A stretch of DNA of 64,000 nucleotides from a virus (taxonomy: Duplodnaviria > Heunggongvirae > Uroviricota > Caudoviricetes). The position numbers and the translations under genes are program-made. Below are positions 1 to 64,000 of the stretch, in pieces (positions within the stretch are counted from its first letter, which is position 1; each line of letters starts with the position of its first letter). The DNA is taken from the IMG/VR virus record IMGVR_UViG_2687453454_000003, positions 1,823 to 65,822 of that record, one strand, 5' to 3'. A model generated the notes under the pieces. It did no database searches and was not told where the DNA came from. It was given only the letters and a program-made list of their open reading frames with translations.

Positions 1-284
1 AGCGCGTCCTGTGCGCATATACGCCGATAATCAACACATCACCACCACTCTGTCTCATGTAGAGAACAGTTTTATGGTATCCCCCCGCCATCGTGTGCAT
101 ACTGGTCGGACGTAGTTGCAAAATTTTTTGCAACTGATACCCCTCGCGCGCGTACTTGTCTCGAAATTGGTGTTTTGCTGTGGCAGTGATATCAGAAAAA
201 TCTTCCTGTTTCACATAAAGCGGATATGCGCGTACTGTAACGGCCCCATCAACGGGGATCGGATTTGAAATCCCGACCCAAGCT

Positions 285-704
285 ATGTACCAAATGCCAT
301 GTCTTGGATATATGATGATTGCCATTCTAAACAAAGCTAAAGGGAGGGTTGGTGTGAATGCTCAGGCTGTCATCATGGTTTTCCTTGGTCTGATTGTCGC
401 AAAACTATATCCAGACTGGTGGAAAGGGGCATTAGCAACTGTCGCCATCTATTTGCTTTTATCCGTCGTTAAGCGATCGTTCGTTAAGACCGTAAATCAA
501 GCAAAACGTTTCTCATTTAAGAATTTAATAAACTATATTACTGGGCTTATTTTTTGCCTTTCAATTTTGATCGCCTCAGCTTTTTTGCCCGTATCAATAG
601 CTAATTTTTTTGGCGCACCATATGAGGTAGGTTATCTATTCTCTGTTTTTTGTCTTGTTCTTTCCCTTCTTTACCTATGGATGAGAGCAAAGAACAAAAA
701 TTAG
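285..704 (+). CDS. hypothetical small integral membrane protein, AT-rich
   Basis: ORF track; translation dominated by hydrophobic stretches (IMVFLGLIVAKL, IYLLLSVV, GLIFCLSILIASAFLPV, LFSVFCLVLSLLYLW); true start probably an internal Met; no family recognised. Confidence 0.3.
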   Translation: MYQMPCLGYMMIAILNKAKGRVGVNAQAVIMVFLGLIVAKLYPDWWKGALATVAIYLLLSVVKRSFVKTVNQAKRFSFKNLINYITGLIFCLSILIASAFLPVSIANFFGAPYEVGYLFSVFCLVLSLLYLWMRAKNKN

Positions 705-722
705 CCATCCATGGCTAACCAG

Positions 723-1700
723 TTATTGAGCTTCTTTTTGTGATGCCTGTGCGACTCTGGTGAGCGATTGTGTGACCGTACTGATCGCTCTGTCATATGC
801 TGTGCTACCTTTTGGCGTATTTGCCAGACGTAACAAGGCATTTCGTATAACAGGGCTTTCGTATGCCTTCGCTGCTCCGCCTACGGCACCAGCAGCAGGA
901 ACAACAAACGCAGCCGTTTTTAGCATCCCCGCTAATACTGCTGCGTTTATGATGCCACCACCAACTAACAATCCATAAAGCTGCTGACCATTTAAGTTTT
1001 GAACGTTCGCTTTTGCCGCGTGTCTTGTATCGTTGAGGTATTTAATAACGCCGTCCAGTTCCTTTCCATGTACGCCTTTAAAGAAAGTTGCTGATTGCTT
1101 CCTGTTCCGGTGTAACGCATTAATAAACTTCTCAACACTGATATTTCCAGACGGATCAGTCGCCTTATCTACAGCATTCTGAACTATGGCTGCTCGTGCG
1201 TTTTGCCTACCATTGTCATCCAGAAGCCTGTAAAGCTGAGAACGTTCTGATGGGCTTTGGCTAAAAACGAGTTTTGTTACATCCTCAGGCGTGGCCTTGC
1301 CGCTGGCTATTGCCTTTTGAACGCGCGTTCTTCCCATCATGTCATTGAATTTAGACCATGAGCGATCAACCCTTGCCATATTAATGGCTTCGTCTGCTCC
1401 AAGATTTTTGGCTACGGCTTTTTTCATATCCGCCGTATATGCCTTGTAGATAATATCGCTGGCTTTCTGGAGCGTATCTTTATCAACAGTGTCAGATGAC
1501 GCCATAAATCGCTTTCGAAGATCGGTTCTGTTTTCCCTCGCCAGACGCAGGTCATTTGGTCCGCTGGTGATATCGTCTTTAAATTGCTGCAAGACTTTTA
1601 CCGCGGCTCTATCCTGAGATTTGCCCGGGCGGCTTAACACGGCAATCTGATTGTCGATAGCTTTTACCGTGTTTGAGAGATCGACAGGGGTATCCCCCAT
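723..1700 (-). CDS. hypothetical protein (325 aa) with Gly/Ala-rich hydrophobic segment near C-terminus
   Basis: ORF track; last gene of a co-directional operon; segment LYGLLVGGGIINAAVLAGMLKTAAFVVPAAGAVGGAAKAY resembles a glycine-zipper membrane segment. Confidence 0.45.
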   Translation of the reverse strand: MGDTPVDLSNTVKAIDNQIAVLSRPGKSQDRAAVKVLQQFKDDITSGPNDLRLARENRTDLRKRFMASSDTVDKDTLQKASDIIYKAYTADMKKAVAKNLGADEAINMARVDRSWSKFNDMMGRTRVQKAIASGKATPEDVTKLVFSQSPSERSQLYRLLDDNGRQNARAAIVQNAVDKATDPSGNISVEKFINALHRNRKQSATFFKGVHGKELDGVIKYLNDTRHAAKANVQNLNGQQLYGLLVGGGIINAAVLAGMLKTAAFVVPAAGAVGGAAKAYESPVIRNALLRLANTPKGSTAYDRAISTVTQSLTRVAQASQKEAQ

Positions 1701-1849
1701 AGCGTCAATTATGCGGTTATATCGCTTTCCTGCTGCCTCAATGAATTTTTGTTGCCCTTTAGTCGCAGATTCATAAAGCTGTTTATCAGAAATGCCACCC
1801 AGACCATCGCTAAATGTTCTGACTAAATTTTCTCGTGCTTGTTGTTGAT

Positions 1850-2827
1850 TCAGCCGATTCTTACCGGTTCCAAAAAAAGAACTCTTTCGCCTAATGTCTG
1901 AGCCTGACTCTGCATAAAGGTTTTATCTTTCAGCATGTCACTGGTCATTAACGGCAGATTTCTTTCCGATGCAAAGTCGACAGCAGCCTTTGCTTCAGGC
2001 GACATATCACCACGAACAGCCCTCGAAACCGCACTCGCTGTATTTTCCAGCCCCTTACCAATACCACCAATGCCAGCAGAAATTACCGTTTGTAACGGAT
2101 CAATATCTTCTCCACCAGCAAGGCTGGTGGCTCCCTGTAGTGCTAAATCTGTAGCTGCTGATTTTCCTATGGCACCAAGCACCGTTCCAGCCCTGCCCAC
2201 TGGTGTAAACGCCAACGCATTAGCAAGAAACGAAGTCAGGTCTTGCGGTGATAAACCCGGCTTGTTCAGGGCATAATCACCTGATGGCAGAGAAACGATA
2301 GTATTCCCCTTCTCATCCTGCCTTAATGTCGCCCCCATTCCCTGAAGAATCTTTTCCTGAGACGCGTCAGAGCCGAAAAGTTGAGACCATCCAGCCTTTA
2401 GGGCATCCATGCTTAGTGAGTTCAATTCTGGGGCAGAGGTGACATTTTGCAGTCTCTCCATCTCTGGAGTCATTCGGCTTTCGCCTGTTATAGCATCGCG
2501 CATCGCAGCCCCAAGACTGGCTCCCTGTTCTGCTGAACGCTCAAGCCCCTCTCTTTGCTGAGTAGCTAACTTTGCATACCCTGACGCAAGAGAATTATCA
2601 GATGATGTATGTTGAATATTTTGAGTTGCTGATTGGGATCGGTCTATTTCATTCGTTGATGGTAGTGGATAGGCAGCATAAAAAGCCTGCTTAGCCTGCT
2701 CTACACTTTCTCCGGCTTGCGGGGCAACGACTTCATTGAAGTATTGCTCCTGAGCCTGCGCTTTTTGTTCTGGTGCTAACGCCTGATACTGTGGAGAGGC
2801 GATAACATCTTTCCATGCTTTAGCCAT
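1850..2827 (-). CDS. hypothetical protein (325 aa), Gly-rich internal segment
   Basis: ORF track; start codon overlaps stop of upstream 473-aa gene at 2827 (translational coupling); GxxxG-rich segment AGIGGIGKGLENTASAV. Confidence 0.45.
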   Translation of the reverse strand: MAKAWKDVIASPQYQALAPEQKAQAQEQYFNEVVAPQAGESVEQAKQAFYAAYPLPSTNEIDRSQSATQNIQHTSSDNSLASGYAKLATQQREGLERSAEQGASLGAAMRDAITGESRMTPEMERLQNVTSAPELNSLSMDALKAGWSQLFGSDASQEKILQGMGATLRQDEKGNTIVSLPSGDYALNKPGLSPQDLTSFLANALAFTPVGRAGTVLGAIGKSAATDLALQGATSLAGGEDIDPLQTVISAGIGGIGKGLENTASAVSRAVRGDMSPEAKAAVDFASERNLPLMTSDMLKDKTFMQSQAQTLGERVLFLEPVRIG

Positions 2828-4248
2828 TAATCACCCCATAGTGAAGAAAAGTTACTGCTGGCTGCTGGCTGTGATACCTGCTCAGATTGCGGCAATGTCT
2901 GCGACGAAGAAGAAGTTCCTCTGTCAACTGCTGAAATAACCCGCAAAGCATCATAAGCTCGACCAGAAGCAGCTTTCAGCGAATTGAACTGGTTTTCCAT
3001 CTTCCGGCGCTTGGTATCAATGGTTTTTGTGGAGTCGCCAGGCTGAGGGAAATACATTTGATAATATTTTGACATTTCAGCAGGTGCGATAGCTGCCCCT
3101 GTTTCCTGACGGAGTATTGCCATTATTGCGTCATTAGCATTAACAACGTATTGCTGCTCTGTTGGGCTGAGCGTTAAGTTAGCCAGCGTCCCATTACCCA
3201 AAGCATTATTAATGATCGCCACTCGCTGTGGGCTAAGCTGGTCTTTCAGTGTATCTATTGAATCAAGAGCATCCCTAACCCTGTATGCAAATCCAGCAGC
3301 TTTTTTAGCCCCTTCTGGCGACTTTTCCATGATCTTTTGGGCTGTTGGCAAAGCTATTGGACGAAACCCATCTCCAGATATTGGCTGGTTTAGTTTTCCC
3401 TGCTCTTCACTTCCGTCTGTGTAGTATTTTGTGACAGTGCCATCATCGTTTTCTCTAACACTCATTAATTTTTTGGCGTTTGTATTAATTCCAGCCGCTG
3501 CCGCAAATGCCGCCGCCCCCTCTGGATCCGCCTTTAACATTTGAGCGTACTGATTGTAATTCTGCATTGCTGCTGTTGGTGCATATGCTGACGTTAACGC
3601 ATTTGCTCGGCTAATATCCTGCCCTCTCGCCTGAAGTGCTTCGCCAGCCTGATTGCTGCGGATTGTCTCTGCCAACTTGCCACGCTCAATATCCCGACCT
3701 TCCATTTGATCTTTGATATCGAAATACTTCTCATGACCGAGAGAAAACAGTGCCATACTACCAGCAAGCCGCTGGAATCCCTGTGGATCATTAACATGCA
3801 TTTCGGCAACAGACTCAGGAGAAATTCCCAAGCGACGCATTTCATCTTCGTTATCTGCTATGAATTTTCCAAATGCCCCAGTTCCGAGCGAAGATGCGAT
3901 TTGAGCACTAGTCGCAAGATGACCAATAGAATTTCTCTGGTCGTCATCAATAAAGCCCATCCCTTTCTGAACGCTTTCAAATTCTTCTGGATACTCAGAA
4001 ATAAGACTGCGCATTTTGTTTCTGTCTCCAGACTCAAAAGCCCCGGCATATGCTTTCTGAAACTCTGCTTTACGCTGTTGTTGACGTGCCTGCTGATTAA
4101 TCTCAGCAACGCCTCTTAGCCCCTGTAGCGCCATTAAACCTACGTTTGGGTGCTGCTGATACTGCACAGGCTGAGGAACGGAAGAACGAGGAGCATTATC
4201 ATTTTGCGGTGCCATGCTAGGCAGCCCGCCAAGTTGCCATGTCGCCAT
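2827..4248 (-). CDS. hypothetical protein (473 aa)
   Basis: ORF track; ATGA-type overlap with both neighbours (4248 and 2827); no catalytic motif recognised. Confidence 0.5.
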   Translation of the reverse strand: MATWQLGGLPSMAPQNDNAPRSSVPQPVQYQQHPNVGLMALQGLRGVAEINQQARQQQRKAEFQKAYAGAFESGDRNKMRSLISEYPEEFESVQKGMGFIDDDQRNSIGHLATSAQIASSLGTGAFGKFIADNEDEMRRLGISPESVAEMHVNDPQGFQRLAGSMALFSLGHEKYFDIKDQMEGRDIERGKLAETIRSNQAGEALQARGQDISRANALTSAYAPTAAMQNYNQYAQMLKADPEGAAAFAAAAGINTNAKKLMSVRENDDGTVTKYYTDGSEEQGKLNQPISGDGFRPIALPTAQKIMEKSPEGAKKAAGFAYRVRDALDSIDTLKDQLSPQRVAIINNALGNGTLANLTLSPTEQQYVVNANDAIMAILRQETGAAIAPAEMSKYYQMYFPQPGDSTKTIDTKRRKMENQFNSLKAASGRAYDALRVISAVDRGTSSSSQTLPQSEQVSQPAASSNFSSLWGD

Positions 4249-4925
4249 TAGAATCCAAGCCCCCCAACAAGACCAATAAGCCCACCACCAATAGCCCCGG
4301 CGACATTACCTATACCCGGAACAACGGAACCAAGTTGCGCACCCGCTAAAGCGCCTGATGCCGCCCCACCAATACCACGCGCAAGACTGGATGGCTGCTG
4401 CGCCTGACCTGCACGAATAGCGCCAAGCCCCTGCAAGAGTTGCCCGGTATTATTGGCGTAGTTTTGCCCTGCTGTTGCCTGCCCTGATGCCGCATTCATC
4501 CCGACATTTAGCAGGTTTCCATAATTTTGCATTTGCCCACTGAGCCAATTGTTATAAAGCATGGGCGCAATGGAAGATAACTGGTTACTGGTAGCTGTTG
4601 AGCCAAGCCCCCCGGTAGCTTCTGCTGAGACAAGGTTCTGATAACGGGCCTGATCTGCCTGTGTTTTATATAAACCAGAACCAAAGAAATCATTCGCGGC
4701 TTTATTCTGCCCTTCCAGAGTCATCAGTCCTTGCAGTTGTTGTAAAGCAGGCAATCCGACTTCTGCATACGGCTTGAGATTATTCATCACCGTATTCCAC
4801 TGCTCGCGCTGCAAATCAATTGCCTGCTGCTGGGCCTTCGCCTGAGCTTTAGAGGCACCACCATCACCGCCTTTTTCGTATACGGCACGATTGAGATGTT
4901 TATGAGCTATATGGGTAATTAACAT
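4248..4925 (-). CDS. hypothetical protein (225 aa) with glycine-zipper C-terminal tail
   Basis: ORF track; C-terminus GIGGAASGALAGAQLGSVVPGIGNVAGAIGGGLIGLVGGLGF; overlaps upstream gene by 7 nt. Confidence 0.5.
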   Translation of the reverse strand: MLITHIAHKHLNRAVYEKGGDGGASKAQAKAQQQAIDLQREQWNTVMNNLKPYAEVGLPALQQLQGLMTLEGQNKAANDFFGSGLYKTQADQARYQNLVSAEATGGLGSTATSNQLSSIAPMLYNNWLSGQMQNYGNLLNVGMNAASGQATAGQNYANNTGQLLQGLGAIRAGQAQQPSSLARGIGGAASGALAGAQLGSVVPGIGNVAGAIGGGLIGLVGGLGF

Positions 4926-5380
4926 TCGCTGAATTCCTTATATTGTTGCCGAGTTAACTGATAAAGCGTTACGCCGACGGGTTTACCACATCTGATATAA
5001 GCATCATCAAGGTGACCAACACGGGTAGCGCCAAGCAAACGGATAATTGCCCGTCCATATTTCGTGGTGTCAGGAACCATAGTGATGCTGTTAAGGAATG
5101 GTGAGTTTTCGAGAAGCCATTTGCAGAATAATCGATGCCCTTGCAGTGCATATTCACCACGGAATCCGGGGTCGTACACCGCATGGCATTCAACAACGCT
5201 ATGCCAGAAGTTACGCACTTCATGAACGCCAGCCAGCACTAATCCTTCGTAGATGCCGAGATATACCGCATCAGGCTTGATGTAGTACGTGTGCCCCGGC
5301 TCAACAATATTTTCGGTATTGCCTGGCTCGTTAAGAAAGGCCTGTAATCGCACAGGGTTATCAATAAATTTTAGTTCCAT
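4919..5380 (-). CDS. hypothetical protein (153 aa)
   Basis: ORF track; first large gene of the 5380-to-723 operon; no family recognised. Confidence 0.45.
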   Translation of the reverse strand: MELKFIDNPVRLQAFLNEPGNTENIVEPGHTYYIKPDAVYLGIYEGLVLAGVHEVRNFWHSVVECHAVYDPGFRGEYALQGHRLFCKWLLENSPFLNSITMVPDTTKYGRAIIRLLGATRVGHLDDAYIRCGKPVGVTLYQLTRQQYKEFSEC

Positions 5381-5396
5381 GCGATGCCATCCATTT

Positions 5397-5558
5397 TCAC
5401 ATACAGCCTGCCAGCGCCTTATCTATTAACCCTCGTGCAATTTCATGCAGAGTTGGCGCTACTCCAATTCCTGATTTTTTACGCTGCTCTTCCTGAATTT
5501 TCTTTATCGCTTCCATTTGCTTCTCACTTATCAATACTGGCTTTACTGAAATAGCCAT
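5397..5558 (-). CDS. small ORF (53 aa) below the ORF-track cutoff, possible small DNA-binding/regulatory protein
   Basis: Hand translation MAISVKPVLISEKQMEAIKKIQEEQRKKSGIGVAPTLHEIARGLIDKALAGCM; ATG at 5558 preceded by SD-like AAGGGGGCG (RC of 5559-5570); ends 17 bp before the next gene. Confidence 0.35.
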   Translation of the reverse strand: MAISVKPVLISEKQMEAIKKIQEEQRKKSGIGVAPTLHEIARGLIDKALAGCM

Positions 5559-6006
5559 AACGCCCCCTTATAACTGTATAAAACAACAGTTATTATAGTT
5601 TCACAAATCGCAATATTCATCATCGTAATTGCAGAATATGAAACAAATAGCACAAAAAAATGCCACCGCTCAGTAGCTGGTGGCGTCGTTCTGTGTGTCA
5701 GGTTTTGACAGGTTTTTTATGGACTCTAAAAACTATATTTATGGTGTCGCATTACTCTTCACGGCAGGCGCTTTTCAGTTCTGCCCTTGCTTCTGGCTCC
5801 ATTGGTAATTTGATTCGCGATCAGCTATGCGGATGGTTTGCTGAACAGGCATAACAACTTCTCAGAGGCTGTTTTTTGAACTACGAAAATTTCGTAGTGC
5901 TCACTTTCAAAAACGTCACGCCCTTGTACACAGGATTTTACGAAAGTCTCGTAAAACACTCTCTGATGCCAGCCAGGTGTTGTGCGCATCAATTCAGTCA
6001 CATTGT

Positions 6007-6117
6007 GTTGGTTCAAAATACCGTGTTGTTGGTTCAGTGTTGGTTCAATAAAAAGAATAAAATCCTTATAAAACAATACCCTTTACAAATTGAACCAACT
6101 GAACCAACTGAACCAAC
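6007..6117. repeat. iteron cluster: three GTTGGTTCA copies (6007-6015, 6028-6036, 6039-6047) and three tandem inverted copies TGAACCAAC (6091-6099, 6100-6108, 6109-6117); putative satellite ori / primase-binding region
   Basis: Direct reading of sequence; lies immediately downstream of the primase-helicase gene, as for the P4 ori relative to alpha. Confidence 0.6.
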
Positions 6118-6142
6118 ACCTTTTCTACGCACATGAAGAAGC

Positions 6143-8902
6143 TCATTCTTCAGATGAGTTATAATCTCCTGGCTGGTAATTGAGTACATAAACGTTTATT
6201 TGTCGTCCCTGAATACGTGGTGATTTTCTTTGGTATCCACGACCGCTGTTTGGTGGGGTTAGCATCCCGGCTTTTTTCAACACTTCAGCAAACTGTTTTG
6301 CGTTGAAACCACATGCGATCTCCTTTTCAAATGTGGCCGGGAATGTGTAGAAAATCATTGGGCTTTCGTCATGTTCTCCACGCTGACGGTATCCGGCTAA
6401 ATCTTTGATGGGCAAATCTGCCGGGCTGTATGGAAATGGTGCAAAACGGCTAAGCCCATAGGCATTAAGAAATGCCTCCGTTTGTTCAATAATCTGCTGA
6501 TGTTCTTTGTTACCTGTGCCGAACTCGCGCAACCATGCGTTATAGCTGTGCTGTATCGCATCACGGCATGTCTGAGCATCCCAGCCTGTTACAACCTCGC
6601 CTAACAGCAATGCGGCCTCCAGAATGGCAAATCGCGCGGCTACACGGTGAACCTGCTCACCATAATCGGATGGGATCAGGTTTCTCCATCTGCTTTCGCA
6701 ATCACGAACGGTTTTAATAGCCTGTTGCTGGTGGTCTGCCAGCCATTTAATCCACTCACGCCCGGCTGCGCCGTGGTGATGCTGGTAAGCGTCTTTCAGT
6801 GCGTCTGCGTGCTGTTTTCCGTTCTGGTAATCGTGAAAGCGTACTGCTTTACTCAACGGAATATTCAGCAGTCGCACCAGTTGCCCGGCTTTGGTTTTTC
6901 GCCCGGAAGTAGCGATAAATGTTTCTAAATCCATTTCTCCGGTGCTGATTGCCACTGTACGCCAGCGTTTTAGATCCCGGTTTCCACCATCTTTAGCGCC
7001 TTGCAGTTTCCCTACACCGTTAAATAACGCATAGGCAGACTGTGAAACGCTGACAGGATCAGCGCCCTGACCAACTTCATCAAGCGGCATTAGTCCGTCA
7101 TTGTGGGCGGCGGCCTCATTTGCCAGCCCCAGCGCGGTTCCGTACCACGTCAGCCGCAGTAAATCAGGGTTGCCGTATAAGCTGCTCGCCACGTTTGCCG
7201 TGGTGGTCTTACCTGCGCTCGACTGCTCATAGAAATGAATGCCGAACCCGTCAGCGCCCACCAGCCCAATCAATGGCGCTGCCAGTGCTGCGCCGATCCC
7301 GGTCATCATTGAATAGTTACCAAAGGCCAGACGCGCCACGTTATCACGCCAGCTTTTCGCGCTCCCTGAGACGGTATATCCGGCTGCGGCTGAGCTTCTC
7401 CCGCTGAACAGCACAGGATTTTCAGGTGTTCCGATGATTTCCCCATCAGGCATGATGTACGCTCCGCATTGCCATCCAGTGGCATGAGCAACACGCCACA
7501 ATTCACGAGAGCCACTGCGTTGTAGCCAGTCTGCCAGTATTGCTCTGAGGCTGCTTTTGGTCGTGACATTTACCCCACCAGCTTTAAGTGTGCGCCATCC
7601 TTCACGTTCACCAATATCAGCCAGTGGAATGGCAGCGGTTGTCGGCGTTTCAGAACCAAACGACAGCCAGCGAAGAATGAGATACTGGTCTTTATCGTCT
7701 CTGCCAGTACCGATAACGCTTAACGGAGAACATAACCAGCTTTCGTTATTGATGATTTCTCCACTCTGGCTGTCAGCTCTCGGAGATACCCAATAAATAC
7801 CATCCTCGCGGCTTTCTATTCTTGGTTTCAGTGGGTCGGTATCCATAACCTTAAAATCGCTTCCCTCAATGGTCTGTGGCTCCTGTTTCACGCCATTACC
7901 CTGTGGTTGGTACATTGACTTATTGAACGCTTCTGTGGCGCATTTAATGCCGTGTTTTTGGTGGTAATCATTCCAGTCTGCTTTGTGATCTGTCGGGGGT
8001 AATGCCACCCATCCAGAAACAGATAAAGCTGCTTTTTCTGCTGCTATTCTCCCCGTGTTTTGTCTTCCTTCGCTGTGGTCGTTATCCGCAGCAATGATGA
8101 TTTGTGCTGAAGGAAATTTATCCCGCAGTACCTGGGCGACATATAACAGGTTCCCGGCATCAATCGCCGCCACTGTCAGCGCCTCTGGACGAATTAAATG
8201 GGCAGATAATGCCGTTGCCAGCCCTTCTGCGATTAAGATGCTCTGTGTTGTTTCTGGCGCGTTTATGGCGTGATATGCCCCCCGCTTTGCTGAACCTGTC
8301 AGGAGTCTTTTTTCACCATGTGATGTAATAGTCTGTGCTGCTGTGACTGCGCCGGATTTATCCACCAGCGCCAGCAACAGAGATCCATCGGGCAACACGG
8401 GGAATGTAAAATCACCTACCCCTTTCGCAACCAGATAATCAGATTTGCCGTTTACAGCCTTTCTGCGCATGTCATCAAACTGACGGGAAAACGTATCCCG
8501 TCTTTGTTGTTCGTCCTTCTCTGCCCTTTTCAGGCGCTCCTGTTCGCGTCGCTGGCGCTCGGTTTCCAGTTGTTCCCGTTTCTGGCTGGTGGCTTCTGGT
8601 GTTTCCGTTGTCCGGTAATCAATACCCAGAACATCAGCGGCAAGAAGCGCCGCCTCTGTTGTGTCGCAGTTATTTACGCGTTTAATTAAATCCAGCCCAT
8701 CACCAGCGCCGCACTGATTACAGATGAAGCTACCGCGCCCGTTGTCATCGAACCGGAATCGATCTTTGCCCCCACATGCAGGGCAGGGAGCATGACGGCG
8801 CGGAGAGTCAGGGACATTTATGTTCAGGCAGCCCAGCACATGAGGCCAGTTGTTTTCAGACGCACTGATAACCTGACGGATAAGATCAATGTTTCGCATC
8901 AC
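6143..8902 (-). CDS. P4 alpha-like primase-helicase (zinc-binding primase + D5/P-loop helicase domain)
   Basis: N-terminal Cys cluster PCPACGG...CNQCG (zinc-binding primase type), Toprim-like acidic region (IIIAADNDHSEG), C-terminal P-loop YEQSSAGKTT; 919 aa. Confidence 0.8.
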   Translation of the reverse strand: MMRNIDLIRQVISASENNWPHVLGCLNINVPDSPRRHAPCPACGGKDRFRFDDNGRGSFICNQCGAGDGLDLIKRVNNCDTTEAALLAADVLGIDYRTTETPEATSQKREQLETERQRREQERLKRAEKDEQQRRDTFSRQFDDMRRKAVNGKSDYLVAKGVGDFTFPVLPDGSLLLALVDKSGAVTAAQTITSHGEKRLLTGSAKRGAYHAINAPETTQSILIAEGLATALSAHLIRPEALTVAAIDAGNLLYVAQVLRDKFPSAQIIIAADNDHSEGRQNTGRIAAEKAALSVSGWVALPPTDHKADWNDYHQKHGIKCATEAFNKSMYQPQGNGVKQEPQTIEGSDFKVMDTDPLKPRIESREDGIYWVSPRADSQSGEIINNESWLCSPLSVIGTGRDDKDQYLILRWLSFGSETPTTAAIPLADIGEREGWRTLKAGGVNVTTKSSLRAILADWLQRSGSRELWRVAHATGWQCGAYIMPDGEIIGTPENPVLFSGRSSAAAGYTVSGSAKSWRDNVARLAFGNYSMMTGIGAALAAPLIGLVGADGFGIHFYEQSSAGKTTTANVASSLYGNPDLLRLTWYGTALGLANEAAAHNDGLMPLDEVGQGADPVSVSQSAYALFNGVGKLQGAKDGGNRDLKRWRTVAISTGEMDLETFIATSGRKTKAGQLVRLLNIPLSKAVRFHDYQNGKQHADALKDAYQHHHGAAGREWIKWLADHQQQAIKTVRDCESRWRNLIPSDYGEQVHRVAARFAILEAALLLGEVVTGWDAQTCRDAIQHSYNAWLREFGTGNKEHQQIIEQTEAFLNAYGLSRFAPFPYSPADLPIKDLAGYRQRGEHDESPMIFYTFPATFEKEIACGFNAKQFAEVLKKAGMLTPPNSGRGYQRKSPRIQGRQINVYVLNYQPGDYNSSEE

Positions 8903-9257
8903 CGTACCCCATGTGGTCTATAGCGTTTGCGATATGGCTAACCAGCATCTGCCACTTGGTTATTCCGTAATCAGTCAGCATGCCATCATTGTTTAGCCAC
9001 ATATCAAATTCAGCGGTTGTCGCAAGTTTCCACTTATCGCCGTGGACAGTCCTCATTGCTGGGTACATGAATGCGCAAATCAGATCACAAACATCTGACG
9101 GCTTCAGAGATGTAGTAATGGTGCGTCCCTCTGGCGTCTGAATTGCCATTTTCTCTTCACCAGTAGAATGAAGGTTATGAATCCACACAGCACCAGCAAT
9201 CTTTGCCACCTGCTCTCCGATTGCGGAGCTAAGCGCCATTTCTGCATTTTCACGCAT
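8886..9257 (-). CDS. hypothetical small protein
   Basis: ORF track; part of tightly packed co-directional array with overlapping start/stop codons; start uncertain. Confidence 0.35.
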   Translation of the reverse strand: MRENAEMALSSAIGEQVAKIAGAVWIHNLHSTGEEKMAIQTPEGRTITTSLKPSDVCDLICAFMYPAMRTVHGDKWKLATTAEFDMWLNNDGMLTDYGITKWQMLVSHIANAIDHMGYGDAKH

Positions 9258-9591
9258 GAGAACCTCCCGCTACAGTTGCGCCCATGTCATTAACCATGCT
9301 TTGCCATATCTCACGCCCGACGTCAGTCAATCCGTCCTTAGTGACGCAACGCTCAAGAAGCTCGATCCCCACGGTTTCCCACTGCGGGTAGAACACTTTC
9401 ATGGCTGCCAGTGTGTAGCTATCGATCAGGCTGCGAACGCCTTTTACTCCATTAACGATTTCCACACGTACGGCCTCGCCGTCCGCATCAACCATGAAAT
9501 AGTCCCCGCCGCTGGTGGAGGTAATGTGGTTATACAGTGCCGACGCATACTTATTTGCCAGCGCATTCAGTCGGAAATTTTTAGTAATCAT
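9250..9591 (-). CDS. hypothetical small protein
   Basis: ORF track; coupled to neighbours. Confidence 0.35.
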   Translation of the reverse strand: MITKNFRLNALANKYASALYNHITSTSGGDYFMVDADGEAVRVEIVNGVKGVRSLIDSYTLAAMKVFYPQWETVGIELLERCVTKDGLTDVGREIWQSMVNDMGATVAGGSHA

Positions 9592-9601
9592 GGCTCCATC
9601 C

Positions 9602-10204
9602 TCAGTGCGTCACTGGTTCCGCTGGCATGCCGTTTTCATTCAGTTCAGCTATAAAGCTGTTGTGAAGTTCAGCAAGCGTTTCACGACCAAATGGAGTCAG
9701 TGCTCCTTGTTCCACATCCATCATGGCTCTGTAGAAAATGATGGCGCGTTCTGTGCCAGACTCGATGCCAAAACGTTCTATCATCGCTCCCTCAATGTTG
9801 TTTGCCATAGCGAGGCGCTCTGCTACTGGATACAGCGGCATGGCGACGATGCCGTTGGAATAAACAGCCACTTCGGAAGGATTGCCAGTATCATCAATGA
9901 TGCTGACAGTGCCGTTTTCCTCTCTCATTTCCAGCATGAATACTGTTGCGATCAGCCATCTCCACATAATGACGTTATGCTGTGATGTGTAATCGAAATA
10001 TCCCTGGTTGCCGCCATCGGCAATAGCGAGATGTATTGACATACCTTCATCTGGTTTATCGTCATAATCCCCGGCATCCAGACGATTTACGGCATCAATA
10101 TATGAGACGGCCTCAACGCGTTCTGTCATGCCATCGTTGCTGCGGTACATGATGTTTACGCCGTCAGGCGTTGCTTCTGTATGGAAAGTTAAGAAATTAT
10201 TCAT
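9602..10204 (-). CDS. hypothetical protein (200 aa; start refined to internal Met MNNFLTF)
   Basis: ATG at 10202-10204 preceded by GAGG-like SD; the ORF-track start at 10309 would overlap the upstream gene by about 100 nt. Confidence 0.4.
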   Translation of the reverse strand: MNNFLTFHTEATPDGVNIMYRSNDGMTERVEAVSYIDAVNRLDAGDYDDKPDEGMSIHLAIADGGNQGYFDYTSQHNVIMWRWLIATVFMLEMREENGTVSIIDDTGNPSEVAVYSNGIVAMPLYPVAERLAMANNIEGAMIERFGIESGTERAIIFYRAMMDVEQGALTPFGRETLAELHNSFIAELNENGMPAEPVTH

Positions 10205-10418
10205 GTTTCGCCTCGCCTGAATGATTCTGTAACTCATATTTGCCCAACAATTCGTCCGCTTCCTGAATAGCTTCTGGTACGCCATTGAGCAGTGACATAA
10301 CCGCGCCAATCATTAACTTGTCTCTGTTGCTGGGGCTGGCCCCTTCAAGCCAGAACCCTAAAACAGTCTGAACCTGTTCGATGCGACATTGCGCTTCAAT
10401 GAGCTGGATGTTGGTCAT
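10197..10418 (-). CDS. hypothetical small protein (73 aa)
   Basis: ORF track; overlaps neighbours by a few nt. Confidence 0.35.
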   Translation of the reverse strand: MTNIQLIEAQCRIEQVQTVLGFWLEGASPSNRDKLMIGAVMSLLNGVPEAIQEADELLGKYELQNHSGEAKHE

Positions 10419-10678
10419 TTCGCACTCTCCACATCGATTAAACCGATATCTATCAGGGAGGTAACTTTTTGTAGCCAGCTATTGATTACTGTCGCCTGTT
10501 CCCCGCCCACCGAGGGAACAATCTCATTCATCACATGAACCAGACCTGTGCGCGCTCTGGTAAGCCGTTCAGTCGCGCAATCTGCGGGAGTGAATGTGTC
10601 TGGATATGGCTCTTCACGCCCCAGCAATGATTCAATTTCCAGCTCACACGGATGACGATAAATTAAGTTGATATTCAT
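10415..10678 (-). CDS. hypothetical small protein (87 aa)
   Basis: ORF track; ATGA-type overlaps at both ends. Confidence 0.35.
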   Translation of the reverse strand: MNINLIYRHPCELEIESLLGREEPYPDTFTPADCATERLTRARTGLVHVMNEIVPSVGGEQATVINSWLQKVTSLIDIGLIDVESAK

Positions 10679-10926
10679 TTTTCACCCCCAAGAATTACCA
10701 GCTCGGCACGGGCATCGTTAACCAAAGATGAGCACGCTTTAATCGCATCCACGACATCAGTAGCGTCCATTTCTTCAGCCGAAAGACTGACAGCAACCAG
10801 GACAGCCGCTGCTTGCTCGATTAATTGAAGTGCGGACGTAAGGCGAGGGGTATTAATTGAGTTATTCATTGGTTGCCCCCGTTTTTCCTGGCATTTCGCC
10901 ACCTTCCAGCAGGAAATGAACGTCAC
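10675..10926 (-). CDS. hypothetical small protein
   Basis: ORF track; true start may be the internal Met near 10867. Confidence 0.3.
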   Translation of the reverse strand: MTFISCWKVAKCQEKRGQPMNNSINTPRLTSALQLIEQAAAVLVAVSLSAEEMDATDVVDAIKACSSLVNDARAELVILGGEK

Positions 10927-11080
10927 GAACGGCGAGATCCAATATCGCGAGTAACGCCTTCAGTCTTTCGTCTCGTGAGGGAGAGTTGCTCACCAGAATG
11001 TCGTTAATCACTTCTGTCAGTGTGATGATCTGGCTTGTGCGTTCGAGGGGATCCATATGCACATCGTAGGTTTTAATCAT
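10862..11080 (-). CDS. hypothetical small protein (72 aa; C-terminal part of the 355-aa track ORF)
   Basis: ATG at 11078-11080 preceded by GGAGGTGG SD (RC of 11084-11091); the region upstream of it within the track ORF looks low-complexity. Confidence 0.35.
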   Translation of the reverse strand: MIKTYDVHMDPLERTSQIITLTEVINDILVSNSPSRDERLKALLAILDLAVRDVHFLLEGGEMPGKTGATNE

Positions 11081-11922
11081 GTGCCACCTCCATGCGGATA
11101 CGACCAGCAAAAAAGCAGATGTGATCGCGCACCAGAGAACGGCGAGCATCGCGTTCAGACTCGGCAGCAATATGATGAATTTTGGCGGTAATTGTCGGGC
11201 AATCGCGGCGAACTGCGGCGATAATCCAGATAAATTGCGGTTTTTGGGTAGGGGTAGTAGCCAGCATGTGGCAGCCTCCTTGTACTGGGAGTTCTTCCCA
11301 CCACCGGAGCTGCGAAACTCGCTGGTGGTGGACTGAACAGAGTTCGCAGTACCGGCGTACAAGGAAACCGGCCAGCCTTTCGGCTGCCCTGTCCAGCCCA
11401 CCATAATTTTGCAAGCGACGCGGATTATAACCGCATCACTGAAAAAAGTGTGAGTCTGGCTAACGGCACAAAAAAAGACGCTCGGCGCGTCATGTGTCGC
11501 CTCGTACATTTCCGGGCTGCGAAACCCGGCACCCGTTTTATGAGGTGCCTTATAACCATAAACCGTGTTGCCGCATAACGGCAAGCTCTTTTTTATGGAC
11601 TCCGAAAACTCACTATTGGAAGCACCAGATGCACAATACATCGCGCTCATTTCGTTAACGTCGCGCGTGTGGACGAAGGTTTTTGTGGAGTCACTACGCG
11701 AGCAGAGAAAGCCATCTACGACCAGAAATTCTCTGGCGCAGCCGCCGACCTTCTCAACGCTAACACCATCGACCGTAATTTCTGACATAGTTAAGGCATC
11801 CGCTCCCACCACCAGAAAATGATAAACTTTGCTTGTATCTGCTGTATTAATGCCAGACTTTGCTGTCATATTGCTGGATTTTGGCGACATACCAGCCAGT
11901 GAAAATATCTTCTTCTGGACGG

Positions 11923-12192
11923 TTAGCATTTGTTAACCTCCGCGAACTCCTTCATGAAGCGCGCCAGCGGTTGTACGCATGGCGATTGATACCCGTCGCG
12001 ATAAAACGTCACTCGGTTGTGAGACACGCTTTCGACAGTAACGAGTGCTCCGTGGGCATCCTTGTAGCGTTTTTGAGGTTGTGGTGTTCCTGTCGGCTTA
12101 AACATGGACCACCTCCAGACGCTTAGCGAGCCAGCGTTGCGACAGGCGGGTGAGTTCTCCTTTGCGCTGCTCATATTCCATGCCCATATCAA
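11923..12192 (-). CDS. hypothetical small protein (start uncertain)
   Basis: ORF track; overlaps the antirepressor-like gene, so the real start is probably an internal Met. Confidence 0.3.
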   Translation of the reverse strand: MIWAWNMSSAKENSPACRNAGSLSVWRWSMFKPTGTPQPQKRYKDAHGALVTVESVSHNRVTFYRDGYQSPCVQPLARFMKEFAEVNKC

Positions 12193-12931
12193 TTAACGTG
12201 ATATTGGTGCTTTCGAGATATGAGAGGTGCTCAAGTTGTTCTGCGTTCATATGGTCGCGAGGTTCGCCAGAATAGCCATTTATCCGCGCCCACTGCTTAG
12301 CAGTTAGCCCACCAAGAACGATACGAGAAATCATATTGCTCTCGTTTGTGTAGTGGTGTTGCTGCGTCGTTTTCCCCTGCTCGGCACGGGCCATATTCAG
12401 CGCATCGCACATTGGCTTAAAGTTGTTTGCGGCACTGATACGGGCTTTTAGCTGGCGACGATAGCGGGCGGCGATTTCAGGAACGCTACGCTGTAATTCT
12501 TCCTCGCACTGGATGAAATAACGGCGGATAGCGCGACCCTGATCATTGCGTTCGATCATTGCCAGTTCTTTCGCCATTCCGACACTTAACAGATAGTCTT
12601 TGCCGGGTCTGCCAGACTGCTTAATCTTTCTGTAAGCCGCGCCATTCGGGCTTTTCCCCAAATTTGGGGAAATAGTTTTATGGACTGAGTAATCGTGCCC
12701 AATGGTGAAGTCATATTCAGAGATGCGATCAGTGATCCATGTAGAGAAGTCTTTTCCCACGCCCAACGCTTTGTGTAACGCTTTTGCGCTAACAATATTG
12801 GTTTCACGCCCACCGATATGACCAGGAATAACCGGGACAATTGCGGCAAATTCATTACCGTTAATTGTGCTCAGAGAGGCGTTCAGATGAGGGGCGGCCT
12901 CAGAAATTAATCTGCTTTTTTCGATGTTCAT
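12098..12931 (-). CDS. phage antirepressor-like protein (Ant/KilAC-type C-terminal region)
   Basis: Segment YLLSVGMAKELAMIERNDQGRAIRRYFIQCEEEL recalls the AntA/KilAC antirepressor family; position downstream of AlpA. Confidence 0.45.
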   Translation of the reverse strand: MNIEKSRLISEAAPHLNASLSTINGNEFAAIVPVIPGHIGGRETNIVSAKALHKALGVGKDFSTWITDRISEYDFTIGHDYSVHKTISPNLGKSPNGAAYRKIKQSGRPGKDYLLSVGMAKELAMIERNDQGRAIRRYFIQCEEELQRSVPEIAARYRRQLKARISAANNFKPMCDALNMARAEQGKTTQQHHYTNESNMISRIVLGGLTAKQWARINGYSGEPRDHMNAEQLEHLSYLESTNITLIDMGMEYEQRKGELTRLSQRWLAKRLEVVHV

Positions 12932-12943
12932 TTTCAGTCTCCG

Positions 12944-13375
12944 TTAAGCGGCGTTAAACGCGTCCGGGTAGAGTTTCAGAATGTCGGCAATTTCCTGCTG
13001 AGAAAGTCCGTTGTGATCATTTATGTTCGCAAGATGGTTAATATGAGTGATCACTTTCAGAACATCACCACGGCAGGAGAAACGGTAGCGAAGGTGTGTT
13101 CCGATACCATCAGGATTCTTTTCGTCGATACGCTCCAGAGTGATTCCAAGCTGGCGTTCTAACTCTGTTGCATAGTTACGACCAGAAGACAGACGGCAGT
13201 AGCGAAGAATGTCATTTTCTGTCCATCCCTCTATACCAGTACGCAGCATATAGACTCTGGCACGATGCTTTTTCGGTGTGCGCTTTGGTGCTTGAAGGGA
13301 TTTTGTAAGGGGCGTAACATCAGATACGCGAATATCTGAATTAGCCGCCTGTAATGGGCGGTTTTTCTTATTCAT
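12944..13375 (-). CDS. hypothetical protein (143 aa)
   Basis: ORF track; start overlaps the AlpA stop (13375). Confidence 0.4.
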   Translation of the reverse strand: MNKKNRPLQAANSDIRVSDVTPLTKSLQAPKRTPKKHRARVYMLRTGIEGWTENDILRYCRLSSGRNYATELERQLGITLERIDEKNPDGIGTHLRYRFSCRGDVLKVITHINHLANINDHNGLSQQEIADILKLYPDAFNAA

Positions 13376-13572
13376 TACGCTACCTCGCCACGCGACTCAG
13401 CGATGCGCTGATTAATCCATTCTTCAATTTCACTTTCAATAAACGCAATTGATCGGCTTCCAATCTTTACAGATTGAGGGAATCGCTGTTCTTTGATGAG
13501 CCGATAAATCCACGCTTTGCTGTAACCAGTACGGCGTTGAACCTCAGAAAGACGAATAAATGATTGAGACAT
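13375..13572 (-). CDS. alpA: AlpA-family transcriptional regulator / excisionase-like HTH protein
   Basis: 65 aa; HTH IRLSEVQRRTGYSKAWIYRLIKEQRFPQ typical of the AlpA (prophage CP4-57 regulator) family; located near the integrase. Confidence 0.7.
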   Translation of the reverse strand: MSQSFIRLSEVQRRTGYSKAWIYRLIKEQRFPQSVKIGSRSIAFIESEIEEWINQRIAESRGEVA

Positions 13573-13769
13573 GTTTACTCCTATATTCTGTCATCTTCTT
13601 TAATGGACATCAGTAGACAGAAAGGAGATTAAACAAACCGGTGAATGGGTGATAGCGGATAAAAATAAAATATTTTTTTGAGAAGATTATCCGCTTTGAA
13701 ATACACAGTAGCGTATTCAAAGCGGAAATCGCGAAATTTACTTAAAACGTTTATGTAGGATTTTGCTTG

Positions 13770-14651
13770 CTATAAATCTCTACTCATTAAATCAGATATT
13801 TTTATCAAGCTCATTTCTCTGTCTTTGTTTACATAAAGCTGAAGCAAGCGGGTGTATCTCTCGCTTATAGATTCAAGTGCAAAAGGCTTTATTGATTCCT
13901 TAATAGCCTGCGTATCTTTCGGATCATCACTAAAAACCAAGGCAGAAATCATCGGATTGCTCACTTCCTTACCTGACTTCTCACCCCAAATCAGCAGATC
14001 AACAATAGGTATCACTCTATTAGATATCAACTTCTGAAGGGTCTTTAATCCAATCCTTTTCTGAGCGACATGCTCTCTCTCTGGTACTTTTAACTCTTTT
14101 CGCCATAGAGGTAGAAGGTGAGTCAGGCTGGTAATAATTTCGTCATCAGTGGCGTCATCTAAATCTATAGAAACGAGTATGATGTTAGGGGAACAATTAC
14201 TTAGGTTTCCAGTAACACTCGCAAGCATAGCGTTTGCCTTGAGGTAGCAATCCTCTTCGTCTCTTTTAAAAAAGCCTTGATCTATCGATGAGAAAGAGTA
14301 CATGGCCAGCTCTGAAAATGTTACTGGACTAACCCCCATAGCTGAAGATAATGAGGGAAGATCATCGTACTCATTTCTTAATGATGGGGCTTCATCATTT
14401 ACTTTGCGAATAAATTCTTCGACCTCTTCCTCTTCTTCATTGAGAATGGTTAGGTTAGGATCGCCCGAAAAAATCCTTTCATATTTTATATCGTACTCTT
14501 CTTTGAATATAGCAGTGTCATCTTTTGCATGACGCAATAAAAAATCGCGCCACTCTAATTCTTGAATCAAGTCCGGCAAGGTTAAATCATTTAAAAATTC
14601 ATAATTACTAATATCAAACCATGCTAAATCTTGTTTTTTGGCTCTCACCAT
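13770..14651 (-). CDS. hypothetical protein (293 aa), AT-rich int-proximal cargo gene
   Basis: ORF track; clearly lower GC than flanking int and alpA; acidic stretch EEEEEVEEF; occupies the int-to-alpA slot. Confidence 0.45.
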   Translation of the reverse strand: MVRAKKQDLAWFDISNYEFLNDLTLPDLIQELEWRDFLLRHAKDDTAIFKEEYDIKYERIFSGDPNLTILNEEEEEVEEFIRKVNDEAPSLRNEYDDLPSLSSAMGVSPVTFSELAMYSFSSIDQGFFKRDEEDCYLKANAMLASVTGNLSNCSPNIILVSIDLDDATDDEIITSLTHLLPLWRKELKVPEREHVAQKRIGLKTLQKLISNRVIPIVDLLIWGEKSGKEVSNPMISALVFSDDPKDTQAIKESIKPFALESISERYTRLLQLYVNKDREMSLIKISDLMSRDL

Positions 14652-14793
14652 ACGCCACCCCGCGCCCCTAATTCTGACGGCTATGCCAGCCCGTAGGGGT
14701 GTACGGGTTTTCGGGGATCAGCCTAGACATAGCCTATTCTTTGTTCGTCTACATAAGTCTACTACCATTGCTTAACACGGTCTATTCATACAG

Positions 14794-16008
14794 TTAAGCT
14801 CGTTTCCCAAACGAACCATGAACAACGTTCTCCTCCTTCTCCAGCGCATCCATATAGTCGGCATACCATTGAAGCATCTCCCGCCTTCCATCCAGATATT
14901 GCGCATGGTTGTATGTGCCACGAATTGAGTTCTTATCAACGTGAGCGAGCTGCGTTTCTATCCACGCGGTGTTATAGCCCTGCTCATGCAAAATCGTGCT
15001 CATAGTGTGCCGGAACCCATGACCAGTTACACGTCCAGCGTAGCCAATGCGCTTAAACACTTGGTTTATGCTGGCCTCACTCATTGTTTTCCTTGGATCA
15101 TTGCGCCCGGGAAACATAAGAGGGTAATTGCCTGTTATTTCTCTAATCTTCCCAATAAGCGAAAGAGCCTGATCAGACAATGGCACAATATGAGGCCGCC
15201 GCATTTTCATACGTGAAGCGGGTATCTCCCAGATAGCCTTGTTGAAATCAATTTCATCCCATAATGCGCCACGTAGTTCGCCAGTCCGCAAGCCGGTGAT
15301 AATCAGTAGACGAGCCGCCATAACAACCAATGCGCTTCCTGAGTAACTGGACAATGCCTTGAAAAAATCAGGTAATTCTTTAGCTGTAAGGAAAGGGTAA
15401 TGATTAGATTCATGGCCTTGCATCGCGCTAGTAAGGTCTGGTGCAGGGTTATACTCTGCGCGACCAGTGACTATTGCATAGCGGAAAACTTCCCCGCACC
15501 GCTGCCTCACTTTTTTGGCTTTTTCTGTAGCACCGCGCCCCTCGATGCGCCGCAGCACATTCAGAAGTTCAAGTGGTTTGATTTCGGCGATTGGTTTTTT
15601 GCCAATGTAAGGGAACACATCTTTGTTGAAGGCTTCGAGGATGTCTGAAGCATAACCAGCAGACCATTTTTTTAATTTGCTGCTGTGCCACTCAAGGGCA
15701 ATATCTTTGAAGGTGTTGTTTAACTGCGTTTCCCGGGCAATCTTTTCCTCTCGTTTCGCTTCCATCGGATCGATACCACCAGCGATACCTCTTTTCGCAT
15801 CTTCACGTTTTGCCCGAGCATCGGCTAGAGTAACCTCAGGATACACACCTAGTGCCAATAGCTTCTCTTTACCAGCTACACGATATTTAAGTCGCCAGTA
15901 TTTACCTCCATTAGGTTTTACCAAGAGATACAAACCGCCACCATCGGCCAGCTTGTAAGCCTTCTCTTTTGGCTTGGCTGTGTCTATTTGACGGGCATTG
16001 AGTTTCAC
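14794..16008 (-). CDS. int: tyrosine integrase, P4-type
   Basis: 404 aa; N-terminal arm-binding-like region (GGGLYLLVKPNGGKYWRLKYR), C-terminal catalytic region HGFRHT...YNHAQYL; start 166 bp from att repeat. Confidence 0.9.
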   Translation of the reverse strand: MKLNARQIDTAKPKEKAYKLADGGGLYLLVKPNGGKYWRLKYRVAGKEKLLALGVYPEVTLADARAKREDAKRGIAGGIDPMEAKREEKIARETQLNNTFKDIALEWHSSKLKKWSAGYASDILEAFNKDVFPYIGKKPIAEIKPLELLNVLRRIEGRGATEKAKKVRQRCGEVFRYAIVTGRAEYNPAPDLTSAMQGHESNHYPFLTAKELPDFFKALSSYSGSALVVMAARLLIITGLRTGELRGALWDEIDFNKAIWEIPASRMKMRRPHIVPLSDQALSLIGKIREITGNYPLMFPGRNDPRKTMSEASINQVFKRIGYAGRVTGHGFRHTMSTILHEQGYNTAWIETQLAHVDKNSIRGTYNHAQYLDGRREMLQWYADYMDALEKEENVVHGSFGKRA

Positions 16009-16173
16009 TTGGGGGTACCTCCACTAAACCGAACAGCAAATACCCCCATAAGTACCCCCATCTGACCGTAGATTTTGAGGGACTTTAGTAGACGTCAAAA
16101 GACGAACGGGGCTTTAATACACGGATTATAAGGGGTTTTGAAAGACTTTAGTAGACTTGGGGAGATGTTTGAA

Positions 16174-16219
16174 TGGTGCCGATAATAGGAGTCGAACCTA
16201 CGACCTTCGCATTACGAAT
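16174..16219. repeat. att site: 46-bp perfect direct repeat of the tRNA-Thr 3' end (attR of prophage A; tRNA-proximal att of element B)
   Basis: tggtgccgataataggagtcgaacctacgaccttcgcattacgaat is identical at 16174-16219 and 62557-62602; identity ends where the intact tRNA continues. Confidence 0.9.
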
Positions 16220-16642
16220 TATAAGAATCCGCTTCTAATTCAAAGCATTACCCCATCAACACTGCGCTCACACGCCCCACCACATCAAAACATGTAAAGC
16301 CTTGCAAGCCATTGTGAGGCCTTATGTGTCTCAGTTTTGTCCCACCTTGTATTATGACTTGCATAGCCACTGAAGATAAACGTGACGACAAACAGCGCAG
16401 CAGTCTTCTTTTCTTTCACACTTTCCCCAATCAGCATACATACCTTCTACCATAACTGTAGTGAATGTCTGTTATGAGCGAGGGGCGGAAGTTCGGAATG
16501 CATACTTACTTCGATGTGTGTTAAGCAATGGGGGCAGGTCGGCAATTTATTGTAAAAGCGATAACACTAACAGCATTAGTGAAGAGGCTAAAGATTTGTT
16601 TAGAACCCGCCCCCTTAAGAGGCGGTATTCTTGGCAAACATT

Positions 16643-19600
16643 TTATTTACTGTTTATCAATTGCAATAATGGGATCTCAGCTACATCACTAGGAATATAG
16701 GGGTCATCTTCTTTTAAATTAACCCCAATACAATCAACATCATTTAACCCAATTTCCCAAGCCCACCTAACATCTAACGTACTCATTTCTATCCCTAAAC
16801 TATCTCTTTGTGGATGCTCAGGAACAATATTTTTTAACATCGCATCACATCCAAGATAGAATTTTCCACAGGCCTGATACGCAGCAAGAAATCTTTCTAA
16901 ATTGACGTTACTATCAGGAGTCATCGTATTAATTCTACTGATCATTGTCATTCTTTTAGTTAATGGCGTTGTCATCATATTTTCAGATATCAGCACTCTA
17001 TAATGATTTGGGTTTTTAACTGAAATACCCTTGACAATACAAACCCGTAATCTGGCTTTACTATCTACCAAGCCTACTGATGATATAAGATCTTTAAAAA
17101 TATCCTCACCTATATTGGGGTGTTTAAATAATAGATATAACCCTGGATAACACGATTTTAATTGAGCGAAGCCTACTCCTTGCCAGCGTGTTCTATCCCA
17201 TAGACGAGGCTTGATTAGACTTTGTATTGAATAATCTTTATGCGTTATATTTTCGGAATTAAGTTCCTCTTCAGGCATTATTCCTTTACCAGGTGTTGGA
17301 ACATTTACATCCTCGATCTCCAACACTTTCGGAAATTCACTATCCCAGGGTTTATCTCTTAAAAGAGGGTAAGTTTTCTTTTCAGCACTGGTGGAATAAA
17401 TTTTCTTAATTTGTTGATCAATATCATTTCCAAGAACATTTTCAATAGCTTTGATACAGGCACCGAAACTAATTGCTCTGTCAAATGCAGCATCTTCGAA
17501 TATCATTCTTTCAATGTATTCTGTATTTTTTGTAAAAAATAACTCAGGGAGAAGATCAAATACTATTTTCTTGAATTCATTAGTAATTTTTTGTTGAGCA
17601 TCGACTCTAAATGAACTTGTTTCAAAACCATTGCAATTTATAGTAAGGTTTAGTTTTCCATTATTGCTATTTATTTCATGTGATAAGGAGAAGTCATCTT
17701 CATCATCTGCTATTACTTCAATAATTAAAAATGCTTCTTTCAGATGGATGTTATCAATCGTACAAGTTGCAAAAGCACTCTCTAAAAGCGCTAAGATACT
17801 AGTTGAAAACTCTATAAATGGTGACCGATTCGGAAAGTTAATTTCTATAGTGCATCCAAAAATAAAAGATGTATATATTCCTCGTTTATCATAGTTATCT
17901 TTTATTCCTTTACTATTGAATCCAGCATCAAAGTCACGTATTTCTTGCAAGAAATCATTATGATCTTTATCGGCAGTAACTTCATACTCATGTTCAAAAT
18001 TTTCAATATAACCTAAAGCATATTTAAGACATCCAGATGATACAAAAAGACCTAATCTATCGAGTTCATCGGGAATATTACTCTGTCGATTTATTCCATT
18101 TAGGTCAGTGTTCAAAATGAGTTGACTTATGTAAAAATCAACTTGCTGATTTTCTTTATCGCCGAACGAACTTTCACTGATATTTTGGTTAATTATTAAA
18201 AACAGTTCATACCATAAAAGAGCATGTGCTAATTTCCCTAGTTTTATTTCTGCCAGGCATAAACTATAATAAATCTCAGCCTGCTTTAATGATATCTCAT
18301 CATACTTCCAGTAGTTATCTGTAATCAAAGAAGCGGATAGAAGCAAGCATGAACGTGAACTCCATAGCAACCCAATGGATTCGTAAGCATAAGCAATAGC
18401 TTTTAATGCTAATATAAATTTATCTCGTGATTCCTCTTTATAGAGTGGTATAAATGATTTTCCTAAATACTTGATTGCCTGATAAGGGTGACCATTTTGA
18501 ATCCTCTTTATACCTCTTCGTAGATTTAATAATGCCCCTTTAACTTCACCACCTCTAACAGCAGATTGCTCAGTCATATAGTCTAATAAATTTTCATATG
18601 CATCTACCTCGAAAAAAATGTCATCCAGTTCGTTCAAAAGTTGGAAGTTCTTCTCAAAGGAATAGCCTATTAAATTCCCACTATTTTTAAAAATTTCATG
18701 TAACTCTTCAAATACAACCGAAGCATCTTCTACATCTGAAAACGTTGTCAATTTATAAATAGCTTTGTGAGTTCTCGCTGTGAGTGCATTACTGGGACGT
18801 GATTCATCGTCAGCTATCTCATCTAGTTTAGCAAGCATGTTACGTTCAATATTCTCAATATCGATTGTAGATGTTGCGTTGTTAAGTCTAATATAACTTT
18901 TATGAACGGTTACTAAATTTAAAACTTTCTCCCATTTTGAGGAATTAGTTGATGATGCAATACTTTCATATGCAAATTGAAGATTTTCTTCAAAGAGATT
19001 AAAATCTTCCATCCAAAAATGAGACTTCCAGGCATATTGATAATACGCATCTAGCAATTGTTGATTAGTCCCGAATTTCTTTGATATTTTTATAGCTCTT
19101 TCAAATAGACCTTGTGTTTCAATTAGTGGTTTCTCAAGTTCAGCGCTTAACTCTGCAATTTCTAAAAAAATATCCACCTGTTCATATGAAATTTCAGCAG
19201 GGTTTATTTTCTCTCTAATATACTCGGTTAACTCTTCATATTTTTTATGCTTTTTATAATCATTTTCTCCAAAAATAACTTCTCTTTTATATTGCGTTGG
19301 AACTGACAATGAATCAATGGCCAATTGCTCAAAATTATTTTTGTAAATTTGATCTAATAGCCAATTAATATCTAATATACGAACATCTATTCCAGTTTTT
19401 GTTTTTAGTGTATCCTCAACCTCTGAACGAATATTGGACTTTGCAGACTGGTTCGTTACGCAAAATACTTTAGCATACCCACGTTCTGTTTCTTTTATCT
19501 TAAGTACATCTTCATGGCATTTTTTCTTCCAGTCTTTACGTGTACTTACCGCAAAGGCCCAGCGTTCTCTATTTGATGCTTCATTAACGCCTTCGAACCA

Positions 19601-19894
19601 AAGAAGCTTATTCTGTTCTGAAACAGGGAATGTTTGTGTGTCAGTTTTACCATCCCCCCCTGCTACAGGGCCAGTTTGTTCAAGGAGATTAGGGCAAATT
19701 ATTTTTTCACATATTTTTTTTGCAAAATCTTCGAATTGTAGTTCTTGATTTCTTGTATTTAGCGTAGAGAGGAAGTGTTCCAGTACAACTCTGTCTAAAG
19801 TACCAGTCTCTCTGATTGTTGAATCAGAAAATTTTTCAGGGCGACGGCGCCTTAGAAATTCTTTAGATGAAAATTTGGTTTTCTGTACATTCAT
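16643..19894 (-). CDS. large hypothetical protein (1083 aa), AT-rich cargo; N-terminal domain of unknown type, central TPR-like helical repeats, C-terminal domain
   Basis: ORF track; ATG at 19894 preceded by AGAGGAG SD; much lower GC than the tail genes; no P-loop, HKD or HEPN motif found by eye; helical-repeat-like segments (AYYQYAWKSHFW, ALKAIAYAYESIGLLW, EIYYSLCLAEIKLGKLAHALLWY). Confidence 0.6.
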   Translation of the reverse strand: MNVQKTKFSSKEFLRRRRPEKFSDSTIRETGTLDRVVLEHFLSTLNTRNQELQFEDFAKKICEKIICPNLLEQTGPVAGGDGKTDTQTFPVSEQNKLLWFEGVNEASNRERWAFAVSTRKDWKKKCHEDVLKIKETERGYAKVFCVTNQSAKSNIRSEVEDTLKTKTGIDVRILDINWLLDQIYKNNFEQLAIDSLSVPTQYKREVIFGENDYKKHKKYEELTEYIREKINPAEISYEQVDIFLEIAELSAELEKPLIETQGLFERAIKISKKFGTNQQLLDAYYQYAWKSHFWMEDFNLFEENLQFAYESIASSTNSSKWEKVLNLVTVHKSYIRLNNATSTIDIENIERNMLAKLDEIADDESRPSNALTARTHKAIYKLTTFSDVEDASVVFEELHEIFKNSGNLIGYSFEKNFQLLNELDDIFFEVDAYENLLDYMTEQSAVRGGEVKGALLNLRRGIKRIQNGHPYQAIKYLGKSFIPLYKEESRDKFILALKAIAYAYESIGLLWSSRSCLLLSASLITDNYWKYDEISLKQAEIYYSLCLAEIKLGKLAHALLWYELFLIINQNISESSFGDKENQQVDFYISQLILNTDLNGINRQSNIPDELDRLGLFVSSGCLKYALGYIENFEHEYEVTADKDHNDFLQEIRDFDAGFNSKGIKDNYDKRGIYTSFIFGCTIEINFPNRSPFIEFSTSILALLESAFATCTIDNIHLKEAFLIIEVIADDEDDFSLSHEINSNNGKLNLTINCNGFETSSFRVDAQQKITNEFKKIVFDLLPELFFTKNTEYIERMIFEDAAFDRAISFGACIKAIENVLGNDIDQQIKKIYSTSAEKKTYPLLRDKPWDSEFPKVLEIEDVNVPTPGKGIMPEEELNSENITHKDYSIQSLIKPRLWDRTRWQGVGFAQLKSCYPGLYLLFKHPNIGEDIFKDLISSVGLVDSKARLRVCIVKGISVKNPNHYRVLISENMMTTPLTKRMTMISRINTMTPDSNVNLERFLAAYQACGKFYLGCDAMLKNIVPEHPQRDSLGIEMSTLDVRWAWEIGLNDVDCIGVNLKEDDPYIPSDVAEIPLLQLINSK

Positions 19895-19956
19895 GATTTT
19901 GACGCTCCTCTTGCTATCGACAATAAACCTTTGTATGCATCAACTAGATTTATTGT

Positions 19957-20300
19957 TCATACTGCCTTTTTTTGAAGAAAAAATTGCGGAAGTCTATTTC
20001 TAGACAAGCTATCTATGTATTCACTATACCACTGCATCATCTGTTGTCTCCCTTCCAAATACTGTGCATGATTGTAAGCCCCGAGAATAGCGTTCTTATC
20101 CACATGTGCAAGTTGTGTTTCGAAACATGCAGAGTTGAATCCTTCTTCGTGCAGAATGGTACTCATTGTGTGACGAAAACCATGCCCCGTCAGCCTTCCT
20201 TTTTATCCTAATAGCTCAATTACCTGATTAATGCTTTCCTTTGAGATCGGCTTAGTACGATCATCACGTCCAATGAATACTATCGGATAGATGCACCTAA
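19957..20300 (-). pseudogene. integrase gene fragment (C-terminal about 115 codons of a P4-type integrase, with in-frame stop)
   Basis: Translation ...IGRDDRTKPISKESINQVIELLG*KGRLTGHGFRHTMSTILHEEGFNSACFETQLAHVDKNAILGAYNHAQYLEGRQQMMQWY aligns with the C-terminus of the 14794-16008 integrase (PGRNDPRKTMSEASINQVFKRIGYAGRVTGHGFRHTMSTILHEQGYN...); TAA replaces the Tyr codon; no N-terminal part. Confidence 0.7.
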
Positions 20301-20526
20301 TCTTATAACATCGTGTTTTCTATGTCCGTTCCTGGCACATAGCAGTCCTAGAGACAGTGGCGTAAAGTCATGGAGGATCGGTGGGAGGAGGCGCTAATCC
20401 TTTCATACAAAAATATGTAAAATCAATAACGGCTGTAAATCATTCAATACTCGCACTATCGGAAGTTCACCAGCCAGCCGCAGCACGTTATTGCATACAA
20501 CGTGTATGCGGCGTATCTCAAAACGA

Positions 20527-21111
20527 TTACTCCATTACAGGGACAGCAGGCCACTCAATATCCGGTGCTACTGATGTATCAACACGGTTCAGCAATACCC
20601 GATACTTTTTCCAGGCTGCCAGCAACGAGATTTCTTCCTCCGTTGCGATTTCCAGATCTACAGCATCCTGAAGTGGCGCAATATGCTCACTGGCTACCTG
20701 CATCAGGCTGTTTTTTGTTTCTTCCGCCTCCCGGATCCGGAACAGTTTTTCTGCTTCTGCATCTTTCACCCAGGCTGTGCCGTTCCACTTCTGAAACTCC
20801 CCTTCCGGCGATAACCAGGTAACATTTTCCGGTAACGGACCGAGTTCAGAAATAAATAACTCGTCTCCTGACGCTACGTCATAAACCGTTTTACCCCGAT
20901 GGTCTTCAACGAGATGCCACGATGCCTCATCACTGTTGAAAACAGCCACAAAGCCAGCAGGAATATCTGGTGGTGCAATATCGGTACTGTTTGCTGGCAG
21001 ACCTGTATGAGGCGGAATATATGCATCACCTTCACCAATAAATTCATTAGTTCCGGCCAGCAGATTATAAATTGTTATGGTCCGTGGTTGTTCACTCATT
21101 CTGAATGCCAT
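20527..21111 (-). CDS. tfa: tail fiber assembly protein
   Basis: 194 aa immediately downstream of the side tail fiber gene with overlapping stop/start; Tfa-like size and context. Confidence 0.75.
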
Positions 21112-24100
21112 TATGCAAGCCTCACAATATAGTTAAATGCGATGTTTTTGACGGTGTTTTCCGCGTTACCAGCAGCGTTAACGGTGATGGTGTGTCCATG
21201 CGAACCAATCGCAACGGAGTGCGTATGAGCACCAATACCGACAGTATGTGCATGTGCGCCTGCGCTTGCAGCAGTGCCGGACAGCGAGTGGGTATGAGCA
21301 CCATCTGATGATGTCTTCCCTGCATTACGAGTCTGGCCACTACCGCTTGTTGTGCTCATAATCCCCGCGCTTAGATTTGAAATCGCGGTATAACCATTAG
21401 GGAAAATGCTCGTGTTCGTGCCACCAAATGCACCGGAACTCTTGTGTTGGTGCGCACCGGCACTATTTGCTGTCCCGCTAATACTATGGGTATGCGCACC
21501 AGTGTTATTCGTGGATTTAGTGCCGTAATCAAACGATGATGTGGTTTTCGTACCCAAATCCGTACTGGATACGCTGGCGCTGTGGGTGTGCGATTTAATG
21601 CCGTCCTGTTCCTGAGACAATACGGCACGACCACTGGCGGGCTTGCCCTTAATCGTCCAGCCACGCATATCAGGGATCACGCCTGACGGATAAGCGGCCG
21701 CAAGTTTCGGGTAAGCAGATTTGTCAAAAGTCTGCCCCTGCATCAGGGCATAACCAGACGGAACGGTATCTGATGGCCACGGGATTGGTGCGCCGACTGG
21801 GTAGCTTTCTGGTGGAAGATTTTTCGAGGTATAAACTTCTGCCCAGTCTTCCTCAAAACCATAACCGTCTCTTGAAGAACGGTAGAACAGACCACCATTT
21901 CTGTAATGCGCCTTCATCTGCAGGGTCCGGCAACTTCCGACTCCGGTATAGAAGTTAACCAGAATATAGCTGTCGCCAGAGCGGGTGACATTGTAAGCGC
22001 CTGATTCGGCATTCCAGGGAACGCCACCATCCGCATCGGCATATGTATCCGTTGCCCTTCTGGCAAAAGCAGCCACATGCGCGGCGGTTAAAGTGATATC
22101 AGTAGAACCATCAAATGGAACACCGGATATTTTTCTTGCAGTCTGAAGTTTTGTAGCAGTTGCAGCATTACCAGTAGTGTTCTGATTACCCGTAGTGTTT
22201 ACACCTGGAAGGTTAATATTTGCAGAACCGTCGAAAACAACTCCACCGATAGATCTTGCCGTCTGCAATTTCGTGGCTGTACTTGCATTACCATTCAATG
22301 AACCAGTTAATCCACCTGTAACAGACAACGGACCTGAAACTGTTCCTCCGGTTGTTGGCAGTGCTCCAATATCTGATGGTGTAGGTTTCTGATGTGTGCT
22401 ATACATCGTATAAACAACACCATCGGTAACGCTGGAAGGCTTACTCGCTGAATATGTTGGCGATGTATAAACAGAAACTGTCGCATTTGCAGTACAATCC
22501 CAATGGATATTTACACGAGTCGCATAATTGCCAATCTCAACGTAAATATCATATGTATCGCCGGATGTGTTGATCCAGGCGAAATTCGTTAATCCGACGG
22601 CTGTACGCTTCCACAAAGCCCCGGTAATTCCTTTGGGGTTTCCATTGCCTGCTCGTAGAACCAGTTCTGAAATGCCTGCCTGATGTGGGGAACCGACGTT
22701 GTAACCAGCGCCACCAATCAATGCGATGTAAACGATGGAACTCGCTTGTGGCATGGTAACCGTAGCCAGTTTGAACCACCCAGCCCCGCCAGAGAAAGAC
22801 ATCGTTACTGAATTTAAAGTACCAATATCTTTCGGCGTTAATGTTATATCCGCAGTCAGTGCTTTTCCGTTAACTTTTCGGTTAGATGGCACCCTGCTAT
22901 TCGCATTGTCATTGGCTGCTTTAACTGCTTTTGGCGTTGCGGCCAGCGATTCACTGGTGCTATCAACAGCACTGCTAAGTTTCACAACACCTTTAGTTGT
23001 AAGGCTTGCGTCTTCCATCGCAACTGCACCGGCAATCTCTTCAGCACGATCAGCAGCAGCTTCCGCACGGGTCGCAGCGGATTCAGCAGCAGTTTTGCTC
23101 TGAGATGCTGCCGTCGCACTGCCTGCCGCCTCTGTTGCTTTCGTGGATGCCGTCGTGGCGCTGCCCTTCGCTGCTGACGCCTGTCTGGTCGCCTCATCTT
23201 TTGAAGCAGACGCAGATGATGCCGATGACGCTGCCGAACTGGCGGACGATGCGGCTGCCGTTTTTGAGGATTCTGCACGGGTTTCCGACGCTTTCGCATT
23301 CGTTTCGGATGTCTTCGCTGCGGAAGCAGACCTCGCTGCTGCGCTGGTCTGTTCAGTGGCTTCGCCAGCCTTCGTTGTGGCTGTTGAAGCAGACGATGCG
23401 GCACTTTCTGCCGATTTTCCGGCGGCGGTGGCACTGGCTGAGGCCTGCCCGGCACTTGTTGACGCTGCACTGGCAGATAATGCAGCCGCTGTTTTTGAGC
23501 CTGCCGCAGCTGAGGCGCTCTGTCCCGCTGCCGTTTCAGAAGACCTGGCGTTCGTCTCGGACGTTTTTGCCGCCTTCGCAGAATTTGCTGCCGCCGTTGC
23601 CGAGGAAGCGGCACTACTGGCGCTCGAGGCTGCGCTCGTTTCTGATGATTTCGCTGCCTCTTTTGAGGCCGCCGCATCCCGGGCTGAGGTGGCAGCTTCT
23701 GACGCTTTCGTGGTCGCGGTGGATGCAGAAGTGGCTGCAGATTGTTGTGACGCTGCAGCATTCGTTTCTGACGTTTTCGCCGCACCAGCACTGGTAGCCG
23801 CCGCGCTTTTTGAGGACTCTGCAGCGGCAGCACTTTTTGATGCTTCAGTAGCCTTTGTTGATGCCGTTCCTGCGCTGGAAGACGCTGACTGAGCCGACGT
23901 CGCGGCCTGCCCGGCTGATGTGCTGGCTGCACGTGCTGAGCCTGCAGCATCAGCCGCATGGGTTGCCGCCTCACGGGCTGATGTGCCGGCATCGCTGGCT
24001 GACTTCTTCGCGGCTGCCGTGTTCTGTGCCACCGCGGACGCGTTACGCTCCACCTCTTCCACCATCAGTTCAAAACGGCGCAGTGCCTCAGGACGGGCAT

Positions 24101-24395
24101 CATCCTCCGTCATGGCACCGAGAAAATCATTCAGCGTACCGGGTCGGGAATCTTCATACACGGTGATGGTCCCGGCATGTGACGGCGGGAATCCTTCCAC
24201 CAACAGAATAACGCTGTACTGACCGTACTCAACGTCCATGCTGTAACGCCCGGCTTCATCCGGATTTTCTGAGGCCAGCGTGTTTACCACCACCGTGGTG
24301 CTGTTACGTTTTGCTTTCAGCTGGATTGTGCAGTTCTGTACCGGTTTTCCTGTGCCGTCTTTCAGTACACCTGAAATCTTTACTGCCATATTCAC
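21111..24395 (-). CDS. stf: side tail fiber protein (Stf-like) with long Ala/Ser/Thr-rich repeat region and C-terminal GAHTHS-type fiber repeats
   Basis: 1094 aa; N-terminus resembles lambda Stf; about 320 aa of low-complexity repeats (KTSETNA..., SASAA...); C-terminal repeats GAHTHS / GAHAHT / GSHGHT. Confidence 0.8.
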
Positions 24396-24453
24396 CCCAC
24401 AAAAAAGCCCGCCTGAACCGGCGGGCTGTCATAACACTGTGTTACCTGGCTAA

Positions 24454-25053
24454 TCAGAATTTATAACCGACCCCCATGATGAAACCGTCAGTGCGCCAGT
24501 CGCCACTGCCGGAGCCTTCATAAGCAATATCAATGGCCACGGATTCGGTCGGGTTAAACTGCACGCCAGCTCCCCACGCCAGAGACGTGTTGCTGTGGCG
24601 ACCGTCATCACTTCCGGTCAGCACGTCGTGCGTTTTCCCCTTGTTGTCAGTTACGCGGAGATAATCCCCGGAGAAAGTCGACACACGGCTGTAAGCCACA
24701 CCCGCCATCGCATACGCGCTGAACCATTCATTCACGCGCACAGACGGCCCCGCCATCACGCTGAACCAGCGGTTACGAACGGAATCTTCATGCCAGCGGG
24801 TATCGCTGTAACGGGTAAGCTGGCGATTCTTGTCTCCTGCATAGCTGAATGACGTCACCATCCCCAGTGTGTCCGTAAACTCATAACGGTATTTCACGTT
24901 AATCCCGTTCAGATCATCACTGCCGGGGACGTTCGTCGAGGCATGAAGATACCCCGCGCTCAGCGTGGACTGATGTTCAGACGCCCATGCAGGCGCACCG
25001 GATACGGCCAGACAAATGGCTGCGGACAAAATTGCTGCACAAACTTTACGCAT
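24454..25053 (-). CDS. lom: Lom/Ail-family outer membrane beta-barrel protein
   Basis: 199 aa; signal peptide [24 protein letters not shown]; C-terminal aromatic beta-strand ending GVGYKF; lambda lom position between J and stf. Confidence 0.85.
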
Positions 25054-25123
25054 AATTACCTCTCGCTTTTCTGCAATAAAAAAGGCGTCATTCCTGACGC
25101 CCTTTATTGGGGTTATAAATATT

Positions 25124-28100
25124 TCAACGAATACTGATGCCGGAAGCGGCTTTTTTGGTCACAATCACCGTACAGTCGGTGATATTGCCTGCCCCCTGAT
25201 TGCCTTTCTGGAAAATCTTAAACTCCAGAGTGACGCTTCCCCTGCCACTCGGCATATCAATAACTGCACTGTAACTACCGGGAATGGCCCCTTTAGTTTC
25301 TCTGGATGCGATTAATACGCCGTTTTTGCGAACTTCAAAACCATAACCCGTGTATCTTGTACCTCCCGGGTTATTACCACTTCCCGGATCGCTATACGCT
25401 ATTCCGTTAAAGATAATGGGCGGAATAATGATTTGACGGTCAAAGTTATGATCATCGCTGATGGTGACTGTAACCGTCCCGTTTGGTGTTTCCGTATTAC
25501 CCCACGTACCAGCCTGTTTCGGGAATGATTTGGATACAGCTTTAACGAAGTCACCTCTGACCTGAGTCGCCTCCAGCATGCCCTTAATCGTACAGTTTTC
25601 ATTTACCGTGACATTGTTGAGCGTCCCGGCGTTCGCATTCACACTGCCACTGATATCCGCATTTTTAGCGGTCAGCTTTCCGTCCGGTGTCAGGGAAAAT
25701 GCCGGCGGATTTCCACCGCTGGTAATGGTGGGAGCCGTCAGGCGTTTCAGGAACACGTCATTCATGAATATCTGATCACCCTGACCAACAAACATCGGTT
25801 TTGTGTTGCCATTTGCAGGATTAATCATCGCAATCCTGTCCGCCGCCAGCAGCACCTGACTCTGCATGCCGTCAGGGGTGTTCTCAATACCGGCACCGAT
25901 ACCCGCAATATAAAGGCGTCCGTCCTGCATCTGCTGCAGCTTCACTGCCCACATGCTGTTCAGGTTATTATTTGTATCAACCTGAACCTTCTGTATCTGC
26001 TGGATCGCTGCACTCTGGTCTTCCAGTTTCTTATTGACGGTCTGTGTTATTTCATTGCTGACATCCGTTATGGACGTCCTGATTTCAGTCAGGTCAGGCG
26101 CAAGCTGACCGTTATCAATCTGCGTCCACAGCTCCTGAGCCAGATGGGTTTTCCCTATCTCGCCTTTGAAAAAATCCAGATAGCCTGATGCATCATCACT
26201 CGGCTGACCGACAGCCTCCACGAATGCCGATTTGCCAACGGTGTTCACACTGCGAACGTAAAAATAATAATCATGGCCCGGTTTGATATTGATACTGGCG
26301 GCTATCCAGTACAGTGCCGTACCAAGATAACGCGCGCTGGTTTCAACCTGCCTGATATCCGCAATCCGTTTTTCCGAGAACCAGAACTCAAACTGTACCG
26401 TCGGGTCATAAACCGCAAGATGCGGCGTGGCGGTTATCTGAAAATAGCCCGGCGTCAGCTCAATCCGCGACGGCGCTGCCGGTGCGGCAATCCGGAACGA
26501 TACCGACGCCGGATCGCCCTGCTGCCCCCACGCATTTACTGCCCGGACTGTCAGCCTGTAGTTCCCCAGAGCCAGTTGTGTGAAGCGGTAAGTGGTTTCC
26601 GTCGTCCGGGCCGTGCTGACCAGCCGCTCACTGCCGTCATCCGCTGCCACGGTCAGGCGAAGCAGGAAGCTCACGCCCTTCACCACCTTCGGCGTGTCCC
26701 AGCGCGCCAGCACCTGATATTCCCCGCTGTCTGCGGTGACTTCGGCGGTCAGGTGCTGCACCGCTGGCGGCGTGACACCATTCACCGTGCCGCTCTGGTC
26801 GCCGTCAAAGTGCGCCCCGTTATCCACGATGGCTTCTTTTTCCGGTACATGCTGCACGGCAGTGATGGCATACGTGCCGTCATCGTTCTCACGGATACTC
26901 ACACAGCGGAACAGGCGCTGGCGCAGCGTCGGCAGCTTCAGCCCCCACACACTGTATTCTGCAACGCCGTCAGGAACCCGGTTCACTTTCACCTTAAGTC
27001 CGTCGGTGACGGACTGAACCTCCACGCTGACCGGATTACCACTTCCGTCAACCAGGCTTATCAGCGTGGTACCGGAGGATGGCAGCGTGATTTCACGGTC
27101 GAGCGTCAGCGTCCGGGTCTGGCTGTTCACCGCCAGCACGCGACCACCGGTGCTGATACCGGCATAGTCATCATCGCAGATTTCAATGACATCGCCCGGT
27201 ACATGGCGAAGCCCTTCAGCACCCACGCTGAAATCCACGGTCTGCGTCTCCAGCAGTTCCGTTTTAATCAGCCACAGCCCGGCGCGGTGTGCCTGCCCCC
27301 GGCTGGTACAGCCAAAGGCATCCATCTTCGTGACATTACGACCGTAACGGGCAATGGCCTGCGTATCTTCAACAAGCTCTGTCGCCGTCTCCCAGCCGTT
27401 GTCCGGGTCAATCCAGTTCACCTCAACGGCATTATGGCGGTCCTTCAGGGCGCTGAAGCTGTAGCGGAACGGCGCGCCATCATCCGGCATCACCACATTA
27501 CTGCGGTTATAGGTCCACACCTTATCCGACGGTCGGTCCTGCACGAACGTCAGCGTCTGCCCGTTCCATACCGGCATACAGCGCATCGCCGAGCAGAAAT
27601 CACTGAGCACATCCCACGCCTTGCGCTGTGTGGTCAGGTACGCATTACAGGTGATGCGCGGCTCCGTGCCGCCAAAGCCGTCCGGCACTGACTGGTCGCA
27701 GTACTGGCCGATGACATACAGCGCCCATTTGTCCACATCCGCCGCACCAAGACGTTTCCCCATGCCGTAGCGTGGATGGGTCAGCATATCCCACAGACAC
27801 CAGGCCATGTTATTGCTGTATGCTGGCTTAAACGTTCCGTCCCAGATACCGCTGTATTGCCGCGTCTGCGGGTTATAGTTCGACGGCACCTGCAGAATAC
27901 GCCCGCGCAGATGATAATTACGGCTCACCTGCTGGCTGCCGAACTGCTCCGAATCCACCTGTACGCCGACCAGTGCCGTGTTCGGGTAGCACTGTTTCAC
28001 ATCGATGATTTCGGTGTATGACGACCAGAGCGTTTTGTTCTGCAGCTGGTCTGTGGTGCTGTCCGGCGTCATCCTGCGCATCCGGATATTGAACGGGCGC

Positions 28101-28621
28101 GGCGGCAGGTTACCCACCACCACCGAGGCCAGATACTGTGAGGTGGTTTTGCCTTTAATGGTGATGTCTTTTTCCGTCACCCAGCCACCATTACGCTGTA
28201 TCTGAACCAGCAGGCGGACTTCCGACGGATTCCGGTCTCCCTTTGAGGTGGTTTCCACCAGTGCCTGCACACCGAAGGTAAAGCGCAGACGGTCGATGTT
28301 TGCCGACGTGATGGTCCGGGTAATCGGCGTGTCGTACTTCACTTCCGTACCCAGCACCGTCTCGGAGCCGGAGGATTCAAATCCCTCCGGCGGTGTCTGC
28401 TCCTGCTCACCGGCCCGGAACACCACCGTGACGCCGGATATATTGGTATTCCCCTCACTGTCCAGCACCGGCGTACTGTTCAGCAGCACGCTTTTTAATC
28501 CATCCACCGGACCTTCAACCGGCCCTTCGCTGATGGCATCGATCACACTCAGCAGCTGCGTGGACTTCAGGTTGTCCTTCGCTTCGCGCGGGGTATGCCC
28601 CTTACTGCTGCCTTTACCCAT
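25124..28621 (-). CDS. J: tail tip / host specificity protein J
   Basis: 1165 aa; position after I; lambda J-like N-terminus and fibronectin-like repeats. Confidence 0.9.
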
Positions 28622-28681
28622 TCGTCATGCTCCATAAACGATAAAACCGCCCGGAGGCGGTTTCACATAAAACATTTTGCA

Positions 28682-29323
28682 TCAGCGACCAATCACCACA
28701 ACCTGACCACCATCCCCTTCGTCTGCCGTGCTGATCTCCTGAGAAACCACGCGTGACCCCACGCGCATTTCACCGTACAGAACCGGCAGAACATTGCCCT
28801 GGGCAACCATGTTATCCAGTGAAGAAAAATAGGTATTCTGTTTGCCGTTATCCGTTGTCTGTGCGCGGGGGGTTTTGGGTTTAGGGGCCAGCATCTGTGC
28901 AACACCGCCAAGCGTCATACTGGCACCGAGAGAAAACAGCAGATTACTCGCCATAATTCCTACCCCCGGCATCCATATAGCAACCGCCATAACAGCCGCC
29001 CCAAGCACCACCTGAAACACACCGCCACTTTTAGCTCCCGCCAGACGCGGCACGATGTGGATCACGGCACCATTTGCCAGCGGCTCATTAAGACGGGCAG
29101 ATAATTCATTTTCGCCTGCATCACGCCCGGCAATGCGCACCTGATACCAGCCCTCATTCAGTTTCTGACGAAACACCGGGAGCTGTGTGGCCAGTGCCCG
29201 GATGGCTTCAGCCCCCGTTTTCACACGAAGGTCGATACGGCGACCAAATCGTTGCAAATCCCCGTAAAGGCAGATGCGTGCCATGCCCGGTGACGCCAGA
29301 GGGAGTGTGTGCGTCGCTGCCAT
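28682..29323 (-). CDS. I: tail assembly protein I
   Basis: 213 aa; lambda gpI-like size, position and hydrophobic middle segment. Confidence 0.8.
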   Translation of the reverse strand: MAATHTLPLASPGMARICLYGDLQRFGRRIDLRVKTGAEAIRALATQLPVFRQKLNEGWYQVRIAGRDAGENELSARLNEPLANGAVIHIVPRLAGAKSGGVFQVVLGAAVMAVAIWMPGVGIMASNLLFSLGASMTLGGVAQMLAPKPKTPRAQTTDNGKQNTYFSSLDNMVAQGNVLPVLYGEMRVGSRVVSQEISTADEGDGGQVVVIGR

Positions 29324-29964
29324 TTGTCGGTATACCTCTCTCGTTTACTCAGTTGTTCAGGAATATGGTGCAGCAGCTCGCCGTCGCCACAGTAAATGGC
29401 GGCATGATTCGGCACCGATGAACCAAAACAGCACAGCAGCACGTCGCCAGGCTGCGCCTCTGTCAGTGGGACACGGTAAAAACCCGTTGCCTCCATATTG
29501 TCAAGATAGAGATTCTGGCCGTGACGCCACCAGTCATCCCCGCGATGAAAATCCGGCATCTCAATTCCCGCCAGATGGTAAGCGTCCCGGAACAGCGTGT
29601 AACAGTCCGTCACCCCGTGCTCAAAGCGCCGCCCGGTAAGATGTGGCACACAGCGGAATTTATGAATCGCCCCCCGGCAGACCAGCCACCACGGCAAATC
29701 ACTCTGCACCTGCAGCCGCCGGTCGGCCTCACTCAGCCAGGGCAGACCACCGGGGTGGCTGTGGACCAGTGCCACAATCTCACCCTGCATCTCTGCCTGC
29801 AGCCAGTCTTCCGGCGACATACGGAAATACGCCTCCGGCTCACCGGAGATATTCACGCAGGGAAAATATCTTTCCCCCTCCGGTGTTCTCACCACGAAGC
29901 CGCACGACTCCGCTGGCGCACATCGCCGGGCGTGCGCCAGAATCGCTGATTCTGTCTGTGTCAT
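29221..29964 (-). CDS. K: tail assembly protein K (JAB/MPN + NlpC/P60 domains)
   Basis: 247 aa; HSHP zinc-metalloprotease-type motif (ALVHSHPGG) and Cys-containing NlpC/P60-like C-terminal half; lambda K position. Confidence 0.85.
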   Translation of the reverse strand: MTQTESAILAHARRCAPAESCGFVVRTPEGERYFPCVNISGEPEAYFRMSPEDWLQAEMQGEIVALVHSHPGGLPWLSEADRRLQVQSDLPWWLVCRGAIHKFRCVPHLTGRRFEHGVTDCYTLFRDAYHLAGIEMPDFHRGDDWWRHGQNLYLDNMEATGFYRVPLTEAQPGDVLLCCFGSSVPNHAAIYCGDGELLHHIPEQLSKRERYTDKWQRRTHSLWRHRAWHASAFTGICNDLVAVSTFV

Positions 29965-29969
29965 GGGAT

Positions 29970-30668
29970 TTACTGCGAAAGTTTGTTAATGGAAAGGAAG
30001 CCGCCAAAGTTGCCGACGTTATTGCGGAACTTACAGCCGCTCAGGCATTTGCTGCATTTATCCTTCGTGATATCGGACGTCGGCTGGTCATATTCATCCG
30101 CGACAGCCGGACCGTGATAACCGCACTCATCACCGCGATAGGTCCAGGTGCAGGTGTTGGCCAGCATGATACGTCCCGGAAAAACAGCGCCATCCGTTTC
30201 CGTCGGCGTGGACAGTACAAAAGAAGCACTGACCGCACTCAGTTCACTGCACTGCTCGATGCGCCAGCGGCTGATCACCTCCTGCTCCGGGTCGGCATCA
30301 CTGTTTCCGTTGACGAAGTTCACCGCATCCAGAAAACGGGCGTAAACCTTACGCCGGACCACCGTTCCGCCGACCAGACTCTGCAGATCTTCCGCCATAC
30401 CGGTGACCATGCCGTGCAGGTTAGAAACCGTCAGTGTCGGACGGGCAGCACTGCCCTTGCCGTTCAGTTCAAATCCTGTCCCCTGAATGGGGTATGCCTG
30501 ATACTGCCGCCCCTGCCAGGTGACCGGCTCACCTTTTTCGTTCTGCTCATTACAGAAAAAATAACGTTCACCACCGACCTCTGTCAGATCGATTTCCCAG
30601 AGCACCACCTGGGCTGACTGAGTGAGGCGTGTCGTCTCATGATGTGTTTCCTGTGGAATATCCTGCAT
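29970..30668 (-). CDS. L: minor tail protein L
   Basis: 232 aa; lambda gpL-like with C-terminal Cys cluster (CSKCLSGCKF). Confidence 0.85.
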   Translation of the reverse strand: MQDIPQETHHETTRLTQSAQVVLWEIDLTEVGGERYFFCNEQNEKGEPVTWQGRQYQAYPIQGTGFELNGKGSAARPTLTVSNLHGMVTGMAEDLQSLVGGTVVRRKVYARFLDAVNFVNGNSDADPEQEVISRWRIEQCSELSAVSASFVLSTPTETDGAVFPGRIMLANTCTWTYRGDECGYHGPAVADEYDQPTSDITKDKCSKCLSGCKFRNNVGNFGGFLSINKLSQ

Positions 30669-30677
30669 CAGAGCCTC

Positions 30678-31007
30678 CTATGCCACGACCTGTTCAAAAT
30701 CTGCCGTTATGGTTACCCACAGCGCCCCCACGCTTGCCGACCATTTACGACAAACCACCCTGATCGGCTTCCAGTCATAAGGTGGCGTCCACTGAAATGC
30801 GCGGACGCCACCGTGCCGTTCCAGAAAGGCTTTTAAAGATGGGTGTTCACATTTACGAACACGTATCGTCACGCTGTAAATCGACAACTGGTTATTCAGT
30901 CCCGCCGCACGACGCTGTTCATAACCATCGCCCAGCTTCACTGTCACCACTTTCGGCTCTGATACCACATTCATATCCGGGCGCACTTTCCAGTGAAACG
31001 TCTCCAT
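30678..31007 (-). CDS. M: minor tail protein M
   Basis: 109 aa; strongly lambda gpM-like (FxWKVxP..., GDGYxQR, HGGxxxFxWTPPYxW). Confidence 0.9.
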   Translation of the reverse strand: METFHWKVRPDMNVVSEPKVVTVKLGDGYEQRRAAGLNNQLSIYSVTIRVRKCEHPSLKAFLERHGGVRAFQWTPPYDWKPIRVVCRKWSASVGALWVTITADFEQVVA

Positions 31008-34000
31008 TACCGATATGCTCCACTTAACCGACCACCATCACGGGCCTGCTGTTGCATAAAGTCCGCTGCCGCTTTTTTCCCGAGGTCATAAACCACCTTC
31101 AGGGCAGCCGGACCTATCTGCCCGTTCGTGCCATCGTTATTGATCTCGATGTTGTACTGCGGGGCAAACATCGCCATACCTGAACCACCAATATCCGCCA
31201 CAACCCCCAGCTTACCGTCAGCACCACGACGCAGTGGCAGAATGGCTTCAGGTCCCGCTTCCCCCATCACACCCGCGCCTTTTGCAAAAGCAAAAAACGT
31301 CGGACGGTTAACCACCGTGCCACTGTAACGACTCAAATCAGCAGACTGATAAATCCCCCCATTGGCATTCAGGGAAAGGCTGCTGAGATCAAATCCCAGT
31401 ACACTGCCAATCCCTTTTATCGATTTCATCATGGTTGCCTGCGCCAGGATTTTCGCCATATCTGACAGCACAGAAGAGGTGAAGGATTTGAAATTGAGTT
31501 TGCCGGTAGTGACAAAAGTTGCCAGGCCATTTCCCATGTTGCTGAAGGCTGACGAGAACACCTGTTCTGCTGTTCCTGCCGTATTATCTGCATCCACGGT
31601 AAAATCCTGAAATGCACGCAGGACTCCGTTTTTCCAGTTACCCTGCACAACTTCAAGCTGTTGCCAGTAACGGCGATTCTCATTCAGTTGTCGGTTCAGG
31701 CTCTCCGTCAGCGCCTGCTCGGCCTTTCTGTAGTCATCCGTGTTATATGTTCCTTTCTGCTCACTATCCCGCCTCAACTGCTCCAGCTGTTGCTGGTATT
31801 TCTGGCGAAGACTCAGTTGTACCTGATATCGCTGCCGCTGCTGATCACCCATACCCACCGTGGCGATATCCAGGTCATGTTGCTGACGCTGAGCGCGCTC
31901 TTCTTCAGCCAGTTGACTGGTCAGCTGAATTGTTTTTTTCTTCAGCTCGTTGAGTGCCGTCTGTTTCTGAAGCTCCTGCTGTTTTACATCCAGCAGCGTC
32001 AGTGCCTGAATCAGTTCATCTTTACGGGCCAGCACACTCTTTTCATCTGCCGTCAGTTTTTTCCCGTCCAGGTCGCTGATGCGCTGCTGCAGAGCCAGAA
32101 GCTGTTTATGCGCTTCTGTCATCCTTTCCGTGGCAATGCCTGCTGACTGTCTGGCAGCAGCAATCTGTCCTTCCACCTGTGCCTGTTGCTGACTGTACTG
32201 CAGCAATAACCGGGTGGCCTCATCATTACGGGTTTCGCGTGTTTTTTTCTTACCGGATGCCAGGGCTTTCTCGTAACGTTCATTTTCACGTTGTATCGCC
32301 GCATCCCTGACAGCCTGATCGGCGTACTGCATGGCATTAATACGCGCAATTTCACGCTGATGTCGTGCAGCTTCCGTTTCATTCATCCGGTTCAGTGCAG
32401 CATTTTCAGCATTACGGCGTTTCTGTTGCTCCTGATAATTCCGCTCTGCCTGCTCTTTTGCATCCTGCAAATCCTTCTGGCGTTTTTTCTCCTGAAGCTC
32501 GTTAAGACGCTGCTGATCGTATTCAACCTGAGAAGATGATGCCGTCCAGGGGAGTCTTTTCGCCCGCGACACTTTCTCCTGTAAAGCGGCAATCTGTTCA
32601 TCCAGCGAGTCTTCACGACCAATATTCATGGCCGCATCCCAGAAACGACTCCATAAATCAGACAGATACTTCAGCGTACTGCCCAGCGCATTGAGGTTAT
32701 TATCAATATCCGCAGTACGCCGACCGGTTTCCTCTGCCAGTGCAGACATGGCTATCCGTGCAGCATCACTGGACCGTCCCTGATCCCCAAGGACACGTAT
32801 CTGCTCAAGCTGAGTGGCAGTAAGAAAATGCAGCTCATTGTCCAGAGCCTTCGCGGCATTTACAGGATCATCCTTCAGCCGCTTAAACTGATTTATGGTA
32901 TCGCTGACCGACTGGCCAACAGATCGCTCCATCTGTGCGGCAGCTCTCGCCACCATACCGATATCGTTTCCACGAAATGCACCACTCCCCACCACCTGAG
33001 CCAGCGCACCGGCTGCAGCATGTTGCGTGATACCATTCCCGGAAATAGCACGACTGAGCGTCCACAGCTGCCCGGCAGTGACTCCGGCATAATGCCCCGT
33101 CAGCGACAGCTGGCGGTTAAATTCTTCCCCCTCCTTCTGACCGTCATACCAGGCTTTACCCAGACCATAGACAGCCGCGGCAATACCGCCAATAACCCCG
33201 CCAAGCATCATGCCTTTCGGTGACATCAGTGTGTCTATCCACCCGGCACGGTTAGCCAGCGTTATTCCGGATCCCCTCAGCGCACCTAAATTTCCGCGGG
33301 CCAGTTCACCTATCAGAACGCCTATCTCCTGACGGGCCGCTGCACTTTTCAGACCCAGCGAATGCGTGGCTTTTCCTGCCTGCTCCATTTTGCGGATATA
33401 CACTTCTGCAGCACTGCTTACCCCCAGCTGGGCAGCCTTAGCACGAAGCAACTCAGAAGAAGAAAGATTCTGGCGGGTTGCCTGCTCTTTAAGCTGACGG
33501 ATAAACGCCACTTTCTGTCGGGTAGCCTCTTCCTCAGCCTGTGTAAGAACACGGGTTTTCGCCGTAACCTCAGAAATCAGCGCCAGATAATCCTGCTGAC
33601 CAATCCCGCCACTGCTTCTGGCCTGTCGGATCTGCTGCTGAATACGCTGTAATTCCTGCAGCCCCGCACTGGCCTGTTTCACACTGTCAATCTGACGATA
33701 AAACGCAGCAGCCGCTTTATCCTGAGCCTCCGCCAGAGCCATGGCCTGCGCCTGTTCCTCGCGCATTTTCTGGCTCAGCGCCTCCATGCGCTGGCGGGTT
33801 TTCTCCACCTCGCGGGCCATGCGTTCATGAGCCTGTGCGTTCTTCTCCACTGTCTGCGCATGGACGGATGCGGCTGTTGCAGCCGAAGACGCCGCCTGCG
33901 TTGTCTGCCGGGCGGCCTGAGTCTGACGCTCCATAAAACGCTGCATACGGGCAGAAGACCGTTCTGCATCGCTGGCTGCACCATTCAGAAGGTTTTTGAT

Positions 34001-34072
34001 ACGGGGAATTTCATTTTTAAACTCTGCCGCATCAATCCCCAAATCAATGACCAGGTTGGCTATCTGGTCCAT
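31007..34072 (-). CDS. H: tail tape measure protein H
   Basis: About 1020 aa, coiled-coil rich; start refined to MDQIANLVIDLGIDAAEF (lambda H begins similarly); ATGA overlap with M. Confidence 0.85.
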   Translation of the reverse strand: MDQIANLVIDLGIDAAEFKNEIPRIKNLLNGAASDAERSSARMQRFMERQTQAARQTTQAASSAATAASVHAQTVEKNAQAHERMAREVEKTRQRMEALSQKMREEQAQAMALAEAQDKAAAAFYRQIDSVKQASAGLQELQRIQQQIRQARSSGGIGQQDYLALISEVTAKTRVLTQAEEEATRQKVAFIRQLKEQATRQNLSSSELLRAKAAQLGVSSAAEVYIRKMEQAGKATHSLGLKSAAARQEIGVLIGELARGNLGALRGSGITLANRAGWIDTLMSPKGMMLGGVIGGIAAAVYGLGKAWYDGQKEGEEFNRQLSLTGHYAGVTAGQLWTLSRAISGNGITQHAAAGALAQVVGSGAFRGNDIGMVARAAAQMERSVGQSVSDTINQFKRLKDDPVNAAKALDNELHFLTATQLEQIRVLGDQGRSSDAARIAMSALAEETGRRTADIDNNLNALGSTLKYLSDLWSRFWDAAMNIGREDSLDEQIAALQEKVSRAKRLPWTASSSQVEYDQQRLNELQEKKRQKDLQDAKEQAERNYQEQQKRRNAENAALNRMNETEAARHQREIARINAMQYADQAVRDAAIQRENERYEKALASGKKKTRETRNDEATRLLLQYSQQQAQVEGQIAAARQSAGIATERMTEAHKQLLALQQRISDLDGKKLTADEKSVLARKDELIQALTLLDVKQQELQKQTALNELKKKTIQLTSQLAEEERAQRQQHDLDIATVGMGDQQRQRYQVQLSLRQKYQQQLEQLRRDSEQKGTYNTDDYRKAEQALTESLNRQLNENRRYWQQLEVVQGNWKNGVLRAFQDFTVDADNTAGTAEQVFSSAFSNMGNGLATFVTTGKLNFKSFTSSVLSDMAKILAQATMMKSIKGIGSVLGFDLSSLSLNANGGIYQSADLSRYSGTVVNRPTFFAFAKGAGVMGEAGPEAILPLRRGADGKLGVVADIGGSGMAMFAPQYNIEINNDGTNGQIGPAALKVVYDLGKKAAADFMQQQARDGGRLSGAYR

Positions 34073-34406
34073 AACGCACACCTCCGGAAATACCTTCCCC
34101 AAGATGCATCAGTTCTTCGTCCGTTCGCTCCGGTATCCCGTTCTCTTCCGGTAAAAGGCTGAAATCAGCCACCGCAGCATCACTGCTGCCGGACACCATT
34201 CTCACGATCAATGCCTTCAGCGAGGCAAACTGCGCATCCATCCACACATCACTGAAGCTCTGCATCCGGAAATAATCGCCCCACTCACCAAGCTCAGTGG
34301 CCGACATTTCCGACAGCATCCGCCGCCAGTCTGCCCGCCGGAACTCCCGGGCAAGCCGCATGACAAACTGCATTTCCCGCGTCAGGACTTTTCCGGCGTC
34401 AGCACC
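34044..34406 (-). CDS. T: tail assembly chaperone T frame (expressed as G-T fusion by -1 frameshift)
   Basis: ORF in the -1 frame relative to G, open from 34406 down to 34044, overlapping the G 3' end; lambda G/T arrangement. Confidence 0.7.
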   Translation of the reverse strand, partial: GADAGKVLTREMQFVMRLAREFRRADWRRMLSEMSATELGEWGDYFRMQSFSDVWMDAQFASLKALIVRMVSGSSDAAVADFSLLPEENGIPERTDEELMHLGEGISGGVRYGPDSQPGH

Positions 34407-34768
34407 TCATGCTCCAAATCCCCGGCATTATCAATGGCCCCCATACCGCTCAGCGACAGAACCATCTCCGCCCCCGCACCCAGGGCATCATACGACCATG
34501 TTGTAATAACGGATGCGTAAAGCGTCTCAACATCCTGAGACTGTTCCGCATTCCACAGTGAGCGGGAAACCAGCCAGGCATTGATATCCATCCCCATCCG
34601 CAGAAAAGCAATCTGTCGTTCAGCCTCCGGCAGTTCTCCCTCTTCGGCATCAAACTTTGCCGTTCGCTGCTGAACAAACGCCAGATATTCAATTCTCTGC
34701 AGCCCGGACAGCTCACTGAGCACCACGGACTGCTTTTCATAATTAAACGTGCCCTGTTTCAGAAACAT
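34382..34768 (-). CDS. G: tail assembly chaperone G
   Basis: Start refined to MFLKQGTF (lambda G begins MFLKTESF); SELSGLQRIEYLA motif as in lambda G. Confidence 0.8.
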   Translation of the reverse strand: MFLKQGTFNYEKQSVVLSELSGLQRIEYLAFVQQRTAKFDAEEGELPEAERQIAFLRMGMDINAWLVSRSLWNAEQSQDVETLYASVITTWSYDALGAGAEMVLSLSGMGAIDNAGDLEHEVLTPEKS

Positions 34769-34828
34769 CATGTTCTCCACCTGCAAAAAAGCCCCGGATA
34801 ACCGGGGCAAATGATGAGTATCGTCCTG

Positions 34829-35578
34829 TTAACCTGCGGCGCTGACAGCCACCGCAGCCACTGCCACAAAATCGCCGTCAGAAGTCATGCCCACAATGCT
34901 GACACTGCCCTGCTTCACGCCTTTCACCGTGGCCACAAGCCCGTTCAGGGTCACCGTGGCAGTCTGTGGATCTGTCGAATGCACACTGATCGCTTTGTCA
35001 CTGGCTCCGTCAGGTTTTACTGTAAAGGTCAGCGTGGTGGTTGCTCCCACTTTTACACTGGCAGATGCCGGTGCCACCGTCAGCCCGGTAACGCTCACGG
35101 TTTCAGTGCCTTCCTCTGCCAGATACGGACGCCCCACACCGCTGATTTTCACTGTGCGGGTCATCACGTCTTTTGAGGCAATGGTTTTACCCAGTGAGCT
35201 CAGCCAGCCACGGAAAACATCAACAGTGCCGTTGGGATATTTGATACGAAACGCGCAGACTTCACCGGAGTCGAACAACTGAACCAGTTTTTTCTGCCCG
35301 CTGTCACCCGGACGCCAGGCCAGCGTCGCCGAAGTATCACCGACGGATTTCTGCCCCTGGGTTGTCGTTTTCCAGTCTGCATCTTCATCATCGAGATAAG
35401 TGTCATCTTCTGCATCAGCGGTCATTTCGCCAGGTTGCAGATCCTTCACCATCGCAAGACGCAGCCAGTCAGTGTCCGATAAAGGGTTCGCAAACGCATC
35501 GCCCTTGCCGGTGTACATCCAGAACGTCGTTCCCGCACCTTTCGTTTTTGCCAGTGGATTTGGTGTGGTCATTGCCAC
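34829..35578 (-). CDS. V: major tail protein V (with C-terminal Ig-like domain)
   Basis: 249 aa; lambda gpV size and position; C-terminal Ig-like segment (VTGLTVAPASASVKVGATTTLTFTVKP). Confidence 0.85.
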   Translation of the reverse strand: MAMTTPNPLAKTKGAGTTFWMYTGKGDAFANPLSDTDWLRLAMVKDLQPGEMTADAEDDTYLDDEDADWKTTTQGQKSVGDTSATLAWRPGDSGQKKLVQLFDSGEVCAFRIKYPNGTVDVFRGWLSSLGKTIASKDVMTRTVKISGVGRPYLAEEGTETVSVTGLTVAPASASVKVGATTTLTFTVKPDGASDKAISVHSTDPQTATVTLNGLVATVKGVKQGSVSIVGMTSDGDFVAVAAVAVSAAG

Positions 35579-35583
35579 CTCCT

Positions 35584-35997
35584 TTAATTCGTGTACGTGA
35601 TCTGGTACGTGATTTCCGCCATCGCCCAGGTGGCCATCTCATTATCACGTTGATAGTTAAAACCGAGTGGGATCAGGGTGTCGATGAGTCCGGAAAGTGC
35701 CGGTATATCATTCAGAGCCGGGAAAATGGTGCTCTCCATCCACATATCCAGCTCTGAATCCGGTGCCTGTGCCCGGATGAAGACAGCAATATGCAGAACA
35801 GCCTGCCAGTCATCTTCATCCGTCATTTTTCCGGTGTACTGAGCATCACTCAGCCACACCGCCACGGCAGGCAGTTCCTGCGCATCAATAAATGCCGGAA
35901 GCCCGTCAAAAAACGTGGCGCTGTCTCCACACTGTTCCCGAAGGCGTGCCAGTACGGCCTGGCGGATTTGTGTATGTCGGTTCATCGGGTCAGCCAT
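35584..35997 (-). CDS. U: tail terminator protein U
   Basis: 137 aa; lambda gpU-like motifs (ATFFDG..., PAVAVWL, PDSELDMWMES). Confidence 0.85.
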   Translation of the reverse strand: MADPMNRHTQIRQAVLARLREQCGDSATFFDGLPAFIDAQELPAVAVWLSDAQYTGKMTDEDDWQAVLHIAVFIRAQAPDSELDMWMESTIFPALNDIPALSGLIDTLIPLGFNYQRDNEMATWAMAEITYQITYTN

Positions 35998-36560
35998 AAC
36001 CTCAGTTGTTGTTTCAGTGCATACCCCAGCTGTTTCGGCATTTCCGCAGCAATAATGCGGTCGCGGGCATCTTCAAATGCCTGTGTCAGCGGTCCGGACA
36101 GCGGGACTTTCACCACATCAATGGGGTAACGATTTTTGCCATCAATACGCCGCATCACATGCCAGCGACCATTCGCCAGTTGCTGAATAAACGCATCCCG
36201 GAAAAGATATTTACCCACCTTCAGCACACTGCCACGGTACTGCAGTTTTCCACCACGCCGGGCCAGTCTGACCCGGGCTGTCCCCAGCTTAATAGCGGGC
36301 AGATTGCCCCGGTTAACGCGGATCCTGGCCGTCATTTTTCCTGACGGACTGGCTTTAAACACCCGGACACGCTGACGTACCAGTTTCAGGGTGATCCCTT
36401 TCACCTGGTTATCTCCCGCAACGGTATTCCCGGCAACCTGCCGGGTGGCGACCGAGACCGCTTTCTGTGCCACACGGTTTATCGCCCATGCGCTGGCCTG
36501 TGGCACCATACGGGTATCAAGGCTGTTCAGATTACGGATGGCATTCTCAAGCCCCTTCAT
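35982..36560 (-). CDS. Z: tail completion protein Z
   Basis: 192 aa, same length as lambda gpZ; shared motifs (IKGLE, INRVA, GNLPAIKLG, FIQQLANGRWHVMRRIDGKNRYPIDVVK, LGYALKQQLR). Confidence 0.9.
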   Translation of the reverse strand: MKGLENAIRNLNSLDTRMVPQASAWAINRVAQKAVSVATRQVAGNTVAGDNQVKGITLKLVRQRVRVFKASPSGKMTARIRVNRGNLPAIKLGTARVRLARRGGKLQYRGSVLKVGKYLFRDAFIQQLANGRWHVMRRIDGKNRYPIDVVKVPLSGPLTQAFEDARDRIIAAEMPKQLGYALKQQLRLWLTR

Positions 36561-36571
36561 CCCACACCTCT

Positions 36572-36847
36572 TTACTCAATAAAGATCATTGGCTTACCGT
36601 TAAAACGTTCATGCCGTGTGACCGTCCATTGTTGTCCGTCATAAACAACGCGATCCCCGCGCCGTGGGCGGTATCCCGAAGAAAACACCACCAGAGAGAC
36701 CGCAGGTCCGGACAGAGCATTCAGCTCTGCCAGTGTTTCTCCCGGGATCACAGTCATATCGGCATCATTAATCGAGGCTGTCTTTCCCATCTTTCTGACC
36801 GTGATCGCATCCATACGCGCTGCCAGCCGGGAAAAGGGATCAGACAT
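36572..36847 (-). CDS. head-tail joining protein (FII-like)
   Basis: 91 aa immediately upstream of Z; RRGD...W.V.R motif as in lambda FII. Confidence 0.55.
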   Translation of the reverse strand: MSDPFSRLAARMDAITVRKMGKTASINDADMTVIPGETLAELNALSGPAVSLVVFSSGYRPRRGDRVVYDGQQWTVTRHERFNGKPMIFIE

Positions 36848-37163
36848 TGAGTTTTACCGGCACTTCTTCTGCACTGGTTCCGGCATCTGCCCAGACAACC
36901 CCGACCAGCGGATCAGAGCCGCTGTTAGTCAGCTGAACTTTTCCGGACTTCAGATAAACCTTCTTACCCGTTTTCATGTCATCCGTTTTCAGCTTAGGCA
37001 GCATAAACACACCTTCGGTCATGCCGTCGCCTGTTTCACCCTGTGGAATATCGGTCAGCGCCACCGCAAAAACATCACCCACCTGCACCAGATCTCCGCT
37101 GCTGATGGCTGCACTGGCAACAATCGCCACCGTTTTTCCTTCTTCTACAAAATTCTTTGCCAT
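36840..37163 (-). CDS. small head-associated protein (FI/decoration-like, uncertain)
   Basis: Start refined to MAKNFVEEG with GGAG SD; position between capsid gene and FII-like gene. Confidence 0.4.
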   Translation of the reverse strand: MAKNFVEEGKTVAIVASAAISSGDLVQVGDVFAVALTDIPQGETGDGMTEGVFMLPKLKTDDMKTGKKVYLKSGKVQLTNSGSDPLVGVVWADAGTSAEEVPVKLNV

Positions 37164-37249
37164 AACTGTCTCCGCACAGCCCCGTTCAGGGGCTGATTTC
37201 AGGTACAAAAAAAGCCCTTACGGGCCATCAGAGTTGTTGTCTGCGACGT

Positions 37250-39208
37250 TTACGCCGTACATTTCACCAGACCGCGGTGATCAACTGGCGCGACACCGGC
37301 GTCAATACGCACTTTCGTTGTCACGCCATCCACACTGAAGCCCTCCATCTGATCAATATATGGCGTATCCACACCGTTGAGATAAGCCACTTCAATCGTA
37401 TCGGAGCCTTTTGACGCAGCCAGGTAGAAGGTGGTCTGGCTGTTATCATCAAGACGAGGCTCTGCAATAACGGTCGCAAAATCTTTCACCGGGTTAATAA
37501 TACCGGCGTTAATGTCAGCCCCCTTGACACTTGAGGAGCGAATGACCTGGTTAGCAACAGACTCCATCGCCGTCGGTACCAGTACGAACGCAGGACGAAT
37601 ATTCAGATGACGCTCCCCCTCTTTCTGAACGCGCATCAACTGGCGGGCTTTATCCAGCGATGCCACGTCCATTGCAGCGCTCTCCAGTACGTTTGCATGT
37701 TTCGCTTTATCGAACAGACTTACATTATCTGTGGAGATTTTCGGGTTAGACGTCAGAATGGCATAAACCAGATCGGCAATAGTGGATTTCGCCGCACGGC
37801 CCAGTTTCATCGGGACATCGGTCAGCATATTCAGATCATCATTGATAATGGCCTGACGGGTGATACTGAACAGCTCGCCATAGGTCGCCAGTGCAATAGT
37901 GGCCTGTTTATCTCCGGTGGTGACGTATTTATATTCCACCCCTTCACGCACCTGACGCAGAGCACTGAAGCCACCCATACCCACACGATGGGCAATTTTA
38001 AAATCAGACAACTGACCTTTCCGCGTCCACTGTTCATAGGTTTCAGGGGCATCTTCCCAGCCCTGCAGAATGGCTTTGTTCGCAACATCCAGCAGAATAT
38101 TACCGAAGTCAGACGTACTGTGTGTGAACGCCGCACCGACCATCTGCATCGGGTTATAACTGGAAACCCCAATACCCCGTTCAGTCAGTGACATACGGGC
38201 ATATTCACGCAGGGTCATCCCGTTGTAGACATTATCACGTTCGGTTTTTTCAAATCCGGCACGCGCCATCAGCGCCTGGCGGATCCCGTCCCCCACAAAA
38301 TTACCGTTACCGGCATAAATATGAGCCGGGGTATTTTTATTGGATGGCGTGGACTCGCGCCCCATCTCGTTCAACAGCTTTTCGCGGGCCTGCTCCAGCG
38401 AACATTCAGGATCGGCAAAACACTGAGCCTGCAGCGTCTGATAACGCCCGCCAAACATGGCAAACAGATCATTAATACCGTTTACACGCGCTTTTTGCTC
38501 TGCCAGTACCTGCGCACGGATGCTGTTTTCATCCACCACGGGTGCTGCTGCCTGCACTGGCGTCCGGGAGGCTTCAGGTTCATTATCCTGTACGCGTGGA
38601 GCACTGTTGCGTGGCGGAGTAATCATGTTTCGAATGGATTCCGGCATCTTTTTAAATTCCTCTGTACGTTTTGACTGAATACATGCCATTGCCTTAACGG
38701 CTGGCGTTACCTGATCAGCAAATCCATGTGCCAGACATTCGGCACCGGACATCCAGGTCTCATCCGCCAGCATGGCAGCAATTTCATCGGTGGTTTTCCC
38801 GGTTTTCTGTGCATAAGCGGGTAACAGAACCGCCTCAACTTTATCGAGCAGGTCGGCATAGGTGCGCATGTCCTCCGCATCACCGCCCGTAAAGCCAAAT
38901 GGTTTATGAATCATCATGAAGGTGTTTTCCGGCATAATGACCGGGTTTCCCACCATCGCAATGACCGACGCCATTGACGCCGCCACACCGTCGACATAAA
39001 CGGTAATGGACGCACCATGTGTTTTCAGCGCATTAAAAATGGCGATGCCTTCAAAGACATCGCCACCCGGTGAATTAATATGGAGATTAATGTGGGTGAT
39101 ATCGCCCAGTGCATTCAGATCACTGATAAACTGCTTCGCTGTAACACCCCAGAAACCAATCTCGTCATAAATATAAATATCCGCGTCACTCTGGTGACCA
39201 GCCTGCAT
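37250..39208 (-). CDS. ClpP-like prohead protease fused to major capsid protein
   Basis: N-terminal half has ClpP/S14-type protease segments (INSPGGDVFEGIAIFNAL, AASMASVIAMVG, MIHKP); C-terminal about 350 aa capsid-like; start refined to MQAGHQ (39208) just after the portal stop. Confidence 0.75.
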   Translation of the reverse strand: MQAGHQSDADIYIYDEIGFWGVTAKQFISDLNALGDITHINLHINSPGGDVFEGIAIFNALKTHGASITVYVDGVAASMASVIAMVGNPVIMPENTFMMIHKPFGFTGGDAEDMRTYADLLDKVEAVLLPAYAQKTGKTTDEIAAMLADETWMSGAECLAHGFADQVTPAVKAMACIQSKRTEEFKKMPESIRNMITPPRNSAPRVQDNEPEASRTPVQAAAPVVDENSIRAQVLAEQKARVNGINDLFAMFGGRYQTLQAQCFADPECSLEQAREKLLNEMGRESTPSNKNTPAHIYAGNGNFVGDGIRQALMARAGFEKTERDNVYNGMTLREYARMSLTERGIGVSSYNPMQMVGAAFTHSTSDFGNILLDVANKAILQGWEDAPETYEQWTRKGQLSDFKIAHRVGMGGFSALRQVREGVEYKYVTTGDKQATIALATYGELFSITRQAIINDDLNMLTDVPMKLGRAAKSTIADLVYAILTSNPKISTDNVSLFDKAKHANVLESAAMDVASLDKARQLMRVQKEGERHLNIRPAFVLVPTAMESVANQVIRSSSVKGADINAGIINPVKDFATVIAEPRLDDNSQTTFYLAASKGSDTIEVAYLNGVDTPYIDQMEGFSVDGVTTKVRIDAGVAPVDHRGLVKCTA

Positions 39209-39221
39209 CCTGAACCAGGAA

Positions 39222-40730
39222 TTATTCTTCGGACTGGTCGTCGGTGTGCTGCGGCTCCTGTCGTTTCGTTGCGGCACTGCTGCCTCCTTTATCACTGGCC
39301 GGATCGGTATCAAATACCAGATCCAGTTTGCGGTTTTCATCAATTTCGGCCTTGCGCCGACGTTTGACATCATCCGGATTACGACCACCAGCACGTACCC
39401 AGTCTGATTCTGTCGCCGCTCCACCACGAATCTGGATTTTCCAGGCCTCAGCCTCCTTAACAGGGTCAATCCACGGCATCACCGGTCCGGAATACACCGC
39501 GGTATACAGTGAAGAACGGTCAAGATCGCGGGGTAGCCTGATAACACCGGATGCCACAGCCTGTTTCAGCCAGGCACGATACATCGGACGGGTGACGGCA
39601 CCAATAAACCAGTCCTGCAGGATCAGGTAGCCATCAGTGGATTCAACCAGCTCCTGACGCTGGGCGCTGTAAGTGCCGTTATAGTTGCGCGCTGTACTGG
39701 AAAAACTCAGACGACTGCCCGCCGCCACGGCACGCAACTGACCATTACGAAAAGTTTCAAGGTTAGGATTGGGGCGATCCGACTTCACCATTCCGATTTC
39801 TTCGCCGGGTTTCAGATCATCGTAAATAATGCCTGGCTGAATGGTAAGCTCGCGTTCCTTATCCTTGCTGCCATTACCATCCGCTTCATAGCTCTGCCCG
39901 TCGCCTTTCCGGATGTACATCCCCAGAGCAGCGGCGATCCTTGCTGCAGTCAGCTCAGAATCTTCATACTCTTTCAGGGCACTGAGGCGGATCAGCACAC
40001 CGGACAATAAAGACGTCCCGCGCATCTGGTGCAGACGGCGAACAAATTTAAGATGCAGCATTCGCTCTGCATCCACTTCTTTGGTTTCCATCTGCCGTCC
40101 GGATACGGGACGGCTTTTATACACCAGATATTTTTCGGGACGCCCCCAGTCATCAACAAACACGCCCTGATTCAGCCTGTTGCTCTCATCACTGGTCATG
40201 GGAATAAAGTCCGGCTCGAGCGCCTCCAGCCAGAAATGAACACCGGCAGAAGGCGTCAGGCTGTTTATGCGCCCGGAAACCATCTGGGCAAACACCTCAC
40301 CATCGCGCAGCCAGGTACGCAGCATCAGACGTTCCAGCATCGGACGGGTAAACTGCCCGGTGACTTCCGGGCTGACAGACCATTCACTCCATCGGGTGCG
40401 AATCTCCGCAGCCAGATCACGGGCAATGGCCCCATTGCGTAATACCGGATGTGGCTCGACAATAATCCCGTTTTTCCCCACCACCCGTTCTTCCAGCTTG
40501 TCAAATACACCAATGACCAGATCGTGGTTGTTATCAAGGTAACGGGCCTGCTCACGTAACGACACGGCCCCGTACTGGCTTAACTGGTCGGCAGTTCGGT
40601 TTTCCCGCCGGGCTTTGTGTGTCCGCGTCGTTTTTACGGCCTCATAAGCCTGGATCACCGCCCGGGAACGCAGCCTTGCCGCTTTCCATCCTGGTGAAAA
40701 AACGCCAATCACATCATCAAGAATTGCCAT
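39222..40730 (-). CDS. portal protein (lambda gpB family)
   Basis: About 500 aa; start refined to MAILDD (TGATG overlap with W stop); position between W and the protease-capsid gene. Confidence 0.8.
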   Translation of the reverse strand: MAILDDVIGVFSPGWKAARLRSRAVIQAYEAVKTTRTHKARRENRTADQLSQYGAVSLREQARYLDNNHDLVIGVFDKLEERVVGKNGIIVEPHPVLRNGAIARDLAAEIRTRWSEWSVSPEVTGQFTRPMLERLMLRTWLRDGEVFAQMVSGRINSLTPSAGVHFWLEALEPDFIPMTSDESNRLNQGVFVDDWGRPEKYLVYKSRPVSGRQMETKEVDAERMLHLKFVRRLHQMRGTSLLSGVLIRLSALKEYEDSELTAARIAAALGMYIRKGDGQSYEADGNGSKDKERELTIQPGIIYDDLKPGEEIGMVKSDRPNPNLETFRNGQLRAVAAGSRLSFSSTARNYNGTYSAQRQELVESTDGYLILQDWFIGAVTRPMYRAWLKQAVASGVIRLPRDLDRSSLYTAVYSGPVMPWIDPVKEAEAWKIQIRGGAATESDWVRAGGRNPDDVKRRRKAEIDENRKLDLVFDTDPASDKGGSSAATKRQEPQHTDDQSEE

Positions 40731-40948
40731 CAGAACCTCGCCAGCCGGTACCCGGGATGCCCCCGTCGTCGTGTAATCAGAGCCGCAAGGCGGCGCTCCC
40801 ACTCCTGCCGTCCCTGCCGGATCTCAGATAAGTTTTCCATGGTCATCTGCTGACCATTAAAGGTGACGGATTTTCCGTCCAGCACCGCCATTTCAGCTTC
40901 CGTATAACGCTGAATCATGGCTTCGATATCATTCTGGTTCATAACCAT
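40730..40948 (-). CDS. W: head-tail joining protein W-like
   Basis: 72 aa between terL and portal; C-terminal RRRG motif as in lambda gpW. Confidence 0.65.
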   Translation of the reverse strand: MVMNQNDIEAMIQRYTEAEMAVLDGKSVTFNGQQMTMENLSEIRQGRQEWERRLAALITRRRGHPGYRLARF

Positions 40949-43041
40949 CCTCCGGAAGTCAGCCAGGGGTTAACATCGTCAGTTACTGTTTTCTTCCGTT
41001 TTTGTTTTTTAACAGGCGTGGATACCGGTTCCGGTGTGGGTGACGGTTCGGTACTGTCCGGGACACACTCCAGCCAGGTTTCCCGGCTCGCCCACTCCGG
41101 TGCATCCGGCCAGCGGATCTTTTCGTATCCATGCAGAATGACCAGAGCCTCGGCATACACCATCAGGTCAAAAGCTTCGTTGGCACCGCGACCCGGCTTA
41201 CTCCATTTCCCGTCACTGCTCCGCTCTTCATACGTCAGTTCGTCGTAAAACCAGCTCCCCAGCCAGTCAGGGAAATGCACATAGCCGGGACCTGGCGAGT
41301 CACGCCATAACGCGTTATTCACCCGGTCTTTCAGGGCATCCGTCTGAAGAAGCCAGAGCGGCACATCACCTGCGGCCTGCGCCCGTCGGCCCGTTCGTCC
41401 GGTGTTATCAGGGAATGTACGGGTGATCAGTTTTGCGCGCCGGATGCTGTCGCCCTTAAACAGGTAAATACGTTTACCAAGGCCATCACGACGGCAACGA
41501 CGCCAGAATTTATAGGCATTATCAGTGACCCCGTCTTCACCGCCGGAGTCCACCGCCATTGCCATCAGTCGCATTTGTTGAGAAGGATCGGAGGCCAGCG
41601 GCCAGCTTTTATGAAAAACATCCGTCAGCAGGACATCCCAGTCTTCCGGATAGCTGGCCGGATCAATTCGCTGGCTCTCCCCGTCGCTGTCACCGCGCAA
41701 TGACTGCGTGATGTTGTAACGTTCAATAATCCAGCGTTCGCCACGGCTGCCATAGCCCGTTACCTGAACCACAAAACGGCGATGACGTCCCGCCTGCACA
41801 TCCACTGTCGCCACAAGGAAATTAACGCCATCCGGCACACTGCGGGAAGGAACTGGCTCTGCCCGCTGCTCAAGCAGTTCACTTTTTCGTTGCTCCATGC
41901 TGGCGCGGGGAAGATAAGGTAATCCCCAGTCGGTATTGATAACCGTCTTGAGTGTTTCTTCACTTCCGGTTGTCTCGTATTCCTGTTCTGCAGTAAGCAG
42001 TTTGTAAACGAGTTGCGAGAGTGTCTGGTAAGCAGCTGCCGGACCCTCCATCCAGAATGACGCAATACGTGAGCGTCGGGGATCACCATAACGACTACCA
42101 TCCGCATTGATGGATTCACCATCCCGCAACCAGACCCCACGTCCGTTCAGCTCACGTTTTTGTTCAGGCATAATCCGTCCTGAACAGGAAGGACACTGAA
42201 TATAAGCCGCCTCACTTGCCAGCACGGGATCGGCAATATCACGGAAACCAGCAACCACATCGCCGCAGGGCTGAAAATACTCACCACAGTGTGGACAGGG
42301 CCAGTACCAGCGACGGCGATCGCCACGGTTATAGAGCGACAGTATCCCCGTGGTTGGTGGAGCCTCATGCGGTGAAGTCCGTCGCCATTTCACATCCTTC
42401 ACATCCCTGCCGGGGGAACTCTCCACCAGCGTCATACCACTGGACATAAATGTTGTGGTACGTTTTGAGGCAAGAGAGAAAGCATCCCCCTCGCCATCAA
42501 TATCTTCCGGAAAACGGTCATAATCCGTCAGCGCGACGCATTTATAATCTGATGAGGACATGATATTGACTGACGGCCAGCCGATTTTCAGGTAGTTACC
42601 AGCAAGGAATGTTCTGTCATAAACGTTGTTGTCATTTTTGTTCGGACTCAGGCGACTGACCACTTCCGGGCTGACGCGAAACGTTCTGGCAAGTCGTTTT
42701 TTGGAGTGTTCGCGGGCTTTTTCCTCCGTCATCTGAATGATCAGCATATCCGCAGGATCGCAAATCACGTTGTAAATCACCCAGCCGTCAATCAGGCCGA
42801 TAGTCTTGCCGGTTCGTGCCGGGCCAACAAATATCACTGCGTCGTATTCACGCGAGGCCAGGCAGTTCATCGGCTCAATAACATACGGTGCCACCAGCGG
42901 ATCCCACGGGACTGAGTTCCCGGCCCCCATGGGCACCCGCATATATTGAGCAACGGCATCAGCAACCTGCATTCGTCTCGGTGCGCGAAGGATATAACCT
43001 GAATCGGTTCGTGCTGCCTTTGCGGTTTCCTGATTCAGCAT
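40939..43041 (-). CDS. terminase large subunit (GpA family)
   Basis: 700 aa; Walker A-like VGPARTGKT; Cys motif WPCPHCGEYFQPCGD matching the lambda gpA zinc-binding-like region. Confidence 0.9.
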   Translation of the reverse strand: MLNQETAKAARTDSGYILRAPRRMQVADAVAQYMRVPMGAGNSVPWDPLVAPYVIEPMNCLASREYDAVIFVGPARTGKTIGLIDGWVIYNVICDPADMLIIQMTEEKAREHSKKRLARTFRVSPEVVSRLSPNKNDNNVYDRTFLAGNYLKIGWPSVNIMSSSDYKCVALTDYDRFPEDIDGEGDAFSLASKRTTTFMSSGMTLVESSPGRDVKDVKWRRTSPHEAPPTTGILSLYNRGDRRRWYWPCPHCGEYFQPCGDVVAGFRDIADPVLASEAAYIQCPSCSGRIMPEQKRELNGRGVWLRDGESINADGSRYGDPRRSRIASFWMEGPAAAYQTLSQLVYKLLTAEQEYETTGSEETLKTVINTDWGLPYLPRASMEQRKSELLEQRAEPVPSRSVPDGVNFLVATVDVQAGRHRRFVVQVTGYGSRGERWIIERYNITQSLRGDSDGESQRIDPASYPEDWDVLLTDVFHKSWPLASDPSQQMRLMAMAVDSGGEDGVTDNAYKFWRRCRRDGLGKRIYLFKGDSIRRAKLITRTFPDNTGRTGRRAQAAGDVPLWLLQTDALKDRVNNALWRDSPGPGYVHFPDWLGSWFYDELTYEERSSDGKWSKPGRGANEAFDLMVYAEALVILHGYEKIRWPDAPEWASRETWLECVPDSTEPSPTPEPVSTPVKKQKRKKTVTDDVNPWLTSGGWL

Positions 43042-43535
43042 TACTCCTCCTGCTGTAATTCCTCCTCATCATCCGCACCTGCTTCGGTCACCCGCAGGGC
43101 TATCTGATCGCGCAGATCATCAATAATGGACTGAACACGGCTCACAGCGGCAGGCTGCAGACCGCAGTCACGTTCCAGAATATCCGGTAATGTCTCCAGC
43201 ACCTGCACGACCGCTTTTGCCCAGATGGCAAACTCCCGTCTGACATCACTGGCCGGAATGAGTTGCGCCGTTTCCTGTTCGAACTTAAGACGCTCACGTT
43301 CAGACTGATACCAGGCTTTGCGCTCATGCGCGTCCATTTCGCCTTCTGCAACCGGCGGTGGTAATGCCAGAAATGCCGACACAATATCAACCACCCGATA
43401 AAGCTTGAGGTTGCTTTCATGCCCCCCTGCAACGGGTAGATTTTGCAGCCTTGCCGCAGCAGTCTGGCGATGTACACCTGACAGTGCCGCCAGTTGACTG
43501 ATATTCAGCGTCAGATTTTTCAACTCTCGATCCAT
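43041..43535 (-). CDS. terminase small subunit (HTH DNA-binding)
   Basis: 164 aa immediately upstream of terL with ATGA overlap; N-terminal HTH LNISQLAALSGVHRQTAAARL; acidic C-terminus. Confidence 0.7.
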   Translation of the reverse strand: MDRELKNLTLNISQLAALSGVHRQTAAARLQNLPVAGGHESNLKLYRVVDIVSAFLALPPPVAEGEMDAHERKAWYQSERERLKFEQETAQLIPASDVRREFAIWAKAVVQVLETLPDILERDCGLQPAAVSRVQSIIDDLRDQIALRVTEAGADDEEELQQEE

Positions 43536-43892
43536 ACCCGCTCCAGAATGTTTTAAACATGCATCTTGCGAACAACTTTAGGCAAACGGTGTTAGTGATG
43601 AACAAAAAACAATCAAAATCGACACCATAAAAATAAAAACACTGTAATATCAATCCATTAAAGTATTGGTGATGACGAATGAAATTTCAAAAACTAGCCT
43701 TTTTCCGCGACGCTCCCGCCCCGTGGCAGGCCACCCCACCGGGAGGACCCGTCAGCCTGACAGCCATGACGAACGTCTGATACAGCGCCTTGCATGAATG
43801 GCATCGGGATAATCCAGAAAGGAATAGCATCGTGCCCACAAGAATCTGTGTGAGTATCCTGTTTCTTCCACCCCCGCACAGGACTGGCGAGC

Positions 43893-44069
43893 ATGAGCGA
43901 CAAACCCGCGAACCATAAACGCGGTAAAAACCCGGTGTGCATCGTTTTTGATTATTCCCGCACACTCTCGCAGAAGGAGTTCCCCGTCGGGCTACGGTCT
44001 CTGTTAATACGGGAATACGGCGACGATACAGCGCATGATGTGTCAGGCTTGAATACCTTTATCCGTTAA
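43893..44069 (+). CDS. small ORF (58 aa) opposite to the late operon, possible moron
   Basis: Hand translation MSDKPANHKRGKNPVCIVFDYSRTLSQKEFPVGLRSLLIREYGDDTAHDVSGLNTFIR; followed about 50 bp downstream by a terminator hairpin; weak SD. Confidence 0.3.
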   Translation: MSDKPANHKRGKNPVCIVFDYSRTLSQKEFPVGLRSLLIREYGDDTAHDVSGLNTFIR

Positions 44070-44118
44070 AAGGGATATCAGTTAAGCTATCCCGTGTAGG
44101 GTATAAGCCATTATCAAA

Positions 44119-44142
44119 GCCACTCTGTAGGGAGTGGCTTTT
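44119..44142 (+). terminator. rho-independent terminator-like hairpin
   Basis: GCCACTC-tgtagg-GAGTGGC followed by TTTT. Confidence 0.45.
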
Positions 44143-44350
44143 GTAATGGCAATAAAAAGCCCCGCGAATGCGAGGCTAAATCCTGGTATTTGTAATGACT
44201 GGCTCTTATCTCAACGCAGCCCCTTACCGCGCGCAAGATGCTCAATATCAAGCATCAGCAATGAGATGTTTAATCTGGATTCACTCCAGAAGTGATCACC
44301 ATCCTGTCTACAGAGCCAGATGTGAAGGATGATGAGTAAAATTATCGCTA

Positions 44351-44830
44351 TCATCGAAGGCATTGCGTCCTGATGTATTCCTGAAGCGTTCTCAGTGCTG
44401 TTTGGTCGCGGATAATTCCGTCCCGGATACCGAGAACGTTTCGTCCAGCAACTGGAGAGAGTTCGACGGTGGCATCATTGCCCATGCCGGAGGCGCTGGA
44501 GGTTTCGGCTGAGGATGGCACAGGGCATTTTCCTTTGACGAACACCCGACCACCATTATCAAGCTTGCGCCGAAGAGCATCATTTTCAGCTTTCGCATCA
44601 GCTAACTCCTTCGTGTATTTAGCATCGAGTGCATCAGCAGAACGCTGGCGCTGCTGCATGTCAGTAATGGTGGCGGTCGCCTGCTTCAGCTCACTGACTT
44701 TTTTATCTCGCTGTTCTTTGTAGGCGATGGCGTTATCACGGTAATGATTGACCGCCCACGACAGGCAGACGATGATGCAGATAACCAGAGCGGAGATAAT
44801 CGCGGTTACTCTGCTCATTGTTGCCCCCAC
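44351..44830 (-). CDS. Rz: i-spanin Rz
   Basis: 159 aa; N-terminal TM segment, coiled-coil middle; immediately after endolysin; contains embedded Rz1 frame. Confidence 0.8.
44392..44598 (-). CDS. Rz1: o-spanin Rz1 (lipoprotein embedded in Rz in an alternative frame)
   Basis: 68 aa; signal/lipobox-like [16 protein letters not shown]; proline-rich (PQPKPPAPP); fully nested in Rz. Confidence 0.7.
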
Positions 44831-45312
44831 AAACAGACTTCACGCTCAATCTCACGACGAGTCATCAGGCCTTTCCATTGCTTACCGCCAGCATATGTCC
44901 AGCGACGTAGCTGATCACATGCGCCTTTGATATCGCCCTGGTTTATTTTGCGAAGAAGCGTCGATGTTCTGAAATTGCCAGCACCCACGTTGTAGACGAA
45001 CGAGTACAGAGCGCCGCGCGTTGTTTCCGGTATATCGACTTTGATGTACGGGTTAATTTGTCTGGCAACCGTGGCAAGGTCTTTATTCAGGAGGGCTTTG
45101 CATTCTGCTTCGGTATACGTTTTACCGAGCATGATGTCTTTTCCGGTGTGTCCGTGACATACAGTCCATACGCCAACGATATCTTTGTATGGTATGTAGC
45201 TGACACCTTCCAGGCCATCGTCACCACTTGGGCCAGTGATTAACACTGATGCTATAGCAATTGCTCCGCCACCAATAGCAGCAGCAACTGCTTTTCGTAA
45301 TGATGGAGGCAT
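44815..45312 (-). CDS. R: SAR endolysin (phage 21 R-type lysozyme, GH24-like)
   Basis: 165 aa; N-terminal Gly/Ala-rich signal-anchor-release segment [20 protein letters not shown]; catalytic region with conserved lysozyme-like residues; follows holin. Confidence 0.85.
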
Positions 45313-45527
45313 TATTCACCTCTCGCAGCCTTGCGCTTATCTTCTTTAATCTTGAAATAAAGGTTTGTCAGGTACGTCAGCAGGCCAAATACCAGACTAC
45401 CCAGCACACCTATTGCCGCCCACTGTGAGGGCGTGACTTTATCGAGCAACTGTAAAAACCAGTACCCGGCACTACCTGCTGAGGTGCCATAGGCGACACC
45501 CGTTGTTAACTTATCCATGGATTTCAT
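45312..45527 (-). CDS. S: pinholin, phage 21 S-type, dual-start (MKSMDK)
   Basis: ATG at 45527 and 45518 (M-K-S-M) preceded by GAGGTG SD; about 70 aa with two TM segments ([16 protein letters not shown] and [17 protein letters not shown]); basic C-terminus [13 protein letters not shown]. Confidence 0.85.
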
Positions 45528-45594
45528 AACCCCACCTCGCAGATGCGGGTGCTGTGTAATGGAAATAAAAAGGCCACCTGACGTGGCCACCAGA

Positions 45595-46647
45595 TTATTT
45601 CCCCACCAGCTCGTTTATCTCTTTCACTGTCTGATTAAACCGCTCTGACTCAAGCTCAACACCTAAGGCCCGACGCCCCAGCGCCATTGCTGCTTTTATT
45701 GTGGAACCGGATCCCATAAAAAAATCAGCAACCAGATCACCTGGTCGACTACTGGCATTGATTATTTGCCTGAGCATATCCGCCGGTTTCTCACACGGAT
45801 GTTTACCCGGGTAGAACTGAACGGGTTTATGCATCCAGACATCGGTATAAGGCACGGAGACTGATACGGAGAAATAGCGCCGGAGAGATTTAAACTCATC
45901 CAGCAATTCAGAATATTTACGATTCAGTGAATCATAAGATGCCACCAGCTGGTGGTGCGGTTGTTCCAGTTGTTGTTCCTGAAACTTCTCTGCCGCTATA
46001 CGGGAAAACAGTGCCTGTAACTTCCGATAGTCAGCCTCATTCGGCAACTGCCACTGACTGGCACCAAACCAGTGGGAAACCATATTTTTCTTACCTGTGG
46101 CTTTGGCAATTTGTTTTGCCGTTATACCCAGTTCGGCACGAGCATCCCTGAAATACGATATCAGCGGTGCCATTATGTGCTGTTTGAGTTCCCTTTCTTT
46201 TGCTGCATAGCCGTCACTTTTGCCGCGATATGGCCCCTGGTAATGTTCAGCAAACAGAACTCGCTCTGTGGCAGGAAAATATGCACGCAGACTTTCTTTA
46301 TTACACCCATTCCAACGTCCGGACGGCTTCGCCCAGATGATATGGTTAAGCACGTTGAAACGTTCACGCATCATGATCTCAATATCAGATGCCAGGCGAT
46401 GCCCACAGAACAGGTAAAGGCTTCCGGCAGGTTTTAACACCCGCCAGAACTGGGCCAGACAGTGGTCCAGCCACTTAAGGTAATCTTCGTCCCCTTTCCA
46501 CTGATTGTCCCAGCCGTTGGGTTTCACCTTGAAGTACGGCGGATCGGTAACAATCAGGTCAATGGAATCATCAGGCAGGGACTGAATAAAATGCAGGCAA
46601 TCAGCGTTGATTAAATCAACACTGTTTATTTTTACAGTATTTTTCAT
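45595..46647 (-). CDS. DNA methyltransferase, DPPY-motif (N6-adenine or N4-cytosine), orphan
   Basis: 350 aa; catalytic motif IVTDPPYF near N-terminus and AdoMet-binding-like DFFMGSGST near C-terminus; no adjacent restriction gene. Confidence 0.8.
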
Positions 46648-46796
46648 GGATCAGTAAGCGTAACTCTGGTAGGCTCACTCTGCTTTTGCGCTAAAGCAGT
46701 GGGCCGTGGTTCGCTTGTGACCAGTAAGCATGAGCGAATGGCTGGCAGGTGCTACCAACACCCGCCAGCCGCCCATTTTCACAAATTAAAAGTCCT

Positions 46797-47015
46797 TCAT
46801 TGCTGAAGGCGTCTGTAACAGCCGAACTGGTAATCTGCCAGCCCCGCCATAACCAACTGGGTCAGTATTAACTGACAGCGTTCGCGTGAAAGATATGTGT
46901 TTTGTGCAATCTCCCCGACTGTTGCCGGTTCGATGCTTAATTCATTAAAAACAACTTTCGCCGTTTCTGTCATATCTTGCTGTTTTAGCATGTCTTTTTT
47001 CCTTCTGGTTAACAT
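46797..47015 (-). CDS. small winged-helix-like protein (72 aa), divergent from the large MPP-NTPase gene
   Basis: ORF track; HTH-like segment ATVGEIAQNTYLSRERCQLILTQLVMAGL; 236-bp divergent intergenic region to 47252. Confidence 0.4.
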   Translation of the reverse strand: MLTRRKKDMLKQQDMTETAKVVFNELSIEPATVGEIAQNTYLSRERCQLILTQLVMAGLADYQFGCYRRLQQ

Positions 47016-47110
47016 GACATACCAATAACTCTTGTCTAAAAAGCCAGCAAGATAAAAAGTCAGTATTCACGACCACCAGCGTGTTTACTGTACTGCACCA
47101 AGTTTACAGG

Positions 47111-47135
47111 TACAAAAAAACCGCTCAGCGGCGGG
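47111..47135 (-). terminator. weak terminator-like hairpin followed by T7 tract on the minus strand
   Basis: Minus strand reads CCGC-tga-GCGG then TTTTTTT; short stem, so weak. Confidence 0.3.
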
Positions 47136-47281
47136 TTTAAGTTGTGTGGCGAAGTAACCACTCTTAACACGATACAATACTTTTTGCGTACGCGTTAAGA
47201 TTTTTTTATAATTACTTACCTTTCTCACACCAAATGTAAAAGCAATATTTTTTGATAATCCTGTTGTTTAAAGGGAATAGC

Positions 47282-50200
47282 ATGAAATCAATTGTACACT
47301 TATCCGACTTACACTTATCAGACTCAAAAAAATATGGTTTTCACTGGAAGAAAGCCAAAGAACTGGTCACAGTATTAGTTAATGATATACATTCATTAAG
47401 TAAAGAAAACAACCTCCAGATAGATGCCATTTTTTTTACTGGGGATTTAACGTTTTCTGGAACCAAAGAGCAATTTCAACTATTTGATGAACATTTCCTC
47501 TCTCCACTTATTCAAAAGCTGAACATCAGTAAAAAAAACATTTTTATAACCCCAGGCAATCATGATGTGGACAGAAGTAAAGTTCATCCACTTGAAAAAC
47601 AACTGCGAACTGGTTCGGACGAAAATTTCATATCATCATACTTTGATATGATAAATAATGGAGAGTATTCATGGGAACGTCTCTACGAGTACTGTGAATA
47701 TAATAAAACAATATTAGATCATCATTCTGATGTTGAACAATCTGGACGCATGATTACATGCTTTAAAGTAACAAACAAATTATACGTCGTTAGCGTAAAT
47801 AGCGCATGGTTAGCTATGGATGATAATGATATTGGTAACTTACGAATTACCCAAAAGCAAATTGATTTTATCAATCGTGCCAAAATACCTTCTGATGCAA
47901 AAATAATATTATTATGCCATCATCCTTTAGATTGGTTGAATAAGAATGATCGTGACATTTTTTCAACATTTATTGAAAAAAAAGTTTCAATGTTCTTTTT
48001 TGGTCATATGCATGATTTTAAACAAAAACTAGAATCTAGTTTTTGTGAAAACATCACCCTCTTTTTGCAAGCAGGAACTTTGGATACTAGTGAAAATGTA
48101 TCAGGCTATTCATTAATAAATTTTAATAGTTCAAATGTCATATCAGACGGAAGAATTTTTTATAGAAAATATAATAAAGAAAAAACATGCTATGAACCAT
48201 GGGAAGAAAGAGGAAATGGTGGTGTTTTTGATTTCACCACTGAGAAAACTCTAACTTTTGACTCTGAAAAATTTGCAACATTATCTAATGAGATTCTAGA
48301 GAAAACTGATAAGGATTTATTAATTAACATTGGAATCTCTGATGAAAAGAAAAAAAGTCTAAGAACCCTATTTACTGAACCAAATTTCCTTGAATTTGCT
48401 CTTGGAGCCATGCCTTCTATGGAGATTAAGTCCACACAAGAATTACTAGAAGGACGAAACAACCTTGTGATTGTAGGAAACCATAGCTCAGGTAAAACAT
48501 CTCTTTTAAAATACTTATTCATTAAGAGTCTAGAAAAACAGGCCAGCAAAGACTTCAGTAACTTTGCATTTTTCTTAGATTTAAATGCAATTGAATTAAA
48601 TAGCTTAAATACAATTGTAAGCGCATTATGTACACAATATTTCAATGCAGATTCGACCACATCTTTTGAAGAAAAAATTAAAAAAATGTTACATGAGGGA
48701 AGATGTGTTATATATATTGATAATCTGGACAATATAAATACAAAAGAACAATGTGTAATTTCTGATTTTTTTATAAAATTCAAAGAATGTAGATTTATCG
48801 TAACTGCTGGCTATAATAATTCAGATCTGGTAGTTAAAATATTATCAGATGAAAGCAAAGCTAAATTTCATGCAATTGCTATAGGTTCATTACGCAGATC
48901 TAATGTTCGCGATATTGTATCAAGATGGCACGACACAACATCACAAAATATAATATATAAAGAAATCACGCGAACAATCAACAATTCGCAACTTCCTCAT
49001 AATTATTTTACATACTCAATGCTTTTAGCTATTTATGAAGTTGATCATGACGTTAAAGGAATATTAAGTGAGTCTGATATTATAGAAAACTTCATAGAAA
49101 TTTTGCTTCGTAAACATTTTATGGATACTCCGCCTAATAAGCCACAATTTAAAGAACTTCGACATTTTCTTGGATATTTAGGATTTACATTATTCAAAAA
49201 CAAATGTAATTTTATTTCAAATAATGAACTTCTGCAGACTGCAATAATTTTCAATAGAGATACCATGCATGATTATCAAGTAGAAGACTATATAAAACCA
49301 TTAAAAGAATGTGGAATATTGAAAGAAGAGCTATGTAATGTGATTTTCTCGCAGCCTTGCTTTTTATACTATTCCATCGCTTATTTCATGAAGCATAACG
49401 AAGAGCTAAAGAAAGAAATTTTATCCGATAATAATTACCTACATCTACATAAAGTTATTGAATACTATTCATCGCAGAACTCATCTAGTCTTGATTTATT
49501 ATACTTACTTAAAAAGAAGACTAATGCAATCAAATCTTCTTTATCTGAACGAATGCTCGAAGATAAGGGAATAAATATTGAAGATATAAAGATTGAAGAC
49601 TCTAATACTTTCTCTATTTTAGATATGGTATCAACCCAAGATGATTTCGAAAAAAAGATAGAATCACTCCGTGCAGATAGAGAAAAAGATGACGCGCGAC
49701 TAGATGAATTATCACCTTTATCTGATAAAGATAAAAAAGCTAATATATCAAATGTTAGAGCTGAAGGTAATAATAATCTGTTACATGATCTTATTAACAC
49801 TTTATCTCTTTATGCAAGGGTATTCCGTAGTACTGAATTATCTATGGAAAGAGAAAATATATTAAATATATTTAATGACCTTGTAAAGGGTTATGTTTTT
49901 TACATGAAAGCGTCACTAGTACTAATGGATGATTCATTTGTTCTTCCAGTAATACTCCCTGCATTAGAAAAGAAAATGCAAGAGGATAAATTAACCGATA
50001 ACGAAAGGCAACGAGTTTTTGAAATGTTTAAACTAGTATTGTCTTTAGTTCGCTCAATGATCCCAAATAACATACAGTTTATTATGAGCAATGACTTAAG
50101 CTCGAAAAAACCACGTATTGCAAACATTATTACTGAATCAAAAGACTCAAATAGCAATCCTGTAGAAAAGGCTATTTTAACTTTCACCTTAATGGATATT

Positions 50201-50434
50201 AAAGATGAAATGGTTATACAATTAGCTAACGATTTAGCAAAGATACAAAACAAAGTTGTTCAAGAATCTCTTTTCTTCAAGATTAATCAAATTATAACAA
50301 GTAACTATGATTTAAAAAGAACTGAAGAAGAAGCATTGAAAGAGTTAGCAAAAAACATTGGCATTAAAAGAAAATTAATTCTCACACCCAAGATTAGTGA
50401 TGCCTTTAATACGTTAAACCGCATAGGACATTAA
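47282..50434 (+). CDS. metallophosphoesterase (calcineurin-like) + P-loop NTPase (STAND/NACHT-like) fusion protein, about 1050 aa, AT-rich; candidate anti-phage defence gene
   Basis: Phosphoesterase motifs in order: HLSDLH, GDLTFSG, GNHD, HHP, GHMH; Walker A VIVGNHSSGKTSLL; Walker B-like RCVIYIDNLD; long helical C-terminal region; ATG at 47282 with AAGGG SD (track start 47252 is TTG). Confidence 0.75.
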   Translation: MKSIVHLSDLHLSDSKKYGFHWKKAKELVTVLVNDIHSLSKENNLQIDAIFFTGDLTFSGTKEQFQLFDEHFLSPLIQKLNISKKNIFITPGNHDVDRSKVHPLEKQLRTGSDENFISSYFDMINNGEYSWERLYEYCEYNKTILDHHSDVEQSGRMITCFKVTNKLYVVSVNSAWLAMDDNDIGNLRITQKQIDFINRAKIPSDAKIILLCHHPLDWLNKNDRDIFSTFIEKKVSMFFFGHMHDFKQKLESSFCENITLFLQAGTLDTSENVSGYSLINFNSSNVISDGRIFYRKYNKEKTCYEPWEERGNGGVFDFTTEKTLTFDSEKFATLSNEILEKTDKDLLINIGISDEKKKSLRTLFTEPNFLEFALGAMPSMEIKSTQELLEGRNNLVIVGNHSSGKTSLLKYLFIKSLEKQASKDFSNFAFFLDLNAIELNSLNTIVSALCTQYFNADSTTSFEEKIKKMLHEGRCVIYIDNLDNINTKEQCVISDFFIKFKECRFIVTAGYNNSDLVVKILSDESKAKFHAIAIGSLRRSNVRDIVSRWHDTTSQNIIYKEITRTINNSQLPHNYFTYSMLLAIYEVDHDVKGILSESDIIENFIEILLRKHFMDTPPNKPQFKELRHFLGYLGFTLFKNKCNFISNNELLQTAIIFNRDTMHDYQVEDYIKPLKECGILKEELCNVIFSQPCFLYYSIAYFMKHNEELKKEILSDNNYLHLHKVIEYYSSQNSSSLDLLYLLKKKTNAIKSSLSERMLEDKGINIEDIKIEDSNTFSILDMVSTQDDFEKKIESLRADREKDDARLDELSPLSDKDKKANISNVRAEGNNNLLHDLINTLSLYARVFRSTELSMERENILNIFNDLVKGYVFYMKASLVLMDDSFVLPVILPALEKKMQEDKLTDNERQRVFEMFKLVLSLVRSMIPNNIQFIMSNDLSSKKPRIANIITESKDSNSNPVEKAILTFTLMDIKDEMVIQLANDLAKIQNKVVQESLFFKINQIITSNYDLKRTEEEALKELAKNIGIKRKLILTPKISDAFNTLNRIGH

Positions 50435-50462
50435 AATGCCACTTTTTTGATATAATTAAAAA

Positions 50463-50480
50463 CCACCCGTAACAGGGTGG
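50463..50480. terminator. terminator-like hairpin downstream of the MPP-NTPase gene (bidirectional context)
   Basis: CCACCC-gtaaca-GGGTGG flanked by A-tract upstream and TTCTCT downstream. Confidence 0.4.
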
Positions 50481-50949
50481 TTCTCTACCTCTGCTGCAAT
50501 ATATCTCAAATAATTAAAACGAGCAGGAATTTACCTATCAAAAAACTTGACTACCGGAATTCGAATTTAAAACCCCATTAGTATTTTTAGGTTTTGTCAT
50601 TTTCAAATTAGCTTTCATACTACATGCCATAAAATATTGGGTAAGAAAAATGGTATTTAAATGATTCCAAGAAGTAGTTTTATCATAAAAATAATTAATT
50701 CTTTGTTTCTTATTCATGCACACTCCTTAGTAAAATATAGAAATAAAAGACAAATCACTTATAAATGTCATGTTAAAAAAAATTCTCATCATGATTATTG
50801 ATGAGTGATTTTATATTATCAAAAAATTATATTATTAACAACTCTTGTTTATTACTCAACCAATACCAAAATCATTAGCCACGCATATATATTTTCAAAC
50901 ATATAAAAACAACACACAATATAAAATCCAGCCACAAAAACTCGCACTT

Positions 50950-51309
50950 CTATTTTATGAAATAAAAACACCCTTCAATAAAACCTAAAGCAGTTTGCAA
51001 TTCCTTTCTAATCGTACCGTCCGAACATTTTCGCCTCTTCGCAATAGTTCTAAGCGAAATACCAATAACAAAATGAGCTATAATTAGCTCATATTCCTCT
51101 GGTTTATACTTACACAGGCGGGCAACACAGCCGTCTATCATGATGCCTTCATCATCATCACACTGAAGGCGTATTTTTTTACCATGAGGTAAAAGCCCCT
51201 TAAAGCCTGCTGCTATCGGCTGCCAGTCCACACCACTGTTATCTGCTGCAGCCCATGCTCCCCAGCGGTCCAAAACTTCATACATATCACGCATCAACTT
51301 TCTCCACAA
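50950..51309 (-). CDS. late-gene antiterminator Q (small phage-82/QuuD-type)
   Basis: 119 aa; LDRWGAWAA, IAAGFKGLL and Cys-rich CDDDEGIMIDGC motifs as recalled for small Q proteins; position after DUF968 and before the lysis region. Confidence 0.6.
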   Translation of the reverse strand: MWRKLMRDMYEVLDRWGAWAAADNSGVDWQPIAAGFKGLLPHGKKIRLQCDDDEGIMIDGCVARLCKYKPEEYELIIAHFVIGISLRTIAKRRKCSDGTIRKELQTALGFIEGCFYFIK

Positions 51310-51311
51310 AA

Positions 51312-52307
51312 TCAGGCCAGCACACCAATTGCCAGTGCACGATCGATAAAACGAAATATCAGCTCCAGCTGGGAGCCATACTTCTCTTCAAATGCCACGG
51401 TATCCGCATGCAGCTCGTCGTGATGCTTTCTGCACAAAGGCAACACAAAGAGGTCATGCGCTTTTGTACCCATTCCCCCCTGACCGTGGCCTATCAGGTG
51501 GTGGGGATCATCAGCGGGCTTTCCACAACATGCACACGGCTGTGTCTTAACCCAGCGCGTGTACTTCTCATTAACCCAGCGGCGACGTTTTGGGCGTAAC
51601 ATAAAAGACTCCGGCGACTCCGGATCCACTTTCAGCGCCAGCACCTTTTTTGCCTTATCCTGGATGATGCTGGTGGCAGGAACCGAAGGCACAAGGTCAC
51701 TTTCCCGGGTGACAGACGGCACAACAGGCTTTGGTAATCTCAGTGCCTTACGGGCTGCACTTTCCGGTAAGGCATCCGCTAGGTCATTACGAATCAGCCA
51801 CCAGCACAGTTCCGGCATTGTCACAACGTGACTATCATCAAAACCGAGATCCCGACGCACAACAGACAACACCCAGCGGGCACAGTTATCCGTTGCCATT
51901 GATTCCAGCCGTTCCGTGAACTGATCGCGCAGCTGGTTATCACAGTGCCAGCACAGACGGATTGCGCCCGGAGCGTGTCGCATTGTGGTCATGTTCTCGC
52001 TGTGCCAGTCGGAATGAGGCCACTGGCAGCCTTTTTCACGAAGTAACCAGCTTTCAAGACATTTCACGCCACCAGCACGACGGATCACTGCCTCATTGCG
52101 GAACACGGCCCGAACAGCAGGATCATCCGCCAGCGGTTGTGATGCCGCGGGAACGGCACCACTGGCGAAAGATGAATAACGTTCCGGCTCAGGCTCCAGC
52201 AGTACACGCCCCTGCATAAACAGGGGCATCAGCTCTGAACCTGGTCTGAACAATACGATCCCCATACGCGGGGCAATTTCAGGAGTCAGTAGTGCTCTCA
52301 CGGTCAC
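51312..52307 (-). CDS. DUF968-family prophage protein with C-terminal HNH-like Cys/His motif
   Basis: 331 aa; C-terminal CACCGKPADDPHHL...CRKHHDELH; common upstream of Q in lambdoid prophages. Confidence 0.7.
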   Translation of the reverse strand: MTVRALLTPEIAPRMGIVLFRPGSELMPLFMQGRVLLEPEPERYSSFASGAVPAASQPLADDPAVRAVFRNEAVIRRAGGVKCLESWLLREKGCQWPHSDWHSENMTTMRHAPGAIRLCWHCDNQLRDQFTERLESMATDNCARWVLSVVRRDLGFDDSHVVTMPELCWWLIRNDLADALPESAARKALRLPKPVVPSVTRESDLVPSVPATSIIQDKAKKVLALKVDPESPESFMLRPKRRRWVNEKYTRWVKTQPCACCGKPADDPHHLIGHGQGGMGTKAHDLFVLPLCRKHHDELHADTVAFEEKYGSQLELIFRFIDRALAIGVLA

Positions 52308-52308
52308 C

Positions 52309-53118
52309 TCAATGAACGGTATCGAGCAGCTTTAACAGCTCAGTGAATCGGGATTCGAAGAAATGCGGCTGCGTCTCGCGCGGATTTGCAGGACTGGTGA
52401 TGTTCTTGCCGAACATGCAGCCTTTCGCCGTCAGCGACCAGAATTTTTTGATGTTGTTAATCGCTGTACGGCTGTATCGTTCGCGCTGTTCGACGATCCC
52501 CAGCTTCGCCATCTGGTGATATGCCTGATTAGCCGTCAGGCGGATACCATACTGCTTCAGCAGTGCACTCAGTGACAGCGTGGGGCGGCTTGAGCCATCA
52601 GGCGCGTCAGCAGGAGCATCAATGGCATAACGCGGTGCCAGATTCGGTAAGCCAACAGCCTCCTGGAGTTTCTGACAGGCCCCAAGCACAGATGAGTTAG
52701 ACAGATTTAACTCCCGGCGCATAAAGTCCAGCAGAATCACGCCAGCCTGCATCTTGTCAGCAGCCTGTCCGGATAACTTTTCCGGCGCGCTGGTTACCAT
52801 ATCGAAAGTACGGATCACCTTCAGATGGAATGACGGGCTGATCCACATTGCATAGGCATACACCAGTTCCTTACAGACATACGTTCCCCGTTCATTTCCC
52901 CCATGAATCACACTCACCGGGTCAACACCCAAATTCTGGGTGTTGATTAATTCATGAACAAGATCAATAGTTTGTTGGCTGGAAAGAAACTTTCCTGGCT
53001 CCTTGGTTCTGGCATTTGCACCAGATGCTACTGCTGCGCGATGCAGATCGTTCAGGCTGTAACGCTCATAAGCATCACGACGAACTTCAATACCATCAAT
53101 GACCATCAGATTATTCAT
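52309..53118 (-). CDS. KilA-N domain antirepressor-like protein
   Basis: 269 aa; N-terminal region MVIDGIEVRRDAYERYSLNDLHRA consistent with KilA-N DNA-binding domain. Confidence 0.6.
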   Translation of the reverse strand: MNNLMVIDGIEVRRDAYERYSLNDLHRAAVASGANARTKEPGKFLSSQQTIDLVHELINTQNLGVDPVSVIHGGNERGTYVCKELVYAYAMWISPSFHLKVIRTFDMVTSAPEKLSGQAADKMQAGVILLDFMRRELNLSNSSVLGACQKLQEAVGLPNLAPRYAIDAPADAPDGSSRPTLSLSALLKQYGIRLTANQAYHQMAKLGIVEQRERYSRTAINNIKKFWSLTAKGCMFGKNITSPANPRETQPHFFESRFTELLKLLDTVH

Positions 53119-53137
53119 ACTTCGTTTCTCCTCTTAA

Positions 53138-53526
53138 TCAGGCAGCTGCACCCGCCGTTTTCTCGTACTTACTGATAGTGATCTCGACCTTTCCTTCCGG
53201 GATAACCGGTCCCCACTCCACCAGCATTCTTTTCACCTGACTGTCGTCTTCCCACACCCCGCGTGGGTCAGGGCGTCAAACAGCGCCTTGTTATAGTTGT
53301 CCAGATCGCGGATCCTGTTATCCGGAGGAAACAACACGATCTCCACTGAAGCAGGTGCCGACGTTGGTTTCGGCAGACGACGTAACTGCTCAACTATTGC
53401 TGCGCACGCCGCGCTCTGGAATTTTCGCCCCGCCGCGCTTATCAGGCTCTTACCAGCAAACGCCCCTTTGTTGGGGTGTCGCCAGTACGTGTTCACGCTG
53501 GGCGGAAAAGGCAGGATCAGCTTCAT
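53138..53526 (-). pseudogene. rusA: rusA (Holliday junction resolvase) disrupted by a frameshift in a G/C homopolymer
   Basis: N-terminal 97 codons (PFPPSVNTYWR...DLDNYNKALFDALTHAG) stop early; the RusA C-terminus continues in another frame (VWEDDSQVKRMLVEWGPVIPEGKVEITISKYE) to a TGA at 53138-53140; the frames meet at run CCCC 53257-53260. Confidence 0.7.
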
Positions 53527-53849
53527 ACTTTCAGGCCCCTCTCATGTAACCAGTGGGTTGCACGCAGCCTTGCGTTTTCCTCACCGGCAAGCAGTGAGCG
53601 GATAATCCCGACCGCCTCGCTGTCGTCGTCCTTCACCGCGGTATGAAGCGTGATGCCCCGGGCCACGCCACGCTTTATCGTGATGACGCCTTTTTTCTCC
53701 AGTGCGCGAAGATGCTCCACCGCTGCATTCACTGAACGGTATCCCAGCATGGTTGCCACCTCCTGATTGGTTGGCGGGAAGCCACGTTCTTTCTGATAAG
53801 AAATCAGCATATCCAGCACCTGCTGCTGGCATTGAGTTAACGTCGTCAT
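53523..53849 (-). CDS. LexA-N-terminal-like winged-helix DNA-binding protein
   Basis: 108 aa; LTQCQQQVLDMLISYQKERGFPPTNQEVATMLGYRSVNAAVEHLRALEKKGVI resembles the LexA DNA-binding domain; no peptidase domain. Confidence 0.5.
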   Translation of the reverse strand: MTTLTQCQQQVLDMLISYQKERGFPPTNQEVATMLGYRSVNAAVEHLRALEKKGVITIKRGVARGITLHTAVKDDDSEAVGIIRSLLAGEENARLRATHWLHERGLKV

Positions 53850-54499
53850 GCCGCCATCTCCCTGACCAGTTTTTCTGCCTGCTGGCGAACCTGCGCCAGA
53901 AAGGCCTCACCACATGCCTCAAGTTCATAGCGCCCGATGTAGCTGATTGCCGGTCCCTTCCAGGTCTTGTCGAAAACAGCAATAGCACCAGCGAAGAAAG
54001 CGCCTGTCGGCACCTGCTTCTCATCCTTCGGGATAAACCAGGCAGGCAGTTCAAAACCAATACGCCCGCGAATAAAAGCAATATGATCTGCATCTTCCGG
54101 CCACCACACTTCGCTGGTGGCAGCTTTGATCAGGAAAACATAGCGCCCGCCTTTATCACGCATGGCACTGGCATGCTTCATGATGTAACGCATGCCGGTG
54201 ATGTATTGCCCCTCATGCTGACTGGCGCGGCTGTATGGGGGATTACCAAAGGCAGCACCTTTAAGCTCCGCAAGGCGTTCTGACCAGTCATGCGCCAGCG
54301 CGTTGTCTTCCGCCGTGTAATACGCAGCACATTTGGCGTTATCACCGTCAGTAAACAGATCCAGAACAAACGGGCCAAACAGAGTGTTAATTCCCCAGAA
54401 AATGTTGTCCGGCGTGCGCCACTGATCGCCCACTTCCTTCAGTTCATGGGCTGGTTTGTTCCGCAGTTCCGCCAGCGCCTGGCAATATTTATTACTCAT
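53846..54499 (-). CDS. phage Dam-type N6-adenine DNA methyltransferase
   Basis: Catalytic motif FGNPPYS; start refined to MSNKYCQ (TAATG overlap with upstream gene; GTGGGGG SD). Confidence 0.8.
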   Translation of the reverse strand: MSNKYCQALAELRNKPAHELKEVGDQWRTPDNIFWGINTLFGPFVLDLFTDGDNAKCAAYYTAEDNALAHDWSERLAELKGAAFGNPPYSRASQHEGQYITGMRYIMKHASAMRDKGGRYVFLIKAATSEVWWPEDADHIAFIRGRIGFELPAWFIPKDEKQVPTGAFFAGAIAVFDKTWKGPAISYIGRYELEACGEAFLAQVRQQAEKLVREMAA

Positions 54500-54993
54500 T
54501 AAGCCCCCACGTAATTCCCTGAGAGATACCACTCTTCACCTGATGCAGCCCGCTTACTGCTTTTCCGTAAACACCGTTCACGACGCGCCAGAAAATTGTT
54601 TCGTTCTGGCTGGGAGTGGCTTTCACGGAATGCCGCCATCCACACCGTTGCAGCACGACGGTATAAGCCCCTGGACTCCAGTTCTTCCGCCTGGCGGGTC
54701 AGGCACAAAATCACCCGCGGGTCGTTAGTGCCGACATAGAAATTGCGCACAGGTCTGGTTTCACGAACTGGTTGTGGTTCCGGATCCTGCGCTCTCTCAG
54801 TCAGGCGCGGGAAATGTCTGTGTGTATCTCCTTCACAACGGTGAGCCACACGCCCACTCTGACGTAACTTGCTTGCTGACTGCAGAACGCGCTGCCGTGA
54901 GTAACCTGCAAAAGCATCCGCAATGTCTCCGGAAGTACAGCCCGGATGGGCTTCAATGAATTTCTGAACGTCATTCAAAAGACTCATGATCAC
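54499..54993 (-). CDS. hypothetical protein (164 aa)
   Basis: ORF track; downstream of the replication initiator; no family recognised. Confidence 0.4.
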   Translation of the reverse strand: MIMSLLNDVQKFIEAHPGCTSGDIADAFAGYSRQRVLQSASKLRQSGRVAHRCEGDTHRHFPRLTERAQDPEPQPVRETRPVRNFYVGTNDPRVILCLTRQAEELESRGLYRRAATVWMAAFRESHSQPERNNFLARRERCLRKSSKRAASGEEWYLSGNYVGA

Positions 54994-55931
54994 CCCCTGA
55001 ATCCTGCCGGGATCTGGCTGTAGTCCACGTTGTCGTAACTGGCTTTGAAGTACGGGTCTTCACGTTTTTCTGTGTGCGTGCTGACGGACGGCGATAAGCG
55101 CAGGGAAAGCTCATCCCATTTTTCCCGCAACTTCGACGGGCTGAGCACGTTACGGCACCAGAACGGATCGCGGCTGACGCGGCTGTACATCTCGCAGATT
55201 TGTTTGTGAGTACGACCATCCTGCACACACATCAGGCGAATTTCGTTTGCCCAGGCTGTCCAGTTCGGTTCTTTGGGACGAACCACCTCGCCGTCACATT
55301 CGGCGGCCTGCTCGTACAGGGCAATGATTTTTTTCCAGAGCCACTGTGCGCAGGTCAAATCATCCTGCGTTCCCCACTGGCGCTTTTTAGGGCTGAATAC
55401 AACCGCATCAGGATGGCGAGTTAAAAAATCCTGTTCAGCCGTCTGCGTGTCCGGTTGCGAAGCGTCCGGACGAGAAGGTTTTTTATCTGACGGATCATGT
55501 TTTGATTTTACTGACGGATCCCCGCCAGATTCTGACGGGTGAAAACCCGCTTTTTTGCCAGATTTCGACGCATCAAATTTTGACGTGTCAGATTTTGATA
55601 CGTCAGATTTTGACGGGTCAGAATCTGACAGTTGAGAAAATGCCGCTGCCTGAAGCTTCGCAACGTTAAGCTGATAAACATTCGACGCATTGCGGTTACC
55701 CTGGCGACGCGCCTTACGCGTTAACCAGCCTTCTGCTTCCAGCCGTGCGATAGCCGTTCTGACGGTACTCATCCCCGCGCCAATCTGACGGGCAATAGTT
55801 TCAATTGATGGCCAGCACACACCTTCGTCATTACTGAAATCAGCCAGGCGGGCCATAATTGCCACGCTGGATAATTTCATGCCTGACGCAGCGCAACCAT
55901 CCCATACATAGCCGGTTAATTTAGTGCTCAT
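54990..55931 (-). CDS. replication initiation protein (O-like, N-terminal winged-helix) containing ori iterons
   Basis: 313 aa; N-terminal HTH-like region; central repetitive Ser/Asp/Lys-rich linker encoded by the iteron DNA. Confidence 0.7.
   Translation of the reverse strand: MSTKLTGYVWDGCAASGMKLSSVAIMARLADFSNDEGVCWPSIETIARQIGAGMSTVRTAIARLEAEGWLTRKARRQGNRNASNVYQLNVAKLQAAAFSQLSDSDPSKSDVSKSDTSKFDASKSGKKAGFHPSESGGDPSVKSKHDPSDKKPSRPDASQPDTQTAEQDFLTRHPDAVVFSPKKRQWGTQDDLTCAQWLWKKIIALYEQAAECDGEVVRPKEPNWTAWANEIRLMCVQDGRTHKQICEMYSRVSRDPFWCRNVLSPSKLREKWDELSLRLSPSVSTHTEKREDPYFKASYDNVDYSQIPAGFRG
55509..55633. repeat. ori iterons: about 7 direct repeats with roughly 15-bp period (GATTTTGACGGGT-like)
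   Basis: ttttactgacggat, gattctgacgggt, gatttcgacgcat, aattttgacgtgt, gattttgatacgt, gattttgacgggt, gaatctgacagtt read directly; lies inside the replication gene as in lambda ori/O. Confidence 0.6.
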
Positions 55932-55940
55932 GACCGACCT

Positions 55941-56279
55941 CTATTTCCCTGAATTTACGACGAAACTGTTCGAGCGGGCTGAAGCACTCATGCTCATAGC
56001 CTTCACGGAGGTAGATAACCCGTTGTGTTTCCGGCTCCCAACGAATGACTCTGACGGGCACTCCGTAGTGATCTTTGAACCAGCGGTTAACTTATCGCAA
56101 AGGACTGTCTCCTTCTGCCGGTTGAAATCCCCCACAGCCCACTCAGCAAAGCTGTGGGTTACAATTTCCCTGTCACCTGGTACATTTACTGCATAGCAAT
56201 ACTCCACCTTCGCTTTTCCACCCGGTACAGGAAGCGCAATCAGTTGCGAGCGACGGTAGTGTGTTGTTAAACTGTTCAT
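55941..56279 (-). CDS. hypothetical protein (boundaries uncertain)
   Basis: ORF track only; C-terminal half looks low-complexity. Confidence 0.25.
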
Positions 56280-56833
56280 GCGTTAGTTTCTCCACAACCA
56301 GAAGCAATCGACGCCACGACGCCCGGAGCTGCACACTCGCGGGCGTCATTACTTTCTGAAACGCAAAAAATTTTGTAGACAAGTGCTGCATGCTCCTGCA
56401 GCTTCGAAATTGAGAGGTACAGCTCGTCGTTAATTGCTGTCTTCTCATGCGGTTCCACTACACCGTCTTCGATTGCCGAACGAATCTGTTTTGAATAACT
56501 GCCGATCTGTTCAATGACTTCCAGTAAACGCTGGTTAATATCGGCATTGTCCACATCCTCGACGTCAGGAAGAGACACAAAGACGCCATTTGCAGACTGC
56601 GCCACAGCGTCGGCAATGAAGTGAGTGCCACCAGCACGTTGTAAAATCATTGCCCATCCCAGCGGGAAAATCTGATCGCCATCGGCACGAAGGCGGTTAA
56701 ATAATGCGTTCTCTGTTACATCCAGCCACTCAGCAGCTTCAGCGTAACCCCCCGGCAACGCCGCGATAGTTTTTCTGACAGCTTTCACGTACCACTCAGG
56801 CTGTTTTTCCACTTTCCAGTGATGATTACCCAC
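56276..56833 (-). CDS. putative CII-like early regulatory protein
   Basis: 185 aa immediately downstream of cro with overlapping start; assignment by position and vague family recollection only. Confidence 0.4.
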
Positions 56834-57086
56834 GGCTTACCTCCTGTTCCTGTGGTTTAAACCCATTCTGGTTTTGGCTAGATTGAAAACGTGCCGGATA
56901 AAGAATCTGCATTTCGCTGATTTCACCCTTAAAAAAATTGGCCAGACGTTCTGCAAGATCGATAGATGGAATTTGTTCCAGTCTTTCAATACGACTCAGC
57001 GTCGCTGGATTGACCTGAACGCCAGCAGCAACATGCTGCAAAGTAAATCCGTGCGCCTTACGCACATTCCGTAATGGTGATTGCAT
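56826..57086 (-). CDS. cro: Cro-like HTH repressor (XRE family)
   Basis: 86 aa; HTH FTLQHVAAGVQVNPATLSRIERLEQIPSIDLAERLANFF; divergent from cI; GGAGG SD. Confidence 0.8.
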   Translation of the reverse strand: MQSPLRNVRKAHGFTLQHVAAGVQVNPATLSRIERLEQIPSIDLAERLANFFKGEISEMQILYPARFQSSQNQNGFKPQEQEVSRG

Positions 57087-57183
57087 ATAACCTCCACATA
57101 TTGCGTGATGAGCATATTATTTCACGCAAATATTTTGCGCAAGTTGATTTGCTTAACGCGCAATAAAGAAATGTAATAAACGC
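57087..57183. promoter_or_regulatory. OR-like operator/promoter region between cro and cI
   Basis: Dyads TTGCGTGA-N13-TCACGCAA (57101-57129), palindrome TTGCGCAA (57135-57142), and TTGCTTAACGCGCAA (57149-57163). Confidence 0.55.
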
Positions 57184-57876
57184 ATGAACATAGGAAACCG
57201 AGTCAGACAACTTCGCCAGGCGAAGAACATGAAAATCGCCGATCTCGCTGAAGCAATAGGAGTGGATGCGGCGAATATCTCACGCCTGGAAACAGGTAAG
57301 CAGAAACAATTCACTGAACAAGCCCTGAGTAATATTGCCAGGAGCTTAGGTGTTGATATTGCTGATCTCTTTACCTCAGACGTCAAAAGTAATACTGTAT
57401 GTAAAAACAGTATTAGTGAGGATGTTGCGCAGGTGAAGGATGTATTCCGTATTGAAATGCTGGATGTCAGTGCCAGTGCGGGAAATGGCCTTATCCAGGG
57501 CGGTGATGTCATTGATGTGATTCATGCCATTGAATACAGAACTGATAATGCTGTATCGATGTTTGGCGGACGGCCAGCCAATCACATTAAAGTTATCAAC
57601 GTTCGTGGGGACAGTATGTGTCCAACCATTGAGCCAGGAGATCTCATCTTCGTTGATGTCAGTATCAATCAGTTTGATGGAGATGGTATCTATGTATTTG
57701 GTTTTGATGATAAAATTTATGTCAAACGACTGCAAATGATACCTGACAAACTACTGGTGATTTCTGATAACCAGATTTACCGTGAATGGGGAATTACCAG
57801 CGAAAATGAACACCGGTTTATGGTCTTTGGAAAGGTCTTAATCAGCCAGTCACAAACCCTTAAGCGACACAATTAA
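57184..57876 (+). CDS. cI: CI-type prophage repressor (N-terminal HTH + C-terminal S24 LexA-like peptidase domain)
   Basis: 230 aa; HTH VRQLRQAKNMKIADLAEAIGVDAANISRLE; C-terminal autocleavage-domain features (VRGDSMCPTIEPGDLIFVD ... KRL). Confidence 0.9.
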   Translation: MNIGNRVRQLRQAKNMKIADLAEAIGVDAANISRLETGKQKQFTEQALSNIARSLGVDIADLFTSDVKSNTVCKNSISEDVAQVKDVFRIEMLDVSASAGNGLIQGGDVIDVIHAIEYRTDNAVSMFGGRPANHIKVINVRGDSMCPTIEPGDLIFVDVSINQFDGDGIYVFGFDDKIYVKRLQMIPDKLLVISDNQIYREWGITSENEHRFMVFGKVLISQSQTLKRHN

Positions 57877-57931
57877 CCCTTACCTCCTCATCAATTAGCC
57901 ACCCAAAGGTGGCTTTTCATCACCCTTTAAA

Positions 57932-57984
57932 TTGCATACCTCGCAACAAAAACACTTGCATAATGCGCAACTTCATTTTATCTT
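57932..57984 (+). promoter_or_regulatory. OL/pL-like region: two 15-bp TTGC-N7-GCAA dyads overlapping a candidate promoter
   Basis: TTGCATACCTCGCAA (57932-57946) and TTGCATAATGCGCAA (57956-57970); candidate -35 TTGCAT (57956-57961) and -10 TATCTT (57979-57984), 17-bp spacing. Confidence 0.45.
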
Positions 57985-58578
57985 TCTTTCCAGACAAACA
58001 AACAAGGTACTAACAAAATTTGGTTGTAACACGGCGTATGGCACATGCGTCGTTAGCGGTCTGGGGACGTTAAAGGGGACAATCCACTCCTTGCTCGGGC
58101 AAACAAACCAGGTAGCCGGAATGTGCAAGTCAATGATGATGCTGATAAGACGCCTAACCAGCGTGGCGATTCGGTTTGACGCCTGGGAAGAGACCAGGGT
58201 GCAACGATGAGGGCATTTATGGAGCCGCGACAAAGTGTGGTGCCGTAACTGGCTAAGTGCTCTCAGCGTTGTGGTAATCCGCGAAATGGCGCGGCGGTAA
58301 GTATGGCGGGGTTACTCTTTCCCCGTTGAGGACACCGGATTGTCAGGTTGACCATACGCCTGAGTGACAACCCCACCACAACAGCCACTGCTTTGGCGGT
58401 ACCAGCTTGTATCCTTGCTTCCGGCTGGTACCGTCCTTTTTACAAAACAGAGAAGAGCATCACCGGACGACGGGCTCATAACCCAATCCATCCGGGCGGC
58501 TGCCACCGCAGGTGTTCTTCTCTGTTTTGTGGAGAAACCAACCGACTTTGCAGGGTCGATATGATGAGGAGCAGCAAA

Positions 58579-58941
58579 ATGGCTAGCGAACGCAGTACTG
58601 ATGTGCAGGCATTTATCGGGGAGCTGGACGGCGGCGTATTTGAAACCAAAATCGGCGCAGTTCTCAGTGAAGTCGCTTCCGGTGTGATGAACACGAAAAC
58701 CAAAGGGAAGGTCTCACTCAACCTGGAAATCGAACCATTTGATGAGAACCGTGTGAAAATCAAACACAAACTCTCATATGTTCGCCCGACTAACCGCGGG
58801 AAAATTTCCGAAGAAGACACCACCGAAACGCCGATGTATGTCAATCGCGGTGGTCGCCTGACTATTCTGCAGGAAGACCAGGGACAATTACTGACTCTTG
58901 CCGGTGAACCTGACGGAAAACTCCGCGCAGCAGGTCATTAA
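58579..58941 (+). CDS. hypothetical early-left protein (120 aa)
   Basis: ATG at 58579 with AGGAG SD; upstream part of the track ORF (from 58348) judged non-coding. Confidence 0.4.
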   Translation: MASERSTDVQAFIGELDGGVFETKIGAVLSEVASGVMNTKTKGKVSLNLEIEPFDENRVKIKHKLSYVRPTNRGKISEEDTTETPMYVNRGGRLTILQEDQGQLLTLAGEPDGKLRAAGH

Positions 58942-59005
58942 TACGTTATTAATAAACTGATTATTTATCTCATCACTGAATATCTTTATATAGTGAGGAC
59001 TTATT

Positions 59006-59830
59006 ATGTCTCAGAACTTAGACGCAACCGCAATTAATCAAATCCATGCCCTTATTTCTGCTCAGGGTGTTAATGAAATTATCAGTAAGATTGGTGCCGA
59101 TGCTGTGGCATTGCCTGAGAATTTCCGCATTCATGATCTGGAAAAATTTAATTTAAATCGCTTCCGTTTCCGTGGTGCGCTTTCCACTGCCAGCATCGAT
59201 GACTTTACCCGTTATTCTAAAGATCTTGCAGATGAAGGCACCCGCTGCTTTATCGATGCTGATAATATGCGTGCCGTCAGTGTGCTTAACCTGGGTACTA
59301 TTGATGAACCAGGTCACGCAGATAACACCGCCACTCTCAAACTGAAAAAGACAGCACCGTTCTCTGCACTGTTGTCTGTTAACGGCGAGCGTAACTCCCA
59401 GAAGTCTCTGGCAGAATGGATTGAAGACTGGGCCGACTACCTTGTGGGCTTTGATGCTAATGGTGATGCCATTCAGGCAACAAAAGCGGCTGCGGCGGTC
59501 CGTAAAATCACGATTGAAGCAAACCAGACCGCTGATTTTGAAGATAATGACTTCAGCGGCAAACGCTCCCTGATGGAGTCTGTCGAAGCGAAGACCAAAG
59601 ACATTATGCCAGTGGCATTTGAGTTTAAATGCGTTCCGTTTGAAGGTCTGAAAGAACGTCCGTTTAAATTACGCCTCAGCATTATCACTGGCGATCGTCC
59701 GGTACTGGTTCTGCGCATTATTCAGCTGGAAGCGGTGCAGGAAGATATGGCTAACGAATTTCGTGATCTGCTTGTTGAGAAATTCAAGGACAGCAAAGTA
59801 GAAACCTTTATTGGGACTTTCACCGCCTGA
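59006..59830 (+). CDS. yfdQ: YfdQ-like protein (DUF2303-type)
   Basis: 274 aa, same length and gene-order context as recalled for E. coli CPS-53 yfdQ, preceding an HD-domain gene; assignment from memory. Confidence 0.5.
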
Positions 59831-59957
59831 TTTCATTACTGCAAATGCCCCTGCGGGGGCATTTATGGAAATGTAATTGACTCAATAATCGCCGGACGGT
59901 GAGGGCTTCCTTTTACCCGAATTCAGCGCGGTGCAGCGCATATACGTGGAGAACAAA

Positions 59958-60494
59958 ATGTCATTTATTAAAACTTTTTCCGGGAAGCATTTTTATTATG
60001 ACAGGATAAATAAAGACGACATCGATATTAACGATATCGCAGTTTCCCTTTCAAATATCTGTCGCTTTGCCGGTCATCTTTCGCACTTCTACAGCGTCGC
60101 CCAACATGCGGTTCTTTGCAGCCAGCTGGTGCCGCAGGAATTTGCTTTTGAAGCGTTAATGCATGATGCAACAGAAGCGTATTGCCAGGACATTCCCGCA
60201 CCACTGAAACGCCTTCTTCCTGACTATAAACAAATGGAAGAAAAAATAGACGCCGTAATCCGTGAGAAATACGGGTTACCCCCAGTTATGAGTACGCCCG
60301 TGAAATATGCCGATCTCATCATGCTGGCAACCGAACGCCGCGATCTCGGGCTTGATGATGGCTCTTTCTGGCCTGTACTGGAAGGTATCCCGGCAACAGA
60401 GATGTTCAACGTGATTCCACTGGCACCGGGCCATGCCTACGGGATGTTTATGGAACGCTTTAACGAGTTATCGGAGTTACGCAAATGCGCATGA
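59958..60494 (+). CDS. yfdR: HD-domain phosphohydrolase (YfdR-like 5'-deoxynucleotidase)
   Basis: 178 aa from the internal ATG at 59958; HD motif residues (H...HD...D: AQHAVLCSQ, MHDATEAY); size/order match to yfdR as recalled. Confidence 0.6.
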   Translation: MSFIKTFSGKHFYYDRINKDDIDINDIAVSLSNICRFAGHLSHFYSVAQHAVLCSQLVPQEFAFEALMHDATEAYCQDIPAPLKRLLPDYKQMEEKIDAVIREKYGLPPVMSTPVKYADLIMLATERRDLGLDDGSFWPVLEGIPATEMFNVIPLAPGHAYGMFMERFNELSELRKCA

Positions 60495-60847
60495 ATGTTT
60501 TCGAAATGGAAGGGTTTCTTCGTGGGAGATGTGTACCGCGAGATCTGAAAGTAAATGAAACAGATGCTGAATACCTGGTACGTAAATTCGATGCGCTTGA
60601 AGCTAAATGTGCAGCACAGGAAAACAAAGTAATACCAGTGTCAACTGAACTGCCACCAGCAAATGAAAGTGTTTTGTTATTCGATGCTAACGGAGAAGGC
60701 TGGCTAATTGGCTGGCGTTCTCTCTGGTACACCTGGGGACAAAAAGAAACCGGAGAATGGCAGTGGACATTTCAGGTCGGGGACCTTGAAAACGTCAATA
60801 TCACTCCCTGGGCAGTAATGCCAAAAGCACCGGAGGCTGGAGCATAA
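60485..60847 (+). CDS. YfdS-like hypothetical protein (120 aa)
   Basis: Size and order after the HD gene; overlaps upstream gene by 10 nt. Confidence 0.45.
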   Translation: MRMNVFEMEGFLRGRCVPRDLKVNETDAEYLVRKFDALEAKCAAQENKVIPVSTELPPANESVLLFDANGEGWLIGWRSLWYTWGQKETGEWQWTFQVGDLENVNITPWAVMPKAPEAGA

Positions 60848-61152
60848 TGACCACTTTTACCGACAAAGAACTGATTAAAGAAATTAAAGAGCGTATCAGC
60901 AGCCTTGACGTGCGAGACGATATTGAGCGCCGTGCTTATGAAATCGCACTCCTATCTCTAGAAGTAGAACCAGATGAACGCGAAGCTTATGAATTATTCA
61001 TGGAAAAGCGTTTCGGTGACTTAGTAGATCGTCGGAGAGCAAAAAACGGCGATAACGAATACATGGCATGGGATATGACTCTCGGTTGGATCGTCTGGCA
61101 GCAACGAGCTGGTATCCATTTTTCAACAATGTCACAGCAAGAGGTGAAATAA
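60847..61152 (+). CDS. YfdT-like hypothetical protein (101 aa)
   Basis: Size and order; ATGA-type coupling to the next gene. Confidence 0.45.
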   Translation: MTTFTDKELIKEIKERISSLDVRDDIERRAYEIALLSLEVEPDEREAYELFMEKRFGDLVDRRRAKNGDNEYMAWDMTLGWIVWQQRAGIHFSTMSQQEVK

Positions 61153-61502
61153 TGGAGCCATACAGCCTCACACTCGATGAGGCCTGTCATTTTCTCAAGA
61201 TATCCAGACCGACTGCCATTAACTGGATACGCACAGGGCGTCTTCAGGCAACACGCAAAGATCCCACTAAGAATAAATCTCCTTACCTCACAACACGACA
61301 AGCCTGCATTGCGGCTCTTCAGTCTCCGCTGCATACTGTCCAGGTGAGCGCGGGTGATGGCATAACAGAGGAAAGAAAATGTCACTCTTCCGCAGAGGTG
61401 AAATATGGTACGCCAGTTTCACATTGCCGAACGGTAAAAGATTTAAACAGTCTCTTGGAACAAAGGACAAAAGGCAGGCGACAGAACTCCATGACAAGCT
61501 AA
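61152..61502 (+). CDS. xis: excisionase-like HTH protein (Xis/AlpA-type)
   Basis: Start at internal ATG 61152; [29 protein letters not shown]; overlaps the int start, as xis-int commonly do; C-terminal extent uncertain. Confidence 0.5.
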
Positions 61503-62542
61503 AGGCTGAAGCATGGCGGGTCAGCAAACTTGGTGAAATACCTGATATAACGTTCGAGGAAGCGTGTGTCAGGTGGCTTGAAGAGAAAGCACATAAAAAA
61601 TCACTGGACGATGACAAAAGCCGGATCGGATTCTGGCTTCAACATTTCGCAGGAATGCAACTAAGAGACATTACTGAATCAAAAATTTATTCAGCAATGC
61701 AGAAAATGACGAACCGGCGTCATGAGGAAAACTGGAAACTTAGGGCAGAAGCATGCAGAAAAAAAGGGAAACCTGTTCCAGAATACACGCCAAAACCAGC
61801 GTCCGTTGCAACGAAGGCTACGCATCTTTCATTTATAAAGGCCCTACTAAGAGCCGCAGAGCGTGAATGGAAAATGCTGGATAAGGCACCAATTATTAAA
61901 GTGCCTCAACCAAAGAATAAACGGATCCGCTGGCTGGAGCCCCATGAAGCACAAAGGCTGATTGATGAATGTCCGGAGCCATTAAAGTCTGTTGTTGAAT
62001 TTGCACTGGCAACAGGCTTAAGACGCTCGAACATCATCAACCTTGAATGGCAACAAATAGATATGCAGCGCCGGGTGGCATGGATAAATCCGGAAGAGAG
62101 TAAATCAAACCGCGCAATCGGCGTTGCGCTGAATGATACTGCATGTCGCGTTTTGAAAAAACAAATCGGGAATCATCACCGTTGGGTATTTGTGTACAAG
62201 GAAAGCTGTACCAAACCAGACGGAACGAAAGCGCCAACAGTAAGGAAGATGCGGTATGACGCAAACACAGCCTGGAAAGCGGCGCTGAGACGGGCTGGTA
62301 TTGATGATTTCAGATTTCACGACTTGAGACACACCTGGGCAAGTTGGCTGGTTCAAGCCGGAGTCCCGTTGTCAGTGTTACAGGAAATGGGAGGCTGGGA
62401 GTCTATCGAAATGGTTCGTCGATATGCTCACCTTGCACCTAATCACCTTACCGAACACGCACGGCAAATAGACTCGATCCTGAACCCATCGGTCCCAAAT
62501 TTGTCCCAGTCAAAAAATAAGGAAGGTACTAATGACGTGTAA
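61379..62542 (+). CDS. int: tyrosine integrase of the lambdoid prophage
   Basis: 387 aa; N-terminus [31 protein letters not shown] typical of phage integrases; catalytic region [15 protein letters not shown]...VRRYAHL; ends 15 bp from the tRNA 3' end. Confidence 0.9.
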
Positions 62543-62556
62543 CTTATTGATTTAAA

Positions 62557-62632
62557 TGGTGCCGATAATAGGAGTCGAACCTACGACCTTCGCATTACGA
62601 ATGCGCTGCTCTACCAACTGAGCTATATCGGC
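62557..62632 (-). tRNA. thrW: tRNA-Thr (anticodon CGU), thrW-type; its 3' 46 nt form the attachment-site core
   Basis: RC reads GCCGATATAGCTCAGTTGGTAGAGCAGCGCATTCGTAATGCGAAGGTCGTAGGTTCGACTCCTATTATCGGCACCA: 7-bp acceptor stem, D-loop, anticodon loop uuCGUaa, T-loop GGTTCGACTCC, 3' CCA. Confidence 0.95.
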
Positions 62633-62746
62633 CCTGAAAGGACATGTTCACGAACGTGAATCACGGTGGGCAAGGTTAAAACTAACCGGGCGATGCGTCA
62701 ATGGCCTTGTGAATCAAATGGCTACTTTTGCATCACCCGGTTTTAT

Positions 62747-64000
62747 TTACGCACGAATGGTGTAATCACCAATGCCGATCCACTTGTAAGTGGTCAGTGC
62801 TTCCAGCCCCATTGGGCCACGCGCGTGGAGTTTTTGTGTGCTTACCGCCACTTCCGCACCCAGACCAAACTGGCCGCCGTCGGTAAAACGCGTAGAGGCG
62901 TTAACGTAAACAGCGGACGAATCCACTTCGTTAACAAAACGCTGGGCGTTGCGCATATCGCGGGTCAGGATCGCATCGGAGTGTTGTGTGCCGTGTTCAC
63001 GAATATGGGCGATGGCATCGTCAAGATCGCTGACGATTTTGACGTTCAAATCTAATGACAGAAACTCATCGTCATACTCTTCGGCTTTAACAGCAACCAC
63101 CTTCGCAGGGCCTGCCTGCAACTGCGCCAGTGCAGCTGCATCTGCGTGTAATGTCACGCCGCTTTCCGCCATTTGTTTGCTTAATGCGGGCAGGAAGCTA
63201 TCGGCGATGTTTTTATTCACCAGCAACGTTTCAACCGTATTACATGTGCTCGGACGCTGAGTTTTCGCGTTGACGATCACTTTTAATGCTTCAGCGATCT
63301 CTACACTTTCATCAACGTAAATATGGCATACGCCTATACCACCTGTGATCACCGGGATTGTCGACTGTTCACGGCACAGTTTATGCAAACCAGCGCCACC
63401 ACGCGGGATCAGCATGTCGATGTATTTATCCATACGCAGCATTTCACTGACCAGCGCACGGTCAGGATTATCAATCGCCTGCACGGCACCCGCCGGTAAG
63501 CCGCAGGATTTCAGGGCGTCCTGAATCACCGCCACCGTTGCAGCGTTAGTGCGACACGTTTCTTTGCCACCGCGCAGGATCACCGCATTACCGGTTTTCA
63601 GGCACAGCGAAGCGACATCAACCGTCACGTTCGGGCGCGCTTCATAAATCACGCCAATAACCCCCAGCGGTACGCGACGACGCTCAAGACGCAGGCCGCT
63701 GTCCAGTACGCCGCCATCGATTACCTGCCCCACCGGATCGGCGAGGTTGCACACCTGACGTACATCGTCGGCAATGCCTTTCAGCCGTGCGGGCGTCAGT
63801 GCCAGACGGTCAAGCATCGCTTCGCTAAGGCCATTGGCTCGCGCGTCAGCAACATCCTGGGCGTTAGCGTTGAGGATGATTTCGCTTTGTGCTTCCAGTT
63901 CATCGGCGATTTTTTCCAGCACGCGATTTTTTTCGCGGCTGGAGAGTTGCGCTAATTTATACGAGGCTTGCTTCGCGGCAATGCCCATTTGTTCCAGCAT
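62747..64000 (-). CDS. proA: gamma-glutamyl phosphate reductase
   Basis: 417-aa ORF beginning [20 protein letters not shown], matching the enterobacterial ProA N-terminus and length; start codon at the window edge (63998-64000); followed by thrW as in E. coli. Confidence 0.95.

Follow-up and report, generated by a model that had tools for sequence, protein, structure and literature searches.

A putative replication origin of opposed 9-bp iterons next to a primase-helicase gene in a PICI-type satellite island of Escherichia coli

The repeat cluster described here belongs to a satellite-type island in a 64-kb stretch of DNA, which was analysed at its full length and is called the window below. 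The window is E. coli chromosomal DNA, and the region is found in 591 of 5426 complete E. coli genomes (~11%). According to the annotation of an identical stretch together with Pfam, the minus strand carries genes for a tyrosine integrase, DUF6387, AlpA (PF05930, E 9e-20), an AntA/Bro-type protein, DUF4222 and Ash, then several small ORFs and a primase-helicase gene, which is followed by the repeats. Past the repeats come a 53-aa ORF, genes for P22-type DUF2824, gp7, gp20 and injection proteins and, at a greater distance, a gene of the PerC family. The left end of the island lies outside the window. An integrase combined with AlpA is a hallmark of Gram-negative PICIs, and the description of this region in the sequence-only reading as the replication module of a satellite-like element is borne out by the presence of both genes. 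In the published plan of Gram-negative PICIs there are zones for integration (int, AlpA), for Bro genes and for replication, and a late zone holding late genes that were captured from prophages (PMC10111431). In its genes, the island matches this plan: it has the integrase and AlpA, unidirectional genes, a primase gene followed by the putative ori, and a late or accessory zone.

Several features between the repeats and the far end of this late zone deserve description. The P22-type DNA-ejection genes directly past the putative origin (723-5380, minus strand) comprise a DUF2824/gp14-like gene, gp7, gp20 and an injection-protein gene. Among the related loci introduced below, such genes occur only at the Escherichia locus (L002) and at one Leclercia locus (L031). 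They fit the captured late zone of Gram-negative PICIs, though they are an unusual cargo. The distal injection-protein gene appears to be split in the window into two ORFs of 325 aa, and the IS66 insertion that interrupts the ejection-gene block in strain EC26 is absent from it. The 53-aa ORF (5397-5558, minus strand) has no Pfam match. It is kept past the origin in about 30 related loci, at +500 to +5600, and seems to mark the far side of an insertion point for variable cargo. The stretch between the origin and the late genes contains two 15-nt palindromes with the pattern TACGAAA-N-TTTCGTA, at 5880-5898 and 5937-5958. They are 57 nt apart and give 4 strand-hits where 0.17 are expected. In seven related loci (L004, L005, L010, L011, L024, L043 and L055) the same palindrome is found upstream of the primase gene, and it looks like an operator for a dimeric regulator. 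A consensus scan further picked up a weak terminator-like hairpin followed by T7 at 5662-5677 on the minus strand, ~465 nt past the primase stop. It may be the place where the replication-zone transcript stops, beyond the origin; a genuine terminator here would mean that transcription of the primase gene continues across the origin.

The primase-helicase gene, pri-rep, occupies 6143-8899 on the minus strand and encodes 918 aa from an ATG at 8899; the ORF list gives 919 aa from a GTG at 8902. The RefSeq name of the product is "TOPRIM and DUF927 domain-containing protein". Pfam places a Zn-ribbon (Zn_Ribbon_Prim) at aa 35-70, a Toprim primase domain (Toprim_3) at aa 222-319 and a DUF927 helicase at aa 366-644, after which come a helical region and a C-terminal domain that is modelled as winged-helix-like. 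Its residues 8-362 align with the primase domain of P4 alpha at 33% identity over 359 aa (E 2e-41). A match to SaPIbov1 Rep covers residues 403-814 (8tch, E 4e-12), and the helicase is also related to SCCmec Cch (5dgk). On these sequence matches, the putative initiator is a chimera in which a P4-type primase is fused to a SaPIbov1-Rep-type helicase.

The C-terminal domain is of special interest for recognition of the repeats. The predicted origin-binding domain (aa 819-912) is encoded by 6167-6448 on the minus strand. A first model of aa 780-919 was built on a shallow alignment, with matches 74-91% identical over the fragment, and reached a pLDDT of 40. It was replaced by a model of a 280-aa fragment with a more diverse alignment from a profile search, which is good but not excellent (pLDDT 77, pTM 0.51). 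In structure, the modelled C-terminus comes nearest to the C-terminal parts of SCCmec Cch (5dgk) and SaPIbov1 Rep (8tch), and it also resembles the DNA-bound wHTH protein TcpK. The origin-binding domain of P4 alpha is absent from its structural matches. In the model, aa 889-899 (G-Y-Q-R-K-S-P-R-I-Q-G; codons at 6206-6238, minus strand) form a basic beta-hairpin after the second helix of the small domain, that is, at the position of the wing. We propose from this model that the hairpin may read the repeat sequence.

The repeats begin 25 nt past the stop codon of pri-rep (6143-6145, minus strand). Three copies of the 9-nt unit GTTGGTTCA are read on the plus strand at 6007-6015, 6028-6036 and 6039-6047, and three copies of its reverse complement TGAACCAAC are seen in the plus-strand letters at 6091-6099, 6100-6108 and 6109-6117. 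The copies nearest to the gene make up a proximal arm (6091-6119, minus strand) of three head-to-tail GTTGGTTCA units with a 9-nt period, directed at the spacer. The distal arm (6007-6047, plus strand) is inverted relative to the proximal arm, and its copies at 6007, 6028 and 6039 are spaced 11 and 21 nt from the spacer outward. The two arms are thus not mirror images, one being tandem with a 9-nt period and the other spaced 11/21 nt. The repeat unit is longer in some copies, with GTGTTGGTTCA at 6005, 6037 and 6109-6119. By sequence reading and pattern search on both strands, all six exact copies of GTTGGTTCA in the 64-kb window fall inside 6007-6117. The chance expectation is 0.62 copies; in 100 dinucleotide-preserving shuffles of the window the maximum was 3, and none gave 6. 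When up to one mismatch is allowed, 24 matches are found against 16.6 expected, but the other 18 are dispersed at chance level and form no second cluster in the window. The exact coordinates agree with the earlier observation of three copies facing three beside the primase-helicase gene, and no such group occurs elsewhere in the 64 kb.

Between the arms lies a spacer of 43 nt (6048-6090), the presumed melting region, which contains 8 G+C. With 81% A+T, it is as AT-rich as it had been described from the letters, and the GC profile falls to its minimum of 0.27-0.30 there. Alignment of the spacer with those of related loci revealed a conserved core, TTGTTTTATAAGG, in its middle (6064-6076, minus strand). 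When 36 distinct spacers of 43 nt, taken from repeat classes A, B and C, are compared, the per-position conservation of this core is 0.72-1.0, with one position at 0.53. Across these 36 spacers and three classes, the 13-nt core can be written as TTG(A/T)TTTATAAGG. Since it is kept in so many distinct spacers, the spacer is more than merely AT-rich, and the core is a candidate unwinding element, priming start or host-factor site. Inspection by eye gave no convincing match to the IHF consensus in the spacer, and no DnaA box was found near the repeats or within the replication region of the island.

Relatives were collected by a scan of one genome per species, which yielded 77 loci in other Enterobacterales and beyond, with proteins 29-100% identical to that of the window. 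The C-terminus and the downstream DNA could be read in 65 of them. A repeat cluster directly past the primase stop is present in 58 of these 65, so the repeats are not peculiar to the window: their absence from related elements would have spoken against the origin reading, and instead they recur with conserved position and layout. The seven loci counted without a repeat class include two (L014 and L047) with degenerate GTTGGTTCA copies in the same layout. In nearly all of the 58 loci the proximal units recur every 9 nt, and the first of them lies +22 to +30 past the stop. Most relatives have a spacer of exactly 43 nt, with a mean A+T of 76%, and the 11/21-nt spacing of the distal arm is kept in relatives of every repeat class. 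The modal layout, three tandem copies, a 43-nt AT-rich spacer and three inverted copies, is seen in 31 of the 58. A departure from it is found in an Erwinia MAG (L061, 3987-4050), where the 9-nt array is expanded to seven tandem proximal GTTGGTTCA copies instead of three.

While the layout is conserved, the repeat sequence is variable. Nine repeat classes were distinguished: GTTGGTTCA, which is that of the window and the commonest, GTCGGTTCA, GTTGTCTCA, ACGGGTTA, GTCGGGTA, GTGGGTTA, ACTTATCCCA, GGTCGGTT and CAGGGGCAG. The last is found in a Desulfohalobiaceae MAG, the protein of which is only 30% identical to that of the window. Each locus carries one variant in all of its copies, and the surrounding scaffold can still be aligned between classes. 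The genes upstream of the cluster (AlpA, orf143, AntA, orf235 and orf113) are common across genera, whereas the downstream genes differ completely; therefore, the repeats belong with the primase gene and not with the downstream cargo.

Two further kinds of variation concern the module as a whole. A second cluster of the same repeat lies at about +165 to +340 in 29 of the 58 loci, and the window is without it. Typically, two inverted copies and a single forward one are joined in this second cluster by an inverted tandem of three (for example L003 at 8985-9100, L007, L021 and L046). It is reminiscent of the duplicated 120-bp units of P4 crr and could have a crr-like or copy-control role. Since half of the relatives carry it, the single cluster of the window could be a reduced origin. 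Some relatives of ~700-740 aa lack the Zn-ribbon/Toprim N-terminus and keep the helicase, the C-terminal domain and the origin layout (L048, L049, L053, L056, L060, L062, L064 and L081). One of these, found by tblastn, is encoded by Klebsiella phage P12620-1 (L081; PQ569648, 98633-100768), a deposited genome of 106.5 kb, and has GTTGGTTCA repeats 25 nt past its stop; megablast of the region against deposited phages returned no relative. The existence of such short relatives, including one in a phage, indicates that the helicase-plus-origin module recombines with different N-terminal domains and kinds of elements.

The repeat class tracks the C-terminal domain of the protein. In an alignment of the last 135 residues, all 37 sequences of the GTTGGTTCA class (class A; 36 related loci and the window protein) have QRKSPR[IV] in the hairpin, and all five loci with GTTGTCTCA repeats (class C) have QGRV-RE. 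The protein of L021, which is otherwise class-A-like, has QRKTPRI and is accompanied by GTCGGTTCA repeats. The remaining classes each have a distinct hairpin string. The differences are local, as seen when identity to the window protein is followed in sliding windows of 30 residues: proteins of the GTTGTCTCA class are 80-99% identical to it over aa 420-800 and 60-83% beyond aa 800, and in the ACGGGTTA class the identity drops to 37-52%, but not before aa 820. Classes A and C have disjoint residue sets in only 7 of the 649 alignment columns, and 5 of these 7 lie at aa 892-897. Between classes A and D, all 19 separating columns lie inside aa 821-904. In silico, initiator and repeat thus appear to have cognate specificity. 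Because the wing codons are only ~90-120 nt from the repeats, this covariation could partly reflect co-inheritance of a linked tract. However, the local changes in the protein and the conserved DNA scaffold around the repeats would favour co-evolution over replacement of the whole tract.

Taken together, these observations make it highly probable, in our judgement, that the cluster serves a Gram-negative PICI-type satellite island in E. coli as its origin of vegetative replication, and that the adjacent gene encodes its single-chain initiator, in which a DnaG/P4-alpha-type primase is joined to a DUF927 self-loading hexameric helicase and to a C-terminal winged-helix-like domain. The sequence-only reading had taken the cluster for an origin or primase-binding site. 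That view gains support from the layout conserved at 58 loci, from the covariation with the C-terminus and, as far as the model goes, from the winged-helix-like fold. Converging arms around an AT-rich spacer with a conserved core are the layout expected of a melting site.

A working scheme can be drawn for this origin. If the initiator acts in the manner of SaPI Rep, its C-terminal domains would recognise the 9-bp repeats, and the basic beta-hairpin at aa 889-899 may read the variable central bases of the repeat. One initiator oligomer would occupy each arm, facing the 43-nt AT-rich spacer. The spacer would then melt, the helicases would load, and the fused primase domain would prime. We infer binding, melting, loading and origin firing from the analogous systems. 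With this cluster, the replication module is located for an island that ~11% of complete E. coli genomes carry; the module is also found across Enterobacterales and in at least one phage genome that has been deposited. The finding further extends the PICI/SaPI origin layout to a chimeric initiator for which no described origin was found in the literature searched.

The comparative set leads to a more general proposal, to which we give an even chance. Toprim-DUF927 initiators and their origins may form at least nine orthogonal initiator/iteron pairs built on one scaffold, which is defined by the distance from the stop, the 9/9 and 11/21 spacing, the 43-nt spacer and the TTGNTTTATAAGG core. Specificity would be switched by a few residues in the hairpin at aa 889-899, and perhaps by a second patch at aa 840-849. 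The set predicts which residues read which bases and which pairs of elements are cross-compatible. If the proposal is true, the series of nine pairs is a readable recognition code for a self-loading helicase and a set of designable replicons, and orthogonal pairs explain how related satellites escape cross-replication or incompatibility in one cell.

The most serious rival to the origin reading, though an improbable one, is that the cluster is an accessory site resembling P4 crr, or an iteron copy-control ("handcuffing") site, to which the initiator binds while initiation takes place elsewhere. In P4, the repeats just downstream of alpha are indeed crr and not the mapped ori, and type-1 repeats lie there in both orientations around an A-rich stretch; the two clusters carried by half of the relatives would suit such a role as well. 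However, the window has no second cluster at which initiation could be placed, even at one mismatch. The helicase part of the initiator is of the SaPI Rep type and not of the P4 type, and SaPIs have their origin immediately past rep (PMC9371898). Moreover, the AT-rich spacer with its conserved core between converging arms fits a melting site.

A role outside replication is quite unlikely. The repeats would then form a hairpin that terminates or attenuates the primase transcript, or an operator for the late genes. The RNA of the gene strand does fold to -50.5 kcal/mol, with z = -5.8 against shuffles, the site sits between two gene blocks, and a concerted change of both arms would also preserve a hairpin. 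Yet there is no T-tract, and the terminator consensus scan had no match here; its only gene-strand candidate before the next gene is the one at 5677-5662. The pairing is bulged because the spacings of the arms differ (9/9 against 11/21), and each arm consists of three direct repeats, which would be superfluous in a hairpin. Rfam returned only sub-threshold, spurious miRNA hairpin matches for the repeat region. Both the hairpin and the operator are further at odds with the second cluster of the same unit in relatives, with the constant distance of the repeats from the primase stop at loci whose downstream genes are entirely different, and with the way in which the repeat sequence follows the C-terminal domain of the primase. 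A packaging (pac/cos-like) or partition site can be set aside as very remote: a satellite does require a signal for packaging, and short repeated motifs are found at some pac and parS sites, but no terS or parB-like gene is adjacent, the site stays with the primase gene despite different cargo and covaries with its C-terminus, and the cos sites described for E. coli PICIs are lambda-like cosQ/cosN/cosB (PMC6092414) and not short iterons.

Among known systems, the origins of iteron plasmids (pPS10, R6K, RK2 and P1) and lambda ori share with the putative island origin the placement of initiator repeats beside an AT-rich unwinding element. In these systems, initiator and iteron specificity also co-evolve. 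However, these origins have direct repeats of 17-22 bp in one orientation, RepA/pi/TrfA- or O-type initiators that recruit DnaB, and usually DnaA boxes. The island instead has 9-bp units in inverted arms, no DnaA box and an initiator that is itself a helicase-primase. In SCCmec, Cch is of the DUF927 type but has no defined origin and no fused Toprim primase, and Cch2 belongs to another helicase family, with only three direct 5-nt repeats.

The likeness to P4 is closer but partial. P4 alpha has a homologous Zn-ribbon and Toprim primase and the same order of primase, helicase and origin binding. P4 crr starts 46 nt past the alpha stop, just beyond the gene, and has 8-bp repeats in both orientations, with tandem pairs ~9 nt apart and an A-rich stretch between them. 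The helicase and C-terminus of alpha, in contrast, are of the D5_N/DUF5906/Pox_D5 type as opposed to DUF927 here, so that only the primase domain is shared, and the island protein is not an alpha-type initiator with Toprim, a D5-type SF3 helicase and the alpha C-terminal domain. The P4 type-1 repeat TGTTCACC has one chance match in the window, at 27124, and none near the site. P4 also uses two cis sites (ori and crr) 4.5 kb apart, whereas the island has one cluster in the 64-kb window. The earlier label "P4 ori-like" is accordingly apt for the primase domain, which resembles that of P4 alpha, and does not suit the DUF927-type helicase, the absence of P4 type-1 iterons or the lack of a second distant site.

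The origins of SaPIs and other PICIs (SaPIbov1, SaPI1, EcCICFT073) have the closest layout and are a better comparator than P4 ori. In SaPIs the origin is found immediately 3' of rep; iterons flank an AT-rich region in opposite directions, and the C-terminal winged helix of Rep binds them (PMC9371898, PMC7581432). There are 6-12 of these short iterons, and the self-loading Rep attaches to them without ATP, probably in the form of two hexamers (PMC9371898, PMC7581432). A PICI/SaPI origin is defined by two sets of iterons, at least two per side, opposed around an AT-rich region (PMC9371898, PMC6092414). For EcCICFT073, pri-rep-ori maintains a plasmid (PMC6092414); initiator binding and autonomous replication are shown for EcCICFT073 and SaPIs (PMC9371898, PMC6092414).

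The two systems differ from the island in details of the repeat and the protein. The repeats are 9 bp here and 5-6 bp in SaPIs, and a fused DnaG/P4-alpha-type primase takes the place of the separate AEP primase of SaPIbov1. The Pri-Rep of EcCICFT073 is of the D5_N/DUF5906/Pox_D5 type, with an origin of TGTCTACC repeats in both orientations, and has no detectable sequence similarity to the window protein. A full-text search for GTTGGTTCA returned unrelated papers only, and the initiator class was likewise not found, though one of the four Pri-Rep variants of PMC6092414, whose E. coli PICI iterons are listed in a figure beyond the reach of the text search, might already be of this class. Since the Pri-Rep of EcCICFT073 is of another type, the layout is known with an unrelated initiator, while this class and its repeat were not found in the literature searched.

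The agreement with SaPI and PICI origins nevertheless extends from the site to the initiator and the genes around it. The site lies directly 3' of the pri/rep gene, with its first repeat 25 nt past the stop, and consists of opposed short iterons, three and three, around an AT-rich centre of 43 nt. As judged from homology and the model, the protein is a Rep-type self-loading helicase with a C-terminal domain of the winged-helix type, and its helicase part is homologous to 8tch and 5dgk. The context is likewise that of a PICI, with genes for an integrase and AlpA, one common direction of the genes and a late zone. Origins of this kind are known already, and the cluster is a well-supported but ordinary further example rather than a new kind of system.

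What the first reader, a model, noticed from the sequence alone, without database searches (positions are those of the whole stretch)
13573..14793. Int-proximal AT-rich ORF in the P4/CP4-57-like element (variable-cargo position)
A 293-aa ORF (13770-14651) sits between the P4-type integrase and alpA, with clearly lower GC than both neighbours and about 200-bp and 140-bp non-coding flanks. In P4-like satellites the int-adjacent region is a known hotspot for diverse anti-phage genes, so this is a candidate single-gene defence or regulatory cargo. No motif was recognised.
Basis: partly seen in the sequence, partly recalled or inferred. Interest (0 to 1): 0.55.

Follow-up and report, generated by a model that had tools for sequence, protein, structure and literature searches.

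The report
DUF6387 gene in integrase–alpA slot
The ORF is a real gene of the uncharacterised DUF6387 family in a phage-satellite island of E. coli; across many mobile elements this family always sits just upstream of the excision regulator alpA, so it looks like part of the island's integrase/AlpA control module rather than random defence cargo, but its function is untested.

Summary
A 293-aa ORF lies at 13770-14651 on the minus strand. Its GC is 0.38, against 0.48 for int and 0.43 for alpA, and its flanks are 142 and 197 bp.

The protein is a full-length Pfam DUF6387 member, named as such in RefSeq. Neither flank is featureless:
- The int-side flank holds the Rfam int-alpA RNA (14666-14733), which ends 14 nt before the ATG.
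- The alpA-side flank holds a strong terminator-like hairpin.

The host element is an EcCIMP1-like phage-inducible chromosomal island at a copy of the thrW att site, not a P4 satellite.

The slot varies in E. coli. It is empty in most sister islands and holds unrelated genes in other lineages. Yet DUF6387 lay directly upstream of alpA in all 18 informative contexts, down to 23% identity, and a published table scores it present in 52 of 55 EARL/ROD21-like islands. It diverges much faster than int or alpA. Its confident model has no match among solved structures, and it matches no defence-system profile.

Best reading (about 0.4): an integrase-coupled accessory or gating factor of excision, like the iolg/icg genes of PICMI satellites. 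Main rival (about 0.25): a single-gene defence.

The parts
16175..16217 (-). att copy. These 43 nt are identical to the 3' end of tRNA-Thr (thrW) and contain the EcCIMP1 core TCCTATTATC. They mark the int-proximal boundary of the island.
   Evidence: One search finds an exact match to the genuine thrW at 62558-62600, with 0 matches in 100 shuffles. The core sequence is from PMC11773190.
14794..16008 (-). P4-type tyrosine integrase, 404 aa.
   Evidence: One search finds the Pfam domains Arm-DNA-bind_3, Phage_int_M and Phage_integrase. The C-terminal tail ENVVHGSFGKRA is shared with other DUF6387-carrying islands and differs in empty-slot islands.
14666..14733 (-). int-alpA RNA motif (Rfam RF02996), a three-stem structure that ends 14 nt before the DUF6387 ATG. 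It is probably a 5' leader of the slot gene.
   Evidence: One search gives 46.7 bits (gathering score 35.8). The same motif lies 14-18 nt upstream of the slot gene in L005, L006, L007, L013, L015, L017 and L028, and also in L011, where the slot gene is unrelated. Five of the 8 pairs in the closing stem change on both sides and stay paired.
13770..14651 (-). DUF6387-family protein gene: 293 aa, pI 4.6, soluble, mostly alpha-helical.
   Evidence: RefSeq names the identical protein WP_000251023.1 'DUF6387 family protein'.
13685..13730 (-). Terminator-like hairpin beginning about 40 nt after the DUF6387 stop codon. It separates the slot gene from alpA.
   Evidence: Inverted repeat I1. One search gives -24.9 kcal/mol, z = -6.8. 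Hairpins sit at the same place in L002, L009, L013 and L015, and U-runs follow them in L002 and L009.
13375..13572 (-). alpA, 65 aa. AlpA is the excisionase and master activator of Gram-negative PICIs.
   Evidence: PF05930. Its role is described in PMC11773190. This allele is exchanged together with DUF6387.
6143..13375 (-). Rest of the island core within the window: a 143-aa hypothetical gene, AntA antirepressor, DUF4222, the Ash region with C4 antisense RNA (11321-11408) and isrK (11471-11548), small ORFs, and the TOPRIM/DUF927 primase (6143-8902).

Best explanation
The ORF encodes a DUF6387-family protein. It is the 'integrase-contiguous gene' of an EcCIMP1-like phage-inducible chromosomal island (PICI).

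Shown:
- It lies on the same strand as int, 142 bp downstream, behind a conserved structured RNA leader (the int-alpA motif).
- No sigma-70-like promoter was found in that gap.
- A hairpin separates it from alpA.

Inferred mechanism:
- It is read through from int while the island is quiescent, whereas alpA is switched on only by the helper phage.
- The protein works as an accessory or gating subunit of the Int/AlpA recombination-and-induction module. It helps or licenses excision and integration, or sets when alpA fires.
- This is analogous to the iolg/icg genes of PICMI satellites.
- Its rapid divergence reflects recognition of an external partner, such as a helper-phage, plasmid or host factor.

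It is an optional module part, not an essential one.
For: 1. alpA lies immediately downstream on the same strand in 18 of 18 informative contexts, at 100% down to 23% DUF6387 identity. These are: the window; L002, L006, L007, L009, L013, L015, L016, L017, L020, L021, L022, L023, L024, L025, L028, L029; and ICEKp258.2. The Serratia island shows the same adjacency.
2. A published table scores the gene present in 52 of 55 (94.5%) EARL islands, beside the AlpA-type directionality factor at 98%.
3. The gene overlaps int by ATGA in L021 and L043. It lies 16 bp after int in L024.
4. In PICMI115, the gene in this same position is constitutively expressed with int, and its deletion abolishes excision and transduction (PMC10803314).
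5. Between E. coli islands that share int (dN 0.016), DUF6387 (dN 0.29) and alpA (dN 0.14) diverge together. The exchanged unit therefore includes alpA.
6. The family is essentially absent from phages and plasmids. It was not seen in any other genomic context.
7. No sigma-70-like promoter lies in the int-DUF6387 gap, and a hairpin follows the gene.
8. No defence-family match was found.
Against: - EcCIMP1 itself has the empty-slot variant and still excises and is transduced. About three quarters of E. coli islands with this integrase lack the gene. It is therefore not required.
- DUF6387 identity does not track Int or AlpA identity. For L013 against L017, Int is 81%, AlpA 82% and DUF6387 28%. 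This argues against a tight co-evolving protein complex.
- The protein is acidic (pI 4.6) and has no recognised DNA-binding or enzymatic domain.
- It was not shown that the PICMI115 iolg is a DUF6387 member. That mutant was complemented only with int and iolg together.
- In EARL islands the gene is not next to int while the island is integrated.
- Nothing here is experimental for DUF6387 itself.
Confidence: 0.4

Rival explanations
1. The gene is a stand-alone, single-gene anti-phage or anti-mobile-element defence or exclusion protein, carried as accessory cargo in the 5' hotspot of the PICI. It would be expressed in the quiescent state and diversify in an arms race with phages.
For: - PICIs are reported to carry immune systems at their 5' and 3' ends (PMC11364771).
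- The gene shows presence/absence polymorphism among near-identical islands.
- Its GC is lower than its neighbours'.
- It is followed by its own terminator-like hairpin.
- It diverges quickly inside a conserved frame.
- It is dispensable for the PICI cycle.
- Other occupants of the slot are unrelated genes.
Against: - No PADLOC match was found for it or for distant relatives.
- It has no nuclease, NTPase, membrane or other effector-like feature.
- It was never seen outside the position upstream of alpA, whereas defence genes usually occur in many kinds of hotspot.
- Presence in 94.5% of EARL islands is atypical for cargo.
- It has diverged deeply in place, down to 23% identity.
Confidence: 0.25
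2. The gene is an establishment or anti-defence factor. It would be an acidic protein made together with integrase just after the element enters a new cell, blunting host restriction or other barriers.
For: - The protein has a net charge of about -20 and a pI of 4.6. Family median pI is 5.15.
- It is co-oriented with int, and in some elements overlaps it.
- It occurs in elements that transfer by transduction and by conjugation alike.
Against: - It shows no similarity to any known anti-restriction protein by sequence or fold.
- A quarter of family members are not acidic.
- The idea is otherwise purely speculative.
Confidence: 0.1
3. The gene has no current function in the island. It would be a hitch-hiking remnant between int and alpA.
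For: It is dispensable in sister islands.
Against: - The reading frame is intact and at least 99% identical in 85 of the 86 E. coli genomes that carry it.
- Strongly conserved motifs persist across 498 clusters at 50% identity.
- The structure model is confident, with pLDDT 93.6.
- A conserved RNA leader and a Shine-Dalgarno sequence precede the gene.
Confidence: 0.05

Closest known systems
iolg/icg genes (integrase-overlapping or integrase-contiguous genes) of PICMI satellites in Vibrionaceae (PMC10803314)
   Same: They occupy the same position: between int and alpA, on the same strand, often overlapping int by ATGA. DUF6387 overlaps int this way in L021 and L043. They are constitutively expressed with int while alpA is phage-induced. 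They fall into many unrelated families of unknown function. Some elements have no gene in the slot.
   Different: Here the gene lies 142 bp after int, behind an RNA leader, and does not overlap it. Whether any of the 13 PICMI IOLG/ICG families is DUF6387 could not be tested. The excision requirement was shown only for PICMI115.
KPNJ2_01894 of ICEKp258.2, and probably SEN1999 of ROD21, in the EARL islands (PMC10763509, PMC3198454)
   Same: RefSeq places the ICEKp258.2 gene in the same Pfam family (DUF6387). It lies directly upstream of the AlpA-type directionality factor and is near-universal in that island family (52 of 55).
   Different: Those islands are mobilisable by conjugation, not phage satellites. 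When integrated, the gene sits at the end of the island opposite int. No int-alpA RNA was found upstream in the EARL-type loci scanned (L022, L023). SEN1999 was assigned here only by its size and position.
Stl master repressors of staphylococcal SaPIs
   Same: They lie in a slot next to int and the excision or regulatory genes. They are highly divergent between otherwise similar islands. This fits a role in sensing specific helper-phage proteins.
   Different: Stl proteins have a helix-turn-helix domain and are transcribed divergently. DUF6387 has no recognised DNA-binding domain, is acidic and is co-directional. This is a recalled analogy, not a tested relationship.
Immune cargo at the 5' end of PICIs, and the P4 psu-int hotspot
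   Same: Both are int-proximal variable positions in a phage satellite.
   Different: There is no match to any catalogued defence protein. The P4 hotspot lies on the cos/psu side of att, in a different kind of satellite.
Rfam RF02996, the int-alpA RNA
   Same: The motif upstream of the gene is a bona fide member: it scores above the gathering threshold and shows covariation.
   Different: Rfam classifies it as an sRNA. In all nine instances seen here it ends 14-18 nt before the start codon of the slot gene, which suggests a cis-acting leader.

Membership tests
Pfam PF19924 (DUF6387) | Whole-protein HMM score above the gathering threshold, covering most of the model | tested here: met
   132 bits against a cut-off of 28.9, residues 5-269 on model positions 6-256 of 258. 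All 77 aligned relatives match only this family. RefSeq uses the same name.
Gram-negative PICI (EcCIMP1-like) | int and alpA co-oriented at one end, a primase/replication gene, and no phage structural or lysis module | tested here: met
   Searches show int, alpA, AntA, Ash/Icd and a TOPRIM/DUF927 primase. P22-like ejection-protein genes lie downstream of the primase, as described for EcCIMP1_017-019. The left end of the island runs off the window.
Gram-negative PICI (EcCIMP1-like) | Integration at thrW with core att TCCTATTATC | tested here: met
   the 43-nt copy of the thrW 3' end at 16175-16217 contains the core. Sister islands sit directly at thrW, next to proA.
Gram-negative PICI (EcCIMP1-like) | Excision and packaging induced by a helper phage | not testable with these tools
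   This has been shown only for EcCIMP1 with phage Kapi1 (PMC11773190).
P4-like satellite | Presence of psu, delta and sid capsid-size genes and a cos site | tested here: not met
   None is annotated in the identical EC26 island, and none appears among the ORFs examined. Only the integrase type, alpA and the C4/isrK RNAs resemble P4 or P1. No dedicated HMM search for psu, sid or delta was run.
iolg/icg class (PICMI) | [quoted passage not shown] | tested here: met
   Here the gene is contiguous, with a 142-bp gap. Homologues overlap int by ATGA in L021 and L043.
iolg/icg class (PICMI) | Required for excision | not testable with these tools
   Only PICMI115 has been tested. The functional empty-slot island EcCIMP1 argues against a strict requirement here.
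Known anti-phage defence systems (PADLOC-DB v2) | Profile match to a catalogued defence protein | tested here: not met
   no hits for this protein or for two distant relatives.
Helix-turn-helix / winged-helix transcription regulators | A recognisable DNA-binding domain by sequence or fold | tested here: inconclusive
Rfam RF02996 (int-alpA RNA) | Covariance-model score above the gathering threshold | tested here: met
   46.7 bits against 35.8. Covariation was seen across seven instances.

The most novel reading that the evidence does not exclude
DUF6387 proteins, in many islands together with the int-alpA RNA leader, could be the missing input device of AlpA-type satellites and islands. On this reading they are hypervariable sensors with a new fold, made alongside integrase, that recognise a specific helper-phage (or helper-plasmid or host) cue and then license AlpA/Int-driven excision. 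This would be the Gram-negative functional counterpart of the SaPI repressor Stl.
Probability: 0.15. Interest if true: 0.8.

Novelty: new member of a known kind. Interest (0 to 1): 0.5.

Why it matters
How Gram-negative PICIs and related AlpA-type islands sense their helper and decide to excise is still open. The PICMI authors ask explicitly how the helper activates the early regulon, and how AlpA, integrase and IOLG cooperate.

DUF6387 is a large family: 498 clusters at 50% identity across Gammaproteobacteria. It is locked to the position upstream of alpA and is near-universal in EARL islands, which include ROD21 of Salmonella and ICEKp258.2 of K. pneumoniae ST258. That makes it a concrete, testable candidate for a missing part of this control module.

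The work also suggests that the Rfam 'int-alpA' sRNA is really a leader of the slot gene. If the gene turns out instead to be a defence gene, it would be a new single-gene system with a fold that has no solved relative.

Tried and rejected
No result or no match:
- PADLOC and NCBIfam gave no match.
- PHROGs matched only an unknown-function family.
- A profile search of the PDB by sequence found nothing.

Tools or sources unavailable:
- The AlphaFold database library was not available.
- Locus scans using the broad alignment A3 failed because it has no sufficiently conserved stretch.
- The genome-contig scan returned only 5 loci.
- The Fillol-Salom 2022 paper on PICI immune cargo is not held. 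That point rests on its citation in PMC11364771.

Homology tested and rejected:
- DUF6387 is not related to the 293-aa slot gene of CX04.
- It is not related to YfjH of CP4-57.

Tested with a negative or weak result:
- I looked for co-variation of DUF6387 with Int or AlpA and found none.
- The sigma-70 scan found no promoter in either flank.
- dN/dS could not be computed because dS is saturated.
- The TAGTAGAC repeats around int are only marginally above chance.

Could not be tested:
- I could not obtain any PICMI IOLG sequence. The att-pattern scan of IMG/VR yielded five int-bearing elements. One has a DUF6387 gene overlapping int, two have another gene family overlapping int, and two have nothing in the slot.

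Full report
**1. Observation**

On one side is a P4-type tyrosine integrase (14794-16008, minus). On the other is an AlpA-family gene (13375-13572, minus).

GC content is 0.380 for the ORF, 0.476 for int, 0.434 for alpA and 0.492 for AntA. The flanks measure 142 and 197 bp, as stated.

The window comes from E. coli. The 2.8-kb region is 100% identical to strain EC26 and to many O111:H8 genomes. RefSeq names the product WP_000251023.1 'DUF6387 family protein'.

**2. What the protein is**

- It is a full-length member of Pfam PF19924 (DUF6387): 132 bits against a gathering score of 28.9.
- It also matches an unknown-function PHROG. It matches nothing in PADLOC or NCBIfam.
- Close homologues of 43-92% identity occur across Enterobacterales.
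- A profile search of 1.84 billion cluster representatives found 498 clusters. All are single-domain proteins of about 260-330 aa.
- Named members come from Serratia, Erwinia, Gilliamella, Pseudoalteromonas, Thalassotalea, Motiliproteus and Amphritea.
- Conserved motifs include an N-terminal WF.L.NY, then TD.EI..L..LLP.WR, then IP.LDL..W, then FP...K....K.TI.PF. None resembles a known catalytic motif.
- The protein is soluble and acidic, with pI 4.62 and net charge about -20. Residues 181-210 form a basic patch.
- An AlphaFold2 model built on a 77-sequence alignment is confident (pLDDT 93.6, pTM 0.86) and mostly helical.

**3. The host element**

A 43-nt exact copy of the 3' end of thrW lies at 16175-16217. 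The genuine tRNA is at 62557-62632. Two thrW-integrating elements therefore sit in tandem.

The element that carries the ORF has, in order:
- int, DUF6387 and alpA;
- a 143-aa hypothetical gene, the AntA antirepressor and DUF4222;
- an Ash region with C4 antisense RNA and isrK;
- small ORFs and a TOPRIM/DUF927 primase;
- P22-like ejection-protein genes.

This is the architecture, att site (core TCCTATTATC) and gene content of EcCIMP1. EcCIMP1 is an experimentally verified PICI, mobilised by the P22-like phage Kapi1 (PMC11773190). No psu, sid or delta genes are annotated. The element is therefore a PICI and not a P4 satellite.

**4. Is the slot variable?**

Within E. coli it is.
- The gene occurs in 86 of 5426 complete genomes. 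In 85 of them it is at least 99% identical.
- The neighbouring core segment occurs in 612 genomes, and this integrase in 505.
- Sister islands at thrW (KK19-02 and AR_0137) have Int 97% identical and downstream genes 97-98% identical. They have no gene between int and alpA, only a 427-bp gap, and a different alpA allele at 76% identity.
- An evenly spaced sample of hits suggests about one island in four with this integrase carries DUF6387.
- EcCIMP1 has the empty variant, with only a small ORF, and is fully functional.
- CX04 has another integrase and an unrelated 293-aa gene in the slot.
- CP4-57 of K-12 has the unrelated, oppositely oriented yfjH there.
- In PICMI satellites the same slot holds 'iolg/icg' genes of 13 unrelated families, or nothing.

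**5. DUF6387 is not free-floating cargo**

alpA was the next gene on the same strand in every informative context examined:

| Context | DUF6387 identity to window |
|---|---|
| Salmonella | 63% |
| Klebsiella aerogenes-type | 62% |
| L015 | 46% |
| Serratia | 32% |
| L017 | 27% |
| Thalassotalea | 23% |
| L025 (P0150 relative) | distant (E 2e-14 to the family profile; identity not measured) |
| L020, two tandem paralogues | 21-26% |
| 17-kb circular cfPICI-like element of K. pneumoniae | 27% |
| Two EARL-type islands | 24-27% |
| E. coli 30COLEC | 70% nucleotide identity over the matched 57% of the gene |
| Mobilisable island at leuX in S. houtenae | 28% |
| Yersinia, Providencia, Yokenella | 46-68% |
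| ICEKp258.2 and a Serratia island (literature) | not measured |

Further points:
- In the published conservation table for 55 EARL islands, the DUF6387 gene (KPNJ2_01894) is present in 52, or 94.5%. Integrase is at 100% and the AlpA-type directionality factor at 98%.
- The family is essentially absent from phage genomes and nearly absent from plasmids.

**6. Evolutionary pattern**

Among EcCIMP1-like loci, Int is 61-81% identical and AlpA 68-85%, but DUF6387 only 25-63%. For L013 against L017, Int is 81%, AlpA 82% and DUF6387 28%.

Between the window and 30COLEC, int is nearly identical (dN 0.016, dS 0.24). DUF6387 (dN 0.29) and alpA (dN 0.14) are both much more diverged.

The alignment with an empty-slot island breaks inside the last 60 nt of int and resumes at the alpA stop codon.

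So the exchangeable unit is int tail, leader, DUF6387, hairpin and alpA together. Inside that unit, DUF6387 is the fast-evolving part, and its variation does not track Int or AlpA. This points to an external partner.

**7. The flanks**

*Int-side flank.*
- This 143-bp spacer is almost invariant in the window, L028, L013 and L017, even though the genes on either side differ widely.
- It contains Rfam RF02996, the int-alpA RNA, at 14666-14733 on the minus strand (46.7 bits against a gathering score of 35.8).
- The same motif ends 14-18 nt before the start codon of the slot gene in L005, L006, L007, L013, L015, L017 and L028. It does so in CX04 as well, where the slot gene is unrelated (66 bits).
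- It is absent from the empty variant, from EARL-type loci and from several other DUF6387 loci.
- Across seven instances, five of the 8 closing-stem pairs change on both sides and stay paired. A GAGG/AAGG Shine-Dalgarno sequence follows the motif.
- Rfam lists the motif as an sRNA. Its fixed register with the start codon suggests a cis-acting leader. This is inference.
- No sigma-70-like promoter was found in this gap. In L021 and L043 the gene overlaps int by ATGA. Co-transcription with int is therefore likely.

*alpA-side flank.*
- A hairpin of -24.9 kcal/mol (z = -6.8) begins about 40 nt after the stop codon.
- Hairpins of different sequence sit at the same place in L002, L009, L013 and L015. 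In L002 and L009 they are followed by U-runs.
- This insulates alpA, which in PICIs is induced by the helper phage.

**8. Mechanism**

*Shown:* a conserved gene preceded by a structured leader, co-oriented with int, separated from alpA by a hairpin, always upstream of alpA, optional in PICIs and near-universal in EARL islands, hypervariable, with a fold that has no solved relative.

*Inferred (confidence about 0.4):* the protein is an accessory or gating factor of the Int/AlpA module. It is produced with integrase in the quiescent state. It modulates excision and integration, or the timing of induction, possibly by recognising a helper-derived or host cue.

The nearest experimental precedent is iolg of PICMI115. 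It is constitutively expressed with int, and its deletion abolishes excision and transduction. The authors propose an Int-IOLG-AlpA excision complex. PIME1 elements likewise carry a second regulator, of the LuxR family, beside alpA that is needed for excision.

*Against this reading:*
- The gene is dispensable in EcCIMP1-type islands.
- It does not co-vary with Int or AlpA.
- It is acidic and has no DNA-binding domain.
- The link to PICMI iolg rests on position only.

*Main rival (about 0.25):* a single-gene defence or exclusion protein in the 5' accessory region of the PICI. For it: polymorphism, low GC, insulated expression and fast evolution. Against it: exclusive positional linkage, core status in EARL islands, and no defence-like domain.

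*Minor rivals:* an anti-defence or establishment factor (0.1), and a functionless remnant (0.05).

**9. Verdict**

In kind, it is a new member of a known class: a DUF6387 family member acting as an integrase-contiguous gene of an AlpA-type satellite. Function is unknown and untested.

Interest is moderate. The obligate DUF6387-alpA pairing, the hypervariability, the unmatched fold and the leader-like behaviour of the int-alpA RNA together make a tractable lead on how these islands are controlled.

Noticed in passing
window 14666-14733 (-); also L005, L006, L007, L011, L013, L015, L017, L028: Rfam classifies the int-alpA RNA (RF02996) as an sRNA. In all nine instances seen here it ends 14-18 nt before the start codon of whichever gene fills the int-alpA slot, including an unrelated gene in CX04. 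It looks like a cis-acting 5' leader, and the closing stem shows compensatory changes.
   Followed up: partly
window 16643-19894 (-): A 1083-aa ORF that is very AT-rich (GC about 0.29-0.39) and has no significant match in Pfam, PADLOC, PHROGs or NCBIfam. It lies between the thrW att copy and a truncated integrase of the neighbouring lambdoid prophage. It is a candidate for unknown cargo, possibly defence.
   Followed up: no
window 11321-11408 (-) and 11471-11548 (-): C4 antisense RNA and the isrK Hfq-binding RNA lie inside the Ash/Icd region of the island. This resembles the P1/P7/P4-type C4-icd-ant immunity circuit, next to the AntA antirepressor gene. The same pair occurs in L005, L010, L011, L013 and L028.
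   Followed up: no
window 16175-16217 and 62557-62632: Two elements are arranged in tandem at thrW. About 46 kb of lambdoid prophage and other DNA lies between the genuine tRNA-Thr and a 43-nt exact copy of its 3' end, and the PICI follows that copy.
   Followed up: partly
window 723-5380 (-): P22-like DNA-ejection protein genes and a DUF2824 gene lie downstream of the island's primase. They match the genes proposed as packaging-related in EcCIMP1 (EcCIMP1_017-019). In strain EC26 an IS66 element interrupts them.
   Followed up: no
window 14757-14764 (-), 16086-16093 (+), 16149-16156 (+): Three TAGTAGAC octamers bracket the integrase gene. Two lie between att and int, and one lies in inverted orientation just after int, in the conserved spacer. 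They may be binding sites for Int arm domains or for AlpA. They are only marginally above chance (2 of 100 shuffles).
   Followed up: partly
window 14794-14830 (-); L010, L012, L013, L017, L028: The last 12 residues of Int are ENVVHGSFGKRA (or GKSA) in islands that carry the leader and DUF6387, even where Int is only 63-66% identical overall. In empty-slot islands they read GNVVHMVFEKHA. The recombination boundary lies inside the 3' end of int.
   Followed up: partly
L020 1737-3421: Two tandem, overlapping DUF6387 paralogues (263 and 297 aa) lie between an integrase and a 93-aa AlpA in a metagenomic contig.
   Followed up: no
L038 11155-11955 (-), L042 1532-2236 (+): A second family of integrase-overlapping genes (ATGA overlap; 266 and 234 aa), in elements at the att site downstream of fis. 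Their N-termini look helix-turn-helix-like but have no significant Pfam match.
   Followed up: no
L028 8400-12500: In E. coli 30COLEC the DUF6387-carrying island lies beside P22-like tailspike and glucosyltransferase genes. This suggests integration next to, or within, a P22-like prophage, which could be its helper.
   Followed up: no
window 20570-20768 (-): A match to the Rfam IS009 RNA (222 bits), near the truncated integrase of the adjacent prophage.
   Followed up: no

Follow-up and report, generated by a model that had tools for sequence, protein, structure and literature searches.

A P22/Sf-integrase prophage and a P4-integrase island in tandem at the thrW hotspot of Escherichia coli

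The tRNA gene thrW, located downstream of proA, is the integration site of the Shigella flexneri phages SfI, SfII, SfIV, and SfV and of the Salmonella phage P22, with which the prophage described below has the att core and the P and P' arms of attP in common (PMC3306764, PMC3636060, PMC3851460). The att core is 46 nt long and has been published for SfI, SfII, SfV, SfX, and P22 (PMC3636060). In the Sf phages the integrase gene reads towards the att site and cargo genes adjoin the far att on its inner side. Experiments have shown that thrW can be occupied in tandem: when SfX is already resident, SfI inserts into its tRNA-side attL (PMC3306764). The thrW-yagP slot is also used by genomic islands, including CP4-6 in K-12, the vat island of APEC and UPEC, and PAI III536, and P4/CP4-57 islands at thrW have a P4-type integrase beside the tRNA 3' end and a short direct repeat at the far border. 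[quoted passage not shown]

We analysed a window of 64,000 nucleotides which is part of an E. coli chromosome nearly identical to that of strain EC26. An ARAGORN search of the whole window called a single tRNA gene, an intact tRNA-Thr(CGT) gene [thrW; 62557-62632, minus strand] that is identical to thrW of K-12 and has proA directly to its right. The last 46 nt of thrW (positions 31-76 of the tRNA, from the anticodon loop to the 3' end) are present exactly twice and without mismatches, at 62557-62602 and at 16174-16219, and the 46-mer had no match in 100 shuffles of the sequence. The perfect copy of the tRNA 3' end reported in a first-pass annotation of this DNA is thereby confirmed. The repeat without mismatches extends to 48 bp (16172-16219 and 62555-62602), consisting of the 46 nt and two flanking A's, and 51 of 52 nt match when the flanks are included. 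Both copies are the reverse complement of the published 46-nt core (ATTCGTAATGCGAAGGTCGTAGGTTCGACTCCTATTATCGGCACCA). The copy in thrW represents the tRNA-side att core (attL) and the internal copy the far-end att (attR) of the prophage that lies between them.

This prophage (16220-62556; 46,337 bp, GC 48.8%) is lambdoid and complete. According to the EC26 annotation it contains int, xis, early genes, immunity, replication, Q, lysis, terminase, head, lambda-type tail, tail fibre, and cargo genes; it is of the mEp460/phi458-like type with a complete lambda-type set of head, tail, lysis, and regulatory genes, and RusA is frameshifted in the EC26 copy. The structural half, from terminase to tail, is 96-98% identical at the DNA level to phages vB_EcoS-569R4, phi458, mEp460, and Ayreon over 80-88% of 24.5 kb. 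The prophage differs from these four phages in the cargo beside attP, the cargo between Q and the lysis genes and the tail-fibre modules. Compared to the Sf phages, the similarity is in the integration module and not in the virion genes, which are those of a lambda-like siphovirus of the mEp460/phi458 type.

The integrase gene (61379-62542, plus strand) encodes a protein of 387 aa in which the catalytic domain (Pfam Phage_integrase) was the only domain detected. As the first-pass annotation had stated, it adjoins the intact tRNA gene: it reads towards thrW and its stop lies 14 nt short of the tRNA 3' end. The protein belongs to the thrW-specific P22/Sf family and is 100% identical to the integrase of SfIV, 99.5% to those of SfII and phi458, 98.5% to that of SfV (98.5-99.5% for the SfI, SfII, and SfV integrases taken as a group) and 90% to the P22 group. 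An HTH protein whose gene overlaps the start of int (61152-61502, plus strand) is, from a position and annotation like those of SfIV/SfI xis, probably the excisionase of the prophage. The region 58394-62602 as a whole is 99% identical to SfIV. At the other end of the prophage, 16220-16345 aligns with the P' arm of the SfI attP (97.7% identity to SfIV and 89% to phi458, whose P' arm is related), and a weaker homology to phi458 extends to 16514. When the prophage ends were rejoined (62300-62602 and 16220-16345), the resulting sequence aligned without gaps to the SfI attP, which had been sequenced by PCR from the phage, with 420 of 428 positions identical. The SfIV record matches the rejoined ends as well. 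That record was made by joining prophage ends (PMC3851460) and could not serve as proof of a free attP; the SfI attP was used in its place.

Where the Sf phages have gtrABC, this prophage has a cassette of two parts. The gene for a protein of 1083 aa (16643-19894, minus strand, GC 33%) is probably a defence gene. At its upstream edge the cassette contains a scar of a P4-type integrase gene (19955-20304, minus strand), consisting of about 105 C-terminal codons with an internal stop; the encoded residues correspond to positions 287-391 of such an integrase and are 63% identical to the 404-aa integrase described below. A second low-GC (30%) cargo gene (47252-50434, plus strand) encodes a protein with metallophosphoesterase and NACHT/STAND domains (PADLOC PDC-S60, E 2.6e-97; Pfam Metallophos and NACHT), for which the score against NCBIfam DS8_antiphage was below the cut-off.

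To the left of the internal att copy lies an island of 19,694 bp, of which the window holds positions 1-16171. The island extends about 3.5 kb further to the left, and the sequence of this left end was taken from EC26 and EM03-18-08 and not from the window's own source. Over the 19,694 bp, the island is 99.985% identical to that of EM03-18-08, which directly abuts thrW. The integrase gene (14794-16008, minus strand) encodes a protein of 404 aa of the P4/CP4-57 type (Pfam Arm-DNA-bind_3, Phage_int_M, and Phage_integrase; NCBIfam PRK09692, E 7e-90). It starts 165 nt from the internal att copy and reads away from it, and the encoded protein shows no significant similarity to the 387-aa integrase (29% over 52 aa, E 0.01); on both points the earlier description of a distinct P4-type integrase adjoining the internal repeat was correct. 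The island integrase is a protein other than K-12 IntF, whose gene is located at the far end of CP4-6. The att core of the island consists of the last 17-19 nt of thrW (positions 60-76). The search for a third att copy left of the window that the first-pass annotation had proposed was successful: a degenerate outer copy (TGGTGC-GATAATAGGA; positions 13999-14014 of locus L001) matching 16 of 17 nt lies about 3.5 kb left of the window and forms the far att of the island. The copies in thrW, at the internal junction and at the outer end are all in one orientation.

Additional genes of the island encode an AlpA-family regulator/excisionase (13375-13572, minus strand; Pfam Phage_AlpA, E 9e-20), a primase with Zn-ribbon, Toprim, and DUF927 domains (6143-8902, minus strand; Pfam), Ash and AntA/B. 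A cluster of TGAACCAAC iterons, read directly from the sequence, is located downstream of the primase gene (5990-6125), and a second, inverted cluster is found about 1.4-1.5 kb left of the window with a 65-bp inverted match to 6061-6124. Transposon ends were considered for this match and rejected, as the sequences are the TGAACCAAC iteron clusters themselves and are closer to the ori/crr pairs of P4; the clusters are a putative replication origin. The block at 723-5380 (minus strand) comprises P22-type genes 14, 7, 20, and 16, which encode head morphogenesis and ejection proteins (PHROGs 651, 598, and 917; RefSeq P22-gp16/gp17 family). Gene 16 is frameshifted in the window by a 1-bp deletion relative to EM03-18-08. 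It is interrupted by an IS in EC26, where ISEc22 has inserted with an 8-bp target duplication at window positions 2614-2621; this insertion is absent from the window. Between the ejection-gene block and the primase gene, and near 20300-21500, only short chance matches to the att sequence were found, and therefore neither the P22-type block nor the integrase scar was retained as a separate att-bounded element.

A circular form corresponding to the island was present in public data. The IMG/VR contig 2617270975_000009 (21,415 bp), which originates from another strain, is a perfect circular permutation of the island and joins the integrase-side flank, TGGTGCCGATAATAGGA and the distal flank, which is the predicted attP of the island. 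This contig could in principle be a collapsed tandem duplication and not a free circle. The outer att of the island is one C short compared to the circular attP, and excision of this island copy may therefore be impaired.

The internal copy is the correct border between prophage and island. Its right flank is the P' arm of SfI/SfIV, its left flank is the island flank that abuts thrW in strains with the island only, and its first 17-19 nt double as the integrase-side att of the island. It is thus a junction common to both elements, each of which retains its own att pair and its own integrase. Genomes with other occupancy states of thrW agree with this division. In EM03-18-08, which has the island alone, the flank GATGTTTGAA followed by TGGTGCC is identical to window positions 16164-16173 and abuts thrW. 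In GZ04-0086 and CUPS03, which have the phage alone, the phage lies directly beside the LysR' fragment and the junction consists of the native flank CTCTTTGATTTTAA and the 46-nt core. The 5.3-kb pao flank is 100% identical across tandem, island-only and phage-only genomes. The reconstructed empty site was found with 100% identity over 1,093 nt in each of 12 listed genomes and was covered at ≥80% in 818 of 5,426 genomes, so that the comparison with empty-site strains suggested in the first-pass annotation yielded, on an identical backbone, the empty site and also either element by itself. The tandem junction was covered at ≥80% in 163 of the 5,426 genomes, representing about 3% of complete E. 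coli genomes, and the junction of the reverse arrangement was found in at least six genomes, for example CP131_Sichuan. In XJW9B263 and BN01 the island is 100% identical and the phage half varies.

The genomes with a single element or an empty site, the match to the SfI attP, the circular island contig and the third att copy together indicate that the two elements are independent, and we consider it very likely that the locus is a tandem array at the thrW-yagP hotspot of E. coli which arose by two separate site-specific integrations. The proposal in the first-pass annotation that two elements with different integrases entered the same tRNA 3' end holds insofar as the elements are independent and their tyrosine integrases unrelated; it needs correction insofar as the att sub-sites differ, since the phage uses a 46-nt core from the anticodon loop to the 3' end and the island the last 17-19 nt. 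The array corresponds to the tandems defined by Islander, with Int387 paired with the 46-nt copy and the outer 16-nt copy belonging to Int404, in the same orientation. It shows no essential difference from them, its two members using an anticodon-loop and a T-loop/3' end sub-site, respectively.

A chance match or an assembly artefact as the origin of the repeat has a probability close to nil, given the result of the shuffles and the presence of the same junctions in independent complete genomes. The region could also be one composite element of about 66 kb that reaches from the outer copy to thrW and moves as a unit, leaving the internal repeat as an inert relic. Recombination between the 17-nt core in thrW and the outer copy by the island integrase is conceivable in principle, and co-transferable phage-ICE tandems have been described in Streptococcus (PMC13651849). 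However, there are genomes of the same backbone in which one or the other half occupies thrW by itself, public data contain a separate attP form for each half and the phage half differs among strains with a 100% identical island (XJW9B263 and BN01), which makes a composite highly improbable. The degraded P4-type integrase fragment that the first-pass annotation had recognized at the prophage end is real, and together with the 1083-aa gene (16220-20304) it might be what is left of a third P4-type island that had inserted at thrW, between the phage and the 19.7-kb one. The orientation of the fragment is the one expected of a tRNA-side P4-type integrase, and the cassette recurs in IMG/VR locus L019 behind an intact P4 integrase of the thrW type. 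Four observations argue against three elements and leave this reading very improbable: the cassette is inside the phage, whose own P' arm (16220-16345) is located further out; the cassette is present in phage strains that lack the island; in the Serratia locus L012 the scar also lies upstream of a homologue of the 1083-aa gene, in an island at tRNA-Arg, with 82.6% DNA identity over scar and gene; and there is no att copy near 20300-21500. Judged from these sequence comparisons, the scar is part of a mobile cargo cassette and not the relic of a third integration at thrW in this strain, and the suggestion that it hints at repeated recombination at the locus was not upheld. The 1083-aa protein, in which D81, K83 and D85 are conserved, is uncharacterised and occurs in defence-island contexts.

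In the tandem array of two elements, the P22/Sf-family Int and Xis of the phage would recombine attP with thrW, the phage-borne copy would restore the tRNA gene and the displaced 46 nt would stay behind as the internal repeat at 16174-16219. The island, with its P4-type integrase, would use the last 17-19 nt of thrW, so that its integrase-side att now lies inside the internal repeat and its far att is the degenerate 16-nt copy left of the window. The order of these events is probably island first and phage second, the phage having entered the regenerated thrW and moved the island away from the tRNA. The same order had been proposed in the first-pass annotation; it is plausible in view of the SfI/SfX precedent and of the distal element being the more degraded one in each of the arrays that were compared (the window, CP131_Sichuan, and ABU 83972), and it is unproven by sequence because the junctions are identical under both orders. 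The pao flank, identical in all genomes, does not discriminate either. The outer copy of the island lacks the anticodon-loop part and thus cannot be used by the phage. In the reverse order, the phage lysogenised an empty thrW and the island then entered the displaced 46-nt copy and not the intact tRNA gene. This copy retains the full 17-19-nt core of the island and its native downstream flank and is apparently a usable target, and the pao flank of the window is matched at 100% identity both in genomes with the phage only and in genomes with the island only. Against it, in CP131_Sichuan and NRZ105822, where entry of the island into a lysogen is inferred, the island is on the tRNA side; SfI likewise picked the tRNA-side site in the experiment (PMC3306764); and decay has gone further in the island than in the phage, gene 16 being damaged in both the window and EC26. 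We regard the reverse order as credible but unlikely. The comparative evidence suggests that both elements are mobile, and presumably both are still active in this strain.

Compared to other islands at thrW, the island shares the slot, the P4-type integrase beside the tRNA 3' end and the short repeat at the far border, and in ABU 83972 the same island is in tandem with the vat island. It differs from them in gene content, namely AlpA, Ash, AntA/B, the DUF927 primase, the iterons and the P22-type 14/7/20/16 block. With P4-like satellites and Gram-negative PICIs it shares the integrase, AlpA, a primase with nearby iterons and a circular form. It differs from them in its P22-type ejection-protein genes, and no psu, delta, sid or capsid/packaging-redirection genes were found among the island ORFs by Pfam, PHROGs, and RefSeq annotation, several small ORFs having no match at all. 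A census of satellites does not mention ejection-protein genes (PMC10085698), and in the literature searched we found no paper linking phage satellites or PICIs with ejection proteins, except for one review which names both in passing.

The arrangement at thrW is real but ordinary and of an already recognised kind, combining a known hotspot, the classical P22/Sf integration module and the catalogued class of tandem arrays; SfI and SfX form such a pair with a second phage as partner, where here the partner is a P4-integrase island. It has some textbook value as a case in which two unrelated integrases act on different sub-sites of a single tRNA gene, and public genomes supply every intermediate: the empty site, each element alone, both tandem orders and the free attP forms. 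For annotation, it places the border at the internal 46-nt copy, and the integrase fragment is not to be counted as a third element. Two side observations, the 1083-aa gene and the island with P22-type ejection-protein genes, are perhaps worth more than the array itself. Since an integrase-3' scar travels with the 1083-aa gene, conserved integrase 3' ends may act as recombination handles by which defence cargo is shuttled among islands and phages. The P4-type Int/AlpA/primase replicon, the two iteron clusters, the circular form and the P22-type ejection genes are what a satellite reading draws on. It is a speculative and rather doubtful proposal, taken together with the handles, that the island represents an undescribed kind of phage satellite with its own genes 14, 7, 20, and 16, for which co-residence at thrW is adaptive. 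If it were true, the island, by occupying the tRNA gene used by phages with a P22/Sf integrase, would come to lie immediately outside the far att of such a helper and within reach of headful packaging from an unexcised P22-like prophage, and because packaging would reach it there, co-residence of the two elements at thrW would be adaptive and not accidental.

The window was found to be E. coli chromosome, with 99.96-100% identity to strain EC26 (NZ_CP060880.1), from which it differs by an ISEc22 insertion in EC26 and by single-base indels. DNA to the left of the window was read from the EC26 locus (L001), in which position 17536 is window position 1. The sole tRNA gene called by ARAGORN [tRNA-Thr(CGT); 62557-62632 (-)] is identical to K-12 thrW and has proA directly to its right. 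The perfect 46-bp repeat of the thrW 3' end reported in the first-pass annotation was confirmed, as the 46-mer has exactly two copies (16174-16219 and 62557-62602) and gave 0 matches in 100 of 100 shuffles. It corresponds to tRNA positions 31-76, a stretch that opens with the final base of the anticodon stem, takes in the anticodon loop and ends at the terminal CCA, and the perfect repeat extends to 48 bp (16172-16219 = 62555-62602). Two distinct integrases had been placed at the tRNA and at the internal copy, in agreement with their positions, domains and comparison. A gap of 14 nt separates the end of the 387-aa integrase ORF [Int387; 61379-62542 (+)] from the tRNA 3' end. The ORF of the 404-aa integrase [Int404; 14794-16008 (-)] points away from the internal copy, with its start at a distance of 165 nt. 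Int404 contains Arm-DNA-bind_3, central and catalytic domains and matches PRK09692 (P4/CP4-57 type), only a catalytic domain was found in Int387, and any relationship between the two is confined to the catalytic core.

Int387 is identical (100%) to the integrase of Shigella phage SfIV, and shares 99.5% identity with those of SfII and coliphage phi458, 98.5% with SfV and 90% with the P22 group. The att core of SfI is 46 nt long and identical in SfII, SfV, SfX and P22 (PMC3636060); this published core is the reverse complement of the window repeat. The phage attP was rebuilt in silico by joining 62300-62602 to the sequence from 16220 onwards, and matched the SfI attP region, which was PCR-amplified from phage, at 420 of 428 positions without gaps. 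Homology in the P' arm, which starts at 16220, extends to 16345 and, more weakly in phi458, to 16514. The match of the rejoined ends to the SfI attP, together with the P' arm homology, indicates that 16174-16219 is the far att site of the phage. The phage body (16220-62556) was annotated as a complete lambda-type genome, its terminase-to-tail half being 96-98% identical to the isolated phages vB_EcoS-569R4, phi458, mEp460 and Ayreon, and 58394-62602 shares 99% identity with SfIV. The right-hand element is a mosaic lambdoid phage with a classical thrW integration module. Between its Q antiterminator and methyltransferase/lysis genes lies a 1060-aa gene [47252-50434 (+); 30% GC], the second low-GC gene of the phage, encoding a metallophosphoesterase plus NACHT/STAND protein, which had a match to PADLOC candidate PDC-S60 (E 2.6e-97) and one to NCBIfam DS8_antiphage below the cut-off.

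The left-hand element is an island of 19,694 bp, 99.985% identical between EC26 and strain EM03-18-08. In EM03-18-08, the same Int404 (identical protein accession) directly adjoins intact thrW with no phage in between, and the island flank (...GATGTTTGAA followed by TGGTGCC) equals window 16164-16173. A third att copy, which the first-pass annotation had suggested looking for left of the window, was found in both EC26 and EM03-18-08: the far end of the island, about 3.5 kb left of the window, carries a degenerate att (TTGATTTTAA followed by TGGTGC-GATAATAGGA; 16 of 17 nt) that adjoins a LysR-type fragment and paoD (L001 13999-14014). One C is missing from the outer att (TGGTGC-GATAATAGGA) in every integrated example of the P4-type thrW islands, despite differing flanks (loci L001 13999-14014, L003 5326, L027 3574, L010 3838 and L015), and the circular island junction has both Cs and the full 17 nt. 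The island encodes Int, a DUF6387 protein, AlpA, an AntA/B-like protein, an Ash-family protein, a Zn-ribbon/Toprim/DUF927 primase, a block of P22-type genes 14, 7, 20 and 16, PerC, a second AlpA-like protein and a pRiA4b-ORF3 protein. Psu, Sid and Delta were not found among these genes, and we therefore call the element a P4-integrase island and not a P4-like satellite. Most of it is present in at least 214 complete E. coli genomes.

The P22-type genes encode ejection proteins [723-5380 (-)] and are intact in several island copies, among which their pN/pS, based on few substitutions, is 0-0.58 and resembles that of int and primase. Since the block is absent from the island variant of strain CP131_Sichuan, it is an accessory module. 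Among the papers searched, none was found that ties satellites to ejection proteins, apart from one review naming both in passing. Gene 16 (723-2827) has no IS in the window, where a 1-bp deletion causes a frameshift relative to EM03-18-08; in EC26 it is interrupted by ISEc22 (IS66-family), flanked by a target duplication of 8 bp (window 2614-2621). The block is bordered on both sides by a cluster of TGAACCAAC iterons; the two clusters are inverted relative to each other and about 7.5 kb apart, one just downstream of the primase gene (5990-6125) and the other about 1.4-1.5 kb left of the window (L001 16030-16150). They recall ori and crr, the paired replication-origin sites of phage P4.

Each element also occurs without the other. 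For the comparison with empty-thrW strains proposed earlier, an empty site was reconstructed from the LysR' flank, thrW and proA: all 12 genomes listed matched it at 100% over 1,093 nt, and at least 80% of it was covered in 818 of 5,426 genomes. The phage is present alone in GZ04-0086 and CUPS03, directly beside the LysR' fragment, and at the junction there the native flank CTCTTTGATTTTAA leads into the complete 46-nt core and then the same P' arm. The island is present alone in EM03-18-08, and the 5.3-kb pao flank is 100% identical across tandem, island-only and phage-only genomes. The tandem junction (island flank, core and P' arm) was covered for at least 80% in 163 of the 5,426 genomes, and its version with the window's 1083-aa cargo gene was found in six. 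The reverse order (thrW, island, core, Sf-type int) was found in at least six genomes; in CP131_Sichuan (L028) the island lies on the tRNA side and the distal Sf-int prophage is cut off by IS1. The predicted island attP pattern matched one IMG/VR contig [IMGVR_UViG_2617270975_000009 (loci L022 and L014); 21,415 bp], whose sequence is the island in perfect circular permutation, with an extra 1.7-kb segment carrying IS3-family transposase ORFs inserted at window 5739-5743. Beginning at window 13780, the contig descends to the distal end, crosses the junction (GAGATGTTTGAA, TGGTGCCGATAATAGGA and ACAATACAC in succession) and ends at window 13781. This is evidence that the island exists in another strain as a free circle, or as a tandem duplication. 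Junctions from other strains thus match the repeat, which goes against the refutation named in the first-pass annotation, a repeat without matching excision junctions. The empty, single, tandem and reverse states and the island attP are evidence of two units that move independently; the tandem array is real, and its reading as tandem integration of two elements is right.

Int387 and Int404 use different sub-sites within one tRNA gene. In thrW, the phage identity block is 46 nt long and reaches from the anticodon loop as far as the 3' end; that of the island is confined to tRNA positions 60-76, from the end of the T-loop to CCA, a length of 17 nt that rises to 19 if two flanking A's are counted. 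That integrase subfamilies differ in preferred sub-location within tRNA genes is reportedly established, through work of Williams from 2002. The same classes of sub-location are given in the Islander paper (PMC4383910). Each integration restores thrW while leaving a displaced fragment behind, and the internal copy doubles as the far att of the phage and the integrase-side att of the island.

The first-pass annotation had the phage enter after the island. An island entering the displaced copy of the phage would give the same sequence, so the junctions cannot decide the order; three indirect arguments favour the order proposed, and we consider it likely that the island entered first. With SfX already resident, SfI was shown experimentally to insert into the tRNA-side attL of SfX (PMC3306764), which favours island-first entry. 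The outer 16-nt copy of the island is unusable by the phage, and reverse-order arrays must therefore have formed in lysogens, by entry of the island into their intact tRNA; these arrays show that newcomers take the tRNA side, again favouring prior entry of the island. Decay is further advanced in the distal element in the window as well as in CP131_Sichuan and ABU 83972, which points the same way.

A degraded P4-type integrase fragment had been taken as a hint of repeated recombination at this locus. The fragment is real [19955-20304 (-)], consisting of the last ~105 residues with an internal stop, and shares 63% identity with Int404. Its position is within the phage, proximal to the P' arm of the phage itself, and phage-only strains carry it together with the adjacent 1083-aa gene [16643-19894 (-)]. 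This cassette (~16448-20345; GC 35%) recurs in several IMG/VR contigs in varied contexts. A Serratia contig carries, in order, tRNA-Arg(TCT), an intact P4-type integrase, the C-terminal scar of a second integrase (SQLAHVD*NTVRVTYNHAQYLEGRREMMQWYSDYIASLS), a 1083-aa gene with 83% identity, and Gabija-like, HNH and TIR genes, and its DNA is 82.6% identical to the window from within the scar to past the 1083-aa gene. Because the same scar and gene occur in Serratia, phage-only strains and other contigs, the scar travels with the 1083-aa gene. The fragment was rejected as a relic of a third integration at this site on its position inside the phage, its presence in phage-only strains, the recurrence of the cassette in other contigs and its sharing with Serratia. 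The 1083-aa protein had no match in Pfam, NCBIfam, PADLOC or PDB sequences; its homologues, at least 760 in number, are uniform in length and spread across Gammaproteobacteria, and elsewhere its gene neighbours defence genes. In DETEC-E223 (L008), a different P4-type island adjoins a lambdoid phage with Avs2 in the same cargo slot.

The general idea of recurrent events at thrW is fair, as the locus shows repeated accretion and decay across genomes, for example in the arrays of ABU 83972 and NRZ105822. The island lies beside the vat island in ABU 83972 (L026) and beside a remnant of a P22-family int in NRZ105822 (L027). This kind of array is well known, since thrW is a recognised integration hotspot (PMC7545054), K-12 has CP4-6 in the same thrW slot, and tandem arrays in which every member has an integrase and a tDNA fragment of its own have been catalogued as a class (PMC4383910).

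Follow-up and report, generated by a model that had tools for sequence, protein, structure and literature searches.

The cargo gene and its setting

The window analysed here is a stretch of 64,000 nucleotides from a Caudoviricetes virus record, and all positions refer to it (Table 1). The interval next to Q contains a single long open reading frame, which encodes 1050 amino acids from its ATG at 47282; an alternative TTG at 47252 would give 1060. RefSeq carries the identical 1050-aa CDS, WP_039268257.1, under the label 'metallophosphoesterase'. Q, a small wHTH gene and the methylase, holin, lysozyme and Rz genes are all on the − strand, and the cargo gene runs opposite to them, in agreement with what an earlier reading of this DNA (the original prediction) had described. 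The gene is also far more AT-rich than its flanks, as had been claimed: the GC content is 0.301 for the gene (GC3 0.236) and 0.296 for the island, versus 0.49 and 0.53 in the flanks. The gap to the 72-aa wHTH ORF had been given as 236 bp, which is valid for the TTG start only; for the ATG it measures 266 bp.

Table 1. Features of the cargo island and its borders (positions in the 64,000-nt window)
Feature	Position	Strand	Basis
Cargo gene WP_039268257.1, DS-8/PDC-S60 family	47282..50434	+	ORF, RefSeq CDS, PDC-S60 and DS8_antiphage HMM matches, AF2 model
Effector domain, aa 1-~320: calcineurin-like metallophosphoesterase core with beta-sandwich cap	47282..48241	+	
STAND NTPase module, aa ~380-700: P-loop, Walker B, helical/winged-helix extension, NACHT-like	48419..49381	+	
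C-terminal all-helical domain, aa 701-1050, presumed sensor	49382..50431	+	
59-aa ORF WP_039268256.1, between Q and cargo 3' end	50538..50717	−	annotated in 16/16 carrier genomes
Whole exchangeable island, 3,753 bp, 29.6% GC	47213..50965		homology to sibling prophage AR437 ends at 47212, resumes at 50966
Conserved control module, probable late promoter/terminator unit of Q21-family Q	47114..47212	−	comparison of loci
Candidate pR'	−35 TTAACG 47198-47193; −10 TATCGT 47174-47169	−	inferred
Invariant core of control module	47168-47146	−	unique in every locus
Hairpin and T7 of control module	47131-47114	−	terminator annotated in SfV and Ayreon
Candidate cargo promoter TTGCGT-17 nt-TATAAT	47184..47212	+	by eye
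SD AAGGGA of cargo gene	47271-47276	+	
Intrinsic terminator (strong hairpin, then U-run), just past cargo 3' end	50455..50490	−	RNA fold

By comparative BLAST, the island takes in the last 16 nt of Q. The gene had been assigned to the 'Q-to-S' moron slot; the moron slot stands, but the exact site has the Q stop codon on one side and a conserved control module on the other. Because of this position next to the probable late promoter module, the cargo is, as far as the sequence tells, outside the late operon. The control module is kept in the E. coli, Rahnella and Citrobacter loci whatever the cargo, and in the cargo-less phage PPyecE_EH1910 it directly adjoins, together with its terminator, the Q stop codon. 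It is probably pR'/tR', the promoter being assigned from comparative position only.

As for transcription of the cargo itself, a −35 element identical to that of the candidate promoter, with TACAAT, TAAACT or TAGTGT at 17–18 nt, precedes other cargos in sibling loci. A consensus promoter scan gave 16 matches versus 22 in shuffles and did not list this candidate; since matches were fewer than in the shuffles, the scan supports no particular promoter in this AT-rich DNA. Beyond the 3' end of the gene, the hairpin (−17.2 kcal/mol, z −2.9) is followed by UUUUUAAUUAU on the − strand, with no U-tail on the + strand. This predicted terminator faces the transcription going out of Q and would shield the cargo from read-through. 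Antisense silencing of the cargo by late transcription from a Q-adjacent pR' was considered and dropped, because conservation does not extend to the Q-proximal DNA in prophages with 82–92% similar Q, and because the conserved module is at the 5' end of the cargo and adjoins Q in the cargo-less phage. An Rfam scan of 46500–51500 gave two sub-threshold chance matches only.

Domain architecture and relatives of the cargo protein

An N-terminal effector, an NTPase and a long helical C-terminal region follow each other in the protein, an order already proposed in the original prediction and with which both Pfam and the AF2 model agree. Every phosphoesterase and P-loop motif listed there was located in order. 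The effector domain carries D9/H11, G54-D55, G92-N93-H94-D95, H213-H214-P215 and G241-H242-x-H244, that is, the series DxH / GD / GNH[DE] / H / GHxH on an alpha-beta sandwich fold, and it matches Pfam Metallophos (PF00149) with 45.8 bits against a cut-off of 21.5. In the NTPase module, Walker A is G399-x4-G404-K405-T406 and the Walker B aspartate is D480, within an NLR-like fold with a winged-helix extension; the NACHT model (PF05729) is passed marginally, with 28.5 bits against 26.7, and nSTAND_NTPase4 stays below its cut-off of 27 with 25.8 bits. According to Kibby et al., the canonical NACHT clade signature after Walker B is D[GAS]hDE. The cargo protein reads D480-N-L-D-N484 instead, and the consensus of its homologs is D-N/D-h-D-x. 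Since the signature is not kept, NACHT-like STAND seems the safer label for the domain. Among 74 homologs from several phyla, with 18–64% identity, the metal ligands are invariant in all 74, as are D55 and N93; Walker A and B are also kept, with G404-K405-T406 and D480 conserved and position 405 being K in 65 homologs and R in 9.

Structure prediction, which had been suggested as a check, gave an AF2 model with a pLDDT of 87 and a winged-helix-like element at 644–697; in Foldseek, its motif-bearing domains overlay on phosphodiesterase folds and on the NACHT folds of NLRs. The best structural matches of the NTPase module are NLRP3, NOD2, NLRC4 and NAIP5, and the closest folds of the effector include cyclic-nucleotide phosphodiesterases and SMPDL3-type enzymes. 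The top match of the model is YydB (9a6c_B), in whose literature nothing bearing on defence was found. For the C-terminal domain the fold search returned generic helical bundles only and no recognisable sensor fold; the domain is family-specific and conserved, and we presume that it is the sensor.

The original prediction could not match the protein to a named defence family, a statement now superseded. The best match in the PADLOC library is PDC-S60 (E 2.5e-97, 325 bits), aligned over practically the full length (protein 4–1029, model 3–1001 of 1027), and no partner gene is common to all 9 homolog contexts examined, in keeping with a single-gene system. PDC-S60 is a computational candidate, for which a literature search found no paper, name or mechanism; a search on 'metallophosphoesterase + NACHT + anti-phage' found nothing either. 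The NCBIfam model DS8_antiphage (NF053861) is also matched along the protein (6–992, model 1–962 of 994) with 171 bits and E 2.8e-50, widely missing the equivalog cut-off of 790 bits. By these scores the protein is a homolog of DS-8, not an equivalog. Homology to a phage structural or housekeeping protein, which had been named in advance as an argument against defence, did not appear among these matches.

DS-8 (WP_032203427.1) is an experimentally validated single-protein defence system from the DefensePredictor work (Science 2026, PMC13092281), composed of metallophosphatase and NACHT, in which the mutants D52A, N84A and K375A lose defence and for which the authors suggest a cyclic-nucleotide substrate. 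By BLASTP, these three residues align to D55, N93 and K405 of the cargo protein, with a collinear identity of only 23% over the N-terminal ~400 aa; this comparison covers DS-8 residues 1–399, as given in the supplement, and the full-length relation comes from the NCBIfam HMM alignment. A database search with these 399 aa yielded fragments and a 635-aa protein of Citrobacter with 81% identity, and not the 1014-aa DS-8. Both are accessory genes of E. coli that encode one polypeptide of ~1000 aa in which an SMPDL3/ASM-like metallophosphatase, a NACHT-type NTPase and a homologous C-terminal region are collinear. They differ in sequence to the extent just given, and they may differ in phage spectrum, trigger and genomic setting, the cargo being a Q-slot prophage gene. 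In the DefensePredictor clustering, WP_039268257.1 falls in another cluster than DS-8, one represented by WP_217751281.1; the identical protein has a log-odds of 6.85 as a 'predicted novel defense gene', which is a prediction only, and its HHblits match to bNACHT01 spans 33% of the protein, that is, the NTPase module only (PMC13092281). Both the family and, as a prediction, the defensive role of this very protein had been described before; relative to DS-8, it is a distant member.

Other known systems are more distant. With the bNACHT proteins of Kibby et al. and with Avs/AVAST the cargo protein shares an N-terminal enzyme effector, a central STAND NTPase and a C-terminal sensor-like region, all encoded by a single gene with an own (here candidate) promoter; its structural neighbours are NLRP3/NOD2/NLRC4 and Avs4. 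However, none of the bNACHT or Avs effectors characterised so far is a metallophosphoesterase, the C-terminal domain corresponds to no repeat array and no SNaCT, and, besides the divergent clade signature, the winged-helix part goes to Pfam 'novel STAND NTPase 4'; the Avs and bNACHT01/09 models of PADLOC gave no match at E<=0.1. DS-9, formed by two genes (metallophosphatase and HAD phosphatase), has a homologous metallophosphatase (DS9_1, E 3e-20, residues 2–216), but it is without the STAND module and requires its second gene. The class-III cyclic-nucleotide and SMPDL3-type phosphodiesterases (Rv0805, Lmo2642, GpdQ, SMPDL3A/B, ASM) are stand-alone enzymes with 13–18% identity in structural alignments, whereas the cargo domain is a putative switch-controlled effector. 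The match to the CBASS effector model PDLC00736 is at domain level only (E 3e-23), and there is no CD-NTase among the neighbours (Q, 59-aa ORF, wHTH, methylase).

The slot and the divergent small gene

The cargo gene is present in 16 of 5,426 complete E. coli genomes. Rahnella, Citrobacter and Enterobacter have homologs in the Q slot, Proteus and Cronobacter at other prophage positions, and Pantoea, Pectobacterium and Aeromonas at sites that are chromosomal or associated with an integrase. In sibling prophages the Q slot holds Kiwa, an NsnA/PD-T4-2-like (DUF262)+HEPN pair, a PD-Lambda-1-like system or PDC-S42. Judging from this comparison, Q21-family lambdoid prophages swap defence genes as cassettes in the interval that separates Q from the probable pR'. 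Therefore, we think that this interval can be mined for new systems, such as the 308+182-aa pair found there in strains S5 and 2014C-3050, which has no PADLOC or Pfam match.

The original prediction had also considered that the wHTH gene could regulate the cargo. The two would then form a two-gene unit, with the 72-aa protein (46797–47015; in RefSeq 64 aa, starting at 46991) devoted to repressing or otherwise regulating the NLR-like gene. They lie side by side and divergent in the window, the small ORF gives weak matches of wHTH type (DprA_WH, TrmB and MarR_2, all under the Pfam cut-offs), and one RefSeq record names its homolog a TrmB-family regulator. Its distribution, however, is that of a backbone gene (phrog_331): it occurs without the cargo in about 1,555 of the 5,426 E. 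coli genomes and in many phages, SfV, phiP27 and mEp460 among them, and 8 of the 16 carriers (GPEC617 has a lambda holin there), the Rahnella, Citrobacter and Enterobacter loci and all the non-Q-slot ones lack it. Moreover, it opens the late operon, downstream of the conserved terminator. The regulator role appears largely refuted by this distribution, and we regard it as very improbable.

Function of the cargo protein and a possible antidote

We think it probable that the cargo is a single-protein, NLR-like STAND NTPase anti-phage system of the DS-8/PDC-S60 family, carried as exchangeable cargo by a lambdoid E. coli prophage. The original prediction of an NLR-like defence layout borne by a moron is thus reinforced by the full-length homology, and the foreign AT-rich composition, the rarity, the single-gene mobility and the defence-cargo slot also support it. 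Defence by this protein itself, its trigger, its substrate and an abortive outcome are what we infer by analogy with DS-8, bNACHT and Avs proteins. The lysogen would express the protein from its own promoter, and the C-terminal helical domain would recognise a component or a consequence of an infecting phage. The NACHT-like module would then switch in a nucleotide-dependent way and oligomerise, gathering and activating the N-terminal two-metal phosphodiesterase domains. Hydrolysis of a phosphodiester substrate would keep the phage from replicating, probably to the detriment of the infected cell.

By its fold, the effector more likely acts on a nucleotide-type small molecule than on DNA. This preference is a fold-ranking argument only, because PADLOC labels one related effector model 'Endonuclease'; the same defence role exerted by a nuclease that cuts DNA or RNA on activation, like SbcD/Mre11, is possible, although we tend to doubt it. 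Much less probable, in our opinion, is an enzyme of benefit to the phage, which would protect prophage or host by degrading immune signalling nucleotides (CBASS, Thoeris, Pycsar-type) or, jointly considered, would serve lysogenic conversion by tuning the cyclic-nucleotide signalling of the host. The fold neighbours of the effector and the substrate proposed for DS-8 (PMC13092281) would suit such an enzyme, but defence by DS-8 requires both catalytic and NTPase residues (PMC13092281), the slot and its neighbours hold defence cargo, and homologs are also found at non-phage chromosomal sites. In this protein a STAND switch and a sensor-like domain of 350 aa are fused to the effector. The known anti-signalling enzymes are small and constitutive, and we know of none with such a fusion.

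If active, the cargo protein would be a second and very divergent representative of metallophosphatase-NLR defence. Comparing two members so distant would open a route to the questions raised by DS-8, namely the identity of the phosphodiester that is destroyed and the signal sensed by the conserved, fold-orphan C-terminal domain.

The defence system might also have a second part in the Q slot. The 59-aa ORF moves with the island, and ORFs of 55–59 aa share its position and strand in the 4 of 4 Q-slot loci examined (E. coli, Rahnella, Citrobacter and Enterobacter). The Rahnella ORF is 42% identical to that of E. coli (E 2e-8), although the DNA of the two cannot be aligned, and the Citrobacter and Enterobacter ones are syntenic, with 57–58 aa. 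Co-transcribed with Q on induction, such a product could neutralise the NLR-like protein and keep the prophage from triggering its own cargo. The small ORF is absent from slots with other cargos, which end 12–24 bp from Q, it is followed by the − strand terminator, and prophage defence with cognate self-immunity has a precedent in the BstA and Tai/Ati reports. Against this, little similarity is seen across pairs (two invariant columns only), and for the 59-aa ORF a database search turned up no family match and only near-identical relatives. Homologs outside the Q slot are without the small ORF, which makes it dispensable for the function, or at any rate the persistence, of the defence gene. 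The ORF could also be a chance one in AT-rich DNA or an unrelated tail gene of the Q operon, and we consider the two-part system rather unlikely.

Taken further, the Q-slot clade could be a self-regulating immunity module with a lysogen-expressed NLR-like gene, a cognate small-ORF antidote and a novel nucleotide substrate, an extension that we likewise hold to be doubtful. The cargo promoter would then stand back-to-back with pR', in a hotspot where Kiwa, PD-T4-2-like and other systems are also exchanged as cassettes; once the prophage itself goes lytic, the small ORF at the tail of the Q transcript would disarm the sensor, and the effector would act on a nucleotide not previously linked to phage defence. 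The locus also offers a natural test of how prophages avoid setting off their own cargo.

Cargo protein and known defense families

The window is 100% identical to Escherichia coli strain 6409 (NZ_CP010371) and is a portion of a lambdoid E. coli prophage. As the original prediction stated, it carries an AT-rich gene on the strand opposite to its neighbors. This cargo gene, with a GC3 of 23.6%, is the sole long ORF between Q and a 72-aa ORF, and it lies in an island of 29.6% GC between flanks of 49–53%. All the phosphoesterase and P-loop motifs that had been listed by eye are found in its product. Pfam Metallophos matches residues 3–245 (45.8 bits) and Pfam NACHT residues 395–551 (28.5 bits, cut-off 26.7), besides a near-threshold match of 'novel STAND NTPase 4' to residues 644–697. 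In an alignment of 74 homologs with 18–64% identity, the phosphoesterase metal ligands H11, D55, N93, H94, H213, H214, H242, and H244 are invariant, D9 is kept in 73 of the 74, and Walker A G404, K/R405, and T/S406 are conserved together with Walker B D480.

For this protein, AlphaFold2 gave a confident model (pLDDT 87, pTM 0.75) from the alignment of 74 sequences, and the domain order is also recovered by a family-profile search of PDB sequences. The reading of the motifs as phosphoesterase and NTPase folds withstands this structural comparison, in which the central module matches NLRP3, NOD2, NLRC4, NAIP5, and NLRP14 and, less strongly, Avs4. The strict NACHT signature described by Kibby et al., D[GAS]hDE, is not kept (DNLDN in the window protein, D-N/D-h-D-x in the family consensus), and 'NACHT-like STAND NTPase' is the safer label. 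The top Foldseek match of the full-length model is Bacillus subtilis YydB (PDB 9a6c_B, E 4e-14, 627 aligned columns), which comes from an integrative YydD-YydB model. This match is a hint that Bacillus has an analogue split into two genes, for a phosphoesterase and an ATPase; nothing about defense was found in the literature on YydB.

The original prediction had found no named defense family for the protein, whereas two models do match it: the PADLOC single-gene candidate PDC-S60 over its full length (E 2.5e-97, residues 4–1029) and NCBIfam DS8_antiphage in a full-length but low-scoring match (171 bits vs a cut-off of 790, residues 6–992). NCBIfam DS9_1 matches at the domain level. DS-8, a single protein from E. 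coli that combines metallophosphatase and NACHT domains, protects against phage, and its defense is abolished by D52A, N84A, and K375A (DefensePredictor, PMC13092281). The first 399 residues of DS-8, taken from the supplement of that work, are collinear with the window protein in BLASTP (23% identity, E 6e-15), and D52, N84, and K375 align with D55, N93, and K405. The same supplement contains WP_039268257.1 itself as an untested 'predicted novel defense gene' (log-odds 6.85; PMC13092281), with a cluster representative different from that of DS-8. Since the family is known and this very protein has already been flagged computationally, it is not a new system; it is a divergent member of the family of the validated DS-8 and the candidate PDC-S60.

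Hundreds of family members, about 1030–1060 aa long, are found in Enterobacterales, Aeromonas, Burkholderia, Lysinibacillus, Bacteroidota, Chloroflexota, and Verrucomicrobiota, and the cargo gene is present in only 16 of 5,426 complete E. coli genomes. Homologs from Rahnella (64% identity), Citrobacter (58%, in two distinct phage backbones), and Enterobacter (57%) are placed between a Q21-family Q and a holin, with the orientation found in the window. Elsewhere, the Proteus homolog occupies the tail-fibre/integrase end of its prophage, the Cronobacter one lies between P and the nin region, the Pantoea one next to an integrase, and the Aeromonas one next to the thr operon; in Pectobacterium the homolog and a Phd/PIN pair share a small islet. 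No partner gene is common to all these contexts, and the DS-8/PDC-S60-type gene of the window is a mobile single-gene system. Truncated or decayed copies also exist: in some E. coli genomes, CB209 among them, the cargo gene is reduced to its first ~1.4 kb (window 47116–48510), and the phosphoesterase part is missing from a cluster representative of 784 aa, a 'NACHT domain-containing NTPase'.

The analysis shows how the protein is built, that its catalytic and NTPase residues are conserved, that it has a homolog validated in defense, and that its gene is a mobile single-gene unit residing in a defense hotspot. In the mechanism that we infer, the lysogen would produce the protein, its C-terminal domain would sense a phage cue, and the STAND module would then oligomerize, which would switch on the two-metal phosphodiesterase; destruction of a phosphodiester substrate would stop the infection. 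Fold ranking favors a nucleotide-type substrate ahead of DNA, and the authors of DS-8 likened its enzyme domain to SMPDL3A while leaving the substrate open (PMC13092281). That the effector domain is instead a nuclease is a serious rival, given its similarity to SbcD/Mre11 and the 'Endonuclease' label of a related effector model in PADLOC. The remaining interest is in the effector substrate and sensor, the cassette-exchange hotspot between Q and pR', and a small syntenic ORF.

The slot between Q and the probable late promoter

The original prediction placed the gene in the Q-to-S slot. Comparisons with the sibling prophage of strain AR437 and with the cargo-less phage PPyecE_EH1910 give a finer position, between the Q stop codon and a conserved module. 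Homology to the AR437 prophage stops at 47212 and restarts at 50966. The module, of roughly 95 bp, is common to all loci with the window Q type, whatever their cargo or left flank, and is recognizable in Rahnella and Citrobacter too. Its core GTGGCGAAGTAACCACTCTTAAC (47146–47168) is present in a single copy in every such locus, the window included, and is followed by a terminator hairpin and a T-run on the - strand. The center of the module holds a palindrome that varies by lineage (GCGTACGC, GCGGACCGC, or GGAATTCC). In PPyecE_EH1910 the module directly abuts the Q stop codon, with a terminator hairpin and the wHTH gene coming after it; in SfV, which has another Q type, homology ends at the module terminator, 106 bp after Q.

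The window Q belongs to the Q21 family; it matches Pfam PF06530, and its only PDB matches are Q21 (E 0.0035). In the Q21 paper, pR', a pause element, and a terminator come directly after Q. This layout, combined with the module abutting Q in PPyecE_EH1910, indicates that the module is probably the late promoter/pause/terminator (pR'/tR') unit, which would put the cargo outside the late operon, in the interval from Q to pR'. Promoter-like elements read from both strands suggest back-to-back candidate promoters for cargo and late genes. Over seven loci, the candidate pR' -10 has an invariant A and an invariant final T. Where the candidate cargo promoter has TATAAT, other cargos show TACAAT, TAAACT, or TAGTGT, equally spaced. 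A consensus promoter scan of AT-rich window DNA gave no enrichment.

Features of the window and of compared loci (window coordinates unless a locus handle, L, is given)
Feature	Position	Strand	Remarks
DNA methyltransferase, N6/N4, 350 aa	45595–46647	-	PADLOC MTase_II E 1e-151
Holin EssD, lysozyme RrrD, Rz		-
72-aa ORF	46797–47015	-	wHTH hits sub-threshold
Conserved module	47114–47212
Conserved module, other loci	L002 4403–4514; L015 1798–2012; L004 7869–7932; L005 7889–7944
Candidate pR'		-	TTAACG, 18 nt, TATCGT
Candidate cargo promoter		+	TTGCGT, 17 nt, TATAAT
Cargo gene, 1050 aa	47282–50434	+	RefSeq WP_039268257.1, 'metallophosphoesterase'
Strong hairpin	50461–50482	U-run on - only	-17 kcal/mol
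59-aa ORF	50538–50717	-	annotated in all cargo carriers
55-aa ORF, Rahnella	L004 11342–11509	-	uncalled; position as in E. coli
57–58-aa ORFs, Citrobacter and Enterobacter	L005 11164–11340; L022 8193–8366	-	syntenic
Q	50950–51309	-	Pfam Phage_antitermQ E 1.6e-44
DUF968/HNHc_6 protein	51312–52307	-	directly upstream of Q
KilA-N domain protein	52309–53118	-
308-aa + 182-aa pair, E. coli S5 and 2014C-3050	L018 5297–6758; L019 5255–6716		308 aa, WP_000868396.1

Other prophages carrying the module (L002, L016, L017, L018, L019, and L020, phiP27 included) have different cargos in the slot. The AR437 slot holds genes for three proteins: DUF262 (GmrSD_N; NsnA/PD-T4-2_A-like), HEPN, and Dcm methylase. 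Kiwa, with KwaA and KwaB (E 2e-83 and 7e-150), is found in the slot as well, as are PDC-S42 and, in phiP27, a PD-Lambda-1-like GIY-YIG/T5orf172 protein. The two-gene cargo that fills the slot in S5 and 2014C-3050 has no match in PADLOC or Pfam and is a candidate defense system of no known type. In the sampled E. coli loci the cargo is oriented away from the late genes, with two exceptions: the AR437 Dcm methylase and the phiP27 cargo, which shares the strand of Q. The Q–pR' slot is a cassette-exchange hotspot for defense genes. Prophage moron loci are already known as defense hotspots; no description of this particular slot was found in the literature.

Small ORFs and neighboring genes

The spacer from the cargo stop to Q (515 bp, 27% GC) contains a strong hairpin, predicted to be a terminator against transcripts leaving Q before their antisense entry into the cargo gene. 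An ORF of 55–59 aa lies between Q and the cargo 3' end in four of the four Q-slot loci examined and is absent from the homolog loci outside the Q slot. The Rahnella and E. coli versions are 42% identical (E 2e-8) and share LTxYFxACSMK, with DNA that is no longer alignable; those of Citrobacter and Enterobacter have a common N-terminal M[NK]RIxRDYFG and are only faintly like the first pair. Database searches with the small ORF gave only near-identical relatives and no family match. The 59-aa ORF may be genuine, encoding a small protein associated with the cargo in the Q slot, and a role in self-immunity is speculation.

The 72-aa ORF had been proposed as a wHTH regulator of the cargo across a 236-bp intergenic region. 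The distance is 266 bp, the wHTH call has only sub-threshold Pfam hits, and the ORF is assigned to phrog_331. About 1,555 E. coli genomes carry the gene without the cargo, as do SfV, phiP27, mEp460, and Stx phages. Moreover, in half of the cargo carriers homology begins only at 47116, the left neighbor is a lambda-type holin, and the wHTH gene and the methylase are both absent. The cargo-less genomes and the carriers without the gene make a dedicated regulatory role very unlikely.

The methyltransferase of the late region is a typical orphan phage methylase. It has no restriction partner in its vicinity, and many prophages, as well as SfV and phiP27, also have it directly downstream of the small wHTH-like gene. 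On the other side of the slot, directly upstream of Q, the DUF968/HNHc_6 and KilA-N genes are conserved backbone common to sibling prophages.
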